The translations under genes were made by a program, and so were the position numbers. A DNA stretch of 64,000 nucleotides from Bacteroidales bacterium (GTDB lineage: Bacteria > Bacteroidota > Bacteroidia > Bacteroidales > UBA4417), in contig JBBSDG010000001.1 of NCBI GenBank assembly GCA_038249635.1, forward strand, positions 2,037 to 66,036. Reading direction: 5' to 3'. Below the pieces are notes generated by a model. The model ran no database searches. It worked only from the letters and a program-made list of their open reading frames with translations, and was not told the origin of the DNA. Positions 1-64,000 of this stretch are shown here, piece by piece. The number at the start of each line of letters is the position of its first letter. Position 1 is the stretch's first letter.

Positions 1-1036
1 TGTTGGTTGTGCTATACCCTTTGCTGTTAAATTCGGTGAGAGCAATTGGATAATAACCTTTTGGTTTGCCGGCATATTTAATAACCCAATAATTTACAGA
101 ATCAGCATTGGCTTTTATGGCGGTAATACTTGCCAGGATATTGGGCGGAGTTGCTTTATTTTCAGCAGTAAAATATTCGTGGACAAATATAAAGTCGGCA
201 ACATCTTTAACTTGTGTCAATACCTGGCCCGACCAAATGACATTACCCATATCGACAACAGCTCCAACTTTAATTGTCGGATCAACAGCCTTCATGGCGG
301 CGGCAAAAACTTTAAAATCCTCACCATATTCTGTTCCGATTACATTTATTCCATTTACCGAATAGTCTCGTTCCCATTTTCCATAGCACTCATTCCCAAT
401 TTCCCAATTTTGAACATTTGCCTTGAGTTCAATATTCATTTTGCGAACAAATCCAGCCGCATAATCTGCCGCTTGTTGTACACGGGCGGTTCTTTTCTGA
501 GAATCGGTTGCTCCAACCTGATAATCTACATCCGTTTTGCCATAACGAGCATAGAAATAATTGACAACTATATTGGCCTGAGCTTTGGTCGAAGTCAGAA
601 ATTGCGCAAAAATGGCAGGATTAATTTCTGCGCTTTTTGTCCCATCAATGGGTAAACTTTTTACAGGATCTAATATTGAAAGATCGGTTAGTAAAATTCC
701 ATCCCAGAAATAAGTATTTGAACCACTACCGGCAGGAAAGCGGAACTCACCAAACTTTGCCTGATTATATAGAGGCACTCGTTCCAGAATACTGCTTCCG
801 CTTCGGAAATTTGAATTGACTCCAAACAGGGTAGGCAGCACTTTTGCAATGGTATCTGAAATAGAAACTGAAACTACAACATTGGGCAAAACTCTCGATA
901 ACAACGACGAAGTTTCGGAGATTAATGGAATATCAAATGTCTTCGGTTTCCAAAATGCATCGAGGTAAGATGTTTGGCCTTTCACGTGACTGACAATTAC
1001 AAATAAAACAATAAATATTTTGAATAATCTCTTCAT
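1..1036 (-). CDS. Glycoside hydrolase, clan GH-A (beta/alpha)8 type, family unassigned; 3' end runs off the window
   Basis: This ORF is absent from the ORF track because the window edge cuts it. Reading the reverse complement from the ATG at 1036 gives MKRLFKIFIVLFVIVSHVKGQTSYLDAFWKPKTFDIPLISETSS..., a signal peptide. By-eye translation stays protein-like down to position 1. It contains FRFPAGSGSNTYFWDG and NWEIGNECYGKWE. These parallel IRWPGGNMSNDYFWD and YWEIGNENYGKWE in ORF 31426..33840; the NE pair is the usual clan GH-A acid/base motif. Confidence 0.7.
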   Translation of the reverse strand, partial: MKRLFKIFIVLFVIVSHVKGQTSYLDAFWKPKTFDIPLISETSSLLSRVLPNVVVSVSISDTIAKVLPTLFGVNSNFRSGSSILERVPLYNQAKFGEFRFPAGSGSNTYFWDGILLTDLSILDPVKSLPIDGTKSAEINPAIFAQFLTSTKAQANIVVNYFYARYGKTDVDYQVGATDSQKRTARVQQAADYAAGFVRKMNIELKANVQNWEIGNECYGKWERDYSVNGINVIGTEYGEDFKVFAAAMKAVDPTIKVGAVVDMGNVIWSGQVLTQVKDVADFIFVHEYFTAENKATPPNILASITAIKANADSVNYWVIKYAGKPKGYYPIALTEFNSKGYSTTN

Positions 1037-1100
1037 ACAAATAGGTTTTTCGGGTAATCAGATCAGTGGTCGAAATTATCAAAAAGCTGGAGGAATTATC

Positions 1101-1134
1101 TTGAAAATACACACTAAAATCTTTAAAATTCAAC
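1101..1134. promoter_or_regulatory. Conserved 34-nt intergenic motif, copy 1 (TTGAAAATACACACTAAAATCTTTAAAATTCAAC)
   Basis: It matches 45207..45240 at 29 of 34 positions without gaps. It shares the core CTAAAAT(T)CTTTAAAATT with 22122..22155. It lies 65 nt upstream of the minus-strand GH start (1036) and 119 nt upstream of the HTCS start (1253). Confidence 0.5.
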
Positions 1135-1252
1135 TAATATGGCATATTCCAGATCATTTAAGTTAAAACCAAAATTTCTGGAAATGGCAGCATTGCTTTG
1201 TAAATTGTTATAACTACTTTTAATGCCTAATTAATTTTTTTCGTTAAAAACC

Positions 1253-4200
1253 ATGAAACTTTTAAGGGCAGCTTTTATTATTATATTTTTTCAGATCATT
1301 TCTGCCTATTCTCTTTTTGCTATAGTACATCAGAAATTTCTTTATTATACCGACATTGACGGCCTTCCCAGGAATATTGTCACTTCAGTTGAACAAGACA
1401 AGTACGGTTATATATGGATTGGAACAGGAAATGGCATAGCACGATATGATGGGAACACTTTTACTACCTACGAACAGCTAAAGGGCATCAATATTATTTG
1501 TCTCTTTATCGATTCGAGAAATAACCTATGGGTAGGATCAAGCAGAGGTATTTTGTTATACAATAGGATAACAAATATTTTCGAACCCAAAACTCAAGGC
1601 TATATCAGGAGAATCCAGGAAGATAATGGTGAAATTTATTACATCGACGAATCAGGGGTTAAAAAGCTAAAAGGAAATGATGTTCAAGTCATTAGGACCG
1701 AGAGCGACATTCTCTATTTCAACTTTGTCAAAAATGGTTTGTGGTATGTCGGCAATGGGGTAAAATTATTAAGCCGTGAAGGAAGTTTCAGGGAAGTTGT
1801 TGAGAACAATCTTGGCAACTTTTACGTTTCGGCGGTTACATTAATTGGAGACAAGTTGCTTTTTGGATGCAAAAACGGTCAGTTGTTTCTCCGTAATCCG
1901 GATGGAAGTTATGTCAACATCCCAATTTCAAACCATCACAACATTAAAAAAATTGTGAGGATTGATCAGGAGATTTGGGTTGCAACTGATGGGAACGGGT
2001 TAATAATTCTCGATCAAAACATGAAGATTACAAATGTTCTTCGCCGTAACCAGAACGCCCCATCGATTAACAGCAACAGTATTTATGATGTTTTCTATGG
2101 TATAAACCGCGAAATTTGGATCGCGTCGTACGGTGCCGGGCTAACATGCATTTTGCCCGATAATTTATTGTTCCGAAATATTGTACCCGAAAAAGGCAAC
2201 CGTAATTCTCTGATTTCCAGCGAAGGTGTGGCTATTTATGAAAAGGATGGTATTTTCTATTTTGGAACAAATTATGGTTTTTCGATCTGGAATGAAAAGA
2301 CAGATGTGTTCACCAATTTTTCGTTGGATAAACTTAAAAAAGAATTAAAAGGGGTAAAAGCCCTGGGCATTAGTTCAGACAACAAAAAAAATATTTGGCT
2401 CGGAACTTATGATGGTTTATTGGGGAAATATTCATCAGGGCATCAATTATCGGAAGTTTTTTATCCGAGCACCGGAAATCCGGAAGAATCACAACAAATT
2501 GTTGTTATGTACAATCACAATAACACAAATTTAGTTCTTGGAACTCAATTCCAGAATCATAGCCTCATAAATTTTGACCTGAAAACCAAGTCATCCTCAG
2601 TTCTGGGATTGATCGATAATTCAGGCAAAATCACACAATTTCAGATAAATGCCATTCGCGAGAACCAAAAAGGAGAAGTGATGGTACTGAATTCGACTGG
2701 TGGCATTTTCAGGATAAACTTCAGTGAAAACAAATTAGAAGATAGTTATAGTGAGCTTAATAAAAAGGTAAATTTCTGGATAAACGACTTTTATAACGAT
2801 AAAAACGGCAATTACTGGCTGACAACCAATACTGAAGGTTTGGTTAAAATATCAGCCAATGGCAACCAAATGAAAAAATGGACGGACAAAGATGGGCTGC
2901 CTTCCAATTCACTCATCAGGATCGAATCGGTTGATGACCGTTTTTTATGGATCAGTTCGATTGCCGGTATATGCCGGTTTGAAATGGAAACCGGCCAGGT
3001 GATGAATTTCAACCATCGTAATGGGCTTCCGGCCAACGAATTTACTGTCAGATGTTCGGCAAAAACCTCCGATGGAAGAATCATTTTTGGTTCGTATGCT
3101 GGTTTTACTATCATAAATCCGGCAAATGTAGTACCCGACAGCTCAAAGATTCAGGTAATTATTTCAGATATTACGTTTCAGAATCAGAGCATTAAAAGTG
3201 CCAAAGGAAAAAGTCACTTGGCTGTTCCGCTTGAGGAGGCCAAAGTAATAAGACTACCTTATAATAGGAATTCGTTTACAATATACTTCTTTACAAAAAA
3301 TAAAGATTTTCCAAAGTACAACAATTACAATTACCGGATGGTTGGTCTCGATAAGGAATGGACTTATTTGAGTGAAACCAACCACATTAATTTCACTAAT
3401 TTATCGCCCGGAACTTATACATTCGAAGTAAAAAGCTCATCGAAAACCAATATTGACGGCAATTTCATCACTCAACTCACCATCAGTATCAATCCTCCTT
3501 GGTATCTTAGTTGGTATGCTTTTATGGGATATTTAGTTCTTGTTTCCGGATTGATTTACATATCACTTTCAATATATACTAACCGGATCCAATTGAAAAA
3601 AGAAGTCGAGATTTCAGAATATAAAGTTCAGAAAGAACATGAACTGACCGAGAAAAAACTGGCTTTCTTCACAAACATTTCGCATGACCTACGAACTCCA
3701 TTAACATTGATTGATGGCCCGGTAAACGATTTATTGCAGTCGAAGAACCTTGAAAGAGACCAGACTGATAAATTGATTATTATCCGGAGAAATTCAAGAC
3801 GGCTTTATAAGCTGATTACCGATTTGCTCGATTTCAGGAAAATAACTGAAAAACAATTCGCACTTGAAGTTTCAGAAACAGACATTACTGAACTCATTGA
3901 TGGGGTTTATCATGCTTTTCAGGAGGAATGCAGAAACAACTCGATTATTTTTAACAAGGAGGTCCGTGTTGAACAAGCTGTTTTTATTGATGTCCGAAAA
4001 GTAGAGAAAATTTTGTGGAACTTGTTATCGAATGCTGTGAAATTCACCCCACCAAAAGGCAAAATCTTTATTGGAGCCAACGAATTGTTGCTCAATGATA
4101 AAAGGTTTATTGAACTAATTGTAAAAGACTCTGGTCTTGGTATTTCAGCTTCTGATCAGACAAAAATATTCGAACCCTTTTTTCAAGGAAAAACAAACAG

Positions 4201-5221
4201 AGCCAACTCCATGGAAGGAACAGGAATCGGGCTTTCAATTGTAAAAGACCTCGTTGAGCTTCATCATGGCGAAATTTTGTTCGACTCTGCATTAGGTATT
4301 GGCACAACATTTAAAATTGTGATCCCAGATGAAAGTGTACAGTACAAACCTGCGGAATTAGGCAATCCTGAAACAGCTAATATACCTATTATTGATGATA
4401 AACCCGAAACCAAAGATATCAATGCTGGCAAGAAGGGAACACCAAGTTTCTACAATCGACCGAAAATACTGATCGTTGAAGACAATAAGGAACTGCGGGA
4501 ATACCTGGCCACACATTTTGAGAAGAAATACAAGGTCAGTCAGGCTGAAGACGGAATGATGGGCTTTGAGACCGCAAAAGATATTAATCCTGATGTTATC
4601 CTGACTGATGTTCAGATGCCAAACATGAATGGATACGATTTTTGCAAGGCAATTCGCGGGCAATTCGACACTTCCCACATTCCGTTAATTATGCTTACGG
4701 CCAACAGTGACGTTGATCAGCACATTGAAGGTTTGGCTACCGGTGCTGACGCCTATGTAACTAAACCTTTTGATATCAATCTTATAGACAGCGTTCTTAA
4801 TTCAGTTTTGGAAAATCGACGAAAACTGCGCCTAAAGTTTATGGGTATTGATGCAAATCAAGAAAATGAAAAACTAATTACGTCAAGAGATCATGATTTC
4901 ATTGTAGGATTAAAGAATTATGTCGAGAAAAATATGGCTTTACCAGAACTGAATATCGAATTAATTTCAGCACATTTTGCAGTAAGCAGAACCCAACTCA
5001 ACCATAAAATTAAATCACTTATGGGGACAACACCAAACAATCTGATCAAATCCTTACGGCTTAAAAGAGCATATCATCTCATTAGAAATGAAGGTGTTAG
5101 GGTTTCTGAAGCTGCATATCTGACTGGTTTTAGCGATCCTAATTATTTTACTACCTGTTTCAAAAAAGAATTTGGTGAAAACCCATCTCAAATCGGAACT
5201 GACACAACATCCATCAGTTGA
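1253..5221 (+). CDS. Hybrid two-component system sensor histidine kinase / response regulator with AraC-type HTH (HTCS)
   Basis: 1322 aa. It has an N-terminal hydrophobic leader and a roughly 700-aa repeat-rich periplasmic sensor region. A TM segment follows (WYLSWYAFMGYLVLVSGLIYISL). Other motifs: HisKA H-box FFTNISHDLRTPLT; HATPase G-box GTGIGLSIVKDLVELHHG; receiver ILIVEDNKELREYL...ILTDVQMPNMNGY; C-terminal AraC HTH YLTGFSDPNYFTTCFKKEFGENPSQ. Confidence 0.95.
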   Translation: MKLLRAAFIIIFFQIISAYSLFAIVHQKFLYYTDIDGLPRNIVTSVEQDKYGYIWIGTGNGIARYDGNTFTTYEQLKGINIICLFIDSRNNLWVGSSRGILLYNRITNIFEPKTQGYIRRIQEDNGEIYYIDESGVKKLKGNDVQVIRTESDILYFNFVKNGLWYVGNGVKLLSREGSFREVVENNLGNFYVSAVTLIGDKLLFGCKNGQLFLRNPDGSYVNIPISNHHNIKKIVRIDQEIWVATDGNGLIILDQNMKITNVLRRNQNAPSINSNSIYDVFYGINREIWIASYGAGLTCILPDNLLFRNIVPEKGNRNSLISSEGVAIYEKDGIFYFGTNYGFSIWNEKTDVFTNFSLDKLKKELKGVKALGISSDNKKNIWLGTYDGLLGKYSSGHQLSEVFYPSTGNPEESQQIVVMYNHNNTNLVLGTQFQNHSLINFDLKTKSSSVLGLIDNSGKITQFQINAIRENQKGEVMVLNSTGGIFRINFSENKLEDSYSELNKKVNFWINDFYNDKNGNYWLTTNTEGLVKISANGNQMKKWTDKDGLPSNSLIRIESVDDRFLWISSIAGICRFEMETGQVMNFNHRNGLPANEFTVRCSAKTSDGRIIFGSYAGFTIINPANVVPDSSKIQVIISDITFQNQSIKSAKGKSHLAVPLEEAKVIRLPYNRNSFTIYFFTKNKDFPKYNNYNYRMVGLDKEWTYLSETNHINFTNLSPGTYTFEVKSSSKTNIDGNFITQLTISINPPWYLSWYAFMGYLVLVSGLIYISLSIYTNRIQLKKEVEISEYKVQKEHELTEKKLAFFTNISHDLRTPLTLIDGPVNDLLQSKNLERDQTDKLIIIRRNSRRLYKLITDLLDFRKITEKQFALEVSETDITELIDGVYHAFQEECRNNSIIFNKEVRVEQAVFIDVRKVEKILWNLLSNAVKFTPPKGKIFIGANELLLNDKRFIELIVKDSGLGISASDQTKIFEPFFQGKTNRANSMEGTGIGLSIVKDLVELHHGEILFDSALGIGTTFKIVIPDESVQYKPAELGNPETANIPIIDDKPETKDINAGKKGTPSFYNRPKILIVEDNKELREYLATHFEKKYKVSQAEDGMMGFETAKDINPDVILTDVQMPNMNGYDFCKAIRGQFDTSHIPLIMLTANSDVDQHIEGLATGADAYVTKPFDINLIDSVLNSVLENRRKLRLKFMGIDANQENEKLITSRDHDFIVGLKNYVEKNMALPELNIELISAHFAVSRTQLNHKIKSLMGTTPNNLIKSLRLKRAYHLIRNEGVRVSEAAYLTGFSDPNYFTTCFKKEFGENPSQIGTDTTSIS

Positions 5222-5448
5222 AAAGTTAATACTGAATCTCGAAACAAAAAGTAATATGCAAAATCTTCTCGGATAATTTCCCGGATAATTTTATTTTCCA
5301 TTGTTAAAAAAAAATACGGCACGATCTTTCCTGTTTGGAACAAGAAAAACCGCACCGTATCTAAATATTTGTTCGTTAATCTTTAATATCTTATAATCAA
5401 TTCCGGCACAACAAAACCTTAGCTGACTATCGAATTTCTAACTTCAGT

Positions 5449-6858
5449 TTAATATTGTCTCTGATGTCTGTAATCTGCATTTCGGTACGTATTATGCTTC
5501 TTTAGCGGAATTTTCATACCATCTGTTTTTTCCATCCACTCATTCAATTCATCCAAATGCTTTTTAATTTCTGGCTGAAGTTCAGGCTTTTCAATCAGGT
5601 TGTATATTTCATTTGGATCGTTTTGTATGTCGTAGAACTCATTTCTGTCCCAGATTCCCTGATAACGGATGTATTTGTATTTGTCGGTTCGAACGCCAAA
5701 CATGGTTGGAGTCATCGGAAAATCATATTCCCAATAGTATTCATAGAAAATACGGTCGCGCCAGTTGGATTCGTCCCCCTTCAGTAATTGAATAAATGAA
5801 TAGCCAGGCATATAAGTTGGTTTTTTCAATCCTGCCATTTCGAGACAAGCTGGAGCAACATCGACATTCTGAACCATTTTGGTAATTACTTTGCCACCTT
5901 TGAATAATTCCGGGCATCGGACCAAAAAAGGCACTTTAACCGATTCTTCATAGAAATGCCGCTTGTCGATCAGTCCATGTTCTCCCCAACTAAAGCCATT
6001 GTCGCCCATGTAAATGATCAAAGTTGATTCGTCCAGCCCTTCTTTTTTAAGGTAATCTATAACAGAACCAACACTTTCGTCAACACCCATCAAGGTTTCG
6101 CAGTAATCCTGAACCATGGTTTGCATATCGCTATTTGTGTTGTACATGTAATCGACACCATGCCAACTGATGCGCTGCGCCGCAACCCATTCAGGCCATT
6201 TCAGATCACGGTAAGCTCCGGTTTTAGTCTGATCGTAGGTAACAGGAAGCGGATATATCATCCCCTTGTATTTTCCCTTATGCCGGCTTGCCGGCTGAAA
6301 ACCTGCATGTACCGCTTTGTGCGAGAGATATACGAAGAATGGTTTGGTTTTATCGCGTTCCTTAAGCCATTTCAGGGTGTGTTCAGTGAGCAAATCGGTA
6401 ATATAGGTCGAATCTTTGTACTCAACCTTTTTCCCATCGATATTTAGTACCGGATTATAATAAACACCCTGGCCTTTAAAACTTTCCCAATGCGAAAAGC
6501 CTGGTCGTGGTGCATCGGTTTCTCCGCCCATATGCCACTTTCCAAAAAAGCAGTCTGGTAGCCAGACGATTGCAAATACTGAGGGAAAAAGGTCAGATTT
6601 CCCGGATCAGGAGCCTTATTATCAACGATGGTATGTATATGTGAATACTGACCTGTCAAAATGGACGCCCGACTGGGAGAGCATAGTGAAGTTGTCACAA
6701 ATGCGTTTTTAAACCACGCCCCCTCGGCAGCCATTTTATCCAGATTAGGCGTTTTCAGCCATGGAACTTTACCGGTTTGCCGGTGTGTTTTGTGCGAAAC
6801 CCGACATCGTAGTTCCCAACAATGTTGCACCTAGTATTAAATTTTGTTTGCTAAGCAT
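5449..6858 (-). pseudogene. S1 sulfatase pseudogene (paralog of 29868..31370 and 53960..55486)
   Basis: ORFs 5449..6531 and 6444..6830 are two overlapping frames of one sulfatase. The CSPSRASILTG formylglycine motif is present. A 1-nt deletion at about 6544-6552 is visible (TCCAAAAAAGCAGTCTGG against TCCGAAGAATGCAGTTTGG in the 29868 paralog). The signal peptide (ATG at 6858, MLSKQNLILGATLLGTTMSGFAQNTPAN) joins out of frame to GKVPWL. About 90 nt are missing at about 6777 relative to the paralog. The missing segment encodes FKPL...RNVIFILTDDHRYDFMGFT, which includes the metal-binding DDH motif. Confidence 0.85.
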
Positions 6859-6911
6859 ATCGTTTATTTTTCATTTTAAACTATTCAAAATTAGTTTCTA
6901 ATCTCTAATTT

Positions 6912-7180
6912 CTAATCATTTTTTACTTCACACACGCCATGAGGCCATTCATTCATAGCCAATTGTGGAATACCAAATCAGGAAACCCTTTACTTGTATA
7001 TTTTGATTGTGCATGGCATAATGCCACTTTTCATCAGTTGTCATCAACGGCAAGGCATTTTCGATGCGTTTTTCAATCGGCTGTTTTTTCGTCCAAATAA
7101 ATGGAGAGCTGCGCCTTGGCTCATAAAACGATCAAGACTAATCCAATTGCAAATAGCCTTAACTTTATAAATTTATTCAT
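6912..7180 (-). pseudogene. Remnant of the N-terminus of a second GH3-type glycosidase
   Basis: The reverse complement from ATG 7180 gives MNKFIKLRLFAIGLVLIVL followed by a stop. Shifting frames then gives PFIWTKKQPIEKRIENALPLMTTDEK / ALCHAQSKYTSKGFPDLVFHNWL / NEWPHGVCEVKND. This resembles the usual GH3 start (...MTLEEKV.L.HA.SKF.S.GVPRLGIP...M.DGPHGV). Only about 90 codons remain, and they are broken by stops and frameshifts. Confidence 0.55.
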
Positions 7181-7191
7181 CTCTTGGTTCT

Positions 7192-9477
7192 TTACAGTAT
7201 TTTTAATTTGGTCTTTAGTAATGTCTTATCATCAGAACTGCCACCTACCATAATTTGAAAACTTCCCGGCTCAACCACAAATTTCATATCGAGATTGTAA
7301 AATGATAGATCGGTTGCGTCAAGGGTAAAATTTATTGTTTTCGTTTCACCGGGTTTTAATGAAATTCGTTTGAAATTTTTCAATTCCTTTATTGGCCTGG
7401 TTACCGACGAAACTTCATCGCGGATGTAGAGTTGAACGATCTCGTCGCCTGCAACTGCTCCGGTATTGGTAATGTCAACACTGAATTTCATGTTTTCACC
7501 CTGAGCGTAATTGGTTTTATCCGACTTCAGGTTACTGTATTTGAATGAGGTATAACTTAATCCGAATCCAAATGGATAAAGGGGATCTTTTGGTTCGTCG
7601 ATGTATGGATGAAAAAACTGTGACGGTTTGTAATTGTATGTACTGACCAGTTGGCCTACCGAATATGGAATGGTCATCGTCAGTTTTCCTGATGGGTTTA
7701 CATCGCCAGAAATGACCTCTGCAACAGCCCGGCCACCTAAACTTCCCGGCTCCCAGGCTTCGATAACTGCCGGAATGTTTTCTGTAATCCATGGTTCAGA
7801 GATTGGCCGGCCATTGACCAATACCACAATAATATTTTTATTCTTTGAATACAATTGTTTCACTAATTCAAGTTGATCGCCCATCAGGTTGATGTTAGCC
7901 CTGTCGATGTTTTCACCACAGGTTTTGGCCTTGTCGTATCGCAATGAATTCTCACCAACAACGACCACAATGGCATCATAAGCAGCTGCTTTTTTAGTTG
8001 TCTCAGAAATTTTTTCAGCGCCAATCGTTCTCAAATCTTCGCCGCAATCCACATAATCAACTTTTGATTCAGAAAAAACCAATTTCATTCCTTCCACAAT
8101 GGTAGTCACATTTTCCTCGGGTTGGTCAAGACTCCAGTCACCCAGGATTCGTTGATTATTGGCATTTGGCCCTGTCACCATTATTTTCATTCCCTTTTTT
8201 AAGGGCAGGATATTTTTCTCGTTTTTCAGCAGAACGATTGATTTTCTTGCGGCTTCAAGAGCCAGTTGACGGTGCTGATTGTTGAAAAGGACTTTCCGGG
8301 TCAAAGCGGTATCTGCAAAAGGATGTTCAAACAAGCCCAGCATCAATTTCGCACGAATAATTGCAAGGCATGATTCATCGATTCGTTTTACTGAAATTTT
8401 ACTTTCCTTCGTTAAAGCCAGCACATCATCAAAAAAGCCCGGTCCATGCATGTGCATGTCCATTCCTGAATTGACGGTCAATTCAGCTGCACCTTTATTA
8501 TTTTCAACAACATGGTGAAGATTATTGAGCCTTTCGATATCCATCCAATCTGAAACAACAAAACCTTTAAAATTCCATTCATTTCGAAGAATGTCGGTGA
8601 GAAGCATTTTGTTGCCATGGCATGGAACCCCGTTTAATTCGTTATGGGCAGCCATAAAAGTCCAGACACCCGCTTTCACCTGAGCGAGATAAGGCGGAAA
8701 CCATATCTCGCGAAGTTGCCTTTCCGAAACATCCATGGGTGAAGCATTAGTTCCGTTCGAAGGTTCGCTGCCTGCAATAAAATGTTTGGCGCAAGCTAGT
8801 AACATTTGGTCAGGACGATTGTTCTGATAACCATTGGTCATGGCAACACCCAAGCGCGAAACCAGGATCGGATCTTCACCAAAAGTTTCACCACAACGTC
8901 CCCAGCGCGGATCACGTGCCACATCAACATTGGGCGAAAAAGTCCACTGCATGCCGGTTGCACGCACTTCTAAAGCTGTAGCTCTGGCCATATCCTCAAC
9001 AAGCTTTTCGTCCCATGAGGAGGATAATGTTAACTCTGTGGGAAAAACTGTGGCGCCAATATAAAGCCCATGTCCGTGAATGGCATCGATCGACATCAAC
9101 AGTGGAATTTTCAACCGGCTCTTCATGGCCAATCCCTGAAGTTTATTAACTTCCTCAGCATCTGTTAAATGAAGGAATGAACTGATTTTCCCTTCCTTAA
9201 TCATCTCATAAATCTGGCCAATAATCAGATTTTGATAGAATCCCATCTGATCGTTCGAAAGATCATTTTTACCGTGTAATTCTTTTTTAGCCTGATCGAC
9301 ATGTTTGGGGGCAACATACTGGCACATTTGCCCGATTTTCTCTTCCAATGTCATTCTGCCCAGCAAATCTATCGCTCTGACATTGATATCTTTGGAAGCA
9401 TCTAAATAGATTGGTTTATTTTGAGTAGAGGCCTGATAAAAGCACATCAAGCCTGTCAGTATTAATAGAAATTTCAT
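7192..9477 (-). CDS. GH3 beta-glucosidase / beta-xylosidase family protein
   Basis: 761 aa with a signal peptide. Motifs: MTLEEKIGQM, KHFIAGSEP, and GFVVSDW (the nucleophile Asp context). The C-terminus looks like a fibronectin-III-like domain (GFGLSYTSFKYSNL). Confidence 0.92.
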   Translation of the reverse strand: MKFLLILTGLMCFYQASTQNKPIYLDASKDINVRAIDLLGRMTLEEKIGQMCQYVAPKHVDQAKKELHGKNDLSNDQMGFYQNLIIGQIYEMIKEGKISSFLHLTDAEEVNKLQGLAMKSRLKIPLLMSIDAIHGHGLYIGATVFPTELTLSSSWDEKLVEDMARATALEVRATGMQWTFSPNVDVARDPRWGRCGETFGEDPILVSRLGVAMTNGYQNNRPDQMLLACAKHFIAGSEPSNGTNASPMDVSERQLREIWFPPYLAQVKAGVWTFMAAHNELNGVPCHGNKMLLTDILRNEWNFKGFVVSDWMDIERLNNLHHVVENNKGAAELTVNSGMDMHMHGPGFFDDVLALTKESKISVKRIDESCLAIIRAKLMLGLFEHPFADTALTRKVLFNNQHRQLALEAARKSIVLLKNEKNILPLKKGMKIMVTGPNANNQRILGDWSLDQPEENVTTIVEGMKLVFSESKVDYVDCGEDLRTIGAEKISETTKKAAAYDAIVVVVGENSLRYDKAKTCGENIDRANINLMGDQLELVKQLYSKNKNIIVVLVNGRPISEPWITENIPAVIEAWEPGSLGGRAVAEVISGDVNPSGKLTMTIPYSVGQLVSTYNYKPSQFFHPYIDEPKDPLYPFGFGLSYTSFKYSNLKSDKTNYAQGENMKFSVDITNTGAVAGDEIVQLYIRDEVSSVTRPIKELKNFKRISLKPGETKTINFTLDATDLSFYNLDMKFVVEPGSFQIMVGGSSDDKTLLKTKLKIL

Positions 9478-9488
9478 CCGTTTGATTT

Positions 9489-10685
9489 TTATTTCAGTGG
9501 AGCATTTTTTAACAATAATTCTTTGATGCGGTAATAAGCCGGAGTTGGATTTAACTCATTGTCGAATAATCCGGCAAAACTTCCTTCCGAATTGCGAAAA
9601 CGATGTTTCAATGCCCAACAATTGATGCCAACTGCACCTTTGCCGATTTTTTTCAAAAGAGCTTCTGTGACGGCGCCATAGGTGTCAGCTATTTCAGTCG
9701 CTTTTTCTTTGAAAATTCCGGGGTTCATATCTTTTCCCATTTTAACATCCAGTTCTGTAACATGAAATTCAAGCTTATTCTGATAACACCAGTCAATCAG
9801 ATTGTTTAGCTTTTCCATATTTCCAGGCAATTTTTCGAAACCATAAGGAATATGAGCCTGCCATCCAATTGCATCAACTTTCAATCCCTTACTGCGAAGA
9901 TAAAGCACTGTATTTTTTACTTTTTCCCAGGTGGCATCCTCCATACCACCATGGTGATTGTAAAGCTTCTTAATGTTAGGTGCATATTGGTTAGCTAGCT
10001 CGAAGGCCAGTTTAATATAGCTCGGAACTTTCAGCGGAGTATCTGTTTCGAATCCCATGATGGTCCATGGATTCTCCCACTCAGCAGTACCTAAACGGGG
10101 ACCAAACCAATCGCCACTTTCATAGGTAATATTATCAGCAGTGCTATGAGCATCATAGCCAATCCCTTTTGTTTTTGCTGGACAAATGGTTTCATTCACC
10201 ACATCCATCCATCGCACGATGTCCTTGTTTTTCTCCAGTTCCTTGCTCAGGGTGGTCACATAATAGGTCATTTGTTCCTTTAGTTCAGTGGCCGTGCGGT
10301 TATCCTGCTTCGCCCATTTTGAACATTGAGGTGAAATTGGACCATGCGAACGAACGGTCTGTTTGTTTTCACGGGCCATTAACAGCAACTGTCGGTAATT
10401 ATCGGACTTCCATTCGGTACCGGGCTCTGTATAAACCTGAGCTTGTTTAAATTCATTTGCGGGTGTATTGTACGAAAACTCTTTGAGAAAAATCTCCTTC
10501 TCAGCTTTTCCTTCTTCACCGAGGAAACTGGCTTTGGAAGTACAGCCAAAATAGAAGCTGTCTTTTTGATAATACTTCTCTATAATCTGGCGGATCGTCA
10601 AATCCTTATCATTAACCTGAGCGATTGCAGAATTTAAAATGAAGAGTGAACATAGAATTACAAATACAAAGCGATATATTTTCAT
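9489..10685 (-). CDS. GH10 family glycoside hydrolase (endo-xylanase-like)
   Basis: 398 aa with a signal peptide. WMDVVNET matches the GH10 acid/base motif WDVVNE. FHVTELDVKM matches the nucleophile motif TELD. Its position after a SusC/D-SusC/D-lipoprotein series matches xyn10C of xus clusters. Confidence 0.8.
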   Translation of the reverse strand: MKIYRFVFVILCSLFILNSAIAQVNDKDLTIRQIIEKYYQKDSFYFGCTSKASFLGEEGKAEKEIFLKEFSYNTPANEFKQAQVYTEPGTEWKSDNYRQLLLMARENKQTVRSHGPISPQCSKWAKQDNRTATELKEQMTYYVTTLSKELEKNKDIVRWMDVVNETICPAKTKGIGYDAHSTADNITYESGDWFGPRLGTAEWENPWTIMGFETDTPLKVPSYIKLAFELANQYAPNIKKLYNHHGGMEDATWEKVKNTVLYLRSKGLKVDAIGWQAHIPYGFEKLPGNMEKLNNLIDWCYQNKLEFHVTELDVKMGKDMNPGIFKEKATEIADTYGAVTEALLKKIGKGAVGINCWALKHRFRNSEGSFAGLFDNELNPTPAYYRIKELLLKNAPLK

Positions 10686-10961
10686 TTGATCTATTTGTTT
10701 AATTATTAAATGCGTCAGAGGTAAACTTTGAAAGCAAAAGACTGACTATCATATTTTTGGAATTAGGGAGAAGATTAATCATGTTTAGGTTTTATCATTT
10801 GATTGATTAAATTTTAAAACGCTCATAATTGAAAACTAAAAACCCACGAAAGAAGAATCCAATAAATTCAGCCTAAACCAAAATATTCTGCCTCTCCAAT
10901 TCGTGAGTTTTCGCTTTAACCAATTACTATTTCAAATCAAACTAATTTATGCGTTACGGTT

Positions 10962-11990
10962 TTATTTAACCACTGGTTTAAACACTTCCAGACGCACATC
11001 ACGATCACGGATAACCAGCGTATCGGTTGCCTGATGGGTTTCATTGTTTACAGCATCGATCACCTGATAATTGATTACAATGGCATTGCGTTTTTTACCA
11101 CCCCATTCATCACCTTTACTTACAAACTTACCAGTACCTGAAACGGTGTAGGTTGACGTTGCATCTTTGGTGATTACGCAGGCTCCATTATTATCAAAAG
11201 TGAGCAACATGGTAAACGACCCCGGGCTACCTGCTGGTCTTCGTAATGGGCTTTTCAGCATTACAGTGTTTTTGCCCGTTGTTTGAAGGTGCCATATTTC
11301 ATTGTCTTCGATGAATTTGGTGCGGTAAATTTGATCGGTTGAAGATCCATCGGCTTTTTTCAGCACATCTTTACCGCGGTGCAAATACTTTCCATGAAAT
11401 GGGTTAATGTATTTTATGGCAAACAAAGTGTAGTCTTTGGGCAAAACCGACCAATCTGTGGCAATTCTGCTGTCGGCATTCACTTTGCCTGGTTTACCCT
11501 GCAAAAGCGAATCTGTTTCTGTCGAAGTCAGTTTCAGCGGCAGAACATACTGCACTTTGTACGAAAGCGGATCATTCAGAAAAGCATCGGTCAGCTGAAC
11601 ATCTATGTATCCCTGCATTTTACCTTTCGGAACAATGACCGTTCCTTCATTCGAAAGACTATAATAAGCTTTTGGCAAAGCAAGCAATTGAGCTCCCAGA
11701 TCGGTAAACAGATTGTTAGCCAGTGTTTCGTCAACAACGTATGTTACCCTGCGATCCTGAGTATTTTCGTACAAACCACCAATGGCGACACCAACGGAGA
11801 ATTGCAGTTTGTTATCCAGAGAGGTATCGGTAAGTTCATCTTCACCCAAAACGAGTGTGCGAACAGGCGATTGATAAGGAAAATAGGTGGCCGAATAGTT
11901 GTAATCGGGGAAATCCCATTCCTGATTTTTACAGGAACCAATTGCAAGAAGCAATAGCAGGGAGAAAACCGTTAATATTGTGTTTTTCAT
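10962..11990 (-). CDS. PUL-associated lipoprotein, XusE-like / candidate surface glycan-binding protein
   Basis: 342 aa. The lipobox is LLLLAIGSC. The gene sits directly downstream of a SusD homolog and upstream of GH10. No catalytic motif was recognised. Confidence 0.55.
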   Translation of the reverse strand: MKNTILTVFSLLLLLAIGSCKNQEWDFPDYNYSATYFPYQSPVRTLVLGEDELTDTSLDNKLQFSVGVAIGGLYENTQDRRVTYVVDETLANNLFTDLGAQLLALPKAYYSLSNEGTVIVPKGKMQGYIDVQLTDAFLNDPLSYKVQYVLPLKLTSTETDSLLQGKPGKVNADSRIATDWSVLPKDYTLFAIKYINPFHGKYLHRGKDVLKKADGSSTDQIYRTKFIEDNEIWHLQTTGKNTVMLKSPLRRPAGSPGSFTMLLTFDNNGACVITKDATSTYTVSGTGKFVSKGDEWGGKKRNAIVINYQVIDAVNNETHQATDTLVIRDRDVRLEVFKPVVK

Positions 11991-12025
11991 ATTTTAATTT
12001 TTAACTTAAACTTTAAACGTTTACC

Positions 12026-13813
12026 CTACCATCCGGCATTTTGTTCCAAAGCCGAAAATTTCAATACTTCCTGCTCAGGAATAGGACCATAGTTCATGTA
12101 AGGCATAAAAACTCTTGGTTCAACTTCAACCACATTAAAACTTGTTGCAGCTTTGTTGATGTTTACACCCATAGCAGCAGTTGTTAAAGGTAAACCCCAG
12201 CGGCGAATGTCCCAGAAACGGAATCCTTCAAAGCACAATTCCAAACGACGTTCGTTACGGATCAGTTCGCGCATGGCTTCTTTGGTGGCAATGCCATTCA
12301 GGAATGCATCAGGTTGTGTAATACCAGCACGTTTGCGGATTGCAGCAACAACATCTTTTGCTGAAAAAGTGGCAACGGTTCCCATTCCTGCTGGCCCCCA
12401 GGCTTCGTTGGCTGCTTCGGCGTAATTCAGGAACACTTCGGTATAACGCATGTGAACGGCATAATGCTTTTTATTCGTCGTGCTGCCATTGCTTTGGAAA
12501 ATCACATCATCACGAAGTAACTTCTTCAGATAGTATCCCGTACGAGTAGAGGTTAGCAATGAATCTTTTGCATTCACACCACCGCCATAACCGGTTTTAA
12601 TCACTTTCCCCTGATAGGTGGCGCCATTGTAAATAATGTAGGCTGCCAGACGAAGATCTCGCCCTGCATAAGGTAAAGCGGGATTAAATTTACTCAATGG
12701 ATCGCTGATCGGATACCCGTTGGCCATGGGAAAAGCATCGACTAAATTCTGGCTTGGATTAACCAGTCCATTGCCATACAATCCGGGAGGAAGATTGTTT
12801 TTTTCGATAGTGCTAGACAAGGAATTTGAAGGGCCTCTCCACAACATTTCCTTCTGATCTGCTGCAACGGAAGCGGCTTCTACCCTGGCTGACTCATAAA
12901 ACTTATGACCATTCGGATCAAGTCCTGCAATCCCTCCATTACCCACCAAAACATCGGCAGCAGCATTGGCAGCATTCACCCACAAGGTCTGATCGCCTGC
13001 CGAAAAAGCAGGACTGGCAACCAAAAGAGCCAGCCGCGACTTGAATCCCATCACAATGCGTTTGGTAATACGCTGGTTGCTTACATTTCCCATCACTTTA
13101 TTGTAATCGGCAATGTTTACTCCCGTATAAGCCACCGGCAATTGAGTGGCTAAAGTGATATCTTTAAAATCCAAGGGCAGGTATTGCATGGCCAGGTTAA
13201 AGTCGGACTGAATGGCTGCAACCGATTCATCGAATCCGGCACGTGCCACATTAAAATTGGCATCTTCCTTCATGAAGGTATCAGACAACTTAACGCCCAG
13301 CATTTTCCCACTTGCTGATTTACCTGCATGGCTCTGTAAAATGTAATACCTTAACAAACCTCTCAGGGCGTAGGATTCACCTCTCAAACGATCTTTAAAC
13401 ATCCGGTTGAGGTTGGCATTGTTCCACGACCATTTAATGGTATCAATTGTTGGAAGAAACAGATTCACATACAAAATCCCTGAGTTGCAGTTTTCCCAAA
13501 CATTTAAAGGATTAAACTGAGCAGTCCATTGCCCCGTTCCCATGCGTAAAAAGTTATTAAACTTGTCATTGGCAACAGCATTATCAGTTGCCAGCTCATT
13601 CATGATCGAACTTGTTGGGTTAACAAAATTGATGCTCGGAATTTTATTGTATCCATTCATCAGCAATCCTTCATCGAAAGCAGGATCATTGTAAACCCTG
13701 GTAAAGGTGCTGTTATTCTCGTTCTCCGGATCGAGTATGGAAGAACAAGCTCCAAGAACCAGCGATGAAATCATCAATAGCAGCAGATATTTATTTTTCA
13801 GTTTCATAATCAT
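12026..13813 (-). CDS. SusD/RagB family nutrient-binding outer-membrane lipoprotein
   Basis: 595 aa. The lipobox is SLVLGAC. The C-terminal SusD signature is ERRLELCFEGFRFWDIRRWG. It lies immediately downstream of a SusC homolog. Confidence 0.93.
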   Translation of the reverse strand: MIMKLKNKYLLLLMISSLVLGACSSILDPENENNSTFTRVYNDPAFDEGLLMNGYNKIPSINFVNPTSSIMNELATDNAVANDKFNNFLRMGTGQWTAQFNPLNVWENCNSGILYVNLFLPTIDTIKWSWNNANLNRMFKDRLRGESYALRGLLRYYILQSHAGKSASGKMLGVKLSDTFMKEDANFNVARAGFDESVAAIQSDFNLAMQYLPLDFKDITLATQLPVAYTGVNIADYNKVMGNVSNQRITKRIVMGFKSRLALLVASPAFSAGDQTLWVNAANAAADVLVGNGGIAGLDPNGHKFYESARVEAASVAADQKEMLWRGPSNSLSSTIEKNNLPPGLYGNGLVNPSQNLVDAFPMANGYPISDPLSKFNPALPYAGRDLRLAAYIIYNGATYQGKVIKTGYGGGVNAKDSLLTSTRTGYYLKKLLRDDVIFQSNGSTTNKKHYAVHMRYTEVFLNYAEAANEAWGPAGMGTVATFSAKDVVAAIRKRAGITQPDAFLNGIATKEAMRELIRNERRLELCFEGFRFWDIRRWGLPLTTAAMGVNINKAATSFNVVEVEPRVFMPYMNYGPIPEQEVLKFSALEQNAGW

Positions 13814-13824
13814 TTGATTTTTGG

Positions 13825-16800
13825 TTAAAACATGGTTCTTACACCCAATGTGAAATAGCGGTATTGCGGTTCACCACCAACTGACAGGTTCCGGATATCA
13901 TTTTGTTTCGAAATCGTGGCCAAACCTGATCCGCTCAGATAAATACTCAGCTTTTTCATGGCTATTTTACCACATAAATTCTCCGGCATCTCGTAGGTCA
14001 ACTGCAAACGATTCAGGGAAAAATAGTTGTTTTTGTACGACCAGAAAGACGACTGCCTAAAGTTATTCGAACTTGTTTTGGTGCTCAGACGTGGATAAGT
14101 GGCGGTCGCTTTGGTAGCTTCTGTCCAACGATTTAGAACCTGATCAGAGTATTTTTCGTCGCCATCAACCCAGTAATAATTGCCGTTCAGGTTGCTGTTG
14201 CTACCATTGCCGCCAACGCCAAGTGCAAACAAACTTAAGCTTTTGTAACTCAGTTTAAGTGTTAGTCCATAGGAGAACGGAGAGGTTCCACGACCAATCT
14301 GTACCTGATCGTTGTTATCGACAAGGCCATCTTTATTCTGGTCAATGTATTTGATATCTCCAGGTTTTACCTCACCAAAAGTTTGAAAAGCACTGCTTTT
14401 TATATCGGCCGCATCCTGAAAGAATCCATCTGATTCAAGACCGAACTGTGCATCAACCGGACGACCCTTGCGGTACAAATAATCGTCGGAATACAGTTCA
14501 TCCCGTTCGATAACTTTCGAGTCCCAATACATAGCGGTTAACCCCAGATCGTAACTGAAGTCGCCCGCTTTTTTCGAATAGGTCAAAGCCAGTTCGGCTC
14601 CCCGATAGGCATCGATACCAAAATTGGTATAGGGCACAAAGTTGATGTATTCGGAAGGATACGAATTGGTACGGCGGGTAAACTGATCGGTGATCCGATA
14701 ATTGAAGATATTGGCCTCGACCCCTAGTGCATGTTGAAAGAAATATCCTTCAACTCCGAAATTGATCTCCCGACGTTTCTCAAACGACAAATTCGGATTG
14801 GCGCCCTGAAGTGCAGTGGTGGCGGTATTCCCCCAGGCACCATCGGCCCAGGTATAGTTTCCTGCTCCATAATTCGTACTTCCATTGTACGAATAGACAT
14901 TGTCATACAGGAAGAAACTACCCAGGTTCATATCCGTATTTATAATACCTGCAGAAGCCTTCAGCTTCAGGTAATCAACAATTTTGCTCTTGCTTAAAAA
15001 ATGCTCGTTCGAGATGACCCATGCCAGCCCTAGTGTTGGGGCCAGACCGGCTCTGTTACCCGGTGCAAGCTGGGTTGAATTGACATAAGCGCCTGAGAAA
15101 TCAATATAATAGGTGGATTTGTAGTCATAGGCCGTCCGAAGGCCCAGGTGGGCATTTTTATCGGGCTGAAGTGTACCATTCAATTTTACGGTGTTGGCAA
15201 ATCCAAGCAATGTTGCAGAAACATGATGCGCCCCGGCAAAGGTTCGGTCGTAATCGAGTTGTGTAAATATACCCGTACGGCGAAGGAAATCAGGTGAATT
15301 TACATTCTGTGTTCCCGGCCGCGAATCGGTGCCATACTGTTTTAAACCTGTAATGGAATCGGAAGTAGCCGACCAGATAGGTTCATAGACCGAATAGCTG
15401 TTTGAAATGGTTTGATTATAGTTGTTGTAAAAGTCGAAACTGATATTGTTTTTCAGCGAAAGACCTTTGGTAATTCTGCTTAAATCAACATCAATTCCAT
15501 TGTTAAACTGCATGGTACGTTTAACTGGCTGATTGTAACCACCTACATAAACATCACCAAATGCGTTGGTCATCTTTTGAGCATTTCCCCCGAGCAGATA
15601 CATACCTTCCACATCATTTTTCCGGGAATCAACAAGGGTATTCAACGCTGTGTTATTACGTTCGAAAAGATCAAAAGGCAACAGCGGTGTAAACATGTAC
15701 GGACGCTGACTGGAGGCTTCGCTGAAAAAGTCTCCCCTTGGTCCTTTGTTGAATTCGAAAATACCGGCCACATCCACATTACTTTTGATAAAATCATTGA
15801 TTTTCACATCCACATTGGCGCGGGCATTGAAACGTTGGCTGCTCGAATTCAGTCCTTCACCAAAATTCAGCAAGCCTCCGTCACTACCCCATCCGAGGTT
15901 CGAATAAAAGGTGGTGTTTTCATTTCCTCCTGAAAATTCGGCCATTACTTTTGAATAGCTCTTGAACGATTTCAAATAGTCGGATGAATAATAATCCACA
16001 TTCGGATAACGGTACGGATTACCAGTTCTGTAATTTTCGATGGTTGCTGCATCGAATTTTGCAGGCAATCCGTCATTCAAACTGGCTTCATTGTATAGCT
16101 CCATGTATTCGGGTGAACCCAGGAAGCTGGGAAGCATCTTTGGCTTTGCAATGCCGTAATAGGCCGAAATGTTAATGTCGCGTTTGTGTGCTTTTCCACG
16201 TTTGGTGGTAATCACAATAACACCGTTTCGGGCCTGGGAGCCATAGAGTGCGACCGCATTGATATCTTTCAGAACCGTGATCTGATCGATCTCTTCCATG
16301 TTCAGGTTGATGTCCGTAATCTTCGAATAGCGGGGAATGCCATCAAGCACCACCATCGCGTTACCGAGTCCGCGAATGTTGTTACTTCCAAACATACCGG
16401 CCACACGACCCGTTAGCGCATCGGGCACATATTGGGTATTGTCGTAAGCCGAAATATCGTCGGGTTCGACCACCGATACAAAACCCAGCTCTCTGCGTTT
16501 GGCTGTAGCGAAGGCAACATATACCTGGTCTTTTTCGCCCAGCAGGTAAGGTGTCGATTTCATCGAAATAGCGGAACCGGCTTCCCTAAGACTGATCACC
16601 TGGGATTCAAAACCTTCAGATTCGATCAAAAGGTTGGTACCTGCCGGAACTGAAATCTTAAAATGACCTGTAGCATCCGTTTTTACGATGACAGCTCCTT
16701 CTTTTCCAAAGATCCTGGCGCCTGAAACAGGGGTCCCCTGTTCATCATTTACAATTGATTCGATGGTTACATTTTGCTGTTTGACTTTAGGCTGAGCCTG

Positions 16801-16857
16801 CACCATGCCAAGGGTCAATACAAAAAGAACCAGATAGATTTGAATTATTTTTTTCAT
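13825..16857 (-). CDS. SusC/RagA family TonB-dependent outer-membrane transporter
   Basis: The ORF track gives 13825..16896. The internal start MKKIIQIYLVLFVLTLGMVQAQ at 16857 has a clean signal peptide and avoids overlap with the upstream SusD stop at 16890. The protein has a carboxypeptidase-regulatory-like N-domain, a plug (ITVLKDINAVALYGSQARNGVIVITTKRG) and a beta-barrel ending in ...LGVRTMF. Confidence 0.93.
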   Translation of the reverse strand: MKKIIQIYLVLFVLTLGMVQAQPKVKQQNVTIESIVNDEQGTPVSGARIFGKEGAVIVKTDATGHFKISVPAGTNLLIESEGFESQVISLREAGSAISMKSTPYLLGEKDQVYVAFATAKRRELGFVSVVEPDDISAYDNTQYVPDALTGRVAGMFGSNNIRGLGNAMVVLDGIPRYSKITDINLNMEEIDQITVLKDINAVALYGSQARNGVIVITTKRGKAHKRDINISAYYGIAKPKMLPSFLGSPEYMELYNEASLNDGLPAKFDAATIENYRTGNPYRYPNVDYYSSDYLKSFKSYSKVMAEFSGGNENTTFYSNLGWGSDGGLLNFGEGLNSSSQRFNARANVDVKINDFIKSNVDVAGIFEFNKGPRGDFFSEASSQRPYMFTPLLPFDLFERNNTALNTLVDSRKNDVEGMYLLGGNAQKMTNAFGDVYVGGYNQPVKRTMQFNNGIDVDLSRITKGLSLKNNISFDFYNNYNQTISNSYSVYEPIWSATSDSITGLKQYGTDSRPGTQNVNSPDFLRRTGIFTQLDYDRTFAGAHHVSATLLGFANTVKLNGTLQPDKNAHLGLRTAYDYKSTYYIDFSGAYVNSTQLAPGNRAGLAPTLGLAWVISNEHFLSKSKIVDYLKLKASAGIINTDMNLGSFFLYDNVYSYNGSTNYGAGNYTWADGAWGNTATTALQGANPNLSFEKRREINFGVEGYFFQHALGVEANIFNYRITDQFTRRTNSYPSEYINFVPYTNFGIDAYRGAELALTYSKKAGDFSYDLGLTAMYWDSKVIERDELYSDDYLYRKGRPVDAQFGLESDGFFQDAADIKSSAFQTFGEVKPGDIKYIDQNKDGLVDNNDQVQIGRGTSPFSYGLTLKLSYKSLSLFALGVGGNGSNSNLNGNYYWVDGDEKYSDQVLNRWTEATKATATYPRLSTKTSSNNFRQSSFWSYKNNYFSLNRLQLTYEMPENLCGKIAMKKLSIYLSGSGLATISKQNDIRNLSVGGEPQYRYFTLGVRTMF

Positions 16858-16889
16858 ATACTTTCTGTAGTTATAAATTAAACCGTGTA

Positions 16890-18707
16890 TTACCATCCCG
16901 GATTTTGTTTAAACTCCGGATAAAGGGTCACCTGATCTAAAGGCAAAGGCAACCAATAATGTTTTTCTTCAAAAACACGCATAACGATCACCTTTTCAAC
17001 CATATTGATTGGTTTTCCTTTGGCATCACGGGTAAAATCGAGTGCAGTTTTCTCTTTGTATTTGGTTTGTCCTGAAATCATCCAACGTCTCAAATCGTAC
17101 CATCTCTGGCGTTCGAACGATAATTCTACTGCACGTTCACGTATAATCTCTTCCATAAACAAATCTTTGCTTGCTGTAAATTTGGCATCGATGTTCGGCA
17201 CGGTTGCTCGGTTTCGCACTTTGTTAATTGCTGCTTCAGCAGTAATGCTTCCTGAAACGCTGCTTTGAGCCGTACCGTATCCCTGCAAAACTGACTCAGC
17301 ATACATTAAGTAAACATCAGACAATCTCATAGATGGCACCAAAAACTGATATTTACCACCCGGATTATCGAAATTGTTAACGGTTAGATCCCAGTATTTT
17401 TTGGCACAAAAACCGGTAACATTGACATTACTGTTTGCCGTGTTACGATGATATGCACCTGTATACAACTGAGCAAAACGATCTGATCCGGCAGCTGTAC
17501 TTTGACATAACTGATCGCCATCGACAATGACCGTTTTATAGAAACGAGGGTCGCGATTAACCCACGGGTCTGATTCCTTATATCCTGAAGCCGGGTCAGT
17601 AATGGGTAACCCATTGGCCATCCCCCAGTTTTTCACATAATTGTTCGTCAAACTGAGCTGCATACCATTTTTTCCCACTTTCCCCGGTTGGTAGATATTC
17701 GCGAATGCCATATTAAATACATTCATCACCAATGGATTCATCATCACTTCAGTTCCACCAGGTATGATTTTGCCGGGAGTTACCTTAAAAAATATATCAG
17801 TATAGCTACTCCAGGGCTGAAGGGAGTAAGGAGGATTTGGTCCTTCGCATAATCCTATTACTTTCGATAAGGCTTCGGCAGCTTTTTTAGCCAATTCGGC
17901 ACTAAACTCAGCTTTACCAGTCGATTCTCGGTTCATTAACGGACTTGCCGCATACAACAGGTTCTTTCCCTGGTAAGCCAGGGCTGTAGCTTTGCTGATC
18001 CGCAGACGATTGGCGCCGATGGTGCGTTTCCCTGGTTCGGTTTCGTCCCATTTCAAAGGCAATAATTCAGCTGCAGCCGCAAAATCGGCATCAGCCTTTA
18101 AGGCCGTTTCGCGGTAGTTCAATCGTGGAAGTTTCATTTCATCAGTAGGTTGCAGAACTTTGTCGATGTATGGCATTCCACCCCAGGCAATCATTAGTTC
18201 ATGGTAAAAATAAGCCCGGAAAAACAGCAACTGTCCTTTAATGATATCTCTTTCTTCCTGAGTCGCATTGATCATCAAATCCACATTGGCCAGACCCAGA
18301 TTACATTTCCGGATTCCAAACCACGACAATGGCCATATACCTTTTGACTGAGGATTTGTTGGATCGGTATTAATTGGGGTGGCTGTTTTAAAATAGGAAT
18401 AAGCACCCTGCCAGGCCCAATAATCACCATTGTCGAAGTTGGTTCCAGGCATCCAGGTGATGTTCATCAAAAATTCATCCGCAAAATGGAAGTCATCCTG
18501 CGTTCTCACCATGGCCGGATTGACAATGCAGGCATAAAGTTCTTCAACAAAACCCTGTGCACTTACAAAAGTATTAAAGGCATCAGCAACTGAGATGGAA
18601 GCTTCAGGTGCCTTGTCGAGGTATTCTTCGCAACTCTCCAGGGTAAGTCCCATGATAAAAACAAGGACAATCAATCCTGTTTTTAATGTATTCAGTATAT
18701 TTCTCAT
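16890..18707 (-). CDS. SusD/RagB family nutrient-binding outer-membrane lipoprotein
   Basis: 605 aa. The lipobox-like sequence is GLTLESC. The SusD C-terminal signature is ERAVELSFERQRWYDLRRW. It lies directly downstream of the SusC homolog 18720..21968. Confidence 0.93.
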   Translation of the reverse strand: MRNILNTLKTGLIVLVFIMGLTLESCEEYLDKAPEASISVADAFNTFVSAQGFVEELYACIVNPAMVRTQDDFHFADEFLMNITWMPGTNFDNGDYWAWQGAYSYFKTATPINTDPTNPQSKGIWPLSWFGIRKCNLGLANVDLMINATQEERDIIKGQLLFFRAYFYHELMIAWGGMPYIDKVLQPTDEMKLPRLNYRETALKADADFAAAAELLPLKWDETEPGKRTIGANRLRISKATALAYQGKNLLYAASPLMNRESTGKAEFSAELAKKAAEALSKVIGLCEGPNPPYSLQPWSSYTDIFFKVTPGKIIPGGTEVMMNPLVMNVFNMAFANIYQPGKVGKNGMQLSLTNNYVKNWGMANGLPITDPASGYKESDPWVNRDPRFYKTVIVDGDQLCQSTAAGSDRFAQLYTGAYHRNTANSNVNVTGFCAKKYWDLTVNNFDNPGGKYQFLVPSMRLSDVYLMYAESVLQGYGTAQSSVSGSITAEAAINKVRNRATVPNIDAKFTASKDLFMEEIIRERAVELSFERQRWYDLRRWMISGQTKYKEKTALDFTRDAKGKPINMVEKVIVMRVFEEKHYWLPLPLDQVTLYPEFKQNPGW

Positions 18708-18719
18708 CTTTTTCTGCTA

Positions 18720-21700
18720 TTAAAATTTAAGATCAAGACCCAGGTTTATCCTGCTCGGAGATGGGTAGGAACCAGTCTGTTCAAATCCCTGTTCCCGGTC
18801 GTCCGGTAAATCAGACCAGAAGAATAAATTATTCCCGCTTATATACAGTTTTAGTGAAGAAAGGCCAGTCCGTTTCAGGGGCGCACCCTCGAAGGTATAG
18901 GCTACCTCAGCTGTTTTTAAACGGACATACGAACCATCATATTGAAAATAATCGCCTTTGATAAATCCTGCCTGTTGACGGAATCGTGGAAGAAATGAAC
19001 TTGCATCCAGGTTGTCTTTCGACCAGAAATCAAGCGAATGGGTATAGGCAATGTTTAAATTGTCACTAAAATCACTCAAACCTACGTAGCGGTTCACATT
19101 GTTCACACCATAAAACTGAAGCATAAAACTGAAGCCTTTGTAATCGGCCCCAAATGATAGGTTATACGTGTTTTGCGGACGATTCGAAAAACCATACGGG
19201 GCAGTATCGGTATTTCCGTCAATAACTCCATCACCGTTAAAGTCAATGATGTTGAAGTTACCCGGAAGCTTAAACTGATCATTGGCCAAATAAGGAGTAC
19301 TGGCATAAATCTCGTTCCAGTTGGTGATGTAACCATCGGTAATCTGGGTTCTGGTTTGTCCTATCTGAAAGCCTTGATCTTTTAAGTAAGAATCTTTTAA
19401 TTCTGGTTCTTCCTTGTACAGGATCTTGTCCACTGCATTGGTTAAACTTGTCGTTCCCCAAAGGTGCAATCCTTTACTCCAGCGTTTGTCGAACCTGAGT
19501 TCAATTTCATATCCTTTTTTCGAAATATGTCCAACATTGGCTGTTGGAGGTGTACCTCCGAAATAGACAGGAAGTACTCGATTATTTCCACCCAGTAGAA
19601 TATCGGTACGGTCCTCAGTAAAATATTCCAGATTGGCAGAAAACAGATTATCAAAAACAGCCAGCTCCAATCCAAGATTCGATTTTGAAGCCTTTTCCCA
19701 ATGGATATCCGGGTTTCCAATGACCGATTCCTTGTACCAGACGTATGGGCTGTTTACACCGGCGTTTTCATTAATGTATGCAGTTGTTCCGTAACTCCAT
19801 TGCGTATCGTACAACCAGCGTTGGCTGATGTTGTCATCACCAATTAAACCATACGAATACCTTACTTTCAGTTTATCGAGCCAGGTGATTTTTTTCATAA
19901 AGTTTTCGTTCGAAATGGTCCATCCTGCAGCTGCTGATGGAAAAAAATCGAAACGGTAGGCCGATGAAAATTTTTCGGATCCGTTGTAGGCGCCGTTAAA
20001 TTCGAAGAAATACCGGTTGTCAAAGTTATAGGTGGTACGAAATACCCAGTCTTCGCGATACCGCTGAAACTCACTTCCTGTAGCAAGCTGTTCACGGTTG
20101 AATACTCCGGTAGCAGAAACATCGTGCAGACCAAATGTCCGGCCATAATTAAACTGTGCCTGATAGAACAAACGACGTCTAAGCCGGCTTAAATAACTAT
20201 TGGCATCTTCATCCCTGAGAGTCCAGGGTTGAACCACAAAATCAAACTGATTCAGTCCAACGATCGGATCAATGATGATGTAATCATTCGGATTACCACC
20301 TTCAGGCATATCTTCAATATCGGGACTGATGTATTTGGTTTCGGAATTACTGTCTTGGTTGTAGATCCCGCCAACCGAGGTGAAATTGTTGTCAAATGAT
20401 AGGTTGGCCGTAGCGCTCAATCCTTTGGTGATGAAATCCAACTTCTGGGTCAGTGAGAAATCCGATGTCAGGTTGGTGGTCATGGTTCGGCGAACGCCTG
20501 AATTGGCCAGAATCTGAGCCGAGTTCATTAAACTTTGCTTGTTCAGTGGACTCTTACCCCATCGTCCGTCGCTGTAGCGGGGAAGATACGAATCGGGAGG
20601 GGTCGCGTAGGCTGAAATCAAAATCCGCAGTTCATCATCAAATTCATTCGACTTAAAACTATATGTATCTTTTGCAACACTGTAAACTCCGGCCAGATTA
20701 ATTTTCAGGCTTGTTGTTTTGGTAAGATTTAAATCCAGATTACTTCTGAAATTAAAACGATCGTAACCAAGACCCGGCTTGTAACCCAATTCATCGCTGA
20801 TGGGTTTCAGCAAATCGCCTTCATTTAAATACGATAAGGAACTAAAATATTTGGCAAAATCGGTTCCCCCGCTCACGCTAAGGTTGACATGTTTATCAGC
20901 GGCAACACGTTTCACCATCACATCCTGCCAGTCAACATTTGGATAGGCTTCCGGATATTTGAGATTGGCCTGATTGCGATAACGTTCAACAATCGTCCGT
21001 GGCGTATAATCGGCCCATGAACTTTCACTGATCGAAACTTCGCGTTCGACAGCCTCGTTCCTAAGCATTAGAGCATCGTACGCATCGAGCTTATCCACCA
21101 TCCGTGAAGGAATCTTCAGAGTCGAGTTCGCTGAAACACTTAAGACCGGTCTTCCTTTAACACCTCGTTTGGTCGTGATCAGGATAACTCCATTGGCTCC
21201 TTTCACACCGTAAACTGCCGTTGCGGAAGCATCTTTAAGTACTGAAACATTGTCCACCTCACTCATGTCGAGGTCATTCATTTTGCGTTCGACACCATCC
21301 ACCAGTATATAAGGTTCTCCACCGTTCCAGGTCGATTGTCCGCGAATGTAAATTTTAGGATCGGTTCGTCCGGGTTGTCCTGAAACCTGAATGGTAGTTA
21401 CACCGGGCAAATTACCCGTAAGTGCCATCCCAAGGTTAGAAACTCCTCCGGTACGCGATAATTCCTTGCTTGTTGTATTGGTAATAGCACCAACAATGCT
21501 TGCTTTTTTCTGAACCCCATAACCAACAGCAACCACTTCTTCAAGGCCGATGGTTTCTTCATTCATTACAATATTGAAAGAAGTTTTTCCAAAAATTGAA
21601 ATTTGCTGCGTTTTCATGCCGATAAATGAAAAAACCAGAGTCATGGCATCAGCAGGTACAGCTAAACTGAAATTACCGGAGTTATTTGTATTTGTGCCGA

Positions 21701-21968
21701 TTGTAGTTCCCTTAACCAGCACCGTAACACCCGGCATTGCAAGCCCTGCGTTGTCGTTAACCATACCAGTTAACTGCTTCATTTGTTGCTGATCAGTGCC
21801 CATTTTCGAATCATTAAGTTCCAGCGATCTAAGTCTTCCTTCGGATGCACTCGCGGAAAGAAACAAGGACAATGCAAAAACCAGAATAACAGAAAATCTA
21901 AAATTCAATAAACCAAAAGGCAATTTCTTCCTAACCCAGGAAGAGTAATAATTAGAATTGTTTTCCAT
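18720..21968 (-). CDS. SusC/RagA family TonB-dependent outer-membrane transporter (first gene of the tandem pair)
   Basis: 1082 aa. It has a carboxypeptidase-regulatory-like domain ([23 protein letters not shown]), a plug ([29 protein letters not shown]) and a C-terminal barrel ending in ...GLDLKF. Confidence 0.93.
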   Translation of the reverse strand: [1082 protein letters not shown]

Positions 21969-22121
21969 AAACTTGAAACGTTTAAAATAAATTTTTAGTT
22001 GGCGTTTTACACTTTAATTGATTAGTTTAATATCAAACAGTAGTCTGTTAGTTAATAAAGTGTGTTCTTGAGGTTGCCAATTTTTCCTGGACAAAACTGC
22101 ATTTTTGATTTCGGATGTTCC

Positions 22122-22155
22122 TTTAAAATCAAACTAAAATTCTTTAAAATTGGAC
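22122..22155. promoter_or_regulatory. Conserved intergenic motif, copy 3 (TTTAAAATCAAACTAAAATTCTTTAAAATTGGAC)
   Basis: It shares TT.AAAAT and the core CTAAAAT(T)CTTTAAAATT with copies 1 and 2. Ungapped identity to copy 1 is 23 of 34, and higher with a 1-nt gap. It lies 154 nt upstream of the SusC start at 21968. Confidence 0.4.
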
Positions 22156-22503
22156 ATTCAGGTATTAAATAAAACTTAGTCCGATGCAAAGATCTTCGCT
22201 TACTGTCAGTTAGATGAATCATAGGATAGTCAATATCTAATTCTATTTTATAACTTTCGATAAAATGGAGGTCCCCCGATTACTTCATAGCAATCATTAA
22301 TATGGAAATCCGGTTAGAGAAGTTACGTAAAGGGACAGAGGCAAACATTTCAAATTTTAACGAGGGTTTGATAATTGGATTTGTACTTGGAAAGGTTGGG
22401 GAAGCTTTCAGTCAAAAATGAGGTGGTGGTTGCATACGGGCTTATAATTTCGTGGTGTTTAAGAACAATTATCGTAAGACTTGACTTGGTGAAATATAAT
22501 CTG

Positions 22504-23640
22504 ATAGGAAAATAGGGATTAATTCCCGTTTCGTCCTTCCACACCACCGTGCGTACCTTTCAGTACACCGCGGTTTCCTAATTTACACACAAACAAAGCG
22601 ATAATAAGTTGAAAAAATAAATAGCCAGCCTTTTTGAGTATTTCATTATTGATTGAAATTTAATGGAATGGGCTTTTGTCCGTTCGCCTATAGCTTTTCC
22701 TTGTATTTGAAAACAACATGGCATAAAAACGGGATAGTCCGAGTTTCAACATATTTTTTAAGCCGAGTTTTTACTCGTTTCCATTATTTCCAAATTACCA
22801 TGCGCGATGGGCTGCGATACTATTCATCAGTACTTTTTAGCAAACTTTTCATATCTGCAAATTTAAAGTAGTTTACCCAACCAGTAATCTGCTGGCGGAG
22901 TGTCTTGATTTTCTCTATCATCTTGGCAATGCTTTTGGAGTGTACCCGAAGGAGTCCTTTCCCGCTGTTAATTATAGAAGCCGTGTACTAAGAATATAAC
23001 TTCTTTGACATGTGCAACACCAGTCTTTTGTGTATTCACATTCAGGAATAACTTTTTCTCGATGAATGGCCCAATGTGGTATAAGGTTCGTTTGGCAGTT
23101 CGTTTACTTTCGCAAAGAATAATACAATCATAGGCTTAGCATACAAACTTGTTTCCCCAGTGCTCTAACTCAATATCCAGTTCATTTAGCATGAAATTGC
23201 TAAATATTGGGCTTATCGGGCCGCCTTGTGTTGCCCCCTATCACTGTCTGCTGAAATTCTCCTTTCCCCAATGCTCCCGAATTCATATACTAATGGCTAA
23301 GCAATATAACGCGACAGTCAGTAATGGAATTGGAAAGAACTTAAATTAGTTTGCTGTAGCTCACTTCATCATAAAACTTTTCCAAATCCATATCAACGCA
23401 GTATTTGTATACTGCTCTTAGGCGTTTCTGACATTGTTGTAGTGCATCGGGTGCACTTCGTTTCTGCCACATAAATATATTGGTCATCGGATGATGGAAT
23501 GATTTCCATACCAACAATTTCAATATGCCATTTTGTAGTTGATTCTATGTTGGCCTCATTCAATCGCAGTTGATCAAACCGGACCGACGATAAAGTTTCC
23601 TTTTTATTTTGCGCAAAAACAGCAATTAGCATCTGTCAGA
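22504..23640 (-). mobile_element. 5'-truncated, decayed group II intron (RT/maturase pseudogene plus domain V/VI-like 3' end)
   Basis: Minus-strand fragments, in order: IEIVGMEIIPSSDDQYI (like RT2 LGIP..DR.IQ); MWQKRSAPDALQQCQKRLRAVYKYCVDMDLEKFYDEVSYSKLI (RT3, DiDLekFFD.v.H..L); a degraded YADD box (stop-AYDCIILCESKRTAKR); TLYHIGPFIEKKLFLNVNTQKTGVAHVKEVIFLVHGF (RT6-7); and the maturase X domain RVHSKSIAKMIEKIKTLRQQITGWVNYFKFADMKSLL...RMVIWK-stop-WKRVKTRLKK. Several stops and frameshifts interrupt these. Downstream, 22541..22574 forms a domain V-like hairpin with a GAAA tetraloop (GUGUACU GAAA GGUACGC, then ACGG). 22504..22540 forms a domain VI-like hairpin (GGAAGG...UUUUCC) with an unpaired A, ending ...CCUAU. 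No domain I-III sequence is present. Confidence 0.8.
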
Positions 23641-23658
23641 TTCTCATATAAAAGTGTA

Positions 23659-24126
23659 TTATTCTATTGCTACTGCATCCATTTCAACCATTGCGTTTTT
23701 TGCCATTTTTGAAACTTCTACACAAACTCGTGCTGGTGGATTTTGAGGAAAGTAAGTCGAGTAGATTTTATTCATTGCAGCAAAATCGTTCATGCTTTGC
23801 AGGTAAACGGTGCATTTTACAACCTTCTCCATTGAACTGCCAGCCGCTTCAATAATGGCTTTCAGGTTTTCGAGTACCTGAACCGTTTGTTCCTCAATGC
23901 CTGATGGCAGAATACCTGAAACAAGGTTAATCGGTAATTGTCCGGAAGTAAATAAAAACCCTCCTGCAACGATTCCCTGGTTATAGGGACCAATTGCCCC
24001 GGGGGCTTTTTCGGTTTTTATTATTTTTTTGACATTTATATCAGGTTTCACCTTTTTGTTTTGCGCGGAAATACATAAGGAAGAAAACAATAAAATGAAT
24101 ACCATTGAAACAACTTGAGTTTTCAT
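23659..24126 (-). CDS. RidA/YjgF/Endoribonuclease L-PSP family protein with N-terminal signal peptide (exported paralog)
   Basis: 155 aa. The leader MKTQVVSMVFILLFSSLCISAQ and a roughly 15-aa Lys-rich linker precede a RidA core. The core reads APGAIGPYNQGIVAGGFLFTSGQLPI...KCTVYLQSMNDFAAMNKIY...PPARVCVEV. Confidence 0.85.
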   Translation of the reverse strand: MKTQVVSMVFILLFSSLCISAQNKKVKPDINVKKIIKTEKAPGAIGPYNQGIVAGGFLFTSGQLPINLVSGILPSGIEEQTVQVLENLKAIIEAAGSSMEKVVKCTVYLQSMNDFAAMNKIYSTYFPQNPPARVCVEVSKMAKNAMVEMDAVAIE

Positions 24127-24170
24127 CGGGTTTGAATTAATTAGAAGTTTTAGAATGATTTATATGTGAA

Positions 24171-24206
24171 CTTTCCCCGGACAGGATTATTGCTATCCGG
24201 GGAAAG
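24171..24206. repeat. Perfect 11-bp inverted repeat (CTTTCCCCGGA-N14-TCCGGGGAAAG) between the two RidA genes
   Basis: Read directly from the sequence. No U-tract follows it in the transcribed (minus) orientation, so it is not a canonical intrinsic terminator. Confidence 0.6.
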
Positions 24207-24219
24207 AGCATAAAAAAAA

Positions 24220-24597
24220 TCAGGTCAGGGTTATCGCATCAATTTCGACCAAGGCATTTTTTGCCATTTTCGAAACTTCGATACATACCCTTGCAGGAGG
24301 ATTATTGGGAAAGTAACCTGCATAAATTTTGTTCATCGAAGCAAAGTCGTCCATGCTTTGCAGATATACGGTACATTTCACAACATTTTCCATCGAACTA
24401 CCTCCGGATTCCACAATTGCTTTCAAGTTATCAAGAACTTGTATGGTTTGTTCCTCGAGGGTTACAGGCACTTGACCAGTTTTTGGGTGAATGGGTAATT
24501 GCCCCGATGTAAATAAAAAACCACCGGCAACAATTCCTTGATTGTAAGGCCCGATTGCTCCGGGTGCTTCGCTGGTACTTATAATTTGCTTACTCAT
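24220..24597 (-). CDS. ridA: RidA/YjgF family protein (cytoplasmic-type, no leader)
   Basis: 125 aa. The sequence MSKQIISTSEAPGAIGPYNQGIVAGGFLFTSGQLPI...KCTVYLQSMDDFASMNKIY...PPARVCIEV is typical RidA length and motif content, including the conserved Arg in PAR. Confidence 0.88.
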   Translation of the reverse strand: MSKQIISTSEAPGAIGPYNQGIVAGGFLFTSGQLPIHPKTGQVPVTLEEQTIQVLDNLKAIVESGGSSMENVVKCTVYLQSMDDFASMNKIYAGYFPNNPPARVCIEVSKMAKNALVEIDAITLT

Positions 24598-24666
24598 TGG
24601 TTATGGATTTACAACAATTTAATCGGAATCAGAATTTTTTTTATTAAGAGGCATGATTTTAATGAT

Positions 24667-26964
24667 TTATTCCTTGAATGTATTTTCGGTAATTGGTTTT
24701 TTCTTGTATTCTTTGATATCACCAACTTTCCACTCTTTTGCAATTCGAATATCCTGTTCAGTTTTTTCTGTCAGATCAGGAATGTTTACATAACCAACCC
24801 TGTTGTAATTTGCCGGTTTGTATTTCGAATCATAAATAGTTGCATATCGTGTCCAGTGAGCTTTGGCTTTGATAAGATGGTCAACGGCATCATCTTTATC
24901 CTGTTGCAATCCGTGAAAATTATACAGCGCAAGCGCACAGGCTCCTTTAATCTTTTCCTGATAGTAATTACCTATAGTAGCAAAGGCTTCAATATCACTC
25001 AATGTTTGGGTCAGTTCATCAAAAGAACCTTGTTTCTGAGCGGGAAGTTGATGCAGGTAAATCATTGCCAACCACGAATATTTTGAAATGCTGTCGGCCA
25101 CAGCAAGAGGCGACATCAGGGTTTCTGTATTATTCAACTGATAATTCTGAGCCCATTCATTAATGTTCTGAATGTTGCTTCCTGGCATGGGATCAACTTC
25201 CATAAAGTCTTTTACAGTGTAAAAACCCTTGTATTTTTTGTTGCTCCAACAGGCTTCGGGAAACCAGCGCACATCAATACCTCCCCATGAAAGGCGTGTT
25301 GTCCAGGGGAAGACCATCGAAGCGGCCGACCAAGCATTCAATAGTATCTGTGACTTTGCTTCAGGGAAACGGGTCTCAAGAGTTTGACGGAACAGCTCAT
25401 CGGGCAATTCAGGATTGTAACTCAAACGACCCCAAAGCATGAAAGAATACCATTGTTTTTGAATGATCAATGGACGGGTTTGTTCTCCATCTTTTCCAAG
25501 GAAATCACGTCCCCAGCAATAACCGTCAGCGCCCATGTAATAGCCAGCCACCTTACCGGGTCCGGGAATTGCAATCAGGTACTGACGGGCATAGGTTGGA
25601 TTTCCCCAACGGAAACTGTAGATATCATCATTCCTAACAGTCAGCCACATCCGCTGATTTTTAGGAAGAATTTCGAAAGCTCCTTTGGCGAAAGGCGGAT
25701 TTGGAATCGAGTACATGTGAGCAACAGAGTATTTGATACTCAAATCCAATACTGATGGTAATTCTTTGAATTCATTGTTAATTTCTTCAAGTCCGGTCTG
25801 GTGGAACCGGTGAATCAGCCGCACTTTTCGATCCGGTTGTTTTTTCTGCGCATCGCGGATTCCTTCGCCATAGGTTTTCCATAACCATTTTTCTTTGCTG
25901 TATTTGTCGACTTTATTTTCGGGCATATTTTCTCCGGCTGTAATACCGATTCCTGCCAAATGAGGATAAGTCAGAATCATTTCCCTGACAGAAGCCCTGA
26001 AGTAAGCGATGGTTTTATCGTTACTGCGTTCGTTGGTAATACCGTATTTCCCCATTTCGCCAATTGTAAAAATATTCCAGGTAAACATATAGACCTCGAT
26101 TCCACGGTCGCTGGCATATTCCATTACTTTTCGCCAGAATTCGATCTTTTCATCGATGGTAATTTTTTTAATTACCTCATGGTTTTTCAGCAATTCATCA
26201 GGTAAACCTTTACCACCGATAAAACCGTATTTATCTCCAATGGGGTAAGTGGTTCTCCAAACATCATTGAGCGCCACATCGGGGTATTCCGGAACCTTGA
26301 CCATCGATGGAAAGGGATTGAGACTCCAAAGTGAGAGCGTATTGTAACGGTTTCGGGCCATTTCGTCGAGTTGCTGTTTCCAGAACTCCATTTCCCACAT
26401 TACAGGAATATTTTGTTGATAAGCGTCGCTAAAGTCAGAATAACTGGGAGTCCGTAGGTCAAGCGGAATGTTGATCTTTATGCCACGGCGTTCAAGGTAT
26501 GGTTTGTTGTCAGATGCTGAGATTCCGGAAATTGTTCCGAGACGAATGGATTCAGCAACATCTAAACCACCATACATAGCTCCAATGGCAGTTCCAGCTA
26601 AAACATAAACAATTTTTTGATTATCTGTTTTTTTTACCCTGATCGAATAGCATTGCCAACCTAGTTTTGATGGCATTTTCAGTTGCTCTGCTCCGGCAAT
26701 TCTGACAGTCGCAACCGAGTCAGAAATAATTTTCACTACCAATGCTTCTTTTGATATCTGATTAAACGATTTTGCTATAACCACTTCAAAACCGGCATTT
26801 TTAGCTGCTGAAGCTATTTCATCGCTTGCAAACTGGAGTTGATCTTCCTTTGGAGAATCAAGTTGAATTTCTATTTTTCGGACTTGCGTGAATCCGGGTT
26901 CAAGGCCTCCAATGCATAGCAAGAAGACTAAAGAAAATACAAATTTATTTCGAATAGTTCTCAT
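24667..26964 (-). CDS. Exported hydrolase-like protein, family unassigned (GH20b/alpha-glucuronidase-N-like domain plus putative TIM barrel)
   Basis: 765 aa with a signal peptide. The N-domain ends in ...YVLAGTAIGAMYGGLDVAESIRLG, then RGIKINIPLDLRTPSY...FWKQQLDEMARNRYNTLSLWSLNPFPSMVKV. The architecture parallels ORF 47923..50562. I cannot place it in a CAZy family by eye. Confidence 0.4.
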   Translation of the reverse strand: MRTIRNKFVFSLVFLLCIGGLEPGFTQVRKIEIQLDSPKEDQLQFASDEIASAAKNAGFEVVIAKSFNQISKEALVVKIISDSVATVRIAGAEQLKMPSKLGWQCYSIRVKKTDNQKIVYVLAGTAIGAMYGGLDVAESIRLGTISGISASDNKPYLERRGIKINIPLDLRTPSYSDFSDAYQQNIPVMWEMEFWKQQLDEMARNRYNTLSLWSLNPFPSMVKVPEYPDVALNDVWRTTYPIGDKYGFIGGKGLPDELLKNHEVIKKITIDEKIEFWRKVMEYASDRGIEVYMFTWNIFTIGEMGKYGITNERSNDKTIAYFRASVREMILTYPHLAGIGITAGENMPENKVDKYSKEKWLWKTYGEGIRDAQKKQPDRKVRLIHRFHQTGLEEINNEFKELPSVLDLSIKYSVAHMYSIPNPPFAKGAFEILPKNQRMWLTVRNDDIYSFRWGNPTYARQYLIAIPGPGKVAGYYMGADGYCWGRDFLGKDGEQTRPLIIQKQWYSFMLWGRLSYNPELPDELFRQTLETRFPEAKSQILLNAWSAASMVFPWTTRLSWGGIDVRWFPEACWSNKKYKGFYTVKDFMEVDPMPGSNIQNINEWAQNYQLNNTETLMSPLAVADSISKYSWLAMIYLHQLPAQKQGSFDELTQTLSDIEAFATIGNYYQEKIKGACALALYNFHGLQQDKDDAVDHLIKAKAHWTRYATIYDSKYKPANYNRVGYVNIPDLTEKTEQDIRIAKEWKVGDIKEYKKKPITENTFKE

Positions 26965-27106
26965 AATTGATAATTTTTATTGTTTTACTAATTTCACTAA
27001 ACAAATATCATTTTAACGAATACCCAGTTGATAGCTAAATGTTTTTATCGGTTCCAACTGCGATTATTTCTGACAAAATCGGGTTTCATGACTTAGTTGC
27101 TTATTA

Positions 27107-28063
27107 CTATTTCAATTGATTGAGGGTTCGGAGCATGACCGTTGTTTCAGTCGGAAATTCAGTTGGGACTTTTTGTTTTACCTTTCCGGTTGCAGCCCAT
27201 TCTGTTCCACGGCCAAAAGTAACTTGAAAGCCAACATCCTGAACCGAGTCACTGAAATCTGCCCCAGTGTGACCCAATACACAATGGTAAATTCTACCTT
27301 TTCCGTAAGTGATGGTAAATAATACAGGTTCTTCTTTACCTGTTCCCCCGGTTTCTTTTGTAGAAAATGCCGTTGCCAACACATGAATATTTTCTGCCGG
27401 ACCACGCAGGTTGCCATACAATTCATCGTTCTGGTGCAGCCATTTCGTTGGAAGAGATTTTGTGATGGGATGTTCAGTATCACGAACATTAATCACAAAA
27501 GGAACACGTTTACCGTGTTTCCCACCTGCACCTGGCGTACTGTCCGTTACATAGTTTCCATCTTTCCAATAATAATAAGGTCCAATTTTTTCATTCCTGC
27601 TTGCCCACTCAAGCTTGGAATTGCTGAAAAATTCTTTCCAATTTGAGTAAAAATTTTTGCCTCCCCAACCACCTATTCCAATAATCTGATTATATTCTTT
27701 CCAATTTAAAAATGCGTTGTCAGCCTCGTGCACCACCACCACGCCTCCACCGTTTTTTACAAAATCGACAAATTCTTTTTTAGCTTTTTCATTCCAATCC
27801 GGAATATTCATATCCATTACAACAACCTGATATTTAGAAAATTCAGGGACAAATTCATCAAATGATTTGCCTTCTAAAGGGATCAGTATTTCATCAGTAG
27901 AGAAAATTCCCTGACAATCTAAAATGGCTTTTAAGTAGGATGATGTTACATCCCAATTATGGTACTTGTCGGTTTGCCCTGTTAGCAGCATCACCTTGAT
28001 GGGTTTTGCATGAATAGTAAAACTCAGGATAAAAAATATCAGAAAAAGGGATTTCGATTTCAT
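27107..28063 (-). CDS. ThuA domain-containing protein (class I glutamine-amidotransferase-like fold), exported
   Basis: 318 aa with a signal peptide. The pattern KVMLLTGQTDKYHNWDVTSSYLKAIL...YQVVVMDMN...FVKNGGGVVVVHEADNAF..WKEYNQIIGIGGWGG is the usual ThuA-like pattern. Confidence 0.65.
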   Translation of the reverse strand: MKSKSLFLIFFILSFTIHAKPIKVMLLTGQTDKYHNWDVTSSYLKAILDCQGIFSTDEILIPLEGKSFDEFVPEFSKYQVVVMDMNIPDWNEKAKKEFVDFVKNGGGVVVVHEADNAFLNWKEYNQIIGIGGWGGKNFYSNWKEFFSNSKLEWASRNEKIGPYYYWKDGNYVTDSTPGAGGKHGKRVPFVINVRDTEHPITKSLPTKWLHQNDELYGNLRGPAENIHVLATAFSTKETGGTGKEEPVLFTITYGKGRIYHCVLGHTGADFSDSVQDVGFQVTFGRGTEWAATGKVKQKVPTEFPTETTVMLRTLNQLK

Positions 28064-28097
28064 GGTAGTTTTGTTTATAGGTTTTAATAATTATTGT

Positions 28098-29817
28098 TTA
28101 CCAGGAAAATTTTAGTAAGGACACTCCTTGTCTGGGAAGCTCCATTTCTACGATGGTTTTTCCATCCTTTGCATTCAACCATGTTGGCGATGAGTATAAT
28201 TGTAATTGGCCTGCGTTCTCCAATTCAACTATTTGATCGGGAGTAGGATTTTGAGGTGATCCCATCTTTTTCCAGACGGTGTATGAATTGCTAAATCTCT
28301 GATCAATACGATAATGGGTTAACAATACTTTACCATCATGCAATCCATTCATTACTATTTTAACCTTAGAATCGGCAACATCAAGGTTGTTATTATCATG
28401 ATAGTTCCATACCATTACTGTTGATGTATTTTTTTCTTTTGCAGCGATGGCGTTTATATCTGGATTCTCTCCCCTGACACTTTCATCCCGTACATTTAAA
28501 TAATTGTATGCTAAGTTATCTTGCTTAATTTCAACCCTTCTGCCCTGCATCATTCCATACATTCTAAATACATTCAGTACAGGTTTATCAACACCATTGG
28601 TTGACATATCGCGGAAACCCGCAAACCATGATTGATCTTCAAATTCAAATCCCCATGTGACCGCACCAAATAGATTTACACCAAAATGATCGGCTAATTG
28701 ATATTTTCGCGCAAATGAAGCCGCAGTATAACTGGAATACATCGTTCCATATTCGATAAGCATTTTGTGGATAATCTGCCTCAGAACATGCTGCACATCC
28801 TTCGGGATCCGACTCTCCGATTATAATAGGCAATTTTTTTAATGTCGGATACGATGCCACAATTTCAAAGCCCTTGCTAATATCTCTGAGTTGCTTTCCC
28901 ATGTCCATTTCCACCATTCCTTCGACCACTTTAGGATCTCCCTTAGCATGAAACGTAATAAAATCAAGTGGTGAACCTGTTTTACCGGTCACATAATTTT
29001 TACCACTCACTATATGGTCTAGGAAAGTACGAAGAAATACCGCGGCATCATCCCAACCCGGACCAGTTGTTTCAGGTCCGCCCATTCTCGCTGTGGGTAA
29101 TGCACGTTTCACAGCGTCGGCTGTATAATCGTAGAGTTTAATGTATTCTTGGGTTGTTCCCCGCCAATATCCAATATTAGGTTCATTCCATAGCTCCCAA
29201 TACCAGCTTTCCACTTCAGCTTTCCCATAACGATCAACCGAATGCCTCACCCATTGGTAAACCAATTCTGCCCACTTCTCATAGCTTTTGGGAGGATATG
29301 CCCAACCGGTGTAAATATCATCATATTTAGCCCCAGGAGTCCAATAATGTCTGTATGGATTTGGTTTAGAAGACAGCGCTTCGGGCATAAAGCCAATTTG
29401 GGCAATGGGTTTCATTCCTCTTTCTATAAAATTATCGAAAATCTTATCGATAATTTTCCAATCGTAAACAGGATTACCATTTTTATCTTCAGTATAAGCA
29501 TTGGTTGATCCCCATTTTAAGGCATATGTTCCCTCTCCTGTCACTAATAAACTATGAACTCTAACATATACCGGATCCGGACTTAAAGCCGATATTTCTG
29601 TAAGAAGTTTTTTACCGTCCTTCATATAAGTGTAATTGGGTTCATCGTAACCCCATCGAGCCCAGATCGGATCCATCGGACCAATTTCTTTATCAAAATT
29701 CACATTTATTGAAACAGGTTCAACTTTAGGTACATTCTGACCCTTAATAACATTTACGAATAACAGTTCCGGAAGAAATAAGAAAACTGCCAAAAAGAGT
29801 TTATTTTTTATCATCAT
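28098..29817 (-). pseudogene. GH39 family glycoside hydrolase, interrupted by a +1 frameshift
   Basis: ORFs 28645..29817 and 28098..28796 overlap in different frames. The N-terminal part carries the GH39-like motifs HSLLV, GFMPEAL and SWYWELWNEPNIGYW (acid/base), plus IIIGESDPEGCAAC (nucleophile region). The sequence CGAATATGGAACG at about 28745-28755 reads ...NAYRIWND in one frame. Removing one base restores ...NAYRNGTMYSSYTAASFARKY, which continues into the second ORF. Confidence 0.8.
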
Positions 29818-29867
29818 AATGTGTAATTTTTATTACTATTGAAAGAAAAATTCGAAAGTAATTGTCT

Positions 29868-31370
29868 TTAGTATTGTTTCTGATGCTTAAAATCCGTGTT
29901 CCGGTAGTTGCTGTTTTTCTTCAGCGGAATTTTCAGTCCATCGGTTTTTTCCATCCAATCATTCAATTCAAGCAAATGCTTTTTAATAACCGGTTGTAAT
30001 TCTGGCTTATCTATCAGGTTCTGAATTTCATTTGGATCTTTTTGGATGTCGTAAAATTCGTTGCGATCCCAAATTCCCTGATAACGGATGTACTTGTACT
30101 GATCGGTGCGGATGCCAAACATGGTGGGAGTCATCGGGAATTCCCACTCCCAGAAGTACTCGTAAAAAATACGGTCGCGCCAGTTGGTTTCATCGCCTTT
30201 TTGTAATTGAACAATGGAATATCCGGGCATATAATCCGGCTTTTTCAACCCAGCCATTTCCAAACAGGTTGGAGCAATATCGATATTTTGCACCATTTTT
30301 TCAATCACCTTACCACCTTTAAAAAGTTCAGGACAACGAACCAGAAAAGGCACTTTGACCGATTCTTCGTAGAAATGCCGTTTGTCGATCAGGCCATGTT
30401 CGCCCCAGCTGAATCCATTGTCGCCCATGTAAATGACCAGTGTTGATTCATCGAGACCTTCCTGTTTCAGGTAATCCATCACCGACCCGATGCTTTCGTC
30501 AACTCCCAGCAAAGTTTCGCAATAGTCCTGCACCATTGTGTTCATATCCGAATTGCCGTTGTACATGTAATCCACACCATGCCAGCTTACTCGTTGATTG
30601 GCGACCCATTCCGGCCATTTCAGGTCGCGGTAGGCACCGGTTTTGGTCTGGTCATAAGTTACAGGAAGCGTATATTTTTTGTTTTTGTATTTTCCTTTAT
30701 GACGCTTTGCCGGTTGAAACCCTGCATGAACTGCTTTGTGCGAGAGATAAACAAAAAACGGTTTGGTTTTGTCGCGCTCTTTCAGCCATTTCAGGGTGTG
30801 TTCGGTCAGCAAATCGGTAATGTAAGTTGAGTCTTTGTAAGCGATACGATTTCCATTGATATTCAGGCTTGGATTGTAATAGTCACCTTGTCCGCGAAAG
30901 CTTTCCCAATGCGTGAAACCCGGACGTGGAGAATCGCTGTCGTCGCCCATGTGCCATTTTCCGAAGAATGCAGTTTGGTAACCGGCTCCCTGCAAATACT
31001 GCGGAAAGTACGTCAGGTTTCCCGGATCGGGCGCCTGATTATCGACAATGGTATGGGTATGCGAATACATTCCGGTAAGAATGGAAGCCCGACTTGGTGA
31101 GCAAAGCGAAGTGGTGACAAATGCATTTTTGAACCAGGCCCCTTCGGCTGCCAGCTTATCCATATTTGGTGTTTCTAGCCACGGAACTTTTCCGGTAAAG
31201 CCCATAAAATCGTACCGGTGATCGTCGGTGAGAATGAAAATCACATTTCTGGGTTTAATGTTTTTATCTCTTTCAAGGGGCTTGAAATTTGCGGGAGATT
31301 TCTGTGCATAAACTCCCATTGCAGAGCTCAATATAGAAGCTCCCATCAATAATCTGTGTTTATTCAACAT
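29868..31370 (-). CDS. S1 family sulfatase (Cys-type, formylglycine-dependent)
   Basis: 500 aa with a signal peptide. Motifs: FILTDDHRYD, and LCSPSRASILTG (the C-x-P-x-R signature). The C-terminal half is conserved with the other two paralogs. Confidence 0.93.
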   Translation of the reverse strand: MLNKHRLLMGASILSSAMGVYAQKSPANFKPLERDKNIKPRNVIFILTDDHRYDFMGFTGKVPWLETPNMDKLAAEGAWFKNAFVTTSLCSPSRASILTGMYSHTHTIVDNQAPDPGNLTYFPQYLQGAGYQTAFFGKWHMGDDSDSPRPGFTHWESFRGQGDYYNPSLNINGNRIAYKDSTYITDLLTEHTLKWLKERDKTKPFFVYLSHKAVHAGFQPAKRHKGKYKNKKYTLPVTYDQTKTGAYRDLKWPEWVANQRVSWHGVDYMYNGNSDMNTMVQDYCETLLGVDESIGSVMDYLKQEGLDESTLVIYMGDNGFSWGEHGLIDKRHFYEESVKVPFLVRCPELFKGGKVIEKMVQNIDIAPTCLEMAGLKKPDYMPGYSIVQLQKGDETNWRDRIFYEYFWEWEFPMTPTMFGIRTDQYKYIRYQGIWDRNEFYDIQKDPNEIQNLIDKPELQPVIKKHLLELNDWMEKTDGLKIPLKKNSNYRNTDFKHQKQY

Positions 31371-31425
31371 GGTTGTATTTATTTGTTTGATTTATTTGTT
31401 TGATTTAATTATTTAATCTTTCACT

Positions 31426-33840
31426 TTATTTAATGACAATTAACTTCTTGGTAGTCGAATTTACCTGAACAAAATAAACCCCGTTGCCTCCAATCTGACT
31501 TACAGGAATTGTAATTACTGAAGCTGAAACAGCATTGGAATAAACAAGTGATCCCCATGAATTATAAATCGAAATCCTCGAATTTTCCATGTTCAATTTA
31601 ATCGTAATTAAATCGGTTGCCGGATTGGGGAATATTTCAAAATCATTATTGATGGACAATTGTTCGACTGCCGTTTTAACGGCCACTATAAGTTCCTGCG
31701 AAACATCTGTAGCTGCATTATAATTAATATTTCCAGCTTGTTTCGCTGTAATTGTTGTCGAGCCTGCACCTTTGATTTGAACCTGACCATCTACAATTGC
31801 AGCGACTGCCGGATTAGAACTGGTGTAAGTAGGAGCCAAACCTGAACTGGCAGATGCTCCGGGCAAAAAATCAGGATCACCATTTTTTTTAGACTGAAAT
31901 GGAGGAAATACAATCGTCTGAGTCCCTTTCGCCACGGTGAGCGACCGACTAATCTGACCAGCTGGATTGTATGTTGGATCGCCATCCTGAAAAGCAATGA
32001 TGTCGCAGATTCCGGCACCGATAATCTGAATAGTATTGTTCGATATTTTTGCCACTTTTGGATTAGAACTTGCAAACTGAACCGGGAGCCCTGAACTTGC
32101 TGATGCGGATATACTAAAATCGTTATCACCAACAGCTTTTGAAGGAATGGGATCATATTGAATCGTTTGTGTTTGCAAATTTTTATCGTTTTCGATCACC
32201 ACAAATACTGTTGAATATTTGGGTAAGCTTAATTTAATATCACCACTCCAACTTGTACCAAATGGTTTCAGGGTTGCATAATCTGCCGGACCACCACCTT
32301 CAAGGGTTGTTGTTTTTCCATTCACATATACTTTCCGCGAGAAATCACCATTGTCAGTTCCTCCGGTAAGCAGATAGTAATAATACCGGTCACCTGCTTT
32401 GAAATTATTCATCTTCAGACTGACCACTTTTTCTGAAGTTCCCTTATTTATCAGCACAATACCGCTTTGTCCGGATGAAAATTTAGAGGCATAGCTCACC
32501 ACGTCAGTACTTCCCGTAACAGTTGATTGGATCAACTTATCACCAAAAAATTTCTGGAAATAATATAAATAGAAAAAAGGTGCCCTTGGTGTGTATCTGG
32601 CAATTCCGGGTTCACCATCGGCGAATAGCCCATGACTGTCACCGTCACTCCAACCGTTCATAAAATCCCACCGGTTGCCCTGTCCAAACTGATCTTTGAT
32701 CAATTCCCCCAGAACGAGTGCTCCGTGTATTCCATTAATGTAGGATACCTGTTGCATTTTACCCTTTGGATTTATATTGTACTCGGTTAAAGCAACCGGC
32801 ATCGGATCCTTACCGGCAAATGTTTTCAATTGTTGATTTAGCATCGTTTTGATCCGGGTTACCTCAGTAATAGCAGTATTCAGTATTTTGATTGGATCGG
32901 ACTCTGTACCATTGGAAAAATAATAATGAGGAATAAGAAAATCGGCATGACCGGCCACCTGCGACATCACTCCTTTGTTCCAAAATTCGACGGCATCAAA
33001 TTTCGGGCCCTCTGTATTATACACAACAACCCCTATTTTGATATCGTTGCCTACTTCTTTGGCAGCCTTTCGCATTTCGTCGAGAAAAACTTTGCAATGT
33101 TTACCGTATAAATCGCCAGAAATAGTAAAAGGTTGTCCATCTTTATTGAGGGATTGATCAATGGTATAACCAGTTTCCCATTTCCCGTAATTTTCGTTTC
33201 CTATTTCCCAATATTTAGTCCTGCCATTGTCGTAACGTACCCAGTCGGCAGCGTATCTGGCCGCAGTAAGTACAGGGTCATCACTTGTACTATAACGTGC
33301 ATAAGCATAATTCACACAGATAATTCCAGTTGAATTTGTTTTGCTCAGAAAGCTATAATACGAATCTAAGGACATAGTCCAACTGTTTTTATTGGCACCA
33401 TACAACTGAACGTTATATTCAAATGTTGGTGGCAGATCCAATGGACATGTGGCCTGACTGGTAGCATCCCAGAAATAATCGTTCGACATGTTTCCTCCCG
33501 GCCAGCGAATCACCTGGGGCGAAAGGTTAATCACCTCATTGACCAAAGAAGCATTTACCTCCAGCTTTCCGACCCATACCGCTGCATTGTGTCCGTAAAC
33601 ATTACTGCTTACTTTCGAAACGATTGTTCCCGCATCAACGGTAATGTTAACCGTAGATGGCAATGTGACCTGTTCAAGATTTTCATAATCTTTTATTTCA
33701 ATATTTTTGGGCACCCAATTCTCCAGAAATATGCCCTGCGAGCTGATTTGAGCTGAAACAAATGAAGGTAAAAGACCAAAATAAAAGAACAGGATAAGTA
33801 GATTCAAACTTTTCTTAATGCTGATGATTTTAAAATTCAT
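31426..33840 (-). CDS. Secreted clan GH-A glycoside hydrolase with two Ig-like (Big_2-type) repeats and a T9SS C-terminal sorting domain
   Basis: 804 aa with a signal peptide. The catalytic region has IRWPGGNMSNDYFWD and YWEIGNENYGKWE. Two roughly 80-aa internal repeats follow (...ASASSGLPVQFASSNPKVAKI...GAGICDIIA and ...ASASSGLAPTYTSSNPAVAAI...GAGSTTITA). The tail FEIFPNPATDLITIKL...ISIYNSWGSLVY...GVYFVQVNSTTKKLIVIK is typical of Por/T9SS CTDs. Confidence 0.8.
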   Translation of the reverse strand: MNFKIISIKKSLNLLILFFYFGLLPSFVSAQISSQGIFLENWVPKNIEIKDYENLEQVTLPSTVNITVDAGTIVSKVSSNVYGHNAAVWVGKLEVNASLVNEVINLSPQVIRWPGGNMSNDYFWDATSQATCPLDLPPTFEYNVQLYGANKNSWTMSLDSYYSFLSKTNSTGIICVNYAYARYSTSDDPVLTAARYAADWVRYDNGRTKYWEIGNENYGKWETGYTIDQSLNKDGQPFTISGDLYGKHCKVFLDEMRKAAKEVGNDIKIGVVVYNTEGPKFDAVEFWNKGVMSQVAGHADFLIPHYYFSNGTESDPIKILNTAITEVTRIKTMLNQQLKTFAGKDPMPVALTEYNINPKGKMQQVSYINGIHGALVLGELIKDQFGQGNRWDFMNGWSDGDSHGLFADGEPGIARYTPRAPFFYLYYFQKFFGDKLIQSTVTGSTDVVSYASKFSSGQSGIVLINKGTSEKVVSLKMNNFKAGDRYYYYLLTGGTDNGDFSRKVYVNGKTTTLEGGGPADYATLKPFGTSWSGDIKLSLPKYSTVFVVIENDKNLQTQTIQYDPIPSKAVGDNDFSISASASSGLPVQFASSNPKVAKISNNTIQIIGAGICDIIAFQDGDPTYNPAGQISRSLTVAKGTQTIVFPPFQSKKNGDPDFLPGASASSGLAPTYTSSNPAVAAIVDGQVQIKGAGSTTITAKQAGNINYNAATDVSQELIVAVKTAVEQLSINNDFEIFPNPATDLITIKLNMENSRISIYNSWGSLVYSNAVSASVITIPVSQIGGNGVYFVQVNSTTKKLIVIK

Positions 33841-33875
33841 AGTTTTTGATTCTGTTTGTTTAAATTCGATATCAG

Positions 33876-34925
33876 CTATTTGAGCGTCCGGCTGCCAACC
33901 CCTTCTGTGGTAATTTTCACTGGTTTGATCAAGCCATTTTCGTCGAAATACATACGATCGATGCAGGTTTCGCGGTGGTTACCATCAGTTTCTGTTAATG
34001 GGCGGCGATGATATACAATGTACCAGTCGTCTGTTTTGGGAATATTAATTACCGAATGGTGGCCTGCACCACGTGCAATATTTTCATCCTGCTGAAGCAC
34101 TTTAGCTATACGTTTAAACGGACCAAAGGGCGAATCGGCTATGGCATAAGCCACCGAATAATCGGGGCCGGTCCAGTTGCCTTCGCTCCACATCAGGTAA
34201 TATTTGTTATTTCTGATAAACATGAACGAACCTTCGACATAGTTTTCAGGAGTAATTTCCTTGTAAACCGAACCATCGGGATAAGGAATCAGGCCGGTAA
34301 AATCGTCTTTGATCTGAACAATATTGCAATGCCGCCAACCTCCATATATCAGGTAATATTTCCCATCCTGATCGTGAAAGATAAACTGATCGATGGGTTG
34401 CGCACCGTTGGCAATTTCATTGATGAGCGGTTTACCCAGATAATCCTTGAACGGACCGCCTGGTTTTTTGGAAACAGCGATGCCAATTCCCCCCATCTGT
34501 TCGCTGGTTTTAATGTCGTTGGCACCGAAAAACAAATAATATTTCTTGTCTTTTTTGATGATCGATGGCGCCCACAGCGAATAAGCCGCCCACTTTACAT
34601 CTTTTACATCAAGCACATGCGAATGCTTTTCCCAATTTACAAGGTCTTTGGATGAAAAGGCATTGAAGAAAGTCTGCAAAAGAAATGGTGCCCAAGGCTT
34701 GTTTTTCTTCCGTTCGTTTTTCTGCCAGTCGGTAAGCACTGCCGACGAATCGGGGACTTCGGCATGAGCCGAATAAGTCGGATAAATCCAATATGCATCG
34801 CCAAAAATGATGGCTTCCGGATCGGCATACCAGCCATTGAAAATGGGGTTTCCGCTTGTTTTTGGTTGCGAAAAAACTGAATAGCTCATCACTACGACTA
34901 AAGTCAGTAAATATATTTTTCTCAT
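33876..34925 (-). CDS. GH43 family glycoside hydrolase (arabinofuranosidase/xylosidase-like)
   Basis: 349 aa with a signal peptide. It starts NPIFNGWYADPEAIIFGDAYWIYPT (catalytic Asp context) and contains WAPSIIKKDKKYYLFF and a five-bladed-propeller-like repeat pattern. Confidence 0.85.
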   Translation of the reverse strand: MRKIYLLTLVVVMSYSVFSQPKTSGNPIFNGWYADPEAIIFGDAYWIYPTYSAHAEVPDSSAVLTDWQKNERKKNKPWAPFLLQTFFNAFSSKDLVNWEKHSHVLDVKDVKWAAYSLWAPSIIKKDKKYYLFFGANDIKTSEQMGGIGIAVSKKPGGPFKDYLGKPLINEIANGAQPIDQFIFHDQDGKYYLIYGGWRHCNIVQIKDDFTGLIPYPDGSVYKEITPENYVEGSFMFIRNNKYYLMWSEGNWTGPDYSVAYAIADSPFGPFKRIAKVLQQDENIARGAGHHSVINIPKTDDWYIVYHRRPLTETDGNHRETCIDRMYFDENGLIKPVKITTEGVGSRTLK

Positions 34926-34984
34926 CTGAATAAAATATTATTACTTAGTCCATTGTTTTATAAATTGCGAAAACGCGTTTAGAG

Positions 34985-36643
34985 TTAAGGTTTAATTTTC
35001 TTGTATTCGGCCCAATCAAACATTGCTTTGGAAGGCGATTTTGCATACGAATACAATCCGAAATAGGCACCAATATACCCTCCGGCCACTCTAGTGCTCA
35101 AATGTCGACCATCCAGTACGCCTCCAACAAACTGCCATTTCTTTTCATCCAAACTGTAAGCACACTGAAACTTATCGGCAAGGATTTGCATCTTCAGGAA
35201 AACCTTTTGTCCAGCCTTATAGGAAGGTAGTTCGGTTTTGAAAAACTCTTGTTTGTCCGACGAAATGATTATAAAATGGTTGTTTTCCTGTAGCTCAACA
35301 ACCATTTTGTAAAAGAATTTTTCGTTTTGGAAAACCACAATACCGGCTTCCATCTCATTTCTTCTTCCGTTTTCTTTTTCTGTCTGCATGCTTACTGAAG
35401 TTGAAAATTCAGCATTTGCATGTTGTAACCGGCGACCAATAAAAGATGGGTTCCCAACCTCGTCGATGCTTATCGGGCGGGCATTGATTGTTAATGTTCC
35501 ATTGTCAATGCTGTACCACTTTTCTTTTGGTGTGCGGATGAAGTTCCATTCCAGTTTTAGTTCAGGTTCGTTAAAATCATCCTTCCAATTGGCCGAATAT
35601 TCGCGAAAAGTTACTTTTCCTTCATCGGCTTTCAGGGGCAACGATACCTGGTATGGAACAGCTTTGCCTTTTTCGAGAATAATGGGCCATTCACCACTCC
35701 AGTCAACATTTTGGATAAATGTTTGCCGCCCTGTATTGAAAAATTCACCTTCATAAGGCTGACAACCCAGAAAGACAGCAACCCAGTCACCATTGGGGGT
35801 TTGAACAAAATCAGCATGACCGGTACAAGTAACAGGGTCAACCCGATCCGCGGGCAAGTCTCGTTGTGTCAGGATCGGATTGTCTTTGAATACTTCATAA
35901 GGCCCCCAGATATTTCTGCTGCTAAAAATTACCTGTGAATGTTCAAGCCCGGTGCCACCTTCGGCGCAGAGCAGGTAATAATATCCGTTCTTATTGAAAA
36001 TATGCGGACCTTCGATCCAGATTGGTTTTTTTGTAATGTCAGTCCCGCCATTTACTATCTCTACGCGCTTTCCAATTGGTTTTTTAGCCGCTAAATCAAA
36101 TTTCTGTAACCAAAGCGAACGATGCCCATTGTACAATGGCTTACCGTCGGCTACCGGACCATTGTTCACCAGATAAGCTGTTCCATCCAGATCAAAAAAG
36201 AAGGATGGATCAATCCCGTCAACTTCTTTTAGCCAATTTGGTTCAGACCATGGCCCTGCTGGATTTTTAGCTGTAACATAAAAGTTTCCACCCTTTCCAC
36301 CCATCAACGTTGTAATCATGTAAAAAACTCCTTCATGATAGCGGATAGAAGGTGCATATAGCCCTGCAGAAATCCATTCATCGGTAAGGTTCAGTTGTGA
36401 GGGCCGATCCAATACATGTCCAATTTGCTTCCAATGCGTAAGATCTGTACTATGGAAGATTGGAATTCCGGGAAAAAACGAAAACGAAGAATTGACCAGA
36501 TAATAATCGTTACCAACCCTGCAAATACTTGGATCGGGATAAAAACCGGGTAGTATCGGGTTCATCACTTGGGCATTAACCGATGTAAAAACTGTACTCA
36601 TAGCTACAATTAAGATTATGAGAAAATTGTGGATTAAGTTCAT
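34985..36643 (-). CDS. GH43 beta-xylosidase / alpha-L-arabinofuranosidase with C-terminal beta-sandwich domain
   Basis: 552 aa. Contains NPILPGFYPDPSICRVGNDYYLVNSSFSFFPGIPIFHSTDLTHWKQIGHVLDRPSQL and EGPHIF. It is a paralog of 40792..42498. Confidence 0.9.
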   Translation of the reverse strand: MNLIHNFLIILIVAMSTVFTSVNAQVMNPILPGFYPDPSICRVGNDYYLVNSSFSFFPGIPIFHSTDLTHWKQIGHVLDRPSQLNLTDEWISAGLYAPSIRYHEGVFYMITTLMGGKGGNFYVTAKNPAGPWSEPNWLKEVDGIDPSFFFDLDGTAYLVNNGPVADGKPLYNGHRSLWLQKFDLAAKKPIGKRVEIVNGGTDITKKPIWIEGPHIFNKNGYYYLLCAEGGTGLEHSQVIFSSRNIWGPYEVFKDNPILTQRDLPADRVDPVTCTGHADFVQTPNGDWVAVFLGCQPYEGEFFNTGRQTFIQNVDWSGEWPIILEKGKAVPYQVSLPLKADEGKVTFREYSANWKDDFNEPELKLEWNFIRTPKEKWYSIDNGTLTINARPISIDEVGNPSFIGRRLQHANAEFSTSVSMQTEKENGRRNEMEAGIVVFQNEKFFYKMVVELQENNHFIIISSDKQEFFKTELPSYKAGQKVFLKMQILADKFQCAYSLDEKKWQFVGGVLDGRHLSTRVAGGYIGAYFGLYSYAKSPSKAMFDWAEYKKIKP

Positions 36644-36650
36644 GATATTT

Positions 36651-37868
36651 TTAGTGAATTAGTTGTTTTAAATATTCTTCCTGAATGGCCAGAATCCTCA
36701 TCCGTTTTTCGCCTGAAAACTGTTCCAGATATGTTCCGCCAACCGTAAAGCAGCAAAAACCTCCAGAAGAAATTCCCCAGGAAATGGCTTCATGTAAGCT
36801 GAAATTTCCTTTGGTGGTATTTTTTTGCTGCATGGCCAGCGAAGTAATGATTCCTCCGGCAAAATTATCGCCACATCCGGTGGTGTCACCGCGCATTTCA
36901 GGACTGCCTCTAAGTACATCGCCAATCATTCGGGAAACCGGAAATTTCAGGATTCCTGTCTTTTGAAAAAGCCCGCCACCCGACCAGGCCAAAAGTTCGT
37001 TTGCACCATTGGTTATTATGAAAGAAGAAACTTTTGTATTCGAAAAATAAGAGGCTGCCTCATCTAGCGTTTTCGTGCCACTGATCTTTAACGCTTCCTC
37101 GCAATCCATAATCAGAACATCAATCAATTGGTAATCCTGAACAGAATCCAGCAAAGGCCAAGGTTTATTGGGATTATTTTTCTGATTTCTGAAATCGAAA
37201 ACCGTATTTACCACCGTAATGCAGTCTTTCTGTTTGGAATGTTTTAACAACCGGCTTATACCATCGTGTACATGTGGAACAAGGGCTGTTCCTCCATAAC
37301 ATTGAATATCGGCATCGAAAAATTCACCGTCAATCTGTTTCGGAGTGAAATCCCAGGCGGCTCCAATGTTATTTACAAAGGTTCGTTCGCCATGTCCGTG
37401 GTCGTAATCGGGATCAGAAAATACATCGGTTGTCGGCGTTGCCCTTTCAGCCGATGACTTGTAATACTTAATATTGAGCGGTGTTTGCTTTACAATCCTG
37501 AAAATCTGATTGGCGTAATCATCGTTTCCGGCCATACCGAAAAACTTCACTTCAAAATCATTTTGGTCGAGCATTTGTGCTGCATGAATAAGCGCCACCA
37601 ACGAAGGTCCACCCACATTCATCGCATCCGGCGGACGATTTCCAACGATATCACACAAAATCTCCCGATAGCTATTTCCGGAAAATTTCTCCAGCTCTTC
37701 GGTAAAAACCAGTTTACCCGGACTCAATCCTCCGTCACCGATGTGCTTGGAAGTATAATTTTCAAATTCAGGACTTGAAAACGATACCCGGTTATAAATC
37801 AAATCGGCTATCGCACAACCAGCACCTGCTATGGTAATTTTTTCAGTATTCATTAAATGTATCTTCAA
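36651..37868 (-). CDS. PfkB family carbohydrate kinase (unusually long, about 400 aa)
   Basis: The N-terminus ITIAGAGCAIADLIYN is the PfkB motif-1 region. The C-terminal DTTGCGDNFAGGIITSL corresponds to PfkB signature 2, DTxGAGDxF. Confidence 0.8.
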   Translation of the reverse strand: MKIHLMNTEKITIAGAGCAIADLIYNRVSFSSPEFENYTSKHIGDGGLSPGKLVFTEELEKFSGNSYREILCDIVGNRPPDAMNVGGPSLVALIHAAQMLDQNDFEVKFFGMAGNDDYANQIFRIVKQTPLNIKYYKSSAERATPTTDVFSDPDYDHGHGERTFVNNIGAAWDFTPKQIDGEFFDADIQCYGGTALVPHVHDGISRLLKHSKQKDCITVVNTVFDFRNQKNNPNKPWPLLDSVQDYQLIDVLIMDCEEALKISGTKTLDEAASYFSNTKVSSFIITNGANELLAWSGGGLFQKTGILKFPVSRMIGDVLRGSPEMRGDTTGCGDNFAGGIITSLAMQQKNTTKGNFSLHEAISWGISSGGFCCFTVGGTYLEQFSGEKRMRILAIQEEYLKQLIH

Positions 37869-37914
37869 CTCCCGTTTTTCAATCGTAAATCGTAAATAAT
37901 AAAATCGTAAATTT

Positions 37915-39327
37915 CTACCGGTGTCGGTACAAATCCCATTTTAAATAGGTCGAAACAGCTTCTTCAATCACATCGGTAACATTTCCGCGAACCATTGCCA
38001 CATGATGTTCGAAACCGTTATTACACAAGTGTTTCATCAGCGGTTGCAGGTTGTTAATCTTGCAAATGGCTGTCCCACCATCGAGCTCAACGGCATCGTT
38101 GGTGTATTCGCCTTCGCCCAGGTAGGTTTTAATCCGGCCTTTGGTATCGTCGGTCGAAATGCGGAAGAAGGTAAATGGCCCATCGTTCACCTTGCCTTTA
38201 ATGGCGCCAAAACATTTGTCTTGGCCCACAATGGTTCCCATAATCTGAAGGTTCGAGATTTCGATTGGAGCCTGCACAAAACTTTTCGGATAATTGCCGC
38301 AATGCCAGCTGATGCATTTGTTGCGGTCGTCGCCAAAGTTATTGTTCCAATCGAGAATAGCCGAAGCTTTTCCTGAAGCCAGAGTGAGCGCGTACATCGA
38401 AACGGCGCCACAAACGTCCACTTCACAGGCACTTGGCAACAACTTGTCGCCCAGCATACTCATACTCAAACAGGCGGCACAGCCATAACTTTCCTGGATG
38501 GATGTCCAGCACTGAAAAGCAGCGGCATCAATCTCATTGTCGGTTATCCATTTTTCGCACGACAAACCGAATTTGGCCTGTTTACGAATGTTCTCTTTGG
38601 CAATACTTTCAGGAATGCGGCCATACGCGTGTATTTCGTCGAGTTTGCGTTTCAGCTCTGGCGCATCATTACCGATTTTTTCGGCTGCGAACAAGATCTC
38701 CGAAAGATCTACAGGAACTACCGTAATGCCTGTTTTCTGAAGCAACTTCTCGCTGAACCGTACCGTTTGAAAAGCGGCAGGACGCGCGCCAATTGCTCCA
38801 ATACGGGCATCCGTCAATCCGTTAACAACCCTGCAGGTTGCTGCAAACTTGTGCACATCGGCTGCAAACTCCGGACTTGAAATTTTACAAGTGTGTGTTG
38901 TTGTAAGTGTAAACGGAATATCGTGTTGATAAAGGTTATTACAAACCGAAAGTTTCCCGCAAAACGAGTCACGGCGTTCGGCAATGGTACCCTTTTCGAT
39001 CTTATCGTCGCTGGCCTGAACCAGAATTGGAACATTAAGTTTCGACCATTCTACCGCGTTCACGATCCCCAGCTCATCACCAAAATTGGGCAATGAAATG
39101 ATAATTCCATTAATGCGGTGCCGGTTGGTGCTGAACAATTCAGCCACTTTACGTGCATCCTGAATGCTTTCCACCACTCCTGTTGGAGTCGCTTCGTTGG
39201 GAAGGACAATATAATCGTAGCCCAGTTTTTCCATCAATTCAACGAGTTCTTTTTTGCCATTTACAGCCAGTGAGCTGTTAAAGAACCCGCGGGTTCCGAC
39301 GATTAGGCCAAATGTTATTTTTTTCAT
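37915..39327 (-). CDS. L-fucose isomerase-like (FucI/AraA superfamily) sugar isomerase, substrate unknown
   Basis: 470 aa and cytoplasmic. The N-terminus MKKITFGLIVGTRGFFN... and the overall length and layout resemble the short L-fucose isomerase family proteins. This call rests on general resemblance only. Confidence 0.5.
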   Translation of the reverse strand: MKKITFGLIVGTRGFFNSSLAVNGKKELVELMEKLGYDYIVLPNEATPTGVVESIQDARKVAELFSTNRHRINGIIISLPNFGDELGIVNAVEWSKLNVPILVQASDDKIEKGTIAERRDSFCGKLSVCNNLYQHDIPFTLTTTHTCKISSPEFAADVHKFAATCRVVNGLTDARIGAIGARPAAFQTVRFSEKLLQKTGITVVPVDLSEILFAAEKIGNDAPELKRKLDEIHAYGRIPESIAKENIRKQAKFGLSCEKWITDNEIDAAAFQCWTSIQESYGCAACLSMSMLGDKLLPSACEVDVCGAVSMYALTLASGKASAILDWNNNFGDDRNKCISWHCGNYPKSFVQAPIEISNLQIMGTIVGQDKCFGAIKGKVNDGPFTFFRISTDDTKGRIKTYLGEGEYTNDAVELDGGTAICKINNLQPLMKHLCNNGFEHHVAMVRGNVTDVIEEAVSTYLKWDLYRHR

Positions 39328-39344
39328 AATATCTTAGATTCCAC

Positions 39345-40742
39345 TTAGTGTTTCCACAATTTATTCATTTCTTCCAATGTTTTACCCTTCGTTTCGGGAA
39401 CCATTTTCCAAACAAAAATCATTGAAAGGACCGACATTACCCCATAAAGCAGGTAGGTAAATGTAATGCTGAATGCTTCCAGCGAAGGAAAAGTTGCCGA
39501 AACAATAAAGTTTGAAATCCATTGAGCCGCCACGGCAATTGCCACTGCTTTGCCCCGTATGGTATTGGGGAATATTTCAGAAATCAATACCCAGCAAATA
39601 GGCCCCCACGACATCATAAATGCTGCAGAATAGATAATGATAAATATCAGCGTACTCACTCCAATGATTTGAAAATGCGCTAAAAGGCCAATGGCAAACA
39701 TGGCTATTGACATAGCCACAGAGCCAATGATTAACAAAGGTTTACGGCCAAGTTTATCTACGGTAAGTATTGCTACCAATGTGAAAACTATATTCACAAA
39801 TCCCAGCACTACAGTTTGATACATGGCTGCATCGTTACCAACTCCCAGTCCCTTAAAAATGGTTGGGGCATAATAAAGTACAACGTTAATGCCTACTGCT
39901 TGCTGGAAAAACGAAAGTAATATGCCTATTGCCAAAACTTTCCAGCCATAAGCAAACACTTTCTCAACCGTTTCGTGTGCTGAATCGTTTATGTCTTTTA
40001 AAATTTCGGCAGCTTTGGTTGCTCCATTTATTTTGGTCAGAATGTGCAGTGCTTTTTCACTTTTATGCGACATGGCCAGGTAACGGGGAGTTTCTGGAAC
40101 AAAAAACAACATAAGTCCAAAAAAAGCTGCAACAATTGACTCGGAGGCAAACATATATCTCCAGCCGGTTGCATTTATCCATTCGTTGCCCTTACCATTG
40201 ACAATAAAGTAATTCACAAAATAAACAACCAACATACCAAACACAATGGCGAACTGATTCCACGAAACCAATTTTCCCCGGATATCAGCAGGAGAAATTT
40301 CTGCAATATACATAGGGCAAATAGCTGATGCCAAACCAACTCCAACTCCACCAATAATCCGATAGACATTGAAACTAACCAATAAATTTGAAATGTGAGT
40401 AGTATCGTCGAAAAAAATCATTTCAGGAAACCCCGAACCTATTGCAGAGATAAAGAAAAGTACCGAGGCAATAATCAACGAACGCCTCCGCCCAAAATAT
40501 GAGGCAAACAATCCAGACAAAACGCTGCCCAGAATACAACCAATAAGTGCACTCGAAACGGTGGCTCCATGATAAAAAGTAGCTAAATTGCCATATGTAG
40601 CTTCATCCAAATGAAAGAAAACTTTTAACGGATCAACTGCTCCCGAAATAACTGCCGTATCGTAGCCGAATAGCAGTCCGCCGAGCGTAGCTACCAATGT
40701 AATACCGAAAATATAGATTTTATTTCCCTGTTGATTATTCAT
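39345..40742 (-). CDS. MFS sugar porter (XylE/AraE-like sugar:H+ symporter)
   Basis: 465 aa with 12 predicted TM-like segments. Motifs: GLLFGYDTAVISGA, GRRRSLI, VPETPRYL, PETKGKTLEEM. Confidence 0.9.
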   Translation of the reverse strand: MNNQQGNKIYIFGITLVATLGGLLFGYDTAVISGAVDPLKVFFHLDEATYGNLATFYHGATVSSALIGCILGSVLSGLFASYFGRRRSLIIASVLFFISAIGSGFPEMIFFDDTTHISNLLVSFNVYRIIGGVGVGLASAICPMYIAEISPADIRGKLVSWNQFAIVFGMLVVYFVNYFIVNGKGNEWINATGWRYMFASESIVAAFFGLMLFFVPETPRYLAMSHKSEKALHILTKINGATKAAEILKDINDSAHETVEKVFAYGWKVLAIGILLSFFQQAVGINVVLYYAPTIFKGLGVGNDAAMYQTVVLGFVNIVFTLVAILTVDKLGRKPLLIIGSVAMSIAMFAIGLLAHFQIIGVSTLIFIIIYSAAFMMSWGPICWVLISEIFPNTIRGKAVAIAVAAQWISNFIVSATFPSLEAFSITFTYLLYGVMSVLSMIFVWKMVPETKGKTLEEMNKLWKH

Positions 40743-40791
40743 TTTTAATCACTTGATAAAGAATTAAGTTTGATTCATTTGCCGGTACAAT

Positions 40792-42498
40792 TTATTCTTC
40801 CCGGTAATAGAAATAGTCATAATAAACTGGATTTTGACTAGGTTTTCCATTTGATGAGGCATACATTCCAATCAATGGTCCGGTAAAGCGACCTCCATAA
40901 ACGAAGGCTGTTTCAGACAAGTCGATATCCTGCTTTAAATCTGTCCATTTTTTACCGTTGCCTGAATAGCTAAAGCTATGAACCAAGCCTTTTACAGTCA
41001 TTTTCAAATGGATATTTCCATCTTTCACAGTTGTCTGTGCCAATAAGGAGTCAGCTGTTGCTTTTCCTGAACGTAAAGCTACTTTTAGAACCAATTTTTT
41101 ATTTTCGCGTGTCACGGTGTATTTGAGATAACAATTCCGATCACGCTCAAGCAATATTCCAGCCTCTTCATTATCAGCAAGCGGATTAAATTTCATTTTT
41201 GTTACCACACTAAAATTGGCATGTTCCTGACGTTTACATACAAACGAAGGATTCACCTTTTCGCTGGTTGATTCGGGACGGAGTTGTATGCGTAAATAAC
41301 CCTTCTTTTCGGATAACGACCACCACTCGGTGCGTGGCGTACGCAAGAAATTCCATTGATAATGAAGCTTTTCGGCATTAAAATCTTCTAAAAGATAGCT
41401 TTTGTCAACCACCATTTCAGGTAGATTGGGTTTCTCCTGAACCAATTCACTTCGCCCGACTTTTCCTTTCGGATTAACAATCGGCCATTCGCCCGACCAA
41501 TCGACCATACTTATGAATGTTTCACGACCCAAAATAATTCTTGGATTGTTCTTTTTTTCATCCTGTATCGGTCGCTTTCCCAGATAAACAATGGCCCAAT
41601 CACCATTTTGAATTTGAATTAAATCGGCATGACCGGTAGCTGTAATAGGATAATTCGTTGGTAAATCGCGGTGCGTAATTATCGGATTATTGGGGTTCAT
41701 TTCCCAGGGACCAAAAATGTTCTTGCTCCTGAAAATAACAAATGCATGGTTCTGACCTGTGCCGCCAATAGAGCAAGTAAAATAGTATGTACCATCCTTT
41801 CTGTAAATATGAGGCCCTTCCATGGCATTGAGGTAATTCACATTATCTGCTCTAAGTGGGTTTACGGTACTGTGAAAATCTGCTGAATTGCAGTTGGTAT
41901 GCATTTCACCCACTAATTCCCATTTTTCCAAATCAATTTCCTGTGTCCAAATAGTATTGTGGCCACTCCAAACCTTGTCTTCTGGTTTAGGTTTAAATGT
42001 TCCCGACATATAAACTTTTCCATCATCATCAAAAAGTAAATCGGGATCAATACCGGGGGCTCCCTTTATCCAATGCGGTTCGGACCAGGGTCCTGCCGGA
42101 TTGGTGGCTGTGCAAATAAAATCGCCTCCTCCTTTACCAATCAGCGTGGTAACCATGTAAAAAATACCTTTATAGTACCGAATACAAGGTGCATAAATGC
42201 CCCCCGAACTCTCACACTCATCCAGATTCAACTGCGATGGACGATCGAGCACATGGCCAATCATTTCCCAATTTACCAGATCGGTACTGTGATATACCGG
42301 AACTCCCGGAAAGTACTCAAAGCTTGAAGTCACCAAATAGTAATCTTTACCAACTTTGCAAATACTTGGATCGGGATTAAAGCCAGTAATTACCGGGTTG
42401 GTAAAGGTGTTTTTTATTATTTCCTCAGCATTTCCCTTTTGACCAAATACAAGAGTCAGAATAATCATTAGCCCTGGTAAAGTTTGTTTGTAGTTCAT
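40792..42498 (-). CDS. GH43 beta-xylosidase / alpha-L-arabinofuranosidase with C-terminal beta-sandwich domain
   Basis: 568 aa with a signal peptide. Contains NPVITGFNPDPSICKVGKDYYLVTSSFEYFPGVPVYHSTDLVNWEMIGHVLDRPSQL and EGPHIY. Confidence 0.9.
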   Translation of the reverse strand: MNYKQTLPGLMIILTLVFGQKGNAEEIIKNTFTNPVITGFNPDPSICKVGKDYYLVTSSFEYFPGVPVYHSTDLVNWEMIGHVLDRPSQLNLDECESSGGIYAPCIRYYKGIFYMVTTLIGKGGGDFICTATNPAGPWSEPHWIKGAPGIDPDLLFDDDGKVYMSGTFKPKPEDKVWSGHNTIWTQEIDLEKWELVGEMHTNCNSADFHSTVNPLRADNVNYLNAMEGPHIYRKDGTYYFTCSIGGTGQNHAFVIFRSKNIFGPWEMNPNNPIITHRDLPTNYPITATGHADLIQIQNGDWAIVYLGKRPIQDEKKNNPRIILGRETFISMVDWSGEWPIVNPKGKVGRSELVQEKPNLPEMVVDKSYLLEDFNAEKLHYQWNFLRTPRTEWWSLSEKKGYLRIQLRPESTSEKVNPSFVCKRQEHANFSVVTKMKFNPLADNEEAGILLERDRNCYLKYTVTRENKKLVLKVALRSGKATADSLLAQTTVKDGNIHLKMTVKGLVHSFSYSGNGKKWTDLKQDIDLSETAFVYGGRFTGPLIGMYASSNGKPSQNPVYYDYFYYREE

Positions 42499-42562
42499 AA
42501 ATAGTGAATTGGTTATAAATGTTTGTATTTTTATGAGAGTTTGTCGATTTTCATAAGTAATT

Positions 42563-43438
42563 TTAGTTAGAATAGAGATTAAAAAAACCTTCTGTGTCCT
42601 TTATTTCATTTAATCCTAAAATCCAACACACTTCGGAAAGGTCTGAAAAATCGAGTCCACCTGCAGAAATTGCTGGATTATTGTGACGCCCATCTTTTCC
42701 ATTATATTTGTTCGCTATATCAATCGCAAGCTGCCATATTTTGACAAGTTTGGGGTCTGATATTTTATCCTTCCAACCGGTATAATCAGGAGAACGAAAC
42801 CCAGGCGTTCCGTTTCCAACTGCATTACCATCAGGTATTTTACAATAATCCGTATTCTCCTTTACAAATTGAAGGTTCTTTGGTGATGTCATTTTTTCAT
42901 TCCAGGTGCTATGTTGAACCACATGAATGCGTTTAGACACATTTATTCCAGGAAAATCAGTGGCAAGGGCTTTTATAAGACCAGCGGTAAAATCTGATTG
43001 ACCACCCTCTGCAATCCAAATATCGCCCTGTTTTTTAAGAGTTCCTGTTACTATTTCTTTCACTTGCTTAACTGCAGATTCAAAATTTTCATGGGCATCT
43101 GACCAGTTGCCACTAAATGAAAGTTCTAATAAATCATTGGGAGGTACATATAATCCTTTCTGCATACCATAGGTACCGGCAACTACATGATAATTTACTT
43201 TTGAAAAAGCGGCATCAGACATTAAGGTAGCCAGGGCTGCAATAGAATGAATATCATCCACATCTGTTCTACAATCAAATTGTACTAACAAAAGGTCTTT
43301 TCCTATATTAAAGGCTCCTGCTTTTGAATTTCCTTCTAAATTATTGTTTCTAAAAGACATAAAAGCAGCTATTATTGCAAGAATTATCAATGCTTTGAAT
43401 TTCATATTACGTAGTTTTATATTGAGTATACTGTTCAA
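42563..43438 (-). CDS. Exported hypothetical protein with a nucleoside-hydrolase-like Asp cluster
   Basis: 291 aa. The likely real start is MKFKALIILAIIAAFMSF at 43405. QFDCRTDVDDIHSIAAL resembles the DxDxxxDDxxAL motif of inosine/uridine-preferring nucleoside hydrolase-like folds. This is a weak, motif-only call. Confidence 0.3.
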   Translation of the reverse strand: MNSILNIKLRNMKFKALIILAIIAAFMSFRNNNLEGNSKAGAFNIGKDLLLVQFDCRTDVDDIHSIAALATLMSDAAFSKVNYHVVAGTYGMQKGLYVPPNDLLELSFSGNWSDAHENFESAVKQVKEIVTGTLKKQGDIWIAEGGQSDFTAGLIKALATDFPGINVSKRIHVVQHSTWNEKMTSPKNLQFVKENTDYCKIPDGNAVGNGTPGFRSPDYTGWKDKISDPKLVKIWQLAIDIANKYNGKDGRHNNPAISAGGLDFSDLSEVCWILGLNEIKDTEGFFNLYSN

Positions 43439-43457
43439 CTTTTGCTTTTAATAGATT

Positions 43458-45134
43458 CTATTTTTTCAATTTCCCGAAATTTCCCGGGAGATTATTCAGA
43501 TACTTTATCAGTTCTGCTTTCAATTCTTCATGTTTGACTGCATATTCGGGCTTGCCGTAAAGGTTATTTTGTTCTGTCGGATCTGTTCTCAGATCATACA
43601 GTTGATTGGGTTCATAGTAATGTTTGTATCTGAGCGTTGATTGATACTCTGCATCGCCTCCGCCTGGAATCAGCATTACATGAGAAAAAGGCATGGCCGG
43701 ATCGGTAAAATGGTAGGCCATTTTATTTTCAATTCTCGCTTTATTCCATCTCTCCAATACTTTTTTTCGTTGAGAACCTGTCCATTTGTTGGCAAAATCC
43801 GGATAACGCAGGGCAATGTATTTCAGGCTGTCTTTCAAAACACCACGTGAGAATCCCATTTCGAAATACAGTGATTCATGAATTTTCTTTTTTTCGCCAT
43901 TCAGGATAGGCAGAAAACTTGTTCCATCGAAGCTCTTTATGGTTTCAGGCTTTCCTCCGGCCATTTCATATAAAGTGGGAGCAAAATCGATGTTCGAGAG
44001 CAAATCGGTATTGACCGTTCCACATTTGAATCCCCCCATTTTCCAGATGATGGAAGGACTCGAAACTCCGCCTTCATACACAGAACCTTTGGCCCACTGC
44101 CCGTGATCGGTAAAAAAAACAATGATCGTGTTGTCGTATTTCCCGGTTTCTTTCAGCTTTTTTATTAGCGCACCAACCGCATCGTCAATCCAAACTGTAT
44201 TGGCTTTTTCGTCGGGTATCTTTCCGGGTTTAGCCAGTCCGGCAGCAATTAGTCGTTGTGCAATGGTTTCTTTTTCAGGCATAACATTCGGAACTTTATC
44301 CAGATATCCTTCCGAAGTAATCCGCCGGTCGCCATTCCACGAATGTGCGGCATCCGAAGGACTATGAGGAACTGTTGTTGCAAAATAGAGGAAGAAAGGC
44401 TGATCGCTTTTCTGATCCATAAACTCCAATCCCTTAGCCGTAACCCAGTCGAGATTTTGGGATCTCAGTTTCTCCGGCCCCAGAAAGTGCGGATTGTCTT
44501 GGTAATTGGCTCCTGCGAAATCGAATCCGGTTCGTTTGATATTTTCTTCGATGATTCGCGCATTCTTCAGCAATTCCTGTTTTACCTGCGGATCTGCGGG
44601 GTCTGCATTTAAGGCGAGTTTCTTCCAACCGGGTGCTTCAATGGCATGATTTTTACCTACAAATCCGGTGCGATACCCCTGTTGCTGCAACAATGCGCCA
44701 ATTGTTTTGGTCCCGTTGGGGATATACGAATTCCATTGAACAACCGTTGCTCCTTCCATTTTCCGGGTATAAGAAACAAATTCATCACAAGTAGATCTGC
44801 TGGCATACTGCCCGGTTAGGCAAGAATAGCGGCTGGGTGTGCACACAGCCGAACTCACATGCTGCCCCATTAAAACCACACCTTCCTTGACCAATCGATC
44901 AATATTGGGTGTAAGGTTTTTTCCTTTCCCTTCAGGCAAACAATTAAACATGACGCGTTCCATGTCGTCGGAAATAAAGAAGATGATGTTTGGCTTCGCT
45001 GAAGGAACAAGCCCGGTTATTTTAGTTTCTTTTTTTTCGGAATGCAAGACGCTTCCGGCTGTGGTTAAACAAGGCACCAGCACAATCAATCCGGCCAGGT
45101 AATTTGTTTTTCCACCTATTGACAATGGTTTCAT
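43458..45134 (-). CDS. S1 family sulfatase (Cys-type), distinct subfamily from the three paralogs
   Basis: 558 aa. Motifs: IIFFISDDM, AVCTPSRYSCLTGQY (C-x-P-x-R) and FFTDHGQ. Confidence 0.9.
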   Translation of the reverse strand: MKPLSIGGKTNYLAGLIVLVPCLTTAGSVLHSEKKETKITGLVPSAKPNIIFFISDDMERVMFNCLPEGKGKNLTPNIDRLVKEGVVLMGQHVSSAVCTPSRYSCLTGQYASRSTCDEFVSYTRKMEGATVVQWNSYIPNGTKTIGALLQQQGYRTGFVGKNHAIEAPGWKKLALNADPADPQVKQELLKNARIIEENIKRTGFDFAGANYQDNPHFLGPEKLRSQNLDWVTAKGLEFMDQKSDQPFFLYFATTVPHSPSDAAHSWNGDRRITSEGYLDKVPNVMPEKETIAQRLIAAGLAKPGKIPDEKANTVWIDDAVGALIKKLKETGKYDNTIIVFFTDHGQWAKGSVYEGGVSSPSIIWKMGGFKCGTVNTDLLSNIDFAPTLYEMAGGKPETIKSFDGTSFLPILNGEKKKIHESLYFEMGFSRGVLKDSLKYIALRYPDFANKWTGSQRKKVLERWNKARIENKMAYHFTDPAMPFSHVMLIPGGGDAEYQSTLRYKHYYEPNQLYDLRTDPTEQNNLYGKPEYAVKHEELKAELIKYLNNLPGNFGKLKK

Positions 45135-45206
45135 TTATTAGTTTTAAGATTAAAGGAAAATGTAAGATTCACTCCTCAAAACTATGTGAAGGGTTCGTTT
45201 CAATCC

Positions 45207-45240
45207 TTGAAAAAAAAACTTAAAATCTTTAAAATTCAAC
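45207..45240. promoter_or_regulatory. Conserved intergenic motif, copy 2 (TTGAAAAAAAAACTTAAAATCTTTAAAATTCAAC)
   Basis: It matches copy 1 at 29 of 34 positions without gaps. It lies 73 nt upstream of the sulfatase start at 45134, which is the first gene of the 21-kb minus-strand array. Two further short blocks follow in the same order in both copy 1 and copy 2 regions: ATTTAA(A)GT and TTCTGGAAA. Confidence 0.5.
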
Positions 45241-45475
45241 CGAAAACATCTATTTAAAGTGGTTCTGGAAACTTTATGCGGCACTCCAAGAAATTTATCC
45301 CAATTTCTGAATTATTCATCCAGCAAATTATACCATTTCTTAATTAGTTTATCCGAACTTGTTGCTGTTGACTGTGGTTTCAACGTAACACCAAACATTA
45401 GGATAAAACCGCTTAAAAGAATATATCCTCTCTTAAAGTCGAAAATTGGCTGTTCCGAAATTCATTTCTAATTGA

Positions 45476-46216
45476 TTAAAAAACTTCCAATGGGTTAATG
45501 TCCATGGGCTTTGAATACTTTTCAGGATTTCGAGTAATGATTCTGATGTTTCTAAATTGCCCTGTATATTTTTCTTTTTCAGGTTCATTACCTAAGCTGT
45601 GAATTTTAAAGGCAATATATCCTTTTTTGTATTTTTTATTTATCAGATTTGCTGCCGGGACTCCATTTACCCAGGTTTTTATATAAGACCCAATAGCCTC
45701 AATCCTTATCTTATTCCATTCGCCCCTGAAATATGCTTGTTGTGCCCGCTCATCATTGGCGAGAGTATAAAGCCAATGCCAGGTTCGTCCAAAATCATCA
45801 AAAATACCTCCAGTCCACTTACGTCTTGGTGAGGGATCAATTTTAAGCATATAGCCGTAAAGTCTTACGCTTGAAGTATCAATACTTCTGGGAACATCGA
45901 TACTTCTAAAGAGTACTCCGCTATTGAAAAAACTATCCGCTTTTACTTCCAGTTCAAGAATAAAGTCTGCGTATTTATTGGTTGTGCAAGCAAAGGTATG
46001 TTCAGGAGTGTTCTTCACCATATTACAGGTAATGGCACCTTCATTTACACGCACAACTCCCTCACTTCCAACCACCTTCCATCCATCTAAATTTTCCCCA
46101 TTAAACAGTGAGACCCAAGGTTCGTTAGTATTTTGAGCGCTTACGGGTAAGGCTAATAAAAAGCTGCAAAACACAATCAGTAAAGATTTGTAAGTTAAGT
46201 TTTGAAGTGTTCCCAT
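45476..46216 (-). CDS. DUF1080 (Pfam 3-keto-disaccharide hydrolase family) protein, exported
   Basis: 246 aa with a signal peptide. It has WVSLFNGENLDGWKVVG near the N-terminus and GQFRNIRI near the C-terminus, the hallmark DUF1080 ends. Confidence 0.85.
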   Translation of the reverse strand: MGTLQNLTYKSLLIVFCSFLLALPVSAQNTNEPWVSLFNGENLDGWKVVGSEGVVRVNEGAITCNMVKNTPEHTFACTTNKYADFILELEVKADSFFNSGVLFRSIDVPRSIDTSSVRLYGYMLKIDPSPRRKWTGGIFDDFGRTWHWLYTLANDERAQQAYFRGEWNKIRIEAIGSYIKTWVNGVPAANLINKKYKKGYIAFKIHSLGNEPEKEKYTGQFRNIRIITRNPEKYSKPMDINPLEVF

Positions 46217-46217
46217 C

Positions 46218-47847
46218 TTATTTTAGTTTCACTTGAATTAATTCAATTCCAATTCCTGTACCTAAATTTCGGGAATATTGTTTATCCTTATTATTATTCC
46301 AATGTTCGTGAACACCAAGACTTTTTAGTGGTGTGCCATCGTTTTCAGAATCGTATTTTGTTCCCGAAGGTGGGTTGTTAGCCAAAGCACATTCCTGAAA
46401 CTGATTATCCTGTTGACCGTTGAAACTTGGATTTTGTGCAACAAGATTTGGTTCACTGGCAATAAAATCGTACACTACTGATTCAATAGCCACAGGGTCT
46501 TGTGAAATCAACAAACTCGAAAACCAATCATTATTCAAAGTTGCCCAACGCATAACGGGTCCGGTTTGATTGATGGAGGTATAAAGTCCATCGGCAAGAT
46601 AGAGGAATGATTTGCTATTGATGACTTTGTGTCCCATAAGTACAGGTGCGGAATGAGGGTCTTTTAATTTATTTGGTGTCGGGTAACCCCACAAAGCAAA
46701 AACATGCAACGGATTTGGTTTAAAGGCCAATGAATCGAAGCACCACACAGAACCAAAATGGTTTTTAGCCATGGACGTAATTCCAAATACACGGTGCGGA
46801 CGAACCAGAGAATAATTGATGATGTAAGTGGCTTGCGTATATGATTTTGGGAGGCACATTTTGTACTTTTTCCCATCTGGCATATTAAACCAAAGCAGAA
46901 GTATCCGGTTCGGCTATGCGGCAATTGGGTAGATTCCCAACAAATTTACCTTCAAAAATTACCTTGGCGAATTCCGGAGATTTATTTCCATGAATTCGAT
47001 CGATGATTTTGTCCCCAATAAAACGCGATGGGTCTGTTATGATGATATCTTCACCTGAAACCCCAGCCACTTCAATGAGCTGTGTTATTAAAGAGTTTAG
47101 CATTTGAGGACTTGGATAACCTTGATTTTTCCATACGTTTTCAGCTAGGTGCAGCGCATTCATGTTGATCTTTATCACAATCTTTTCGCCTTTCTCATAG
47201 CTTTTTTTACCACGCCCGTTTTGTTTATTATTATATTCGAAAAGCTTTTGCCAAGCCTCCTTATCTGTTTTTATTCCAGTAAGGTTTTGCAATGTTGCCG
47301 ACATCATTTTATCGGTTTCCGATTGGTTGGTATTGTTATCATCCCACCACATTCCGTTTCTTTCGTCCCAGCTGGTAGCCATAAGATCATGTGTCCAGAC
47401 AACACGACCAGGGAATATTCCTTTTGCTTCGCCCATTGGAGCATTTGAACCTTCAGGATTAATAAGGGTTGGCACAAAAACCACCTTCGATGAATCTGCA
47501 ACTACCCATGTCAGAGAAATAAGCATCGCAACAGAGCCGATGAATACCAACGCAACAGGTTTATTGATCCGTTTTCGAATTTCCTGATAAACAGAAAGAG
47601 ATGTAACGATGCTTATTACATAAAGTAAAAAACCACCGCCAATACCTACTGCTGCCTGCTGACAAGGATATGCAACACGACTTGGTTTGGGAATTACCCT
47701 CACCAAAAACCAGATAATAGCAAAAATACCTACAATAGGGAAAGCCAGTTTCGTATAGATATTATCGAATCGAAGTTTAACAATCCGACCTGATTTCGGA
47801 CATCGTTTTACTAAAAATCCAGGAATAAATCTGTTTATTGATTTCAT
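46218..47847 (-). pseudogene. DUF362 family protein split into two frames (frameshift or assembly indel)
   Basis: ORF 46885..47847 has an N-terminal membrane anchor, KPSRVAYPCQQAA, and EKIVIKINMN (like the DUF362 KPN motif). It stops at TAA 46885. ORF 46218..46883 starts 1 nt later in a different frame and carries LVRPHRVFGITSMAKNHFGSV (like the DUF362 K.H...G.T...KN.fG motif). Together they total about 541 aa, a normal DUF362 length. Confidence 0.6.
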
Positions 47848-47922
47848 TGGTTTAAAATTTAGTAGCCCCCTCCAAACCTCCCAGGGGAGGCTTAAAAAAG
47901 CTGGTACTTGTGGCTTTTATTT

Positions 47923-50562
47923 TCACTTTCGCTTTAACGTCACCACTACATATGGTGTTTCTTGCTCCAAATCTGGATAAATACAGCCATGACCTTCGTT
48001 ATCCATCACTTCGATAAAATACATAAAATCGAATTTGGGGTCAATCTGACTGGCAGGTATTGTTGCCTGAAAAACATCACTTTCTGCGTCAAGCTTCATC
48101 GGTAATGCTTCATAATCCAGGTGTTGATTTACTGCACGATACCGAAGCCTTGCCCATTTAATCCCGGAGGACGCTTTTATGCTTGCTTTTATTTGTATGT
48201 CTTGATTCACGGGGATATTGGTAATTGCCTGATGCTGTATTTGAAAAAGTGCATGGGGATCAGCAACAGCTGTGGCTTTGAAAACGGGAGAAATTCTTGG
48301 CTTATCGGTTTTCCCGATAGTGGTTCTTTCATTCTGAAGCTGTTTCAAACCATCTTCCAGATCACCAAGTTCATCAATCCAATGGCCGGAAAGACGATGC
48401 TTGATACCCATAAATAGAATCTCACGGGTGCCAAACATCAAATCAGATGCATATACATCGCCTGCAGCTTCAACTATTTTTAGCCAGGCATCAATGGCCT
48501 TTTTTTCATAGCTTATCGCATCATCCAATGCATAAGGGTCGTTGGTGCGTTTATAAATACAATAACTTACTGCAGCCGGAATACGTTTGGAATGATACAA
48601 GGCTAAATTCGAAAGAATTTTCAGATCGGTAATGGTCGAAAAGAACTCCTTATTGCCTGATGGCATTAAATTTTCAGCCATTGTAATTAGTTGATTCAAT
48701 TCACTATTGCGTTGTGCAAACCATACACTTGTTGCAGAAGGCAACTGTTTGGTTGTTTCACCACCTTCAGTTAATAGTTGTGCTTCGGTATCAAAACTTG
48801 CAAATTGCTGAATATCGCTACCCTCAGCCATTGCATATTGAGGTAGGTCGCCATAATTTTGTTTTTCAGGCCAGCCACAGGTTGTAGGAAATTTTGCGTA
48901 AGGCGAACATGCAGCCACGATTGTTGGCAATACCCAACTAGCTTTGTGCAAGGCTTCTTCTACAATTGCTCCGGCTTCCTTTCCAAATCGCATTTCAAAC
49001 TCGCGATCCCAAACTTCAGATGCTGTATTAGGATTATAACCCAAACGACCAAAAACCTGAAAGAAATGCCAATATCGCTCGAATTCGTAATTGTAATAAA
49101 CGTATGGTGGATTTAACAAATCGAATGGCTGAATGTTATGGGGTTGGGCTTCCATTTTTGTAGCAAGCGGTTCGTTCACTTCAAAACCTTCCCCATCATA
49201 AAGATGCGTGCTACCCACAAATCGTTGAACATACTGCGGGTCGCCCCAAAGTAGAATACGTTGTGTGCCACCAGTCCACAAACGCCAATGAAGTTTATAA
49301 TTTTTTGGATAGCGGAGCATGTCAGCATACCCTTGTCTGCGACCGAATTGGTTTTCGCGATTAATGTGTGTGGGGTGAAAAGGAAGCCCCATTTGTTCCA
49401 TCCAATATTTAGTGGTAATCCGAAAATTCAGATTAAGATCAGATGCTATTTTAATAATCGATTCAGGCAAATCTTTGGCACGTAAATCAATTTGAAACAT
49501 AGGAGAAGTTGTTTTGAGCATGTGAAACACCTCTGTCCAGAAAAGTTCCATTTCAGCTCCTTTTTTAAGACCCGATTCGCTATGCATGCGAAATTGAATT
49601 CCATCAAGTCCGGGTACTTTCTGTATTAACTTGGCCAGGGCTGCTTTGGTATAATTGGATAAATTGCTTGCATCCAAGCCTTCAACCAAATGATTTTTAT
49701 CCATTTTTGCCAATTCTTCTTCCGTTAAGCCGCCTGTTTGAATTCCTCCGCGATAAATATGGTCCCAAATTCCTACCTTAAAATCAATACCTCTCTCATG
49801 GGCCATTTCAATCATACGGTTAAGTGCCACCAGATTTTTCTCTTGTTCTTCAACTGTCAGATTTCCCATTTTTATAGTTGGAAATCCGTCAACATTAAAA
49901 AAGTAAGGATAACATGGGGCAAGAAAACCTCCATTTTCATAACCAAAAATTAAAACGATACAATTGAAACGATTTTCGGCCAACATATCCATGTAGTTTG
50001 CCCAATAATCTTCGTTGTAAAACCTGCTTTCCCAATATGCACGATTCATGGTGTACATGGATATGGCACGGGTAACAACTTCGGGCGATTCATTAACAGG
50101 AATTACTTCGCTAAACGGATCATTTGCATTTGAACTCCAGCTAATGCGTTCAGCTACATCAAGCAGCGCATACATTAATCCGCGATCGTCAGCGCCATTA
50201 ATTACCCAAACCGGTTTTTGCTGAAATTCTGTTTTCCAGATAGATAATGACTCGGGCTGGCTTAATGTTGGCTGGTTTGTATCATGAGCCAATTTTGCAG
50301 CAGTACCATTACCTGAAGTTAATCCAACAATTAAAATAGCTGTACCTTTTGCTTGTTTCAACGAACGAATTAACTCATAGGAAATGTTTTGCTTTTCCAG
50401 ATTCTTGGTCAATTTAGTCATACCATGTTGAACCGAACTTCCAATTGATTGATCAGTTATGATGGAAACATACGGATTCTGTTTGCCTGCAAACGCCGTC
50501 GAATAAATGGCAAATAATAAGCAAATAGATGATAATGTTCTATGAACAATTGATTGATGCAT
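47923..50562 (-). CDS. Exported 879-aa hydrolase-like protein, family unassigned
   Basis: It has a signal peptide. The N-domain ends in VWVINGADDRGLMYALLDVAERI, a GH20b/alpha-glucuronidase-N-like hallmark. A putative TIM barrel follows (RAISMYTMNRAYWESRFYNEDYWANYMDMLAENRFNCIVLIFGYENGG..., ERGIDFKVGIWDHIY). The C-terminus looks like a beta-sandwich (WARLRYRAVNQHLDYEALPM...FDFMYFIEVMDNEGHG). It is distantly similar in layout to 24667..26964. Confidence 0.4.
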   Translation of the reverse strand: MHQSIVHRTLSSICLLFAIYSTAFAGKQNPYVSIITDQSIGSSVQHGMTKLTKNLEKQNISYELIRSLKQAKGTAILIVGLTSGNGTAAKLAHDTNQPTLSQPESLSIWKTEFQQKPVWVINGADDRGLMYALLDVAERISWSSNANDPFSEVIPVNESPEVVTRAISMYTMNRAYWESRFYNEDYWANYMDMLAENRFNCIVLIFGYENGGFLAPCYPYFFNVDGFPTIKMGNLTVEEQEKNLVALNRMIEMAHERGIDFKVGIWDHIYRGGIQTGGLTEEELAKMDKNHLVEGLDASNLSNYTKAALAKLIQKVPGLDGIQFRMHSESGLKKGAEMELFWTEVFHMLKTTSPMFQIDLRAKDLPESIIKIASDLNLNFRITTKYWMEQMGLPFHPTHINRENQFGRRQGYADMLRYPKNYKLHWRLWTGGTQRILLWGDPQYVQRFVGSTHLYDGEGFEVNEPLATKMEAQPHNIQPFDLLNPPYVYYNYEFERYWHFFQVFGRLGYNPNTASEVWDREFEMRFGKEAGAIVEEALHKASWVLPTIVAACSPYAKFPTTCGWPEKQNYGDLPQYAMAEGSDIQQFASFDTEAQLLTEGGETTKQLPSATSVWFAQRNSELNQLITMAENLMPSGNKEFFSTITDLKILSNLALYHSKRIPAAVSYCIYKRTNDPYALDDAISYEKKAIDAWLKIVEAAGDVYASDLMFGTREILFMGIKHRLSGHWIDELGDLEDGLKQLQNERTTIGKTDKPRISPVFKATAVADPHALFQIQHQAITNIPVNQDIQIKASIKASSGIKWARLRYRAVNQHLDYEALPMKLDAESDVFQATIPASQIDPKFDFMYFIEVMDNEGHGCIYPDLEQETPYVVVTLKRK

Positions 50563-50596
50563 TATATAAGTTATATGTTTGCCTTTCGATCACACT

Positions 50597-51457
50597 CTAT
50601 AGGCTTAGTAAATATTTTACACTTGGTTCAAAAGTTACAGGAGCCATTTCGACATAGAAATTTTTCACTCCACCAATTTTAGCAGCTTCAAAAAAGTCAG
50701 GCCAATCAACTATTCCTTGTCCAATAGAAACCTGCGCATCTTTTGCCGTATTCCAATCGGACAAATGCGCAGAAATAAACCGACCGGGATGTTTCCGGAA
50801 ATAATCAGCAGCTTTGTAGCCAATATTTGCTACTGCTACTTGAAATTGCATTTTCACTAATTCGGGATCTAATGCATCTAATAAGGCATCATAAATGATT
50901 TCATCGCCTCTTTTTTCAAATTCCATGTGGTGATTGTGGAAACCCATCTGTAAGCCAGCTGCTTTCACCTTTTTGGCAATAATGTTCAGTCCTGCAGCCG
51001 ATTTGCGGTAATTTTCAATTGTTTGTTCTTCCTTTGGCAACCAAAAGCTTGAAAGCATCATCTGTTTCATCCCCATTTGATGCGCCCAATCAATTCGATC
51101 ATTAAGGTTCTCTTGCAGTTCGCCCAGGTTAAAATGAGAGCTTGTACATTTAAGACCGTTATCTTCAATAATCTTGCGCAGTTCGGTACCACTTAGTTTA
51201 TTCAGAGGTGCAAACCCTGTCTTGATATAACCCAAAGGAGAGCACATCTCTATTTCCTTGTACCCAAAGGCAGCCATTTTTTTACACGTACCAGCAAGAT
51301 CTTTGTTCAGATCTTCCTTGATGGTCCATGTCTGAAATCCAAATGATTTTACAGTATTTGCTTCAGTGCCTAAGGCAAAGCTATTTTTGCTTAACAGTGC
51401 TATTGCCCCAAGGGCTATGCTACTTGTTTTTAAAAATTTACGTCTAGACGATTTCAT
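50597..51457 (-). CDS. Xylose-isomerase-like TIM-barrel (sugar phosphate isomerase/epimerase family) protein with Tat signal
   Basis: 286 aa. The twin-arginine leader is MKSSRRKFLKTSSIALGAIALLS. The body (GYKEIEM..., GLQMGFHNHHMEFE, YVEMAP) fits the AP-endonuclease-2 / xylose-isomerase-like barrel. Confidence 0.8.
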   Translation of the reverse strand: MKSSRRKFLKTSSIALGAIALLSKNSFALGTEANTVKSFGFQTWTIKEDLNKDLAGTCKKMAAFGYKEIEMCSPLGYIKTGFAPLNKLSGTELRKIIEDNGLKCTSSHFNLGELQENLNDRIDWAHQMGMKQMMLSSFWLPKEEQTIENYRKSAAGLNIIAKKVKAAGLQMGFHNHHMEFEKRGDEIIYDALLDALDPELVKMQFQVAVANIGYKAADYFRKHPGRFISAHLSDWNTAKDAQVSIGQGIVDWPDFFEAAKIGGVKNFYVEMAPVTFEPSVKYLLSL

Positions 51458-51486
51458 GAGTTTAACTTTTAATTTTTAGTTTTTTA

Positions 51487-53067
51487 TTAAATATCTTCAA
51501 GCTTCCAACCGTTTCGATATTCCCGGTTTAAGTAATTATTTGCATTTAAATCATTTGTAATCTTCATATTATCCGCATCGTATTTCAATGTTTTGCGGGC
51601 ACGAAGCGACACTGCATAAAGGTTAATGGCTTCGGTAATTGGCCATGCCTGACGGAAACTGCCAGCAACTTGTTTATTGTTCTTAACACCTTCAATAAAG
51701 CGTTCAACCCCACCTTGCTTTCCAGCTCCTGCTGCCGCAGAAACGGCTTCTGAAAGTTTAATATCTCCCGAAAGGATAAATGGATCGCTGACTCTAAACC
51801 CGGATGTCATTATGATTCCTTTGTCGCCGACAAACATCATTCCTTCATCTGGAAATTCTTTATCCTTCTTGTAGAATTCCTCTGGCACAGGGGGTTTCAT
51901 TCCACCATCGTACCAGATCAGATCTACCGCATTTCTGTTTCCCTTTGCAGGATATTTAAATCGTACTGAAGAGGCATACGGAAATGAGAAATCGTTTTCA
52001 ATGGTATAAGCAGTAACATTATTTTTTATATCGCAAACATGACTCAGATTTGGTTCGATGATCATTGGTTTTTCGAGCTGTAGCGCATCAAAAACGGTCC
52101 AAAGACTATAATGTCCCATATCTGCCATTGAACCGCCACCAAAGTCATACCATCCACGGAAAACCATGTTGGTGTAATGGGGATGGTAAGCACGTTCAGC
52201 TTCAGGTCCAAGCCATAAGTCCCAATCAAATCCTTCAGGAAGTTTTGGCTGATCGGTTGGAATTTTTGTATAGTGCGGCCATACCGGTCTGCGCGACCAA
52301 TTGTGAACTTCTTTCAGTTGACCGATCGCGCCACCGTTGATCCATAGCATAATCTGGTCCATTGATCCATTCGAATCCCAGGGAATCAGATGAGTTACCA
52401 CATCGGTTTTTAATGCCATATCAATAACTTTTCTCCCCTCCATCAGACGATTGGAAAGTGGTTTGTGCATGGTAATAGGAATACCTCTTTTCAATGCCGA
52501 CATGGTAATTACACCATGCAGATGATCGGGAGTCATGACTTTAATTGCATCAATTCCTTTCTCTTTTTCAAAGAGTTCACGAAAATCAGCATAAGCCTTG
52601 CATCCTTTGTAATTGTTTATTTGTTTTGAATGTGCGTAATAACCATCAACAATCGCTTTTCCATTGTCTCGACCACCGGGAATGGTATTGCTACCTCCCG
52701 TTACCCAATTTGGATTACCAATGGTTTTACGCATCAGATCAAGCAAGCCGTTTGGACTCCAATCAAAATACCCGGTAGCTTTCTTTTGGGGATCGCATAC
52801 GGCAATTATCTGAACATCCGGAAGCCTCAACAAATCAGGGAGTTCACGCAAACCCTGGGTTCCCAGACCAATGTAGGCCACATTGATTTTGTCACTTGGA
52901 GCAATGTACTTACTTCCACCCAAAACAAAGGAAGGAAGTATCGTTAACCCAACTGCTGAAGTAGTAATTCCGCCGATAAACTTCCGGCGATCCATTGATT
53001 TTTCAGCACTTACTGATTCTGATTTTGCAATGGGTCCCTTTTTTTGAATTTCAAATTTATCTTCCAT
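51487..53067 (-). CDS. Gfo/Idh/MocA family NAD(P)-dependent oxidoreductase with Tat signal
   Basis: 526 aa. The likely true start is MDRRKFIGGITTSAVGLTILPSFVLG at 52995 (twin-arginine). The Rossmann start is INVAYIGLGTQGLRE. The remainder has the typical Gfo/Idh/MocA glycoside-dehydrogenase-like layout. Confidence 0.85.
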   Translation of the reverse strand: MEDKFEIQKKGPIAKSESVSAEKSMDRRKFIGGITTSAVGLTILPSFVLGGSKYIAPSDKINVAYIGLGTQGLRELPDLLRLPDVQIIAVCDPQKKATGYFDWSPNGLLDLMRKTIGNPNWVTGGSNTIPGGRDNGKAIVDGYYAHSKQINNYKGCKAYADFRELFEKEKGIDAIKVMTPDHLHGVITMSALKRGIPITMHKPLSNRLMEGRKVIDMALKTDVVTHLIPWDSNGSMDQIMLWINGGAIGQLKEVHNWSRRPVWPHYTKIPTDQPKLPEGFDWDLWLGPEAERAYHPHYTNMVFRGWYDFGGGSMADMGHYSLWTVFDALQLEKPMIIEPNLSHVCDIKNNVTAYTIENDFSFPYASSVRFKYPAKGNRNAVDLIWYDGGMKPPVPEEFYKKDKEFPDEGMMFVGDKGIIMTSGFRVSDPFILSGDIKLSEAVSAAAGAGKQGGVERFIEGVKNNKQVAGSFRQAWPITEAINLYAVSLRARKTLKYDADNMKITNDLNANNYLNREYRNGWKLEDI

Positions 53068-53080
53068 AATTTAAATTCGC

Positions 53081-53887
53081 TTACTTTTTTAGAAATTTCT
53101 CCATTGGTACTACCTCATCGAATTCCTTGATTTCAATGTTTCGGTAATAGATCTCTGCGGTTTCAGATTGCAAACCGATAACACCTTCACTATATGGTAG
53201 CTTGGTGGCCATATTCACAATTTTACCATTCAGTTTATGAATAGCGTATTCATTGCCCATGACAATCACCTCGCATTTGTTCCATTTACCATTCAACGCA
53301 TTGAACCTGGAATCTTTAGCACAGCAGTGTTCTCCCTTTTTCAGTGGCATTGTTTTTCCACCTTCTGACGGAAGTGCAAAAGTTTGACCATCATTTGAAT
53401 ACCATTGAATTTGTTGAGCCCAAAAATCTCCGGTATGATTCATGTTTTTTGCGTGGTCGTATCGTATCTGATATTCAATTCCTTTCGGCCAGATATTGTC
53501 ATCAACCACATGGTAATACATACCGGCATCGTACTGAAATACCTTGAAATTATTCGCAATTCCGGTGCCCCACTTGTATTCGAATTTGAAGATGAACTTG
53601 CTGTATTTTTTATTGGTATAAAACAGCCCGTGGGTTAAATTTCCGCCAGTATTCAATTCGTACTCTTTGGGGAAATCCTTGAAAACATGTACCATGCCAT
53701 CATCAACTGCATACACTTTTTTAGCCAGTTCGGCATCGTTGGAGCGGATTTTCAGGTACCATCCATCCAGATTTTTACCATTGAAGAGGCTAACAAAACC
53801 ACCTTTTCCCTTTGCATTTGAAACGGTAAAACTTAGGGCAATTAGCATAATTACAGCAAAAAACTGAATTAATATTTTTCGATTCAT
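53081..53887 (-). CDS. DUF1080 (3-keto-disaccharide hydrolase family) protein, exported
   Basis: 268 aa with a signal peptide. Contains FVSLFNGKNLDGWYLK and the C-terminal YYRNIEIKE. Confidence 0.85.
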   Translation of the reverse strand: MNRKILIQFFAVIMLIALSFTVSNAKGKGGFVSLFNGKNLDGWYLKIRSNDAELAKKVYAVDDGMVHVFKDFPKEYELNTGGNLTHGLFYTNKKYSKFIFKFEYKWGTGIANNFKVFQYDAGMYYHVVDDNIWPKGIEYQIRYDHAKNMNHTGDFWAQQIQWYSNDGQTFALPSEGGKTMPLKKGEHCCAKDSRFNALNGKWNKCEVIVMGNEYAIHKLNGKIVNMATKLPYSEGVIGLQSETAEIYYRNIEIKEFDEVVPMEKFLKK

Positions 53888-53959
53888 TGTGTTTTATTTT
53901 AAATGAAGTTAAGGTTGACCTTAAAAATTGATATAAGTCTAATTCAAAAGTTATTGTAT

Positions 53960-55486
53960 TTAGTATTGATTCTTATGTTTGAAATCTGAATTTCTATAAT
54001 TACTATTTTTCTTGAGCGGAATCTTCAAACCATCGGTCTTTTCCATCCAATCGTTTAAATCCAGTAAATGTTTTTTAATTAACGGCTGAATTTCAGGTTT
54101 CTCAATCAAGTTGTACATTTCGTTCGGATCGTTTTGGATATCGTAGAATTCATTCCGATCCCAGATTCCCTGATACCGAATGTATTTATATTGGTCGGTA
54201 CGAACTCCAAACATGGTCGGAGTCATGGGATATTGGTATTCCCAAAAATATTCATAAAAAATACGGTCGCGCCAGTTCGTCTCATCACCTTTTAGCAATT
54301 GAATAACGGAATAACCTGGCATGTACTCCGGTTTTTTCAGACCGGCCATTTCCAGACAAGTTGGAGCAATATCGGTATTTTGCACCATTTTTTCAATCAC
54401 TTTACCACCTCTAAATAATTCGGGACACCGCACCAGAAAAGGAACTTTCACCGACTCTTCGTAGAAATGCCGTTTATCGATCAGGCCATGTTCGCCCCAG
54501 CTAAAACCATTGTCGCCCATATAGATCACTAGTGTCGATTCGTCCAACCCTTCCTGTTTTAGGCAATCCATCACCGAACCTACACTTTCGTCTACGCCCA
54601 ACAAAGTTTCGCAATATTCCTGCACCATGGTGTTCATATCATTATTTCCACTGTAAATGTAATCAACACCATGGCAACTGATGCGCTGCGCCGCTACCCA
54701 TTCAGGCCATTTCATCTCACGGTATGCCCCTGTCTTGGTTTGGTCGTAAGTAACAGGAAGCAAGTATTTTTTGTCCTTGTACCTACCTTTATGGCGCTTT
54801 GCGGGAAGAAATCTTGAATGAACCGCTTTGTGCGACAGATATACAAAAAATGGCTTGGTCTTGTCCCGTTCCTTCAACCATTTTAGGGTATGTTCTGTAA
54901 GTAAGTCAGTAATATAAGTTGAATCTTTATAAACTACCTGTTTGCCGTCGATATTTAATACCGGATTGTAATAGACTCCCTGTCCCTTGAAGCTTTCCCA
55001 ATGATTGAACCCTGGACGGGGTGCATCCGATTCATCACCCATGTGCCATTTCCCGAAGAAAGCTGTTTGGTAACCACTTGCCTGAAGATATTGCGGGAAA
55101 TAAGTAAGATTACTAGGATCGGGAGCCTGATTGTCAACAATGGTATGCGTGTGTGAATACATTCCGGTAAGAATAGAAGCCCTACTGGGAGAACAAAGCG
55201 AGGTAGTTACAAATGCATTTTTGAACCAGGCACCTTCGGCAGCCAGTTTATCCATATTGGGTGTTTGGAGCCACGGCACTTTGCCGGTAAAACCAATAAA
55301 ATCGTAACGGTGATCATCGGTCAGGATGAAAATAATATTTCGTGGTTTTACATTCTTATCTATTTGAAGCGGTTTGAAATTCGAATTAGTTTTTTGAGAA
55401 AAACCACTTAGCGGAGCATATAACACGAGTGCTCCCAATAGTAATTTGGGCGTAATCATTATTTGCTTATTATTCGTTTTTAACAA
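53960..55486 (-). CDS. S1 family sulfatase (third member of the paralog trio)
   Basis: 508 aa with a signal peptide. Motifs: FILTDDHRYD and LCSPSRASILTG. It has long runs identical to 29868..31370 and to the pseudogene 5449..6858. Confidence 0.93.
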   Translation of the reverse strand: MLKTNNKQIMITPKLLLGALVLYAPLSGFSQKTNSNFKPLQIDKNVKPRNIIFILTDDHRYDFIGFTGKVPWLQTPNMDKLAAEGAWFKNAFVTTSLCSPSRASILTGMYSHTHTIVDNQAPDPSNLTYFPQYLQASGYQTAFFGKWHMGDESDAPRPGFNHWESFKGQGVYYNPVLNIDGKQVVYKDSTYITDLLTEHTLKWLKERDKTKPFFVYLSHKAVHSRFLPAKRHKGRYKDKKYLLPVTYDQTKTGAYREMKWPEWVAAQRISCHGVDYIYSGNNDMNTMVQEYCETLLGVDESVGSVMDCLKQEGLDESTLVIYMGDNGFSWGEHGLIDKRHFYEESVKVPFLVRCPELFRGGKVIEKMVQNTDIAPTCLEMAGLKKPEYMPGYSVIQLLKGDETNWRDRIFYEYFWEYQYPMTPTMFGVRTDQYKYIRYQGIWDRNEFYDIQNDPNEMYNLIEKPEIQPLIKKHLLDLNDWMEKTDGLKIPLKKNSNYRNSDFKHKNQY

Positions 55487-55566
55487 CTTGGCATTAAAAT
55501 CACAAAAGACTTATAGGAAACCCCGGGGCAGAGCCCCAAGGTTTTCTTTAAGTTAAGATGAGAAAA

Positions 55567-57219
55567 TCAATACCCATCGTTCTGTTGTAGTCCATAAGTA
55601 ACCACATCATTTTGAGGTAATGGCCATAGGCCTTTTTTAGCTTGATAAGCAGCAGGATAGGCCAATTTGCTAATCCTCCCGGTACGAATAAGATCGTAAT
55701 ATCTAATCCCTTCCAGTGCAAATTCTACCCTGCGTTCATGCCAGATATCTTCCAACAATGCCTGCCCGGTTGATGCAACATCAGGCACTTTGGCATTTGG
55801 AAAAGGTTTATAATTAATCGGAACTAAATTGGCATCGTAATCACCTAAAAATGCTCCGAGAGGATAAGTTGATAAACGCGCTCTTTTTCTTACAAGATTA
55901 ACCAGATTTCTAACTTCATCCTCTTTTCCTCCAAGACGATAAGCAGCTTCTGCATTCATAAGCAGTACGTCAGAGTATCTGATGACCCGGATGTTAACAG
56001 GGATTTGTCGTCTTCCTCCAGGTATGTATTTCAATGTAGGTACGCCTTTTCTCAAAGTTTTAAATATTTTGTAGTCGTATTCAGGAATTTTGGTCATCCA
56101 TAAATTTTCATTTACATTCGATTTCATCATAATATTTTGCACAATATTATATCCCCAACCTACAGGCCATGCCTCACTCATCATTGTACATTCCCTTCTG
56201 GGATCAACATCTCCGTTTTGCGAAAATTCGGCAAACAGATTATCTTTAGGCTGATTAAATCCCCAACCACCAAATCCTCTGACTCCCATGCGAAATGGCA
56301 CTTCATTTCCTGGCAAATCCCCAAATGCCGTCACAGACAAGTCGTTTACGTATTGCTGATCAAATACGGTTTCAGATTTATTTTCTCCATCCTGTTCAAA
56401 TACTGATGCATAATTTGGGAGTAAAGTGTATTTGCCTGAGTTGATGACCTCTTTGGTTTGATTGTAAACCTCCTGCCAAAGTGAAGTAACATTTATACCT
56501 GAATATTCAGGAGCCCGTTGCTTCATAATGTCGTTATAAAAATAACCTGTCTCATTCATGCAAACTCTTGCTTTTAGTGATCTGGCCGCACCCTTGGTTG
56601 CACGTCCAATATCAATATTTCCTTTTTCAGGTAACACCGAAATTGCATCATCCAAATCTTTTTTTACAAAATCAAAAATTTCTTTTTCTGTTGTTGATCT
56701 TTTTACTGAAACAAAATCAGCAGGCACAAGAACCTTATCTAATAAGGGCACCCTTCCATAAATAAGTACAAGTTTTGAATAGGCGAATGCTCTTAAAAAC
56801 TTAGCTTCTGCAATGTAAATCTTCTTGTTGTCAGAAAGATTTTCCTGCTTTTGAATTTGATTAATAACTTCATTGGTCCTTGTTATCAATTGATAGAGAT
56901 TCGCCCAATGAGGTTGTATGAGTGCATTCGAAGCTGCGCCCGTAAAGCTGGCCATCTCTTGAAACATAATTCCATCACTTAAACTGCTTCCGCCTTTTAC
57001 AGCATCATCAGTGGGTAAATCACCATTTGTCAGATACAATTGATCAAGGTTCATAGAGCGGTAACACGAAACGAGCGCTTTGAAACAATTCGCATCAATT
57101 TCATAATAGGTGCCTGAGTTTTCACTGTTTATTGGTTCTAAATTCAGCACTTTTTCGCTACAGGCATTTAGCAATAATATCCCTGATAGCGCTATTACTT
57201 TAAATATTGTTGTTTTCAT
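55567..57219 (-). CDS. SusD/RagB family nutrient-binding outer-membrane lipoprotein
   Basis: 550 aa. The lipobox is ILLLNAC. The C-terminal signature is ERRVEFALEGIRYYDLIRTG. It lies directly downstream of a SusC homolog. Confidence 0.92.
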   Translation of the reverse strand: MKTTIFKVIALSGILLLNACSEKVLNLEPINSENSGTYYEIDANCFKALVSCYRSMNLDQLYLTNGDLPTDDAVKGGSSLSDGIMFQEMASFTGAASNALIQPHWANLYQLITRTNEVINQIQKQENLSDNKKIYIAEAKFLRAFAYSKLVLIYGRVPLLDKVLVPADFVSVKRSTTEKEIFDFVKKDLDDAISVLPEKGNIDIGRATKGAARSLKARVCMNETGYFYNDIMKQRAPEYSGINVTSLWQEVYNQTKEVINSGKYTLLPNYASVFEQDGENKSETVFDQQYVNDLSVTAFGDLPGNEVPFRMGVRGFGGWGFNQPKDNLFAEFSQNGDVDPRRECTMMSEAWPVGWGYNIVQNIMMKSNVNENLWMTKIPEYDYKIFKTLRKGVPTLKYIPGGRRQIPVNIRVIRYSDVLLMNAEAAYRLGGKEDEVRNLVNLVRKRARLSTYPLGAFLGDYDANLVPINYKPFPNAKVPDVASTGQALLEDIWHERRVEFALEGIRYYDLIRTGRISKLAYPAAYQAKKGLWPLPQNDVVTYGLQQNDGY

Positions 57220-57265
57220 CTTGATAATTTAATAATAATTTCAATGAATAATTTATAACTATAAA

Positions 57266-60200
57266 TTAGAAAGTAATATTCAACCCGGCAATGTATGATT
57301 TTGGTATCGGGTAGTTTGCCAAATCGATTCCTGCGGCAAGTGATGTGTTTGAAGCATTACCAGGGGTATAATCACTAATTTCAGGATCGAATCCAGTATA
57401 TTTGGTAACAGTAAATAAGTTCTGTCCGGTTACATAAACCCTTAGATTGGTAAGTTTTAGTTTCGATATTAAACTTTTAGGAAGTGTATAACCCAATTGA
57501 ACCGTCTTAATTTTAAGAAAACTTCCATCTTCAATATTTTGATTGCTCATTTTGAACCAGTTTCTGTTCGGATTATTGATGGTCATTTTGGGCTCCGTTC
57601 CCGTTGGATTATTCTCAGCAGAATAACGATCAAGTCTCTTCACAGTAAGGTTGCTATAATTTTCACCTGTACTAATTCTTGGAGTTAGCATATTCGCGAT
57701 TTCATTTCCCTGGGTGCCAATTACATTAACAGACAGATCCCAGTTTCTATAGGATATATTGCCTGACATTCCATAGGTAAAATCAGGTATGGCACTTCCT
57801 AGATCCAAATAATCTTTTGAGTCAAGAACATGGTCTCCATTTTTATCGGCATATCGAGCATCGCCAATAGTTATTTTTGAAGCATTTGGAAATGCGTCCA
57901 AGTCAATTTCTGCCTGCGTTTGATAAATGCCCGTATAATCAAACCCAATAAAATGCGCTATTTCTTTGCCCACTTCTGTTCTGGTAATATACTGTGGGTC
58001 AACCTGATTATTGATAGCCCCACCCTGAATGTAGCCTTTTGAACCAAGGTCTGTGACTTTATTATTTATAAATGAGATATTTCCATTCAGGCTAAACGAA
58101 AGATCTCCGATCTGTTCTGAATAACTTGCCGATATCTCAAATCCGGTATTCTTCATCGCACCAACATTCACGAATGGTTCCGAGTTGCTCGTATAGCTTG
58201 GAACAGGGACTTGAACAATCATATCTTTCGTATTTTTGATGTAATAGTCAGCCGAAACAGTCAATTTATTTTTGAAAATTCCCAGATCGACACCTATGTT
58301 TGAACTTTCAACTGATTCCCATTTCAAATCAGGATTAACCGTGCTGGTTGGAATACCACCCTGATTAACAGCATTTCCATTGATAGAATAGTACATATTT
58401 GAAATATTCACAGTTGATAAATAGGAATAAGCATCAGCGCTCGATTCATTTCCAACCTTTCCCCAGTTTGCCCTAATTTTCAAAGAATTAATAAAGGGGA
58501 TATTCTTCATAAAGTTCTCCTCCGAAGTCCTCCAAGCCAAACCAATTGAGGGGAAAGTGCCCCATTTATTTTGATCTGAGAATTTATAAGACCCGTCACG
58601 GCGAACAATTGAATTCAGTATATACTTACTTTTGTAAGAATAGGATAGACGTCCAAAAACAGATTCCATGCCAGATTCCCCAACATTTACGGTAGGATTT
58701 CCCCAAGTACTTGCCCTATTGATGTAATGTAGGTTAGGATCTACTGAAACTCCACTCGTTGCAACAATATTGAATCCATCATTCTTTCGATAAGTCGCCT
58801 CATGCCCTATAGTAAACTTTACATCATGGTCAGAAGCAAATATTTTTTCATAAGTCAACAAATTATTCCAATACCAGCCTGAGGTTTCATACCTACCTTC
58901 AGATAACGAACTGGTTGAATTATTTTTTCTAGCATTGATGTAAAAGCTTGGCGAAAAATTTTTTGAATGACGGAATGAATTCGAGTAATTATAAATAGTT
59001 TTAAATGTCAAACCATCTATAATATCAACTTGAAGCCAACCTTTGGTTCCATACTCTAAATTTTTTGTTTTAAAATCCTGTGATCTGGTAATGGCCTGTG
59101 CGACATTATCTTGTCCGTCATTAAACCACATATTTCCCCAACTACCATCAGCGTTTTTTACCGGCATAAGTGGGATGGATTGTAGCGCATTACCAAGAGG
59201 ATCGTCGAATGCGTTGATGGCATCAGAGCCGATGCTGTTGATAGTATTAAATGTTATTTCTGCCCCCATTGCAACTTTCTTGCTAAGCTTGATTTCAAGC
59301 TTTGATAAAATATTATACCGATTGAAACCAGTAAATTTTAAGGTCCCTTTATTATCATTATATGATCCTGAAATATAATATTTCAACCCTTTTCCTGATT
59401 TTCCTTCCAGACCTCCGGTTGCTGAAATTTGATGATTTTGTGTCATACCCGTTTGGAAGACTTCATCCTGCCAATTGGTGCCAACGGTTTTGTTGGCAAT
59501 CGCATCATTGATCAACTTTAGTTTTTCTCCAATAAACGGAGTATTATCATTCGTTGCTGCTTCCTGATACATTTGAGCCCATTCATAACCGTTTAGAATA
59601 TCAAGTTGTTTGACATGATCGAAACTTAAATAGGAATTAACGGCAAACACAGTTTTGTCCTTCATTGTTCCTGTTTTAGTGGTCACCAATACAACACCAT
59701 TCGCACCGCGAGATCCATAGATTGCAGTTGAAGAAGCATCTTTTAATATTTCAAGACTTTGAACATCATTTTGGTCGATATTGTCCATATTTCCACTTGG
59801 CACGCCATCTATAACATACAAAGGGTCAGAGTTATTTATAGTCCCAACACCTCTGATACGTATTTTAACACCATCGCCTGGCCTTCCAGATCCTTTAACG
59901 ATTGAAACTCCAGCAACTTTTCCTTGTAAAGCTTCAACAACTCTTGAAGTAGCTACACCATTCAAGCTCGAACCTCTTACTGAACTTACAGCACCGGTAA
60001 GGTCACTTTTCTTTGAAGTACCATAACCAATTGCCACGACTTCTTCAAGACCTATTGATTCTTCAGCAAGTGTAATATTTAACGTTGTTTTTGATCCGAC
60101 GGCAGCTTCGAGTGTCTTCATACCTACAAATGAAAACTGCAATGTGGCATTATCTGGAATATTGGTAATTAAATAGCTTCCATTGTTATCTGTAATTACC

Positions 60201-60694
60201 CCTTTTGTAGATCCTTTTACAACAACAGAAACACCAGGGAGTGAACCACCAGTTGAGTCGGTGACTTTACCTGAGACTGATTTTTGTTGTTGAGTGCCGG
60301 AAGTTGTTCCTTCAGGCAAATTGGCTTCGGGTGTTGTAAGTACAATTTGCCTGTCTTTAACAGCGTATTGTACTGTGGTACCATAGAAAACCTTGTCCAA
60401 TATTTTATCAACAGTGCTTTGCTGCACGTCGATATCGACTTTTCTATTAACATCAATTAATTTTTCGGAATACAAAAAGAAAAATTCGCTCTGATTTTCA
60501 ATTGCGTCCAATGCATCTCTGACAGTTGTATTTTTCAAATCCAGAGATAGTTTGGTTTGTGCATAGGACTCAGAAGCAATAGCTCCAATAAAAGAAAGTA
60601 CTAATATAAATACTGTTAGTTTCATTTTTAATAAGATTTGTGCCGCACCCGGGAAATTAAACCCAAGTGCATGAACTAGTAATTTTTTTTTCAT
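57266..60694 (-). CDS. SusC-type TonB-dependent transducer with N-terminal STN signalling domain
   Basis: 1142 aa in the ORF track. A cleaner start is MKLTVFILVLSFIGAIASESYAQ at 60625. The STN-like segment is LSLDLKNTTVRDALDAIENQSEFFFLYSEKLIDVNRKVDIDVQQSTVDKILDKVFYGTTVQYAV. A carboxypeptidase-regulatory-like domain, a plug and a barrel ending ...GLNITF follow. Confidence 0.92.
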   Translation of the reverse strand: MKKKLLVHALGFNFPGAAQILLKMKLTVFILVLSFIGAIASESYAQTKLSLDLKNTTVRDALDAIENQSEFFFLYSEKLIDVNRKVDIDVQQSTVDKILDKVFYGTTVQYAVKDRQIVLTTPEANLPEGTTSGTQQQKSVSGKVTDSTGGSLPGVSVVVKGSTKGVITDNNGSYLITNIPDNATLQFSFVGMKTLEAAVGSKTTLNITLAEESIGLEEVVAIGYGTSKKSDLTGAVSSVRGSSLNGVATSRVVEALQGKVAGVSIVKGSGRPGDGVKIRIRGVGTINNSDPLYVIDGVPSGNMDNIDQNDVQSLEILKDASSTAIYGSRGANGVVLVTTKTGTMKDKTVFAVNSYLSFDHVKQLDILNGYEWAQMYQEAATNDNTPFIGEKLKLINDAIANKTVGTNWQDEVFQTGMTQNHQISATGGLEGKSGKGLKYYISGSYNDNKGTLKFTGFNRYNILSKLEIKLSKKVAMGAEITFNTINSIGSDAINAFDDPLGNALQSIPLMPVKNADGSWGNMWFNDGQDNVAQAITRSQDFKTKNLEYGTKGWLQVDIIDGLTFKTIYNYSNSFRHSKNFSPSFYINARKNNSTSSLSEGRYETSGWYWNNLLTYEKIFASDHDVKFTIGHEATYRKNDGFNIVATSGVSVDPNLHYINRASTWGNPTVNVGESGMESVFGRLSYSYKSKYILNSIVRRDGSYKFSDQNKWGTFPSIGLAWRTSEENFMKNIPFINSLKIRANWGKVGNESSADAYSYLSTVNISNMYYSINGNAVNQGGIPTSTVNPDLKWESVESSNIGVDLGIFKNKLTVSADYYIKNTKDMIVQVPVPSYTSNSEPFVNVGAMKNTGFEISASYSEQIGDLSFSLNGNISFINNKVTDLGSKGYIQGGAINNQVDPQYITRTEVGKEIAHFIGFDYTGIYQTQAEIDLDAFPNASKITIGDARYADKNGDHVLDSKDYLDLGSAIPDFTYGMSGNISYRNWDLSVNVIGTQGNEIANMLTPRISTGENYSNLTVKRLDRYSAENNPTGTEPKMTINNPNRNWFKMSNQNIEDGSFLKIKTVQLGYTLPKSLISKLKLTNLRVYVTGQNLFTVTKYTGFDPEISDYTPGNASNTSLAAGIDLANYPIPKSYIAGLNITF

Positions 60695-60756
60695 ACATTT
60701 GTTGTGAATATGGTTTTAAAATGGTCAAATTTCGATTTGACGTTTTTGAATCTCAG

Positions 60757-60795
60757 GCAGAAAAATGTGCAACCATTTTTCTGCTTTTTGCTTTT
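60757..60795 (+). terminator. Strong hairpin (GCAGAAAAATG-TGCAAC-CATTTTTCTGC) followed by TTTTTGCTTTT; terminator-like only in the plus orientation
   Basis: An 11-bp perfect stem is read directly at 60757..60784, followed by a T-run to 60795. It lies between the anti-sigma stop (60849) and the SusC start, both of which are minus-strand genes. Confidence 0.4.
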
Positions 60796-60848
60796 ATACA
60801 CATACTGTTTTATTACATAGGCATAATTTTTTTTGAATTAGTATTGGG

Positions 60849-61907
60849 TTAATTATTCTTTTTCATCCCGATTAATACTTTTTGTTTTGAAAAACTGCCA
60901 TCTGGTAATTTTACACGTAAAGTTAGTTGGTAGTTTACCGGCGTGGCTAAAGTCATTAAATCAAGCACCTGTGGTAATGTTTCGTCCATAAAAGTCGCTG
61001 TAAATGTAAACGCCTTAACTTTTTCATTGCTAATTTCAACTTCAACATTGTACCACCGGGCCAGTTTTTTGGCAATATCTTCAACCCTTTCGTTCTTAAA
61101 TACCAACAGACCATCTTTCCATGCTGTATTTTTTTCGGCATATTCTGATTCAAGGGTATAAACATTTTTTTGCGAATCAAACTTTAAACATTCGCCAGGC
61201 AATAATGCTTTTATTTCGTTTTTAGTTTCTCTTTCGTACAGGATAACCTTACCCTCAACAAGGGTTGTCGAAATATTATTATCACCCGGATAGGCACTGA
61301 CATTAAATGCGGTACCGGTTGCCTTCACATCTAAAAGGTTTGTTCCGACAATAAATGGCACCTTCTTATTGTGGGCCACCTCGAAATAAGCTTCGCCGGT
61401 TAAGAATACTTTGCGGTTTTCACCTTCAAACCGAAGGGGATATTTCAATTTACTGCCATGATTTAACCAAACCTTTGTTCCATCGCCCAATTCGATGTGC
61501 ATCCTGGAACCGGCTGGTGCTTCGACTTCCAAGTCATTTAGATTGACTGCATAACGATCTTTATTCGAAAGATTAGTGTAAAACAACAAGGATAAAACTG
61601 GTATTAAAAGGATAGCAGCAGCACGTGTTAATAATGACAATATCCTGTTTTTAATTGGTGCTTTTTGAATTACAAATTGTGTAGAATTCCGACTGATATT
61701 TATTTGATGATGAATTTTATCCAGTATACGGTTGTATTTAATTCTCTCTGCCGGTCCCGCTTCCGGTTCAAATTCATTCCATATCTCATTTACTATTCCT
61801 TGCTCGGAAGTTGATGTGGCTCCTTCTTTGATCCAAACAAGAATTTGTTCAAATTCTGATTCTGTACAATTCCCCTGTAAATATCTTATGAATAGTTCTT
61901 TTGTCAT
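60849..61907 (-). CDS. FecR family anti-sigma factor
   Basis: 352 aa. It has an N-terminal cytoplasmic anti-sigma segment, a TM (ILSLLTRAAAILLIPVLSLLFY), and a FecR domain (GEAYFEVAHNKKVPFIVGTNLLDVKATGTAFNVSAY). Confidence 0.9.
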   Translation of the reverse strand: MTKELFIRYLQGNCTESEFEQILVWIKEGATSTSEQGIVNEIWNEFEPEAGPAERIKYNRILDKIHHQINISRNSTQFVIQKAPIKNRILSLLTRAAAILLIPVLSLLFYTNLSNKDRYAVNLNDLEVEAPAGSRMHIELGDGTKVWLNHGSKLKYPLRFEGENRKVFLTGEAYFEVAHNKKVPFIVGTNLLDVKATGTAFNVSAYPGDNNISTTLVEGKVILYERETKNEIKALLPGECLKFDSQKNVYTLESEYAEKNTAWKDGLLVFKNERVEDIAKKLARWYNVEVEISNEKVKAFTFTATFMDETLPQVLDLMTLATPVNYQLTLRVKLPDGSFSKQKVLIGMKKNN

Positions 61908-61989
61908 TTTTATGGTTGTGTATTAGTGAAACGATTAACTGTACCAACACCACCATCTAAAATGTGAAAAAAAAATACTTTTTTTTGAA

Positions 61990-62580
61990 TCAAAGAAACA
62001 AACAGACAAACAACATATTTATTAACAATGAATTATCTAAATTTTGGTGCAAATATTTTAATGCTTTTCCCATGTGATTTTCAACCGTATTTTTAGATAT
62101 TCCCAATTTTTTCGCAATTTCAGGATAAGTTAACCCTTCCTCCCTATGCAGCAGGTAAACCTGTTTCTGCCTCTCCGGAAGATTCGATATAAGATTATTT
62201 ACCTGGTCGTTCAGTTCATTGAATTCAACATCACTAGTGGTGGTTGTGCTTATTTGAAAAATACTGGAATATTTCAGATGCTCTAGATATTTGCTGTTGT
62301 TTATCCTCTTACGGATAAGATCAATAGAATTATTGTAGGCAATTGTGAAAATATAAGAATTCAATAGTTTGTAGTCGACAAGTTTCTCTCTTGACTCCCA
62401 AATCTTAACAAAGACTTCCTGTACAATGTCCTCAGCTTCTGCCTCGTCCTTTAATATTCTAAAAATAAACGAGAACAACTTATGACTGTAATGATCGTAA
62501 ATCTGATCAAATGCCATCATGTCCCCATTTTTCAACTGGGTTAGTTGTTCTTCTGTGATATTGTTCCTATCGTTTTTCAA
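61990..62580 (-). CDS. ECF (sigma-70 family, group IV) RNA polymerase sigma factor
   Basis: 196 aa. Region 2 is EAEDIVQEVFVKIWESRE. Region 4 is LPERQKQVYLLHREEGLTYPEIAKKLGISKNTVENHMGKALKYL. Confidence 0.92.
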   Translation of the reverse strand: MKNDRNNITEEQLTQLKNGDMMAFDQIYDHYSHKLFSFIFRILKDEAEAEDIVQEVFVKIWESREKLVDYKLLNSYIFTIAYNNSIDLIRKRINNSKYLEHLKYSSIFQISTTTTSDVEFNELNDQVNNLISNLPERQKQVYLLHREEGLTYPEIAKKLGISKNTVENHMGKALKYLHQNLDNSLLINMLFVCLFL

Positions 62581-63131
62581 AATTCATTTGGCTTTCAGAA
62601 AGTTTGCGCTAAATTACTAAAATAATTTAATGTGATAAGTGATGGCAATAAAGACTATGTCTTCGAAAAGATAACGTTTGGTTCTCACAATGCGTAGATC
62701 TTTCATTTCTGAAAAAGATGATATAAAAATATATTCTCGAATTGTCAGTGTTAAACATTATATTACCAGATTAATATGCAATTCTCAAATAATAAAAACG
62801 AGCTTTACTGCCGATAATGAATAACCCCTCCGCAAGCGGACAAATTTTTTTTGTTTTTTTTAAAACTCTCTCTTGTAAATGATGATATTGTTGATTTTAA
62901 GCGTATAAGCAATAAATCCTACAGATTGTCCCTTTATCAGAATCGGATCAAGGCGGATCAGTCTGTATATGACAATTACTCCGGAGCCAAACAGACTGAT
63001 TACCCAAAAACCCAGTGGTAGCGAAGCTTCATTTCTTCTCCTATAATAGATCCATTGAAAGACAAACCGCAGGGTAAAGATGATTTTATGCCTGTTTCTA
63101 AAATCAAAATCTGAGTTGAATCTTTAGTTAA

Positions 63132-63721
63132 TTTTTCTTTCATCGCTGCGTATATATTCAGTTTGGGGAAGATTGTTTAGGCAACGATTTTTTTCAATCG
63201 CCTGAAATACAAAAAGTTCGGGAAATATTGAAATTATCTAACTTTGGAATTCACATTACAGGAAAATGTAAAGATTCGATTGTGAAATTGATGAAGGAAA
63301 TGGTAACCCAAAAAGGATTAAAGAAAATTATTACCTTTTTCCAAATTTTTGATGAACTTATTGAAAATAGGGAATATACTATTCTTTGTGAATCAGATTA
63401 TGTGCCCTCTACCTGTTGCAAAAAAGATCTAAAACTTCAGGCAATTTACCAATATTTATTTGAGAATTATTCTGAGGAAGTTAGTATCAACATTATAGCC
63501 CAAAAAATGGGAATGAGCGAATCCGCTTTCTGTCATTTTTTAAGAAAATACAACGACTGCAGTTTTTCCCAAAAACTGACTCAAATGCGTGTTAATCAAG
63601 CTTGCCATTACCTTTCAAATACTGAATTATCCATTACTCATATTTGTTATGAATGTGGTTTTAAAGCATTTCCTATTTTAACAAAACTTTTAAGCAAATG
63701 ACCATGCATAGTCCCTCGTAA
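63132..63721 (+). pseudogene. AraC/XylS family regulator remnant (N-terminal sensor domain missing, C-terminal frameshift and stop)
   Basis: The ORF track lists 63228..63701. The frame is open from 63132 (...CVYIQFGEDCLGNDFFQSPEIQKVREILKLSNFGIHITG), which is a typical AraC linker region, but no cupin part lies upstream. The HTH is present (ISINIIAQKMGMSESAFCHFLRK...ITHICYECGFK). After ECGFK the expected C-terminus continues only in another frame (SISYFNKTFKQMTMHSPS, then TAA at 63719). Confidence 0.6.
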
Positions 63722-64000
63722 TACAGGAATGAATTCAATAAAATGAGTTTCGGCAAAGAGCAATAAAGAAATCACTCTTCAAGAATGTGGACTTAAAAAG
63801 CACCTATAAAGGGCAAAAGTCCAGAATCTATTGCGTTTCAATGCGTTCTTATTTTTCCCAGTACTTGACATGCTTTTTGAATTTTTTCATAGACCCCTTG
63901 ACGAATCAAATGTCTGCAAGTCGAGTCCAATGTTTAACAAGAGCAGGTTCCAGCAATACCTTTTGCTCAACTATAATCTTGCGAGTGCAATACATTAATC

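Follow-up and report, generated by a model that had tools for sequence, protein, structure and literature searches.

Three transcription units on the minus strand of the window, by which we mean the whole 64,000-nt stretch of Bacteroidales DNA analysed here, are each preceded by a copy of a 34-nt AT-rich motif, and the question raised by this locus is what the motif does and which factor reads it. A sequence-only reading had suggested that the AraC-type hybrid two-component system (HTCS) encoded next to one of the copies may use the motif as its operator. The comparison of related loci described below makes it probable that each copy combines an operator for the HTCS with a sigma-A promoter that depends on an activator, and this would unite the three units in one regulon.

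The three copies had been placed at positions 1101-1134 (copy 1), 45207-45240 (copy 2) and 22122-22155 (copy 3), and all three sequences were found there. The distances from copy to start codon were likewise confirmed as 65 nt (start at 1036), 73 nt (45134) and 154 nt (21968), respectively. Alignment of copies 1 and 2 gave the reported 29 identical positions out of 34, and both contain the same exact 19-mer; for a search with up to three mismatches, the expectation is 0.19. An independent repeat search of the window returned the same three copies as a family of three members (D7). The 31-nt pattern AATTTTAAAGANTTTNNNNNNNWTTTTMAAG, which extends over both cores of the element, has three matches in the window even with up to three mismatches, compared to 0.02 expected, and a chance origin of the three copies is excluded. 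A PWM derived from sites outside the window also recognizes just these three copies in the 64 kb, with nothing else above 8 bits. The source genome is absent from the species-genome collection, and the site count for this genome covers the 64-kb window.

The gene content ascribed to the target units, including the HTCS, the tandem SusC/SusD genes, the sulfatase/GH43 array and the GH at 1036, proved broadly right by domain searches. Copy 1 precedes a gene at 1..1036 (minus strand) that is present in full, as 728 aa, on the Logan contig L099; its product shows weak similarity to the GH51 arabinofuranosidase catalytic region and has a CBM32 (F5_F8_type_C) domain. Copy 3 precedes the unit 5449..21968 (minus strand), which encodes SusC, SusD, SusC, SusD, a DUF5627 protein, GH10, GH3 and a truncated sulfatase. 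This unit is a xylan-type PUL, and the DUF5627 protein is its surface glycan-binding protein. Copy 2 precedes a unit of about 15 genes and about 20 kb (24667..45134, minus strand), for which domain searches identified a sulfatase, an unknown protein, a GH43 with a GH43_C2 domain, an MFS sugar transporter, an isomerase and a PfkB kinase in the first part, followed by two more GH43, a T9SS-tailed protein, a sulfatase, a split GH39, ThuA and a 765-aa protein. This unit is presumed to be a single operon because its intergenic gaps do not exceed 143 nt. No terminator was found between block C of the sequence-only reading and copy 2, so that some read-through from upstream may occur. A third PUL, running from 62580 down to 45476, has its own genes for an ECF sigma factor (61990-62580), a FecR anti-sigma factor (60849-61907) and an STN-SusC (57266-60694); the PWM scan detected no copy of the element in this ECF sigma/FecR-controlled PUL.

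Several additional features were noted in and around these units. The region of about 1.5 kb upstream of the SusC promoter (22156-23660) has no ORF of at least 80 aa and no repeat elsewhere in the window. A degraded HTCS was considered for this gap and rejected, as tblastn found nothing; at the same place, the closest relative, L019, has an 800-nt gap and the HTCS. Two regions, 28098-29817 and 5449-7191, appear to hold degraded genes. In the first of them, the GH39 gene is split into the overlapping ORFs 28645-29817 and 28098-28796 and looks frameshifted or degraded, and in the second the sulfatase at 5449-6531 is without its N-terminal half and has a 660-nt gap before it, with the same truncated call in the independent contig L099. 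Altogether the window encodes four sulfatases (5449-6531, 29868-31370, 43458-45134 and 53960-55486) within PULs rich in GH10, GH43, GH3 and GH39, and three of these genes are close paralogues with about 79-80% DNA identity over 300 nt. Instead of plain plant xylan, these PULs may target a sulfated glycan rich in xylose. Between the motif-controlled blocks lie two tandem paralogous RidA/L-PSP genes (23659-24126 and 24220-24597; 77% DNA identity over 221 nt), the first of which has an N-terminal extension resembling a signal peptide.

When read on the minus strand, which is the direction of the downstream genes and the functional orientation of the element, each copy is a tandem direct repeat of half-sites of about 17 bp with the core WTTTYMAAGAT and a period of exactly 21 bp. 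The putative operator of copy 1 (1098..1135, minus strand) reads AGTTGAATTTTAAAGAT-TTTA-GTGTGTATTTTCAAGAT, with 17-bp half-sites at 1135..1119 and 1114..1098 that are 21 bp apart from start to start, and scores 43.9 bits with the PWM trained outside the window. Those of copy 2 (45204..45241, minus strand; half-sites 45241..45225 and 45220..45204, with the same 21-bp period) and copy 3 (22119..22156, minus strand; half-sites 22156..22140 and 22135..22119) score 33.9 and 13.0 bits, respectively. Copy 3, which stands in front of the SusC operon itself, is the weakest match because its central TTTT block is displaced by 1 nt. The half-site consensus is GAnAnnWTTTYMAAGAT, the 5' part of which is GTTGAA or GTGTGTA in the window genome. 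The string WTTTTMAAG occurs 12 times in the window, and pairs less than 45 bp apart are formed by the three copies alone, all of them at 21 bp. Over the 16 first-round sites, which have the consensus tatGatAGAAttTcAAAGATTTTaGagatTATTTTCAAGAt, self-similarity peaks at an offset of 21 (0.48 compared to a background of about 0.3), and most of the information lies in the two cores ending in AAGAT and in the central GATTTT.

The repeat is rigidly linked to a promoter element. [quoted passage not shown] With at most one mismatch, this Bacteroidota box begins exactly 21 nt past half-site 2 in each copy, the distance being counted from the G of the second half-site core. Two of the three boxes in the window carry one mismatch, namely TAATTTCG of copy 1 (1071..1078, minus strand; gene start at 1036) and CAGTTTTG of copy 3 (22092..22099, minus strand; SusC start at 21968), whereas TAGTTTTG of copy 2 (45177..45184, minus strand; sulfatase start at 45134) is a perfect match. 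The predicted SusC leader behind copy 3 is about 118 nt long, and the N-terminus of this SusC is conserved in L019. Among the 16 sites, the box (again with at most one mismatch) was found at exactly 21 nt in 14 and at 22 nt in one other; the 21-nt spacer and the flanks show no conservation across related sites. Numbered from the -7 box, half-site 2 covers about -48 to -32 and half-site 1 about -69 to -53. No -33 element (TTTG) was found at its expected place about 19 nt before the -7 box, where half-site 2 (...CAAGAT) stands instead. Since the -33 element is not universal among Bacteroidota (PMC7366714), its absence is weak evidence for activator dependence. All 25 sites collected in this work are intergenic, lie on the strand of the downstream gene and precede a SusC/CAZyme-type gene start by 64-371 nt; the genes behind them encode SusC, TonB-dependent receptors, GH39, GH5, sulfatases, CBM9 proteins and T9SS-tailed proteins.

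Other descriptions of the element were considered and rejected. The TTGAA...TTCAA inverted ends described earlier do occur in copies 1 and 2 but are missing from copy 3 and from every orthologous site, and the element is not a palindrome, as the inverted ends are not conserved. The two extra blocks that accompany copies 1 and 2, ATTTAA(A)GT and TTCTGGAAA (in transcribed orientation, ACTT(T)AAAT and TTTCCAGAA), are present as claimed. They do not belong to the element, however, as their spacing differs by 9 and 19 nt between these copies and none of them is found in related loci. A structured RNA was rejected because no Rfam family matched, the covariance models giving no match at the gathering score over the whole window; moreover, the motif should not be transcribed, since it lies upstream of the predicted -7 box. 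As for a mobile, MITE-like repeat, no conserved terminal inverted repeats were found and the element keeps a constant distance from the -7 box.

The proposed regulator is the HTCS encoded at 1253..5221 (plus strand, 1322 aa), the start of which lies 119 nt from copy 1. According to Pfam, its chain comprises a periplasmic Reg_prop/Y_Y_Y sensor, HisKA, HATPase, a receiver and an AraC-type HTH_18 domain (residues about 1215-1322); it also contains the C/SHIP latch motif, with SHIP at residue 1141. In a database search, the exact protein was found in the 67-kb source contig and in one 14-kb Logan contig, and nowhere else. The sequence-only reading had named this HTCS as the only plus-strand regulator nearby; it is not the only regulator in the window, which also encodes the ECF sigma/FecR pair (60849-62580) and an AraC-type ORF (63228-63701, plus strand). 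The latter is 157 aa long, its HTH_18 domain is cut off at the C-terminus, and it is located beside the ECF sigma, FecR and STN-SusC genes of the third PUL.

The association of the motif with the HTCS was examined by an HTCS-guided protein scan of metagenome contigs, which provided 13 orthologous loci (52-62% identity) and 67 paralogue loci (about 25-29%), the latter mostly from gut metagenomes. The DNA-binding domain is 66-75% identical to that of the window protein in eight orthologues, compared to 35-39% in paralogues. With up to four mismatches, the motif is present in all eight orthologue loci that contain DNA upstream of the HTCS; in each of these first-round loci the motif and the HTCS are on opposite strands, in divergent orientation, and three of the loci have a second site further along. 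A prospective set of six further orthologue loci was picked without first looking at their DNA, and five of the six have strong sites (39-59 bits). These amount to eight distinct sites, each with a -7 box (at most one mismatch) exactly 21 nt downstream. In L102, where the HTCS has 60% identity and is accompanied by tandem SusC/D genes like those of the window, a degenerate site of 9.4 bits consists of two half-site-like boxes 21 bp apart with the perfect -7 box TAATTTTG at 21 nt. Overall, the motif was found in 12 of the 13 independent loci (HTCS identity of 51-62%), and the thirteenth has a degenerate copy. The orthologue group itself is large: a protein database search gave 1,006 proteins with E <= 1e-100, with at least 120 at 50-62% identity among the matches listed, and the matches are labelled as Bacteroidales or Prolixibacteraceae MAGs.

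The gene behind the site is not the same in all lineages. For instance, it encodes SusC in L019, L020, L021, L101 and L105 and GH39 in L023, L024, L028, L100, L101 and L103, while GH5, CBM9 and T9SS-tailed proteins are encoded downstream in L026 and L100. Because the downstream genes vary between loci, the HTCS is the one constant neighbour of the motif. In L019, the SusC behind the site has 84% identity to the first SusC of the window, and the HTCS is directly divergent from it; the window, in which the HTCS stands at the other end of the PUL, therefore shows the same system in rearranged order.

Two further observations concern the orthologues. A conserved block, TTAAAATTGAC (HTCS strand), lies about 15-25 nt upstream of half-site 1, for example at 8507-8525 of L023. 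It was found in L020-L028, L100 and L105, only at the HTCS-nearest sites of the clade with 51-57% identity, and not in the window; it could be a -7-like box of the HTCS promoter, which would imply autoregulation, or a third half-site that is out of phase. In addition, a subgroup of HTCS orthologues of about 1600 aa (L026 9929-14725, L101 10001-14764 and P0007-P0024) has an extra receiver and HTH_18 module at the C-terminus, which results in tandem response-regulator outputs within one HTCS.

Scans beyond the orthologous sites define the specificity of this association. In the 265 kb of orthologue loci, a 45-nt PWM has 18 matches scoring 12 bits or more, whereas the 1.15 Mb around the 67 paralogous HTCS genes contain none that reaches 10 bits. 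These control loci are mostly from gut Bacteroides and have a higher GC content (0.46 compared to 0.39), which leaves some room for a lineage-specific factor other than the HTCS. The anatomy and spacing of the element are conserved, and it is associated exclusively with one HTCS orthologue group. The comparison (12 of 13 orthologue loci, none near paralogues) lends support to the earlier proposal that the motif is the operator to which the adjacent AraC-type HTCS would bind and, as part of the same reading, to the proposal that blocks A and B belong to one regulon. An exact-pattern scan of one genome per species in 185,579 species gave 18 matches, and a single genome, the Bacteroidota MAG bin129, has two of them. 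Each bin129 site precedes a gene for a SusC-like or TonB-dependent receptor and has TAGTTTTG 21 nt further downstream, and an HTCS was not found within the 8-kb loci fetched around them. The match in L008 falls inside a coding ORF; the remaining matches are single ones in unrelated phyla and for this reason are taken as chance.

Even when all of them are combined, explanations other than an HTCS operator appear unlikely. The one that survives best, although improbable in itself, retains a genuine operator but assigns it to another factor, either an unlinked hemicellulose/xylose regulator of this lineage or the AraC-type protein at 63228-63701, in which case the HTCS would act elsewhere or indirectly. 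The presence of a second AraC-type HTH ORF in the window, the origin of the negative-control loci from other taxa and the bin129 sites without an HTCS in the fetched loci would all fit this explanation. However, it is the HTCS orthologue alone that always accompanies the motif across 13 loci with differing targets, and direct repeats with a 21-bp period are what has been described for HTCS sites. The small AraC-type ORF, in turn, is apparently truncated, lies beside the ECF-sigma PUL and was not seen in related loci.

An extended core promoter, in which RNA polymerase would read an UP-like AT-rich element with no dedicated regulator, is very improbable. The motif is indeed AT-rich and directly upstream of a sigma-A -7 box at a rigid distance, but it marks three promoters in 64 kb and is found near one HTCS orthologue group only, while other PUL promoters in the window and in related loci are without it. 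Its conserved positions also form two sequence-specific 17-bp repeats containing G and C and not a generic A/T tract. Less probable still is a sigma-70-like promoter on the plus strand (TTGAAA-17-TAAAAT) that would serve the HTCS at copy 1 and produce antisense transcripts at copies 2 and 3. This idea draws on a 10/12 consensus match on the plus strand inside copy 2 and on the position of copy 1 at 119 nt upstream of the HTCS start. Yet the sigma-A of Bacteroidota works without -35/-10 hexamers (PMC7366714), orthologous sites do not keep the second hexamer (their consensus is TGAGAT), no plus-strand gene lies downstream of copies 2 and 3, and such matches are rarer in the window than in shuffled sequence (1 compared to a mean of 1.9). 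The least credible explanation, a non-functional remnant such as duplicated promoter DNA, a small repeat element or a chance similarity in AT-rich spacers, could appeal to the extra short upstream blocks that copies 1 and 2 have in common, but is effectively refuted by the phylogenetic footprint, in which the half-sites and the -7 box alone are conserved while spacers and flanks diverge and the HTCS is only 51-62% identical, as well as by the three pattern matches against 0.02 expected and the lack of conserved terminal inverted repeats and of any Rfam match.

If each copy is an operator of the HTCS, as we consider probable, an HTCS dimer would most likely bind both half-sites via its two AraC-type DNA-binding domains, the 21-bp period corresponding to two helical turns. 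The periplasmic sensor would bind an oligosaccharide, probably a xylan-derived one, and the phosphorylated receiver would then release the DNA-binding domains, which would occupy the tandem site (-69 to -32) and bring in RNA polymerase as class II activators do. A proximal half-site over the -33/-35 position is the classical geometry of class II activators of the AraC family. The predicted outcome is joint induction of the GH51-like/CBM32 gene, the tandem SusC/D xylan-type PUL and the sulfatase/GH43/GH39 operon of about 20 kb. Such a regulon would cover outer-membrane uptake, periplasmic and secreted hydrolases, sulfatases, an inner-membrane transporter and cytoplasmic catabolism. Regulation may also be negative, since the HTCS BT4124 of a comparable system represses at similar tandem sites (PMC13292587).

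A broader and rather doubtful proposal is that the element represents a portable operator-promoter cassette of about 75 bp set before non-homologous genes, together with a readable HTCS specificity code in which the 5' part of the half-site co-varies with the recognition helix. The unit of such a cassette would be half-site, 21 bp, half-site, 21 nt and -7 box, and its recipients across lineages would include SusC, GH39, GH5, sulfatase and T9SS-secreted protein genes. If this were true, the cassette would let one conserved HTCS DNA-binding domain recruit new operons, which in this genome would include cytoplasmic sugar catabolism and sulfatases located 40 kb from the regulator. Regarding the code, GTTGAA and GATAGAA would co-vary with SRTQLN/AYL and SLAQLH/AYQ, respectively. 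The helix variants VSRTQLN/AYLTGFS (window, L019 and L102; HTCS residues about 1250-1300) were observed together with GTTGAA or GTGTGTA at half-site positions 1-6, and VSLAQLH/AYQTGFS together with the half-site 5' parts GATAGAA or GAGATTA. This co-variation is only suggestive, because clade A contributes just three loci and the bin129 sites are mixed in type.

These results leave the general picture of PUL regulation as it was, and the element is of a kind already known, a solid but expected bacterial control element. The motif itself, the environmental regulator family and the rigid 21/21 architecture appear to have no earlier description in the literature searched. The DNA site is known for very few HTCS regulators, almost exclusively ones from gut Bacteroides. 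The present analysis contributes a well-supported predicted operator for a large uncharacterised HTCS group of environmental Bacteroidota with at least 120 protein clusters, and the PWM could serve for regulon annotation of this HTCS family in metagenomes. The predicted regulon would join an outer-membrane xylan-type PUL to sulfatases and cytoplasmic sugar catabolism, and the unusually rigid promoter geometry leads to clear predictions on transcription starts and class II-type activation.

Among known systems, the operators of E. coli AraC (I1-I2), RhaS and XylR are direct repeats rich in A and T, with about 21 bp from one repeat to the next, and the proximal repeat lies over the -35 element in class II activation. 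The operators of these AraC/XylS activators and the window element are alike in all three respects, namely AT-rich direct repeats, the period of about 21 bp and a promoter-proximal repeat over the -35 region. They differ in their context: the AraC/XylS activators are soluble one-component proteins that work with sigma-70 hexamers, whereas the domain proposed here forms the C-terminal end of a hybrid kinase anchored in the membrane, and the promoter belongs to the Bacteroidota TAnnTTTG type. The XylRA operator of Vibrio is of the same AT-rich direct-repeat type (PMC12125979).

Another comparison is provided by BT4124, for which DNase footprinting revealed tandem half-sites in the bt4114 and bt4108 promoters (PMC13292587). 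As proposed here, an AraC-type HTCS DNA-binding domain acts on tandem half-sites, and the C/SHIP latch is found in both proteins. BT4124, however, is a repressor with two separate sites per promoter, whereas the window promoters have one tandem site at about -69 to -32, and this single site suggests activation.

A third likeness is to the motifs predicted by comparative genomics for 16 HTCSs of B. thetaiotaomicron, which are direct repeats about 21 bp apart (PMC3878776). Operators such as HTCS_Rgu, HTCS_Man and HTCS_Hep (RegPrecise; Ravcheev et al. 2013, PMC3878776) match the window element in this spacing, in having been found by comparative genomics and in their location upstream of susC/CAZyme operons in their own PUL, sometimes with distal members. 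In contrast, the window HTCS belongs to another orthologue group than the gut Bacteroides HTCSs retrieved, with about 26% identity and a different half-site sequence, and the hosts of the window-type element are environmental Bacteroidota. For the window-type element, the present analysis documents a fixed distance of 21 nt to the -7 box. Finally, an inner-membrane transporter, an isomerase and a kinase seem to belong to the window regulon, a feature of only two of the 16 HTCS regulons in PMC3878776.

Follow-up and report, generated by a model that had tools for sequence, protein, structure and literature searches.

A SusC/D locus whose genes fall into no familiar family of glycoside hydrolases (GH) or polysaccharide lyases (PL) raises the question of how its glycan is cut. 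For positions 45476-62580 of the window (the whole 64,000-nt stretch analysed), a first-pass annotation had proposed a GH-free PUL that imports a sulfated oligosaccharide and cleaves it by oxidation and elimination. All 12 minus-strand ORFs were found in place, with intergenic spacing of 1-154 nt, and ORF positions and Pfam agreed with the gene order, coordinates, gap range and domain calls given before. None of these ORFs matched a Pfam GH or PL family; in Pfam terms the claim that no GH or PL is recognisable holds, but it fails for an 879-aa protein that resembles GH138. The reading that we favour, with a probability of about 0.55, is that the region would be a PUL for a sulfated glycan in which hydrolytic and oxidative cargo are combined.

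Predicted regulation, uptake and desulfation

The array begins with an ECF-type sigma-70 factor (61990..62580, 196 aa, TTG start; Pfam Sigma70_r2, Sigma70_r4_2 and Sigma70_ECF) and a FecR-type anti-sigma factor (60849..61907, 352 aa; FecR and FecR_C), both on the minus strand like all genes of the array. The 154-nt spacer between FecR and SusC contains a palindromic hairpin with a 13-bp stem (60755..60786), detected by a scan for terminator-like sites and in the sequence, possibly a terminator or attenuator before the expected ECF-dependent susC promoter. There follow a SusC-like TonB-dependent transporter with an N-terminal STN domain (57266..60694, 1142 aa; Pfam STN at 73-121, CarboxypepD_reg (CarbopepD_reg_2) and Plug) and a SusD-like lipoprotein (55567..57219, 550 aa; SusD_RagB and SusD-like_3). 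The ECF sigma factor, FecR and STN-SusC bear out the earlier view of a trans-envelope-signalled SusC/D locus with a sulfatase. Considering this architecture, a sugar fragment binding to STN-SusC and SusD would signal through the FecR anti-sigma factor and free the ECF sigma factor, which would then direct transcription from susC downstream.

The next gene encodes an S1 formylglycine sulfatase (53960..55486; Pfam Sulfatase and SGSH_C) with the motif CSPSRASILTG, in which CSPSR is intact. Among solved structures it comes closest to S1_11-type exo 6-O-sulfatases (PDB 7p24, 5g2v and 7lha; E 1e-87 to 1e-70), and by homology the enzyme would remove a sulfate, probably 6-O, at the non-reducing end. 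It is 85% identical to two further sulfatases of the window, with paralogues in all three sub-clusters.

Orthologues of SusC (52-59% identity) occur in identical sigma/FecR/SusC/SusD order, and those of SusD share 64-67% identity, the next tier, at about 42%, being located in beta-mannan PULs. New here is that PULs on orthologous SusC/D genes keep the core of sigma factor, anti-sigma factor, SusC/D and sulfatase and exchange their cargo. In Zobellia sp. OII3 the cargo consists of three sulfatases and a periplasmic FAD sugar dehydrogenase non-homologous to the window's Gfo/Idh/MocA oxidoreductase (GFO), and the locus L172 combines sulfatases with a dehydrogenase of the same kind; both dehydrogenases are of the GMC FAD type with a Tat-like small subunit, and neither PUL has a GH. 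This cargo speaks independently for sugar oxidation in the periplasm by PULs of this lineage. A GHL10-like TIM-barrel protein is encoded in three other loci with orthologous SusC/D, and transposases break up one orthologous PUL.

Two predicted routes of cleavage

Homology suggests that the exposed sugar could be cut by two routes, one a GH138-like TIM-barrel enzyme, probably a hydrolase, the other an oxidative route through three enzymes, homologous to BT2156-58/AL1-3. The first would be the work of a secreted multidomain protein of 879 aa (47923..50562, minus strand). The first-pass annotation had left it unassigned. A reading without any candidate glycosidase is not supported: NCBIfam, PDB and Foldseek all assign the protein as GH138-like, and GH43 and GH39 genes lie shortly downstream. 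Its domains are, in order, an N-terminal alpha/beta domain, a (beta/alpha)8 barrel, a helical domain and a C-terminal beta-sandwich. In NCBIfam the protein hits NF049878 (GH138 alpha-galacturonidase) with E=5e-16 and a score of 57.9 bits, where the equivalog cutoff is 1300; it also matches the PDB GH138 chains 6hze/6hzf. With the AF2 model (pLDDT 80, pTM 0.83), Foldseek ranked GH138 on top (E=3.5e-26, TM 0.58-0.71), followed by GH20, GH84 and GH67. An invariant Glu328, in the motif RMHxESG, aligns at most one residue from Glu294 of GH138, and conserved acidic residues are found at barrel strand ends. The protein has more than 2160 homologues, one of which (P0097) is a sulfatase fusion and ties the family to sulfated substrates; in 80 genomes, the genes that accompany this family are SusC/D pairs and paralogues and not redox genes. 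Model and alignments suggest that the protein is probably a glycosidase of an unclassified family, a distant relative of GH138.

The second route would involve three minus-strand genes. DUF1080 "a" (53081..53887), a DUF1080/PF06439 jelly-roll protein with a Sec signal (Pfam 1.3e-30), gave no match at 1e-3 in a PDB sequence search; its family membership and the adjacency of GFO and TIM make it a candidate 3-keto-glycoside lyase/hydratase. Its gene lies 13 nt upstream of that of GFO (51487..53067; Pfam GFO_IDH_MocA), a Tat-exported candidate glycoside 3-dehydrogenase whose true start is likely M25 at 52995, where the Tat motif MDRRKFIGG begins. The best matches of GFO are 8tdf/8tdh in the PDB (2e-49) and NF058561 (BT_2158_fam glycoside 3-dehydrogenase) in NCBIfam, with 280 bits where the cutoff is 750. 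The third protein, a Tat-exported xylose-isomerase-like TIM barrel (TIM, 50597..51457; Pfam AP_endonuc_2, TIGR01409, motif SRRKFLKT), is a candidate 3-keto-glycoside 1,2-lyase, with 8tcd/8tcs/8tct as best PDB matches (7e-20). We take these PDB entries to be structures of the 3-keto-glycoside study. By homology, GFO with tightly bound NAD would oxidise C3, the aglycone would be eliminated across C1-C2 by TIM and/or DUF1080, DUF1080 would hydrate the glucal formed, and GFO would be re-oxidised through reduction of the keto-sugar product.

Orthologues of GFO and TIM (51-87% identity) are direct neighbours in 56-58 of 80 loci, while in the same set DUF1080 is adjacent in 3, sulfatases in 1 and SusC/D in 0; the closest orthologue (87%) lies among housekeeping genes. 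The pair is thus usually stand-alone, outside PULs. Compared with AL3, GFO has HKP for EKP and Tyr for His252, and compared with AL1, TIM has QFQ in place of ELD, with Gln where Asp211 binds the metal in AL1 and Val where AL1 has Trp214; all these changes, at functional positions, are invariant in the subfamily. ADMGHY of GFO is invariant in 81/81 relatives and HKP is also a subfamily signature; the pair is a distinct subfamily marked by invariant HKP, ADMGHY and QFQ. Marginal NCBIfam matches to IolG, IolE and levoglucosan dehydrogenase (E 1e-5 to 1e-7) were also obtained, both DUF1080 proteins are distant from BT2157-type structures in the PDB search, and a cytoplasmic BT2159/AL4-like reductase is absent from the window. 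The proposed redox/elimination set therefore stands as to its enzyme classes, which match an established oxidation-elimination-hydration pathway (8tdf/8tdh, 8tcd/8tcs/8tct, NF058561), and is weakened by genomic context and active-site changes. That the trio is the main depolymerising step is something we infer and leave at that strength, because its orthologues are rarely near DUF1080, SusC/D or sulfatases and two active-site positions differ.

The last genes of the array are those of DUF362 and DUF1080 "b". The DUF362 gene (46218..47847, minus strand) was rightly called split: a frameshift at about 46883-46887 divides it into ORFs of 320 and 221 aa that together miss just WFN at the junction, whereas homologues consist of one uninterrupted chain of about 543 aa. 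In these intact forms, three TM helices at the N-terminus precede a soluble domain, for which the model (pLDDT 88) shows a remote LarA-like fold (LarA/malate racemase E 1e-5 to 4e-4, TM 0.3-0.4). DUF1080 "b" (45476..46216, minus strand; DUF1080/PF06439, Pfam 1e-33; the uncharacterised PDB 4jqt, 1e-49) is a conserved partner of DUF362, with orthologues (57-58% identity) beside or near DUF362 in loci L162 and L163. The window contains three split ORFs (sulfatase 5449-6830, GH39 28098-29817 and DUF362 46218-47847); one of the frameshifts is at a T6 run, and they could be assembly errors.

Lower boundary and competing readings

Position 45476, the earlier lower limit, is an ORF edge, but as the end of the locus it is a choice, since the same-strand array runs on. 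A gap of 341 nt follows (45135..45475, minus strand); between 24220 and 62580 no other gap exceeds 154 nt. Within it, at 45177-45184, lies a single TAGTTTTG resembling the Bacteroidetes -7 element, 42 nt before the next ATG; it is a plausible housekeeping element, so the GH block downstream may be a separate transcription unit; no terminator-like site was predicted in the gap on the minus strand. The co-directional block (24667..45134, minus strand), without its own SusC/D or regulator, encodes a sulfatase, a 291-aa unknown protein, GH43, an MFS sugar transporter, a FucI-like isomerase, a PfkB kinase, two further GH43, a T9SS-tailed 804-aa protein, a sulfatase (85% identical to 53960-55486), the split GH39, a ThuA-like protein and a second GH138-like protein (765 aa), and the array past the gap also holds pentose-catabolism genes. 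The 85% sulfatase paralogues, the second GH138-like paralogue, the ThuA-like protein and the lack of a predicted terminator speak for a link between this block and the locus, which probably belongs, as one functional unit, to a 38-kb array of co-directional genes that also includes GH43, GH39, a further two sulfatases and pentose catabolism.

These genes would also suit a conventional hydrolytic PUL, which we consider rather doubtful, where the GH138-like protein and the downstream GH43, GH39 and second GH138-like enzymes cut the bonds, and GFO-TIM, with or without DUF1080, does not depolymerise, instead oxidising or dehydrating a freed periplasmic monosaccharide, anhydro-sugar or cyclitol, like IolG/IolE or LgdA/LgdB. 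Such a division of labour fits the normally stand-alone two-gene module, its weak matches to IolG, IolE and levoglucosan dehydrogenase, its altered residues relative to AL1/AL3, the GH138-like fold within the locus, and GHs and pentose catabolism on one strand; yet GFO and TIM match glycoside-cleaving AL/BT enzymes best by far (2e-49 vs 1e-7; 7e-20), the DUF1080 gene is almost contiguous with GFO, and the Zobellia PUL, with its sugar dehydrogenase, is devoid of GHs. The same Zobellia PUL and that of L172, with sulfatases, dehydrogenase and no GH, speak for the GH-free PUL first proposed, in which oxidation-elimination is the sole glycosidic cleavage; the Pfam result, the homology of the trio to the 3-keto pathway and a gap that could close the operon at 45476 also agree with it. 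We regard it as improbable, given the GH138-like 879-aa protein with its conserved acidic residues, the company this family keeps in the 80 genomes, and the GHL10-like protein in three orthologous loci.

Very improbable, in our view, is a mosaic or decaying region whose genes were joined by recent duplication and rearrangement, with no single pathway and some pseudogenes. The three split ORFs, three sulfatase copies at 85% identity, transposases in an orthologous PUL, and the unconserved neighbourhoods of both the 879-aa protein and GFO in relatives would be expected from it; however, spacing is tight, the ORFs, apart from the split ones, are unbroken and have proper signal peptides, the frameshifts may stem from assembly, and the sub-modules (GFO-TIM; GH138-like/DUF362/DUF1080b; sigma/FecR/SusCD/sulfatase) are each kept elsewhere. 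Points against the combined hydrolytic and oxidative reading are the GFO-TIM context, the active-site changes, the remote DUF1080s, the missing BT2159/AL4-like reductase, the frameshifted DUF362 and the -7 element in the gap. With a GH138-like route beside an oxidative route, the locus would be a hybrid and not a GH-free PUL, and with a probable unclassified glycosidase inside and ordinary glycosidases directly downstream, a variant and not a new kind of system.

Comparison with known systems

The 3-keto-glycoside oxidation-elimination-hydration pathway is described for B. thetaiotaomicron BT2156-BT2160 and Alistipes AL1-AL5, tolerates C6 modifications, and supplied the enzyme roles used here for the trio (Liu 2021 PMC8121099; Nasseri 2024 bioRxiv 10.1101/2024.03.25.586180). 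As the closest solved relatives of the trio belong to it (BT2156-58/AL1-3), both the chemistry and the set of three enzymes had already been published, contrary to the earlier claim of novelty. Both systems have DUF1080, a Tat-exported Gfo/Idh/MocA protein and a xylose-isomerase-like TIM side by side, all periplasmic classes. In the window, ECF sigma/anti-sigma regulation goes together with SusC/D, where the known pathway has a SusR-like/DUF6377 regulator and no SusC/D; a sulfatase and a GH138-like protein are added, and the second, cytoplasmic GFO (BT2159/AL4) is lacking; its GFO has HKP and D-M-G-H-Y for EKP and D-M-A-C-H and carries ~45 inserted aa, its TIM has Gln at the metal-binding Asp211, and its DUF1080s are remote from BT2157. 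IolG/IolE (inositol dehydrogenase, inosose dehydratase) and LgdA/LgdB (levoglucosan) likewise pair Gfo/Idh/MocA with a xylose-isomerase-like TIM and eliminate beside a new carbonyl, but they are cytoplasmic, act on free cyclitols or anhydro-sugars, and are only marginally similar (E 1e-5 to 1e-7).

The GH138 alpha-galacturonidase (BT0997/BPa0997; 6hze, 6hzf, 6hzg) and the 879-aa protein share similar length and domain order, weak collinear sequence similarity in three stretches, and the conserved Glu at or next to Glu294, whereas identity is 12-14% and the context is sulfated-glycan loci rather than rhamnogalacturonan-II loci. ECF-sigma/anti-sigma PULs with STN-SusC, such as the host O-glycan PULs of B. 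thetaiotaomicron, were reportedly described by Martens et al. in 2008-2009; there too, sigma factor, FecR-like anti-sigma factor, STN-SusC and SusD share one direction and precede periplasmic enzymes, sulfatases among them. In the window the cargo is mostly redox and unclassified enzymes, in contrast to catalogued GH families, and the organism has the look of an environmental or marine bacterium rather than one from the gut. Finally, periplasmic sugar oxidation as the opening step of glycoside catabolism is shared with the FAD-dependent glycoside/sugar dehydrogenases that have a small Tat "hitch-hiker" subunit (LacABC, glucoside 3-dehydrogenase, FAD-GDH, fructose dehydrogenase), which work together with DUF1080 in Caulobacter (PMC9007349). 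The window's GFO is NAD-dependent and non-homologous to this class, which has no member within the window; in the orthologous PULs, those of Zobellia sp. OII3 and L172, such an enzyme takes the corresponding place among the cargo genes.

Gene content and predicted regulation of the SusC/D locus

The ORF listing gives twelve minus-strand genes in the locus (45476-62580) with intergenic gaps of 1-154 nt, at coordinates identical to those of the first-pass annotation. The domain calls made there were borne out by Pfam, namely an ECF sigma factor, FecR, an STN-SusC, SusD, a sulfatase, two DUF1080 proteins, a Gfo/Idh/MocA oxidoreductase and a TIM barrel. Considering also the CSPSR and twin-arginine motifs, and that the 879-aa, 320-aa and 221-aa ORFs have either no Pfam match or only a sub-threshold one, the descriptive half of that annotation was correct. 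The susC and susD genes are adjacent, 46 nt apart (Pfam Plug/CarboxypepD_reg and SusD_RagB/SusD-like_3), which identifies the locus as a PUL. The gene set for trans-envelope signalling is complete, as the sigma gene carries Sigma70_ECF, r2 and r4_2 domains, the anti-sigma gene carries FecR and FecR_C, and the STN domain occupies SusC residues 73-121. The same sigma/FecR/STN-SusC arrangement was also found in three orthologous loci (L164, L165 and L166).

We also looked for signals controlling transcription of the array. Terminator and sigma-70 promoter scans of the minus strand over 44900-63400 gave nothing usable, with counts at or below shuffle expectation, and the search for a promoter motif shared by the regions upstream of susC, upstream of the sigma gene and in a 341-nt gap returned only A/T-rich strings. 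Between the anti-sigma gene and susC, the 154-nt spacer contains a palindromic hairpin with a 13-bp stem (60755-60786), possibly a terminator or attenuator parting basal sigma/anti-sigma transcription from an inducible susC promoter.

The lower boundary, which had been placed at 45476, is only partly supported. In its favor, the 341-nt gap is found there and contains the sequence TAGTTTTG (45177-45184), which fits the Bacteroidetes -7 element TAnnTTTG and is located 42 nt before a sulfatase ATG (45134). This was the only match among the intergenic regions of the array tested; by a rough estimate, about 0.2 matches are expected by chance in 341 nt. Against this boundary, the same-strand array goes on past the gap, with genes 7-142 nt apart or overlapping. 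In order of transcription, this downstream minus-strand block encodes a second sulfatase, a 291-aa protein of unknown function, a GH43, an MFS sugar transporter, a FucI-like isomerase and a PfkB kinase, then two more GH43, a T9SS-tailed protein, a sulfatase, a split GH39, a ThuA-like protein and a second GH138-like protein, and it has neither a SusC/D pair nor a regulator of its own. The FucI-like isomerase (Fucose_iso_C, 37915-39327), flanked by the PfkB kinase and the MFS transporter, had as its sole NCBIfam match the sulfoquinovose isomerase SftI (E=1.6e-32, 113 bits versus a cutoff of 700). The ThuA-like protein (27107-28063) is secreted, belongs to PF06283 and adjoins the GH138-like paralogue (24667-26964). 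ThuA is part of the rhizobial ThuAB system forming 3-keto-disaccharides (Liu et al. 2021, PMC8121099); this gene may be another sign that the downstream block takes part in sugar oxidation.

The sulfatase of the locus (53960-55486) matched PF00884 at 2.4e-53, has an SGSH_C domain as well and carries the formylglycine motif of S1 sulfatases, CSPSRASILTG, at residue 98. The solved structures closest to it belong to exo 6-O-sulfatases of the S1_11 type, with GlcNAc-6S and L-Gal-6S as substrates, and these PDB neighbours suggest an S1_11-like subfamily. It shows 85% identity to the sulfatase at 29868-31370 and also 85% to a split copy at 5449-6830, in the third, xylan-type sub-cluster. Such a triplet of ~85%-identical S1 sulfatases, one per sub-cluster of the window, points to a recent duplication and probably to a common sulfated substrate. 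The xylan-type sub-cluster is itself a separate PUL (1253-21968), with a plus-strand hybrid two-component regulator (HTCS), two tandem SusC/D pairs, a DUF5627/BT_3987-like surface protein, GH10, GH3 and the split sulfatase.

The 879-aa GH138-like protein and the DUF362 module

In the first-pass annotation, the locus was considered to hold no recognisable glycoside hydrolase or polysaccharide lyase family and the 879-aa protein (p879, 47923..50562) was left unassigned. This view goes too far, as p879 is a probable glycosidase judging from an NCBIfam match, its similarity to GH138 chains and its predicted fold. Against NF049878 (GH138 alpha-galacturonidase), p879 scored 57.9 bits (E=5e-16) versus an equivalog cutoff of 1300, with a good alignment only over the N-terminal 200 residues, and it was consequently not accepted as a GH138 member by sequence. 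The GH138 chains 6hze/6hzf were matched in a phmmer search and again by a profile built from 53 sequences, in three collinear stretches spanning both proteins. In the AF2 model (pLDDT 80, pTM 0.83), an alpha/beta domain at the N-terminus is joined to a (beta/alpha)8 barrel, and then come a helical domain and, at the C-terminus, a beta-sandwich. Foldseek searches of this model against the PDB ranked GH138 on top (6hzf/6hze/6hzg, E 3.5e-26 to 6e-25, TM 0.58-0.71), followed by GH20, GH84 and GH67, all with the N-domain-plus-barrel plan, and the predicted model has the GH138 fold.

Invariant acidic residues of p879 are found at the ends of the barrel strands (E208, D266, E328, E388 and E463). In the profile alignment, the invariant E328 falls one position off Glu294 of GH138, and the alignments do not reach Glu361. 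These two glutamates are, we presume, the catalytic residues of GH138 in the BPa0997 numbering (Labourel et al. 2019); the variant name 'E361S' is present in a PDB entry of GH138.

The p879 family has more than 2160 members in Bacteroidota, Verrucomicrobiota and Planctomycetota, the best match among genome contigs having 73% identity. In a metagenomic protein from JGI (P0097, 1353 aa), an S1 sulfatase (residues 1 to ~490) is fused to a p879-like part (504-1353, 59% identity). The window itself encodes a 765-aa paralogue (p765, 24667-26964) that matches NF049878 at E=1.4e-26. In 80 genomes, family members usually had SusC/D pairs, ECF/FecR genes and paralogues of their own as neighbours, and the redox genes did not figure among these usual neighbours. 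Because of this synteny, p879 was dropped as a fourth component of an oxidative pathway. We conclude, from sequence comparison and the predicted model, that p879 belongs to an unclassified family of GH-like enzymes, outside GH138 and outside the redox set.

The split of the DUF362 gene was confirmed, as the 320-aa ORF and the 221-aa ORF together correspond to one gene whose homologues are single proteins of ~543 aa, and the junction is short of 'WFN' only. At the junction, where L-V-W-F-N-M would be expected, the DNA is TTGGTTTAATATG, consistent with a short deletion within a GGTTT repeat. An independent Logan assembly of SRR19962013 (L001) shows the split as well. Altogether, three genes are split into overlapping or abutting ORFs in the 64 kb, namely the S1 sulfatase at 5449-6830 (with a break near a T6 run), the GH39 at 28098-29817 and the DUF362 at 46218-47847; the splits may reflect either genuine pseudogenes or indels of the assembly. 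In the model of a full-length DUF362 homologue (pLDDT 88), three transmembrane helices at the N-terminus accompany a soluble domain; structural matches to this domain reached significance only for LarA-type nickel-pincer racemases (E 1e-5 to 4e-4, TM 0.3-0.4). We consider this predicted LarA-like similarity a lead rather than an assignment. On two unrelated contigs, L162 (10001-11641) and L163 (10001-11629), DUF362 is followed by an orthologue (57-58% identity) of the second DUF1080 protein of the locus (DUF1080b, 45476..46216), with p765- or p879-like proteins nearby. By these gene orders, GH138-like protein, DUF362 and DUF1080b form a recurrent module, separate from the redox genes and the DUF1080 protein next to them (DUF1080a, 53081..53887).

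A Tat-exported oxidoreductase and TIM barrel pair

The Gfo/Idh/MocA oxidoreductase (GFO, 51487..53067) carries the twin-arginine motif MDRRKFIGG, its true start being probably M25 at 52995, and the xylose-isomerase-like TIM barrel (TIM, 50597..51457) carries SRRKFLKT together with a TIGR01409 match. The best solved relatives were 8tdf/8tdh for GFO (2e-49) and 8tcd/8tcs/8tct for TIM (7e-20), which we take to be the structures of Nasseri et al. 2024. The best NCBIfam family for GFO was NF058561 'glycoside 3-dehydrogenase', at 280 bits and under the cutoff of 750. Assignment of GFO to GH109 was rejected, as the five chains found at E<=1e-5 (8tdf, 8tdh, 7d5m, 7d5n and 3v5n) are all labelled dehydrogenase or oxidoreductase; to our knowledge, none of them is a GH109 entry.

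Comparison with AL3 and AL1, the corresponding Alistipes enzymes of the published 3-keto-glycoside pathway, revealed several differences. In GFO, which also has an insert of ~45 residues, EKP is replaced by HKP and D-M-A-C-H by D-M-G-H-Y, so that a Tyr stands at the position of AL3 His252, presumably as in glucose-fructose oxidoreductase. TIM retains the H-N-H, the second His and the catalytic Glu of AL1 (motifs HNH, H-L-x-D and V-E-M), whereas the metal-ligand Asp211 is changed to Gln and Trp214 to Val, with QFQ replacing ELD. These signatures are invariant in the subfamily, across 81 GFO relatives (HKP, ADMGHY) and 49 TIM relatives (QFQ). By these residue comparisons, the GFO-TIM pair of the window is not orthologous to the characterised enzymes of Alistipes and B. 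thetaiotaomicron.

DUF1080a and DUF1080b both exceed the gathering score of PF06439 (DUF1080), whose current Pfam name is '3keto-disac_hyd'. Among PDB sequences, DUF1080a had no match and DUF1080b matched uncharacterised structural-genomics entries (4jqt at 1e-49); the one other chain labelled 'Glycosyl hydrolase' in these searches, 8v31, scored E=0.4.

GFO and TIM genes were adjacent in 56-58 of the 80 metagenomic loci. DUF1080 was near them at 3 of the loci, a sulfatase at 1 and SusC/D at none. On one contig (L082), a pair 87% identical to that of the window is found amid DNA methylase, sigma-54 regulator, GcpE and MetK genes. Synteny and this context therefore indicate that the conserved unit is the Tat-GFO/Tat-TIM pair, and its position behind DUF1080 inside a PUL is specific to this genome. 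The whole 12-gene locus was dropped as a conserved unit, the 80 GFO homologues being without conserved PUL context. Stand-alone pairs (L082-L161) occur on many soil and peat metagenome contigs, mostly with no DUF1080 nearby.

Orthologous loci, a proposed hybrid model and known 3-keto pathways

We also looked at SusD orthologues (64-67% identity), which always lie behind ECF sigma, FecR and STN-SusC genes where the contig extends far enough and are followed by S1 sulfatases, the cargo beyond the sulfatases being variable. In Zobellia sp. OII3 (L164, MWRZ01000005.1, 23471-45126), the order is ECF sigma, FecR, SusC, SusD, two sulfatases, a GMC FAD dehydrogenase, a Gluconate_2-dh3 small subunit and a third sulfatase, and no GH was found in this PUL. 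The closest structures to the GMC large subunit are fructose and glucose dehydrogenase large subunits, and the small subunit starts with a Tat-like MQRKDFLKG. Locus L172 has the same gene order within the reach of its contig, and loci L166, L170 and L171 have a 566-aa GHL10-like protein in the cargo. Several transposase genes (8407-9195, 13358-17268) break up the orthologous PUL of L166, which fits cargo turnover in the lineage. The next tier of SusD relatives, at ~42% identity, belongs to beta-mannan PULs with GH26, GH130 and GH5, a weak hint from sequence that the SusC/D ligand may have a mannan-like backbone. Two such PULs, from Robertkochia flava (L168) and a TARA scaffold (L169), are AraC-regulated and encode GH26, GH130, a GH5 mannosidase, a 2-epimerase and an MFS transporter.

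We propose, with a probability of about 0.55, that the locus is a hybrid hydrolytic and oxidative PUL, a reading that joins the observed architecture to enzymatic steps that we infer. SusC/D would bind and import a sulfated oligosaccharide, with signalling from the STN domain through FecR to the ECF sigma factor, and the periplasmic sulfatase would unmask the sugar at the non-reducing end. This sugar could be removed by two routes, either by the GH138-like enzyme or by an oxidative sequence in which GFO would oxidise C3, TIM or DUF1080a would carry out the elimination and a DUF1080 protein would hydrate the product. Pentose side chains and products would be handled by the GH43 and GH39 enzymes encoded downstream, together with the transporter/isomerase/kinase set.

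Alternatively, the PUL may be purely hydrolytic, with the redox pair processing a monosaccharide; if the trio of GFO, TIM and DUF1080a were merely accessory, the locus would be an ordinary PUL with unannotated CAZymes. We regard this as possible and less likely than the hybrid reading. The dehydrogenase of Zobellia sp. OII3 bears on the choice, since it is non-homologous to GFO and yet occupies the cargo position equivalent to that of the redox genes of the window. Two non-homologous Tat-dependent periplasmic sugar dehydrogenases behind orthologous transporters are the strongest independent support for the central idea of the first-pass annotation, cleavage by oxidation-elimination. In its original form, as an oxidative PUL devoid of GH, this idea is nonetheless improbable given the nature of p879, and we give hardly any credence to a non-functional mosaic.

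A broader reading, which we find rather unlikely and put forward tentatively, is that marine and environmental Bacteroidota have a lineage of ECF-sigma-gated SusC/D PULs with a conserved core of transporter and exo-sulfatases, in which the exposed sugar would, after desulfation, undergo periplasmic oxidation, not hydrolysis. Two unrelated dehydrogenase systems would have been recruited independently, NAD-bound Tat-GFO with TIM and DUF1080 in the window and, in Zobellia sp. OII3 and L172, a GMC FAD dehydrogenase together with a small Tat subunit. If so, oxidative deglycosylation would be a primary breakdown route for certain sulfated algal glycans, and the GFO-TIM subfamily (HKP/ADMGHY/QFQ) a new specificity class of 3-keto chemistry. 

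Many marine PULs for sulfated algal glycans have no assignable glycosidase. The locus also brings out three large uncharacterised families that deserve attention: the GH138-like proteins, the 543-aa membrane-anchored DUF362 paired with DUF1080 and the widespread Tat-GFO/Tat-TIM pair.

To the knowledge of the first-pass annotation, this mode of cleavage had not been described as a dedicated, trans-envelope-signalled PUL; oxidation-elimination chemistry itself has already been demonstrated (Liu et al. 2021; Nasseri et al. 2024). BT2156-BT2160 of B. thetaiotaomicron were tied to disaccharide use via 3-keto intermediates (Liu et al. 2021, PMC8121099). In the Alistipes and B. thetaiotaomicron systems, AL3/BT3, a Tat-exported Gfo/Idh/MocA protein, uses tightly bound NAD to oxidise C3, AL1/BT1, the TIM barrel, acts as a 3-keto-beta-glycoside 1,2-lyase, the DUF1080 protein AL2/BT2 is a 3-keto-alpha-glycoside lyase and glucal hydratase, and AL4/BT4 is dispensable in vitro (Nasseri et al. 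2024, bioRxiv 10.1101/2024.03.25.586180). Among the scanned window ORFs of at least 120 aa, there was no other GFO_IDH_MocA that could be a second, cytoplasmic enzyme of the BT2159/AL4 type, and no SusR-like/DUF6377 regulator. Our literature search for a PUL in which SusC and sulfatases go together with DUF1080 or 3-keto chemistry surfaced only Liu et al. 2021, and being incomplete it does not prove absence.

So far, breakdown of glycans through 3-keto intermediates has been shown in gut bacteria, both for neutral glucosides and mannosides and for glucuronides, with small clusters that have no SusC/D. With its enzyme classes present in a signal-gated SusC/D and sulfatase locus, this locus offers a candidate system, open to testing, in which sulfated and probably algal glycans would be processed by oxidation, and the case is strengthened because an unrelated sugar dehydrogenase is found in the equivalent position of the orthologous Zobellia PUL. 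The locus is not the categorically new system first suggested, as PULs that are gated by ECF sigma factors and PULs that contain S1 sulfatases are already known, and so is the 3-keto pathway. What is new, judged by the literature searched, is their joint occurrence in one locus, the distinct GFO-TIM subfamily and the swapping of cargo, including an unrelated dehydrogenase, behind orthologous SusC/D.

Follow-up and report, generated by a model that had tools for sequence, protein, structure and literature searches.

A 64,000-nucleotide stretch of Bacteroidales DNA (hereafter, the window) carries, side by side, genes for a DUF1080 protein (DUF1080a), a Gfo/Idh/MocA oxidoreductase (GFO) and a xylose-isomerase-like TIM barrel (TIM). 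An earlier note, made from the sequence alone, had read this triad as a signature of 3-keto-glycoside cleavage. The question raised by the locus is whether the three proteins act together on glycosides, and by what chemistry.

Organisation of the locus

All three proposed ORFs were confirmed on the minus strand, closely packed: DUF1080a (53081..53887; 268 aa, Sec leader), which matches Pfam PF06439 (3keto-disac_hyd/DUF1080) at 1.3e-30; GFO (51487..53067; 526-aa ORF, Tat-type leader), which matches PF01408 (GFO_IDH_MocA, 1.5e-14) and PF19051 (GFO_IDH_MocA_C2, 6.1e-18); and TIM (50597..51457; 286 aa, Tat-type leader), which matches PF01261 (AP_endonuc_2, xylose-isomerase-like TIM barrel, 7.1e-16). 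By the ORF coordinates, 13 nt separate DUF1080a from GFO and 29 nt separate GFO from TIM. The triad lies, as described before, between a sulfatase and an unassigned 879-aa protein. The sulfatase, encoded immediately upstream of DUF1080a (53960..55486, minus strand; gap of 72 nt), is of the formylglycine type, has a signal peptide and matches the Pfam families Sulfatase (2.4e-53) and SGSH_C (3.2e-42). It is preceded on the same strand by genes for a SusD-like glycan-binding lipoprotein (55567..57219; SusD_RagB 4.3e-27, SusD-like_3), a SusC-like TonB-dependent transporter with an STN signalling domain (57266..60694; STN, CarbopepD_reg_2, Plug), a FecR-type anti-sigma factor (60849..61907; FecR, FecR_C) and an ECF sigma factor (61990..62580; Sigma70_r2, Sigma70_r4_2, Sigma70_ECF), which is likely to be the regulator of the locus. 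The triad is located in an ECF-sigma/SusC/SusD polysaccharide utilisation locus (PUL) with many sulfatases, and no terminator-like sites were found on the minus strand between SusC and the 879-aa gene.

The 879-aa secreted protein is encoded directly downstream of TIM (47923..50562, minus strand; gap of 34 nt) and had no Pfam match even at E<5; it scored 58 bits against the NCBIfam alpha-D-galacturonidase model (cut-off 1300). The best Foldseek match of its AF2 model (pLDDT 78) was GH138 BPa0997 (1e-28, TM 0.6-0.77, 14% identity); GH20, GH84 and GH67 structures came next, at about 1e-14. The model suggests a distant GH138/GH67-like fold, which makes the protein a putative glycosidase of the alpha-uronidase type. 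Its family, as yet unclassified, comprises at least 2160 proteins, including one that is fused to a sulfatase. Two further minus-strand genes had been correctly recognised: a second DUF1080 protein, DUF1080b (45476..46216; 246 aa, Sec leader, PF06439 1e-33), which is of the BT3469 type (PDB 4JQT, 1e-49), and a ThuA-like protein (27107..28063; Pfam ThuA 1.3e-25), encoded 23 kb from the triad, whose N-terminus, MKSKSLFLIFFILSFTIHA, is a Sec-type leader.

The oxidoreductase and its TIM-barrel neighbour

Proteins AL1-AL4 of Alistipes sp. and BT2156-BT2160 of Bacteroides thetaiotaomicron form an "alternative broad-specificity pathway" of oxidation, elimination and hydration (bioRxiv 10.1101/2024.03.25.586180; PMC8121099). 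The best solved relative of GFO was AL3 (8TDF), the glycoside 3-dehydrogenase of Alistipes, both with the single sequence (2e-49) and with the family profile (1e-72), and every other structure matched the profile at 1e-11 or worse. The alignment with AL3 reaches the extreme C-terminus, and a YR(D/N)GWKL motif is common to both. The best NCBIfam model was BT_2158_fam "glycoside 3-dehydrogenase" at 281 bits (cut-off 750), a score that puts GFO well below BT_2158 equivalog status. Judged by its sequence, which has a GxGxxG motif (IGLGTQG) and an invariant C91-D92, GFO belongs to a distinct subfamily of ~520 aa, with a conserved insert of ~45 residues (about residues 97-140) and invariant RR, HKP201-203, D316-M-G-H319-Y320 and F424. 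The sugar-binding residues R192, W195 and D248 of AL3 are retained as R260, W263 and D316. The column of the catalytic His252 of AL3 is occupied by Tyr320 in 77 of 80 GFO homologues, with a His one residue earlier; that of Tyr349 is Phe, likewise in 77/80; Gln161 is replaced by Trp, and the EKP motif by HKP. GFO is a putative periplasmic glycoside 3-dehydrogenase, predicted to hold NAD tightly.

The TIM family profile matched AL1 (8TCD, 4e-35), BT1 (8TCT, 8e-33) and AtOGE of Agrobacterium tumefaciens (8BVK, 1e-24), all of which are experimentally demonstrated 3-keto-glycoside beta-eliminases (bioRxiv 10.1101/2024.03.25.586180 for AL1 and BT1; PMC10628242 for AtOGE). TIM retains the metal/base residues H174, H176, H231 and E270. 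The metal-binding Asp of the three enzymes is Q206 in TIM, and Gln in 59 of 65 TIM homologues. The Glu named as the AL1 base by Nasseri et al. (bioRxiv 10.1101/2024.03.25.586180) corresponds to A272, in a column that varies among D/A/N/G/S; both residues named as catalytic in AL1 (Asp211 and Glu272) are thus replaced across the family. We regard TIM as a putative metal-dependent 3-keto-glycoside 1,2-lyase (beta-eliminase) that co-evolves with GFO. The closest relatives of the two proteins (AL3, AL1, BT1 and AtOGE) support the earlier reading of 3-keto-glycoside cleavage in part; the family-wide replacement of catalytic residues speaks against identical chemistry. The analogies drawn to ThuB and DgpA/DgpBC proved remote: DgpA (4e-10) aligns over the Rossmann domain only, and no DgpB/C match was obtained.

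The twin-arginine leaders claimed for GFO and TIM are real motifs. TIM begins with MKSSRRKFLK, followed by 13 uncharged residues, a perfect fit to the Tat consensus S/T-R-R-x-F-L-K (as worded in PMC3383694); in GFO, DRRKFIGG occupies residues 26-33 of the longest ORF and is followed by 23 uncharged residues. The arginine pairs are not chance occurrences, because they are kept across both families: R27 in 80/80 and R28 in 79/80 GFO homologues, and an RRx-hydrophobic motif inside the first 25 residues in 63/65 TIM homologues. At the level of these motifs, we infer that GFO and TIM are exported via Tat, which would fit export with NAD bound, as argued for GFOR and BT2158 (PMC8121099). DUF1080a, for which no Tat claim had been made, has a Sec-type leader that lacks a lipobox cysteine.

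A conserved pair and the DUF1080 protein

A co-directional TIM homologue adjoins GFO in at least 58 of the 66 evaluable loci from Bacteroidota, Acidobacteriota and Verrucomicrobiota, and TIM identity tracks GFO identity across loci; the GFO subfamily is also present in a fourth phylum, Hydrogenedentota. In comparison, a DUF1080 gene lies within 10 kb of the pair in just 13 of 76 loci, and 2 of these 13 matched either window DUF1080 (BLAST E<=1e-8), at 23-27% identity. The conserved unit is therefore the co-evolving GFO-TIM pair and not the triad; DUF1080a is best read as a facultative, lineage-specific addition and not as an obligate third subunit. In most genomes the pair is outside glycan loci and has no conserved transporter or glycosidase neighbour. 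A related locus, L084 (GFO 85% and TIM 88% identical), contains sulfatases, GH43 and the 765/879-aa families and no DUF1080, and in two others (L085 and L086, 87-88% identity) the pair sits among unrelated genes. Since this is the usual situation, the locus context says little on the substrate.

The AF2 model of DUF1080a (pLDDT 87.7) was matched best by Foldseek to DUF1080 structures, including AL2 (8V31), BT2 (8TDA/3OSD) and 8RR2/9FBE, at TM 0.50-0.55 and 16-17% identity; a single-sequence search of the PDB gave no match at E<0.01. The BT2 motif GFQDHG reads GLQSET in DUF1080a, and the column of BT2 His275 holds an invariant Glu. As modelled, DUF1080a and BT2/AL2 have only the fold in common. 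Despite the Pfam name cited earlier, 3-keto-disaccharide hydrolase, the characterised DUF1080 enzymes are lyase/hydratases and not hydrolases (Nasseri et al., bioRxiv 10.1101/2024.03.25.586180). DUF1080a may possibly be such a lyase/hydratase, accessory to the pair through a lineage-specific coupling. A somewhat doubtful but serious alternative is that locus shuffling placed a bystander beside the pair, and that DUF1080a, whether lectin-like, GH16-like or another kind of enzyme, has ThuA, sulfatases or GH43 as its partners in acting on the substrate of the locus. Its orthologues (66-81% identical) are indeed found beside ThuA and sulfatases and not beside the pair: in two loci at 80-81% identity no GFO is adjacent, and ThuA either adjoins (L090, with GH43 and sulfatases near) or is one Kelch-repeat gene away (L091, with TIM, Dak and RpiB genes around), while the 75% identical orthologue of Flavobacterium ovatum is surrounded by GH88, sulfatases, GH43 and KduI. 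The DUF1080-free locus L084, the identity ceiling of 23-27% for pair-adjoining DUF1080 genes elsewhere, the invariant Glu and a report of one DUF1080 protein as an endo-xanthanase/lichenase point the same way. Against this, DUF1080a is on the same strand as GFO and only 13 nt from it; a DUF1080 gene is directly upstream of GFO in two other loci (L001 and L022) and just downstream of the TIM gene in five; the DUF1080 density in the flanks of the pair (~13 per Mb) is several-fold above that of a typical genome (Pedobacter has 10 DUF1080 genes per genome); and 3-keto-glycoside lyase/hydratase is the sole biochemically defined role of a single-domain DUF1080 protein in Bacteroidota.

The pair itself could also be read as a periplasmic oxidoreductase with a keto-sugar isomerase, epimerase or dehydratase, which would act on a free sugar, anhydro-sugar or cyclitol, as IolG/IolE or the levoglucosan enzymes LgdA/LgdB do, and cleave no glycosidic bond, its placement in the locus being incidental. 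The replacement of AL3 His252 and Tyr349 and of AL1 Asp211 and Glu272, and the frequent location of the pair outside glycan loci, would suit this reading, as would IolE being the sole NCBIfam match of TIM and levoglucosan dehydrogenase the second-best solved relative of the GFO profile. We nevertheless consider it unlikely, because the IolE and IolG scores are 25 and 29 bits against cut-offs of 290 and 355, levoglucosan dehydrogenase stands at 1e-11 against 1e-72 for AL3, the three best relatives of TIM are demonstrated eliminases, the His proposed as the AtOGE base is kept, and Tat export to the periplasm is more in keeping with the processing of glycosides outside the cytoplasm than with cytoplasmic-type monomer catabolism. 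Clustering with inositol enzymes, named earlier as an outcome that would speak against glycoside cleavage, was not seen; inositol dehydrogenases matched the GFO profile at ~5e-5 to 5e-6. GH109 alpha-N-acetylgalactosaminidases and GH4 enzymes break the glycosidic bond by NAD-dependent transient oxidation at C3 followed by elimination. That GFO is a self-contained glycosidase of this type, with all steps in one active site and TIM unrelated, is very improbable: GH109 shares the GFO fold as well as the oxidation-elimination chemistry and is among the profile matches (6T2B 1e-7, 2IXA 4e-6), and further catalytic groups could in principle come from the 45-residue insert and the His319-Tyr320 dyad, but GH109 trails AL3 by 65 orders of magnitude and its alignment is confined to the Rossmann region. 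GH109 and GH4 are moreover single-enzyme mechanisms with no TIM partner, whereas the strict co-evolving adjacency of GFO with an eliminase-related TIM argues for a division of labour.

A putative cleavage route and its relatives

The locus probably encodes a periplasmic module, set in a sulfatase-rich PUL, that cleaves glycosides without hydrolysis, by the oxidation-elimination-hydration route, and the best reading of the pair, from its sequence relationships, is an uncharacterised variant of the known route with active sites that differ from those of the AL/BT enzymes. Oligosaccharides would enter via SusC/SusD and be trimmed in the periplasm by sulfatases, GH43, GH39 and GH138-like enzymes. 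GFO, having crossed via Tat folded and with NAD already bound, would oxidise a hydroxyl of the sugar at the non-reducing end; homology to AL3/BT2158 points to C3. TIM, also exported via Tat and presumably loaded with its metal before it leaves the cytoplasm, would bind the 3-keto group on its metal; His176 (equivalent to the AtOGE base His134) would remove H2, and the aglycone would be eliminated to give a 2-hydroxy-3-keto-glycal. The glycal could be hydrated by TIM itself or by a DUF1080 protein, and DUF1080a could also take alpha-anomers. Finally, the reduced GFO would reduce the 3-keto sugar, regenerating NAD+ without a periplasmic nucleotide pool. A pair can suffice: the P2B11 cluster cleaves without DUF1080, and AL1/BT1 also hydrate, albeit slowly (bioRxiv 10.1101/2024.03.25.586180).

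As the earlier note had observed, the three folds of the Bacteroides route occur here in one cluster; all three proteins are predicted to be periplasmic, with a Tat leader on a GFO by far closest to AL3, a TIM closest to AL1 and BT1, and a DUF1080a of the AL2/BT2 fold. Here too, the natural reading would be that NAD is tightly bound and the cycle redox-neutral. The differences from the AL/BT systems are nonetheless considerable: GFO has the ~45-residue insert, HKP for EKP, Tyr at the catalytic His and Phe at the position of Tyr349; TIM lacks the Glu base, has Gln in place of the metal-binding Asp and carries a Tat leader, unlike AL1 with its Sec leader; and DUF1080a, 16-17% identical, has a Sec leader, is not a lipoprotein and carries Glu for His275. 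According to the Pfam annotation of the window, neither a second, BT2159-type cytosolic GFO nor a SusR/DUF6377-type regulator is present, and ECF-sigma/SusCD and sulfatases are found instead; the conserved unit is a pair, as opposed to a four-gene operon.

AtOGE (Bitter et al. 2023, PMC10628242) is likewise a xylose-isomerase-like TIM barrel, in which an HxH motif, H174 and H176 in TIM, gives a metal-binding His and the proposed base, and its beta7 His and beta8 Glu ligands are conserved. The similarity is remote (1e-24 by profile), however. In TIM, Gln206 takes the place of the metal-binding Asp163, a residue that is also in contact with the 2-OH; the partner of AtOGE is a flavoenzyme (GlycDH) and not a GFO, and no Tat leader is indicated for AtOGE in PMC10628242. 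The glucuronide-cleaving cluster P2B11 of a Gram-positive gut bacterium consists of two GFOs and two TIM barrels (Nasseri et al., bioRxiv 10.1101/2024.03.25.586180); its complete cleavage by GFO and TIM matches the pair-only layout of most homologous loci, but its oxidoreductase (8TDI) is just a 3e-6 match to the GFO profile, its host has no periplasm and it is glucuronide-specific. GFOR of Zymomonas mobilis is a periplasmic, Tat-exported protein of the GFO fold with a tightly bound nicotinamide cofactor, and it couples two sugars in a redox-neutral ping-pong reaction (PMC8121099). In contrast to the role proposed for GFO, it works on C1 of free glucose without a lyase partner, and its match to the GFO profile (3e-8) covers the Rossmann domain alone. 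As a whole, this information suggests that the three genes are related, if distantly, to the enzymes that break sugar chains through oxidation and elimination instead of hydrolysis, and form an uncharacterised branch of them.

Gene organization of the locus

Three minus-strand genes, encoding a DUF1080 protein (DUF1080a, 268 aa, positions 53887–53081), a Gfo/Idh/MocA oxidoreductase (GFO, 526 aa, 53067–51487) and a xylose-isomerase-like TIM barrel (TIM, 286 aa, 51457–50597), are separated by gaps of 13 nt (DUF1080a/GFO) and 29 nt (GFO/TIM). The earlier note, a reading of the sequence alone, had proposed these ORFs as a triad; they were found exactly where it had put them, and Pfam confirmed the families of all three proteins, well over the gathering thresholds. 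The window is Bacteroidota-like, with a GC content of about 0.40 and nearly every gene on the minus strand. In the order of transcription, the locus begins with the genes for an ECF sigma factor (61990–62580), a FecR anti-sigma factor (60849–61907), SusC with an STN domain (57266–60694) and SusD (55567–57219), all identified by Pfam, followed by a sulfatase gene (53960–55486) directly before DUF1080a. The TIM gene is followed by the genes for an 879-aa protein (47923–50562), a split DUF362-like protein (46218–47847), a second DUF1080 protein (DUF1080b, 45476–46216), a second sulfatase, a 291-aa protein without a family match and a GH43 enzyme, and then by a cassette of an MFS sugar transporter, a fucose-isomerase-like protein and a PfkB kinase (36651–40742). 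Two further GH43 genes, a T9SS-tailed protein, a third sulfatase, a split GH39 gene, ThuA (27107–28063) and a 765-aa protein (24667–26964) complete this series of co-directional minus-strand genes; DUF1080b and ThuA had likewise been placed correctly. With SusC/STN, SusD, FecR and the ECF sigma factor, and with sulfatases, GH43, GH39 and GH138-like proteins encoded on the same strand, the region has the composition of a polysaccharide utilisation locus. A separate xylan-type locus (5449–21968), which contains GH10, GH3, DUF5627 and two SusC/D pairs, lies upstream, and a hybrid two-component regulator is encoded at 1253–5221.

A terminator scan revealed no minus-strand terminator-like site between SusC and the 879-aa gene, which is weakly consistent with co-transcription of this stretch; the promoter scan, not being suited to Bacteroidota promoters, was uninformative, and only the absence of terminators was used. 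No tRNA was found in a scan of the window. Pfam annotation covered 36 of the 38 listed ORFs of at least 180 aa, the two skipped being short plus-strand ORFs that overlap annotated minus-strand genes.

Three genes of the window appear interrupted, and represent either pseudogenes or assembly frameshift errors: the DUF362-like gene is broken into ORFs of 320 aa and 221 aa, one frame apart; the GH39 gene (28098–29817) into two ORFs with an overlap, spanning Pfam positions 2–274 and 301–455; and a sulfatase at 5449–6531 is without the N-terminal ~140 profile positions. Between the two loci are tandem RidA/YjgF (Endoribonuclease L-PSP) genes (23659–24126 and 24220–24597), the first of which has a signal-peptide-like N-terminal extension, unusual for this normally cytoplasmic family. 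In the ~1.6 kb between the xylan-locus SusC and these genes (~22000–23650), no ORF on either strand exceeds 79 aa.

For the 879-aa protein, Pfam gave nothing even at E<5. Its family has at least 2160 members, and one homologue (P0349) is fused to a sulfatase. In a Foldseek search, its AlphaFold2 model (pLDDT 78) matched the GH138 α-galacturonidase BPa0997 best (E 1e-28, TM 0.6–0.77, 14% identity), followed by GH20, GH84 and GH67 at ~1e-14. The 765-aa protein, a second member of this superfamily, has no Pfam domain and a weak match to the NCBIfam α-galacturonidase model (93 bits; cut-off 1300). Both proteins are secreted, and both families recur in a homologous locus of another genome, L084; they probably constitute an unclassified glycoside hydrolase family tied to sulfated glycans. 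The isomerase of the sugar cassette (470 aa) has a fucose-isomerase C-domain, with the sulfoquinovose isomerase SftI as its best NCBIfam match (113 bits; cut-off 700), and the MFS transporter belongs to Sugar_tr. Because this cassette recurs in L084 (MFS 37% and isomerase 33% identical), it suggests a dedicated route for a monosaccharide freed by the locus.

Conservation of the GFO–TIM pair

With GFO as the query, at least 5796 clusters of proteins were found at E≤1e-10, of which the best 120 were all 64–88% identical to the window GFO, while those beyond may include more distant relatives. When a single genome was scanned for each species, 80 loci were obtained, in Bacteroidota, Acidobacteriota, Hydrogenedentota and Verrucomicrobiota; the carriers in these four phyla are polysaccharide degraders of soil, freshwater and marine habitats, and the closest named relative of GFO is that of a Chitinophagales MAG (94% identity). 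When the flanking ORFs were clustered all against all, TIM was the only family consistently linked to GFO: at least 58 of the 66 loci that could be evaluated had an adjacent, co-directional TIM gene, and TIM identity to the window TIM tracked GFO identity (92/94, 85/87, 64/63 and 45/55%). A DUF1080 gene, as searched with an iterated HMM, was within 10 kb of the pair in 13 of 76 loci, so the conserved core is the GFO–TIM pair and not the triad that had been proposed as a unit. The gene lay directly upstream of GFO, as in the window, in two loci (L001 and L022), and just downstream of TIM on the opposite strand in five. The density of DUF1080 genes in the flanks, ~13 per Mb, is several-fold over that of Pedobacter, for which 10 per genome have been reported; only two of the flank proteins had a BLAST match at E≤1e-8 to either DUF1080 protein of the window, with 23–27% identity.

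The wider gene context of the pair was not conserved even at 87–88% GFO identity (L085 and L086). The exception is L084 (GFO 85% identical), a related locus type without DUF1080, in which GH43/CBM6, a 774-aa protein, GH9, an 881-aa protein, GH10, GFO, TIM, a sulfatase, MFS, isomerase, PfkB, GH43 and more sulfatases are encoded. In two other loci (L073 and L078, ~11400–12450), a GFO gene whose product is ~50% identical to that of the window is followed by a gene for a different subfamily of TIM barrels with a Tat motif, only 17–19% identical to the window TIM. Since these oxidoreductases precede another TIM subfamily, their clade seems to have swapped its TIM partner at least once.

Orthologues of DUF1080a were found in other settings, without the pair. 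One from Flavobacterium ovatum (75% identical) lies among GH88, sulfatases, GH43 and KduI. Others, 80–81% identical, are adjacent to ThuA (L090, 2362–4176) or separated from it by a single Kelch-repeat gene (L091, 7263–10166); the neighbors of the former include GH43 and three sulfatases, and those of the latter TIM barrels, Dak1/Dak2 and RpiB. Because these orthologues lie next to or close to ThuA in other metagenomic contigs, they hint at a functional link between DUF1080a and ThuA that is independent of the GFO–TIM pair. Any coupling of DUF1080a to the pair would be lineage-specific.

Export leaders, relatives and active sites

TIM starts with MKSSRRKFLK, after which come 13 uncharged residues and FALG, a textbook match to the Tat consensus S/T-R-R-x-F-L-K as quoted in PMC3383694. 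GFO carries DRRKFIGG and then 23 uncharged residues; since 25 residues of the longest ORF precede this motif, translation may in fact begin at Met25. The twin-arginine leaders noticed in the earlier reading are features of the whole families: R27 and R28 of GFO were conserved in 80/80 and 79/80 homologues, respectively, and RRx-hydrophobic occurred within the first 25 residues in 63 of 65 TIM homologues. Export of both proteins by Tat is thus predicted from these motifs. The leaders of the two DUF1080 proteins, of ThuA, of the sulfatase and of the 879-aa protein are of the Sec type.

The nearest characterized relatives are the oxidation-elimination-hydration glycoside-cleavage enzymes of Alistipes sp. 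(AL1–AL4) and Bacteroides thetaiotaomicron (BT2156–BT2160). As a single sequence, GFO matched PDB entry 8TDF at 2e-49, and the profile of its family matched the same entry at 1e-72. Residue bookkeeping (chain number + 29 = the numbering of the paper) identified 8TDF as AL3, a Tat-exported, NAD-retaining enzyme that oxidizes glycosides at C3 (Nasseri et al., bioRxiv 10.1101/2024.03.25.586180). The best NCBIfam model was BT_2158_fam, "glycoside 3-dehydrogenase", at 281 bits; because this is below the equivalog cut-off of 750, GFO appears to belong to a paralogous subfamily and would not be an orthologue of BT2158/AL3. The TIM family profile matched AL1 (8TCD, 4e-35) and BT1 (8TCT, 8e-33) over nearly the full length, placing TIM among the homologues of the AL1/BT1 (BT2156) 3-keto-β-glycoside 1,2-lyases, and also matched 8BVK (1e-24), which is AtOGE, an Agrobacterium O-glycoside β-eliminase (PMC10628242). 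The leaders differ, TIM having a Tat leader that AL1 lacks, and this suggests that TIM may be loaded with metal in the cytoplasm.

The active sites of GFO, TIM and DUF1080a were compared from alignments alone. The AL3 set Gln161, Arg192, Trp195, Asp248, His252 and Tyr349 is not kept entire in GFO. R260, W263 and D316 correspond to Arg192, Trp195 and Asp248. The column of His252 (3-OH) is occupied by Tyr320 (Y in 77/80), with His319 adjacent (DMGHY as compared with DMACH), that of Tyr349 (2-OH) by Phe424 (F in 77/80) and that of Gln161 by Trp230, and HKP replaces the EKP motif. Relative to AL3, GFO also contains an insert of ~45 residues (~97–140), in which Y100, D102, W103, W121, G131 and G132 are invariant. 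In TIM, H174 (AL1 H178, AtOGE H132), H176 (AL1 H180, the AtOGE base H134), the β7 His H231 (AL1 His237) and the β8 Glu E270 are kept. Of the AL1 metal ligands His178, Asp211 and His237 and the catalytic Glu272, only the two His are retained: the metal column of AL1 D211 and AtOGE D163 is occupied by Gln206 of a QFQ motif, which is invariant in the family alignment (Q in 59/65), and the column of Glu272, the base according to Nasseri et al., by Ala272, at a position that differs within the family (D 38, A 10, N 6, G 6, S 4). His134 of AtOGE has been proposed as an alternative base (PMC10628242). Because of these substitutions and the conserved insert in GFO, the pair is, as far as alignments can tell, a distinct uncharacterised subfamily with a conserved catalytic constellation of its own, and not a version of the Bacteroides operon changed by drift. 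A search of the literature for such twin-arginine Gfo/Idh/MocA and xylose-isomerase-like proteins with 3-keto chemistry turned up no account of the subfamily.

DUF1080a belongs to its Pfam family at 1.3e-30. As a single sequence it matched nothing in the PDB at E<0.01, and its family profile matched N- and C-terminal fragments only. The AlphaFold2 model (pLDDT 87.7) supports a DUF1080 fold, since Foldseek retrieved DUF1080 structures at TM 0.50–0.55 and 16–17% identity, including AL2 (8V31), BT2 (8TDA and 3OSD) and a "3-keto-glycoside eliminase/hydratase" (8RR2 and 9FBE); the protein resembles these no more than it does uncharacterised DUF1080 structures, such as BT3469. BT2 (BT2157) and AL2 act as 3-keto-α-glycoside lyases and 2-hydroxy-3-keto-glycal hydratases. 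The comparison with BT2 covers two of its eight conserved residues: Gln273 is kept as Q240, and the column of His275 contains an invariant Glu242 (GFQDHG to GLQSET).

Function and significance of the pair

Other assignments were weighed against the kinship with AL3 and AL1. Inositol catabolism (IolG/IolE) was rejected, since the NCBIfam scores were 29.4 bits against a cut-off of 355 for IolG and 25 bits against 290 for IolE, and inositol dehydrogenases matched the GFO profile at about 5e-6 to 5e-5. Levoglucosan dehydrogenase was the next best match to this profile after AL3, but at 1e-11 as compared with 1e-72, and it was rejected as well. The earlier note had named clustering with inositol or other non-glycoside enzymes as an outcome that would count against its own reading; given these score gaps, GFO and TIM do not cluster in that way. 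The same note had related the proteins to DgpA and DgpB/C. For this C-glycoside deglycosidase system (DgpA/DgpB-C, CarBC), DgpA matched in the Rossmann region only, at 4e-10 to 9e-9, no DgpB/C or CGE chain was among the TIM profile matches to the PDB at E≤1e-5, and the cluster has a single TIM gene, with no second subunit as in the DgpB/C heterodimer, so this kinship was not borne out. GH109, the NagA-type GFO glycosidases, gave partial alignments (6T2B at 1e-7, 2IXA at 4e-6) and was not retained. GFOR and P2B11 glucuronide-3-dehydrogenase matched at 3e-8 and 3e-6, respectively. The interpretation in the earlier note is supported in part. Cleavage through 3-keto-glycosides is the best-supported reading; its core, however, is a pair with altered catalytic residues, in which any share of DUF1080a would be confined to certain lineages. 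The locus also departs from the AL/BT systems in regulation, with an ECF sigma/anti-sigma pair instead of a SusR/DUF6377 regulator, and a second, cytosolic GFO of the BT2159/AL4 type was not found, GFO being the only one among the 36 Pfam-scanned ORFs of the window; both the second GFO and the SusR/DUF6377 regulator are dispensable in vitro (Nasseri et al., bioRxiv 10.1101/2024.03.25.586180).

The family assignments, the motifs, the synteny and the conserved residues were observed directly, and what goes beyond them we infer. From homology, location and the precedents of the AL/BT enzymes and P2B11, the following mechanism can be drawn. GFO, exported with bound NAD+, would act on imported oligosaccharides, oxidizing C3 of their non-reducing-end sugar, and the Tat-exported metallo-TIM would then eliminate the aglycone by E1cB, with His176 as the likely base. 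The resulting 2-hydroxy-3-keto-glycal would be hydrated by TIM or by a DUF1080 protein, and reduction of the 3-keto sugar by GFO-NADH would close a redox-neutral cycle.

The GH43, GH39 and GH138-like proteins, the sulfatases, the pentose/deoxy-sugar-type transporter-isomerase-kinase set and the adjoining xylan locus suggest a decorated or sulfated glycan of xylan or arabinan type as the substrate of the locus, and because the pair occurs in promiscuous genomic contexts, this should not be over-read. Deriving the substrate of the pair itself from its neighborhood was rejected, since contexts differ at 87–88% identity and only L084 is of the same locus type. A wider proposal, which we put forward as speculative and rather improbable, is that the two proteins suffice by themselves as a periplasmic "oxidative glycosidase" of a distinct class, very widespread in four phyla, with a His-Tyr dyad in place of the His base, a Gln metal site without the Glu base and a 45-residue Rossmann insert; it would target residues that are poor substrates for ordinary glycosidases, and would have been recruited here and in L084 into a sulfatase-rich xylan-type locus, e.g., for sulfated or decorated pento- or hexopyranosides.

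Finding these folds in such a locus would not astonish a specialist. The oxidation-elimination-hydration route, first reported in 2024, is known from a handful of gut-bacterial operons, and the pair hints at a far larger, uncharacterised relative of that pathway, whose breadth and divergent active sites make it a testable extension; the sulfatase-rich setting is a concrete one in which to seek substrates that resist classical glycosidases. If the pair acts on glycosides, its altered residues would be a second mechanistic solution to the same chemistry, and cleavage of glycans without hydrolysis would contribute commonly to the turnover of carbon in the environment, by a route that at present goes unannotated and that CAZy-style annotation of loci misses.
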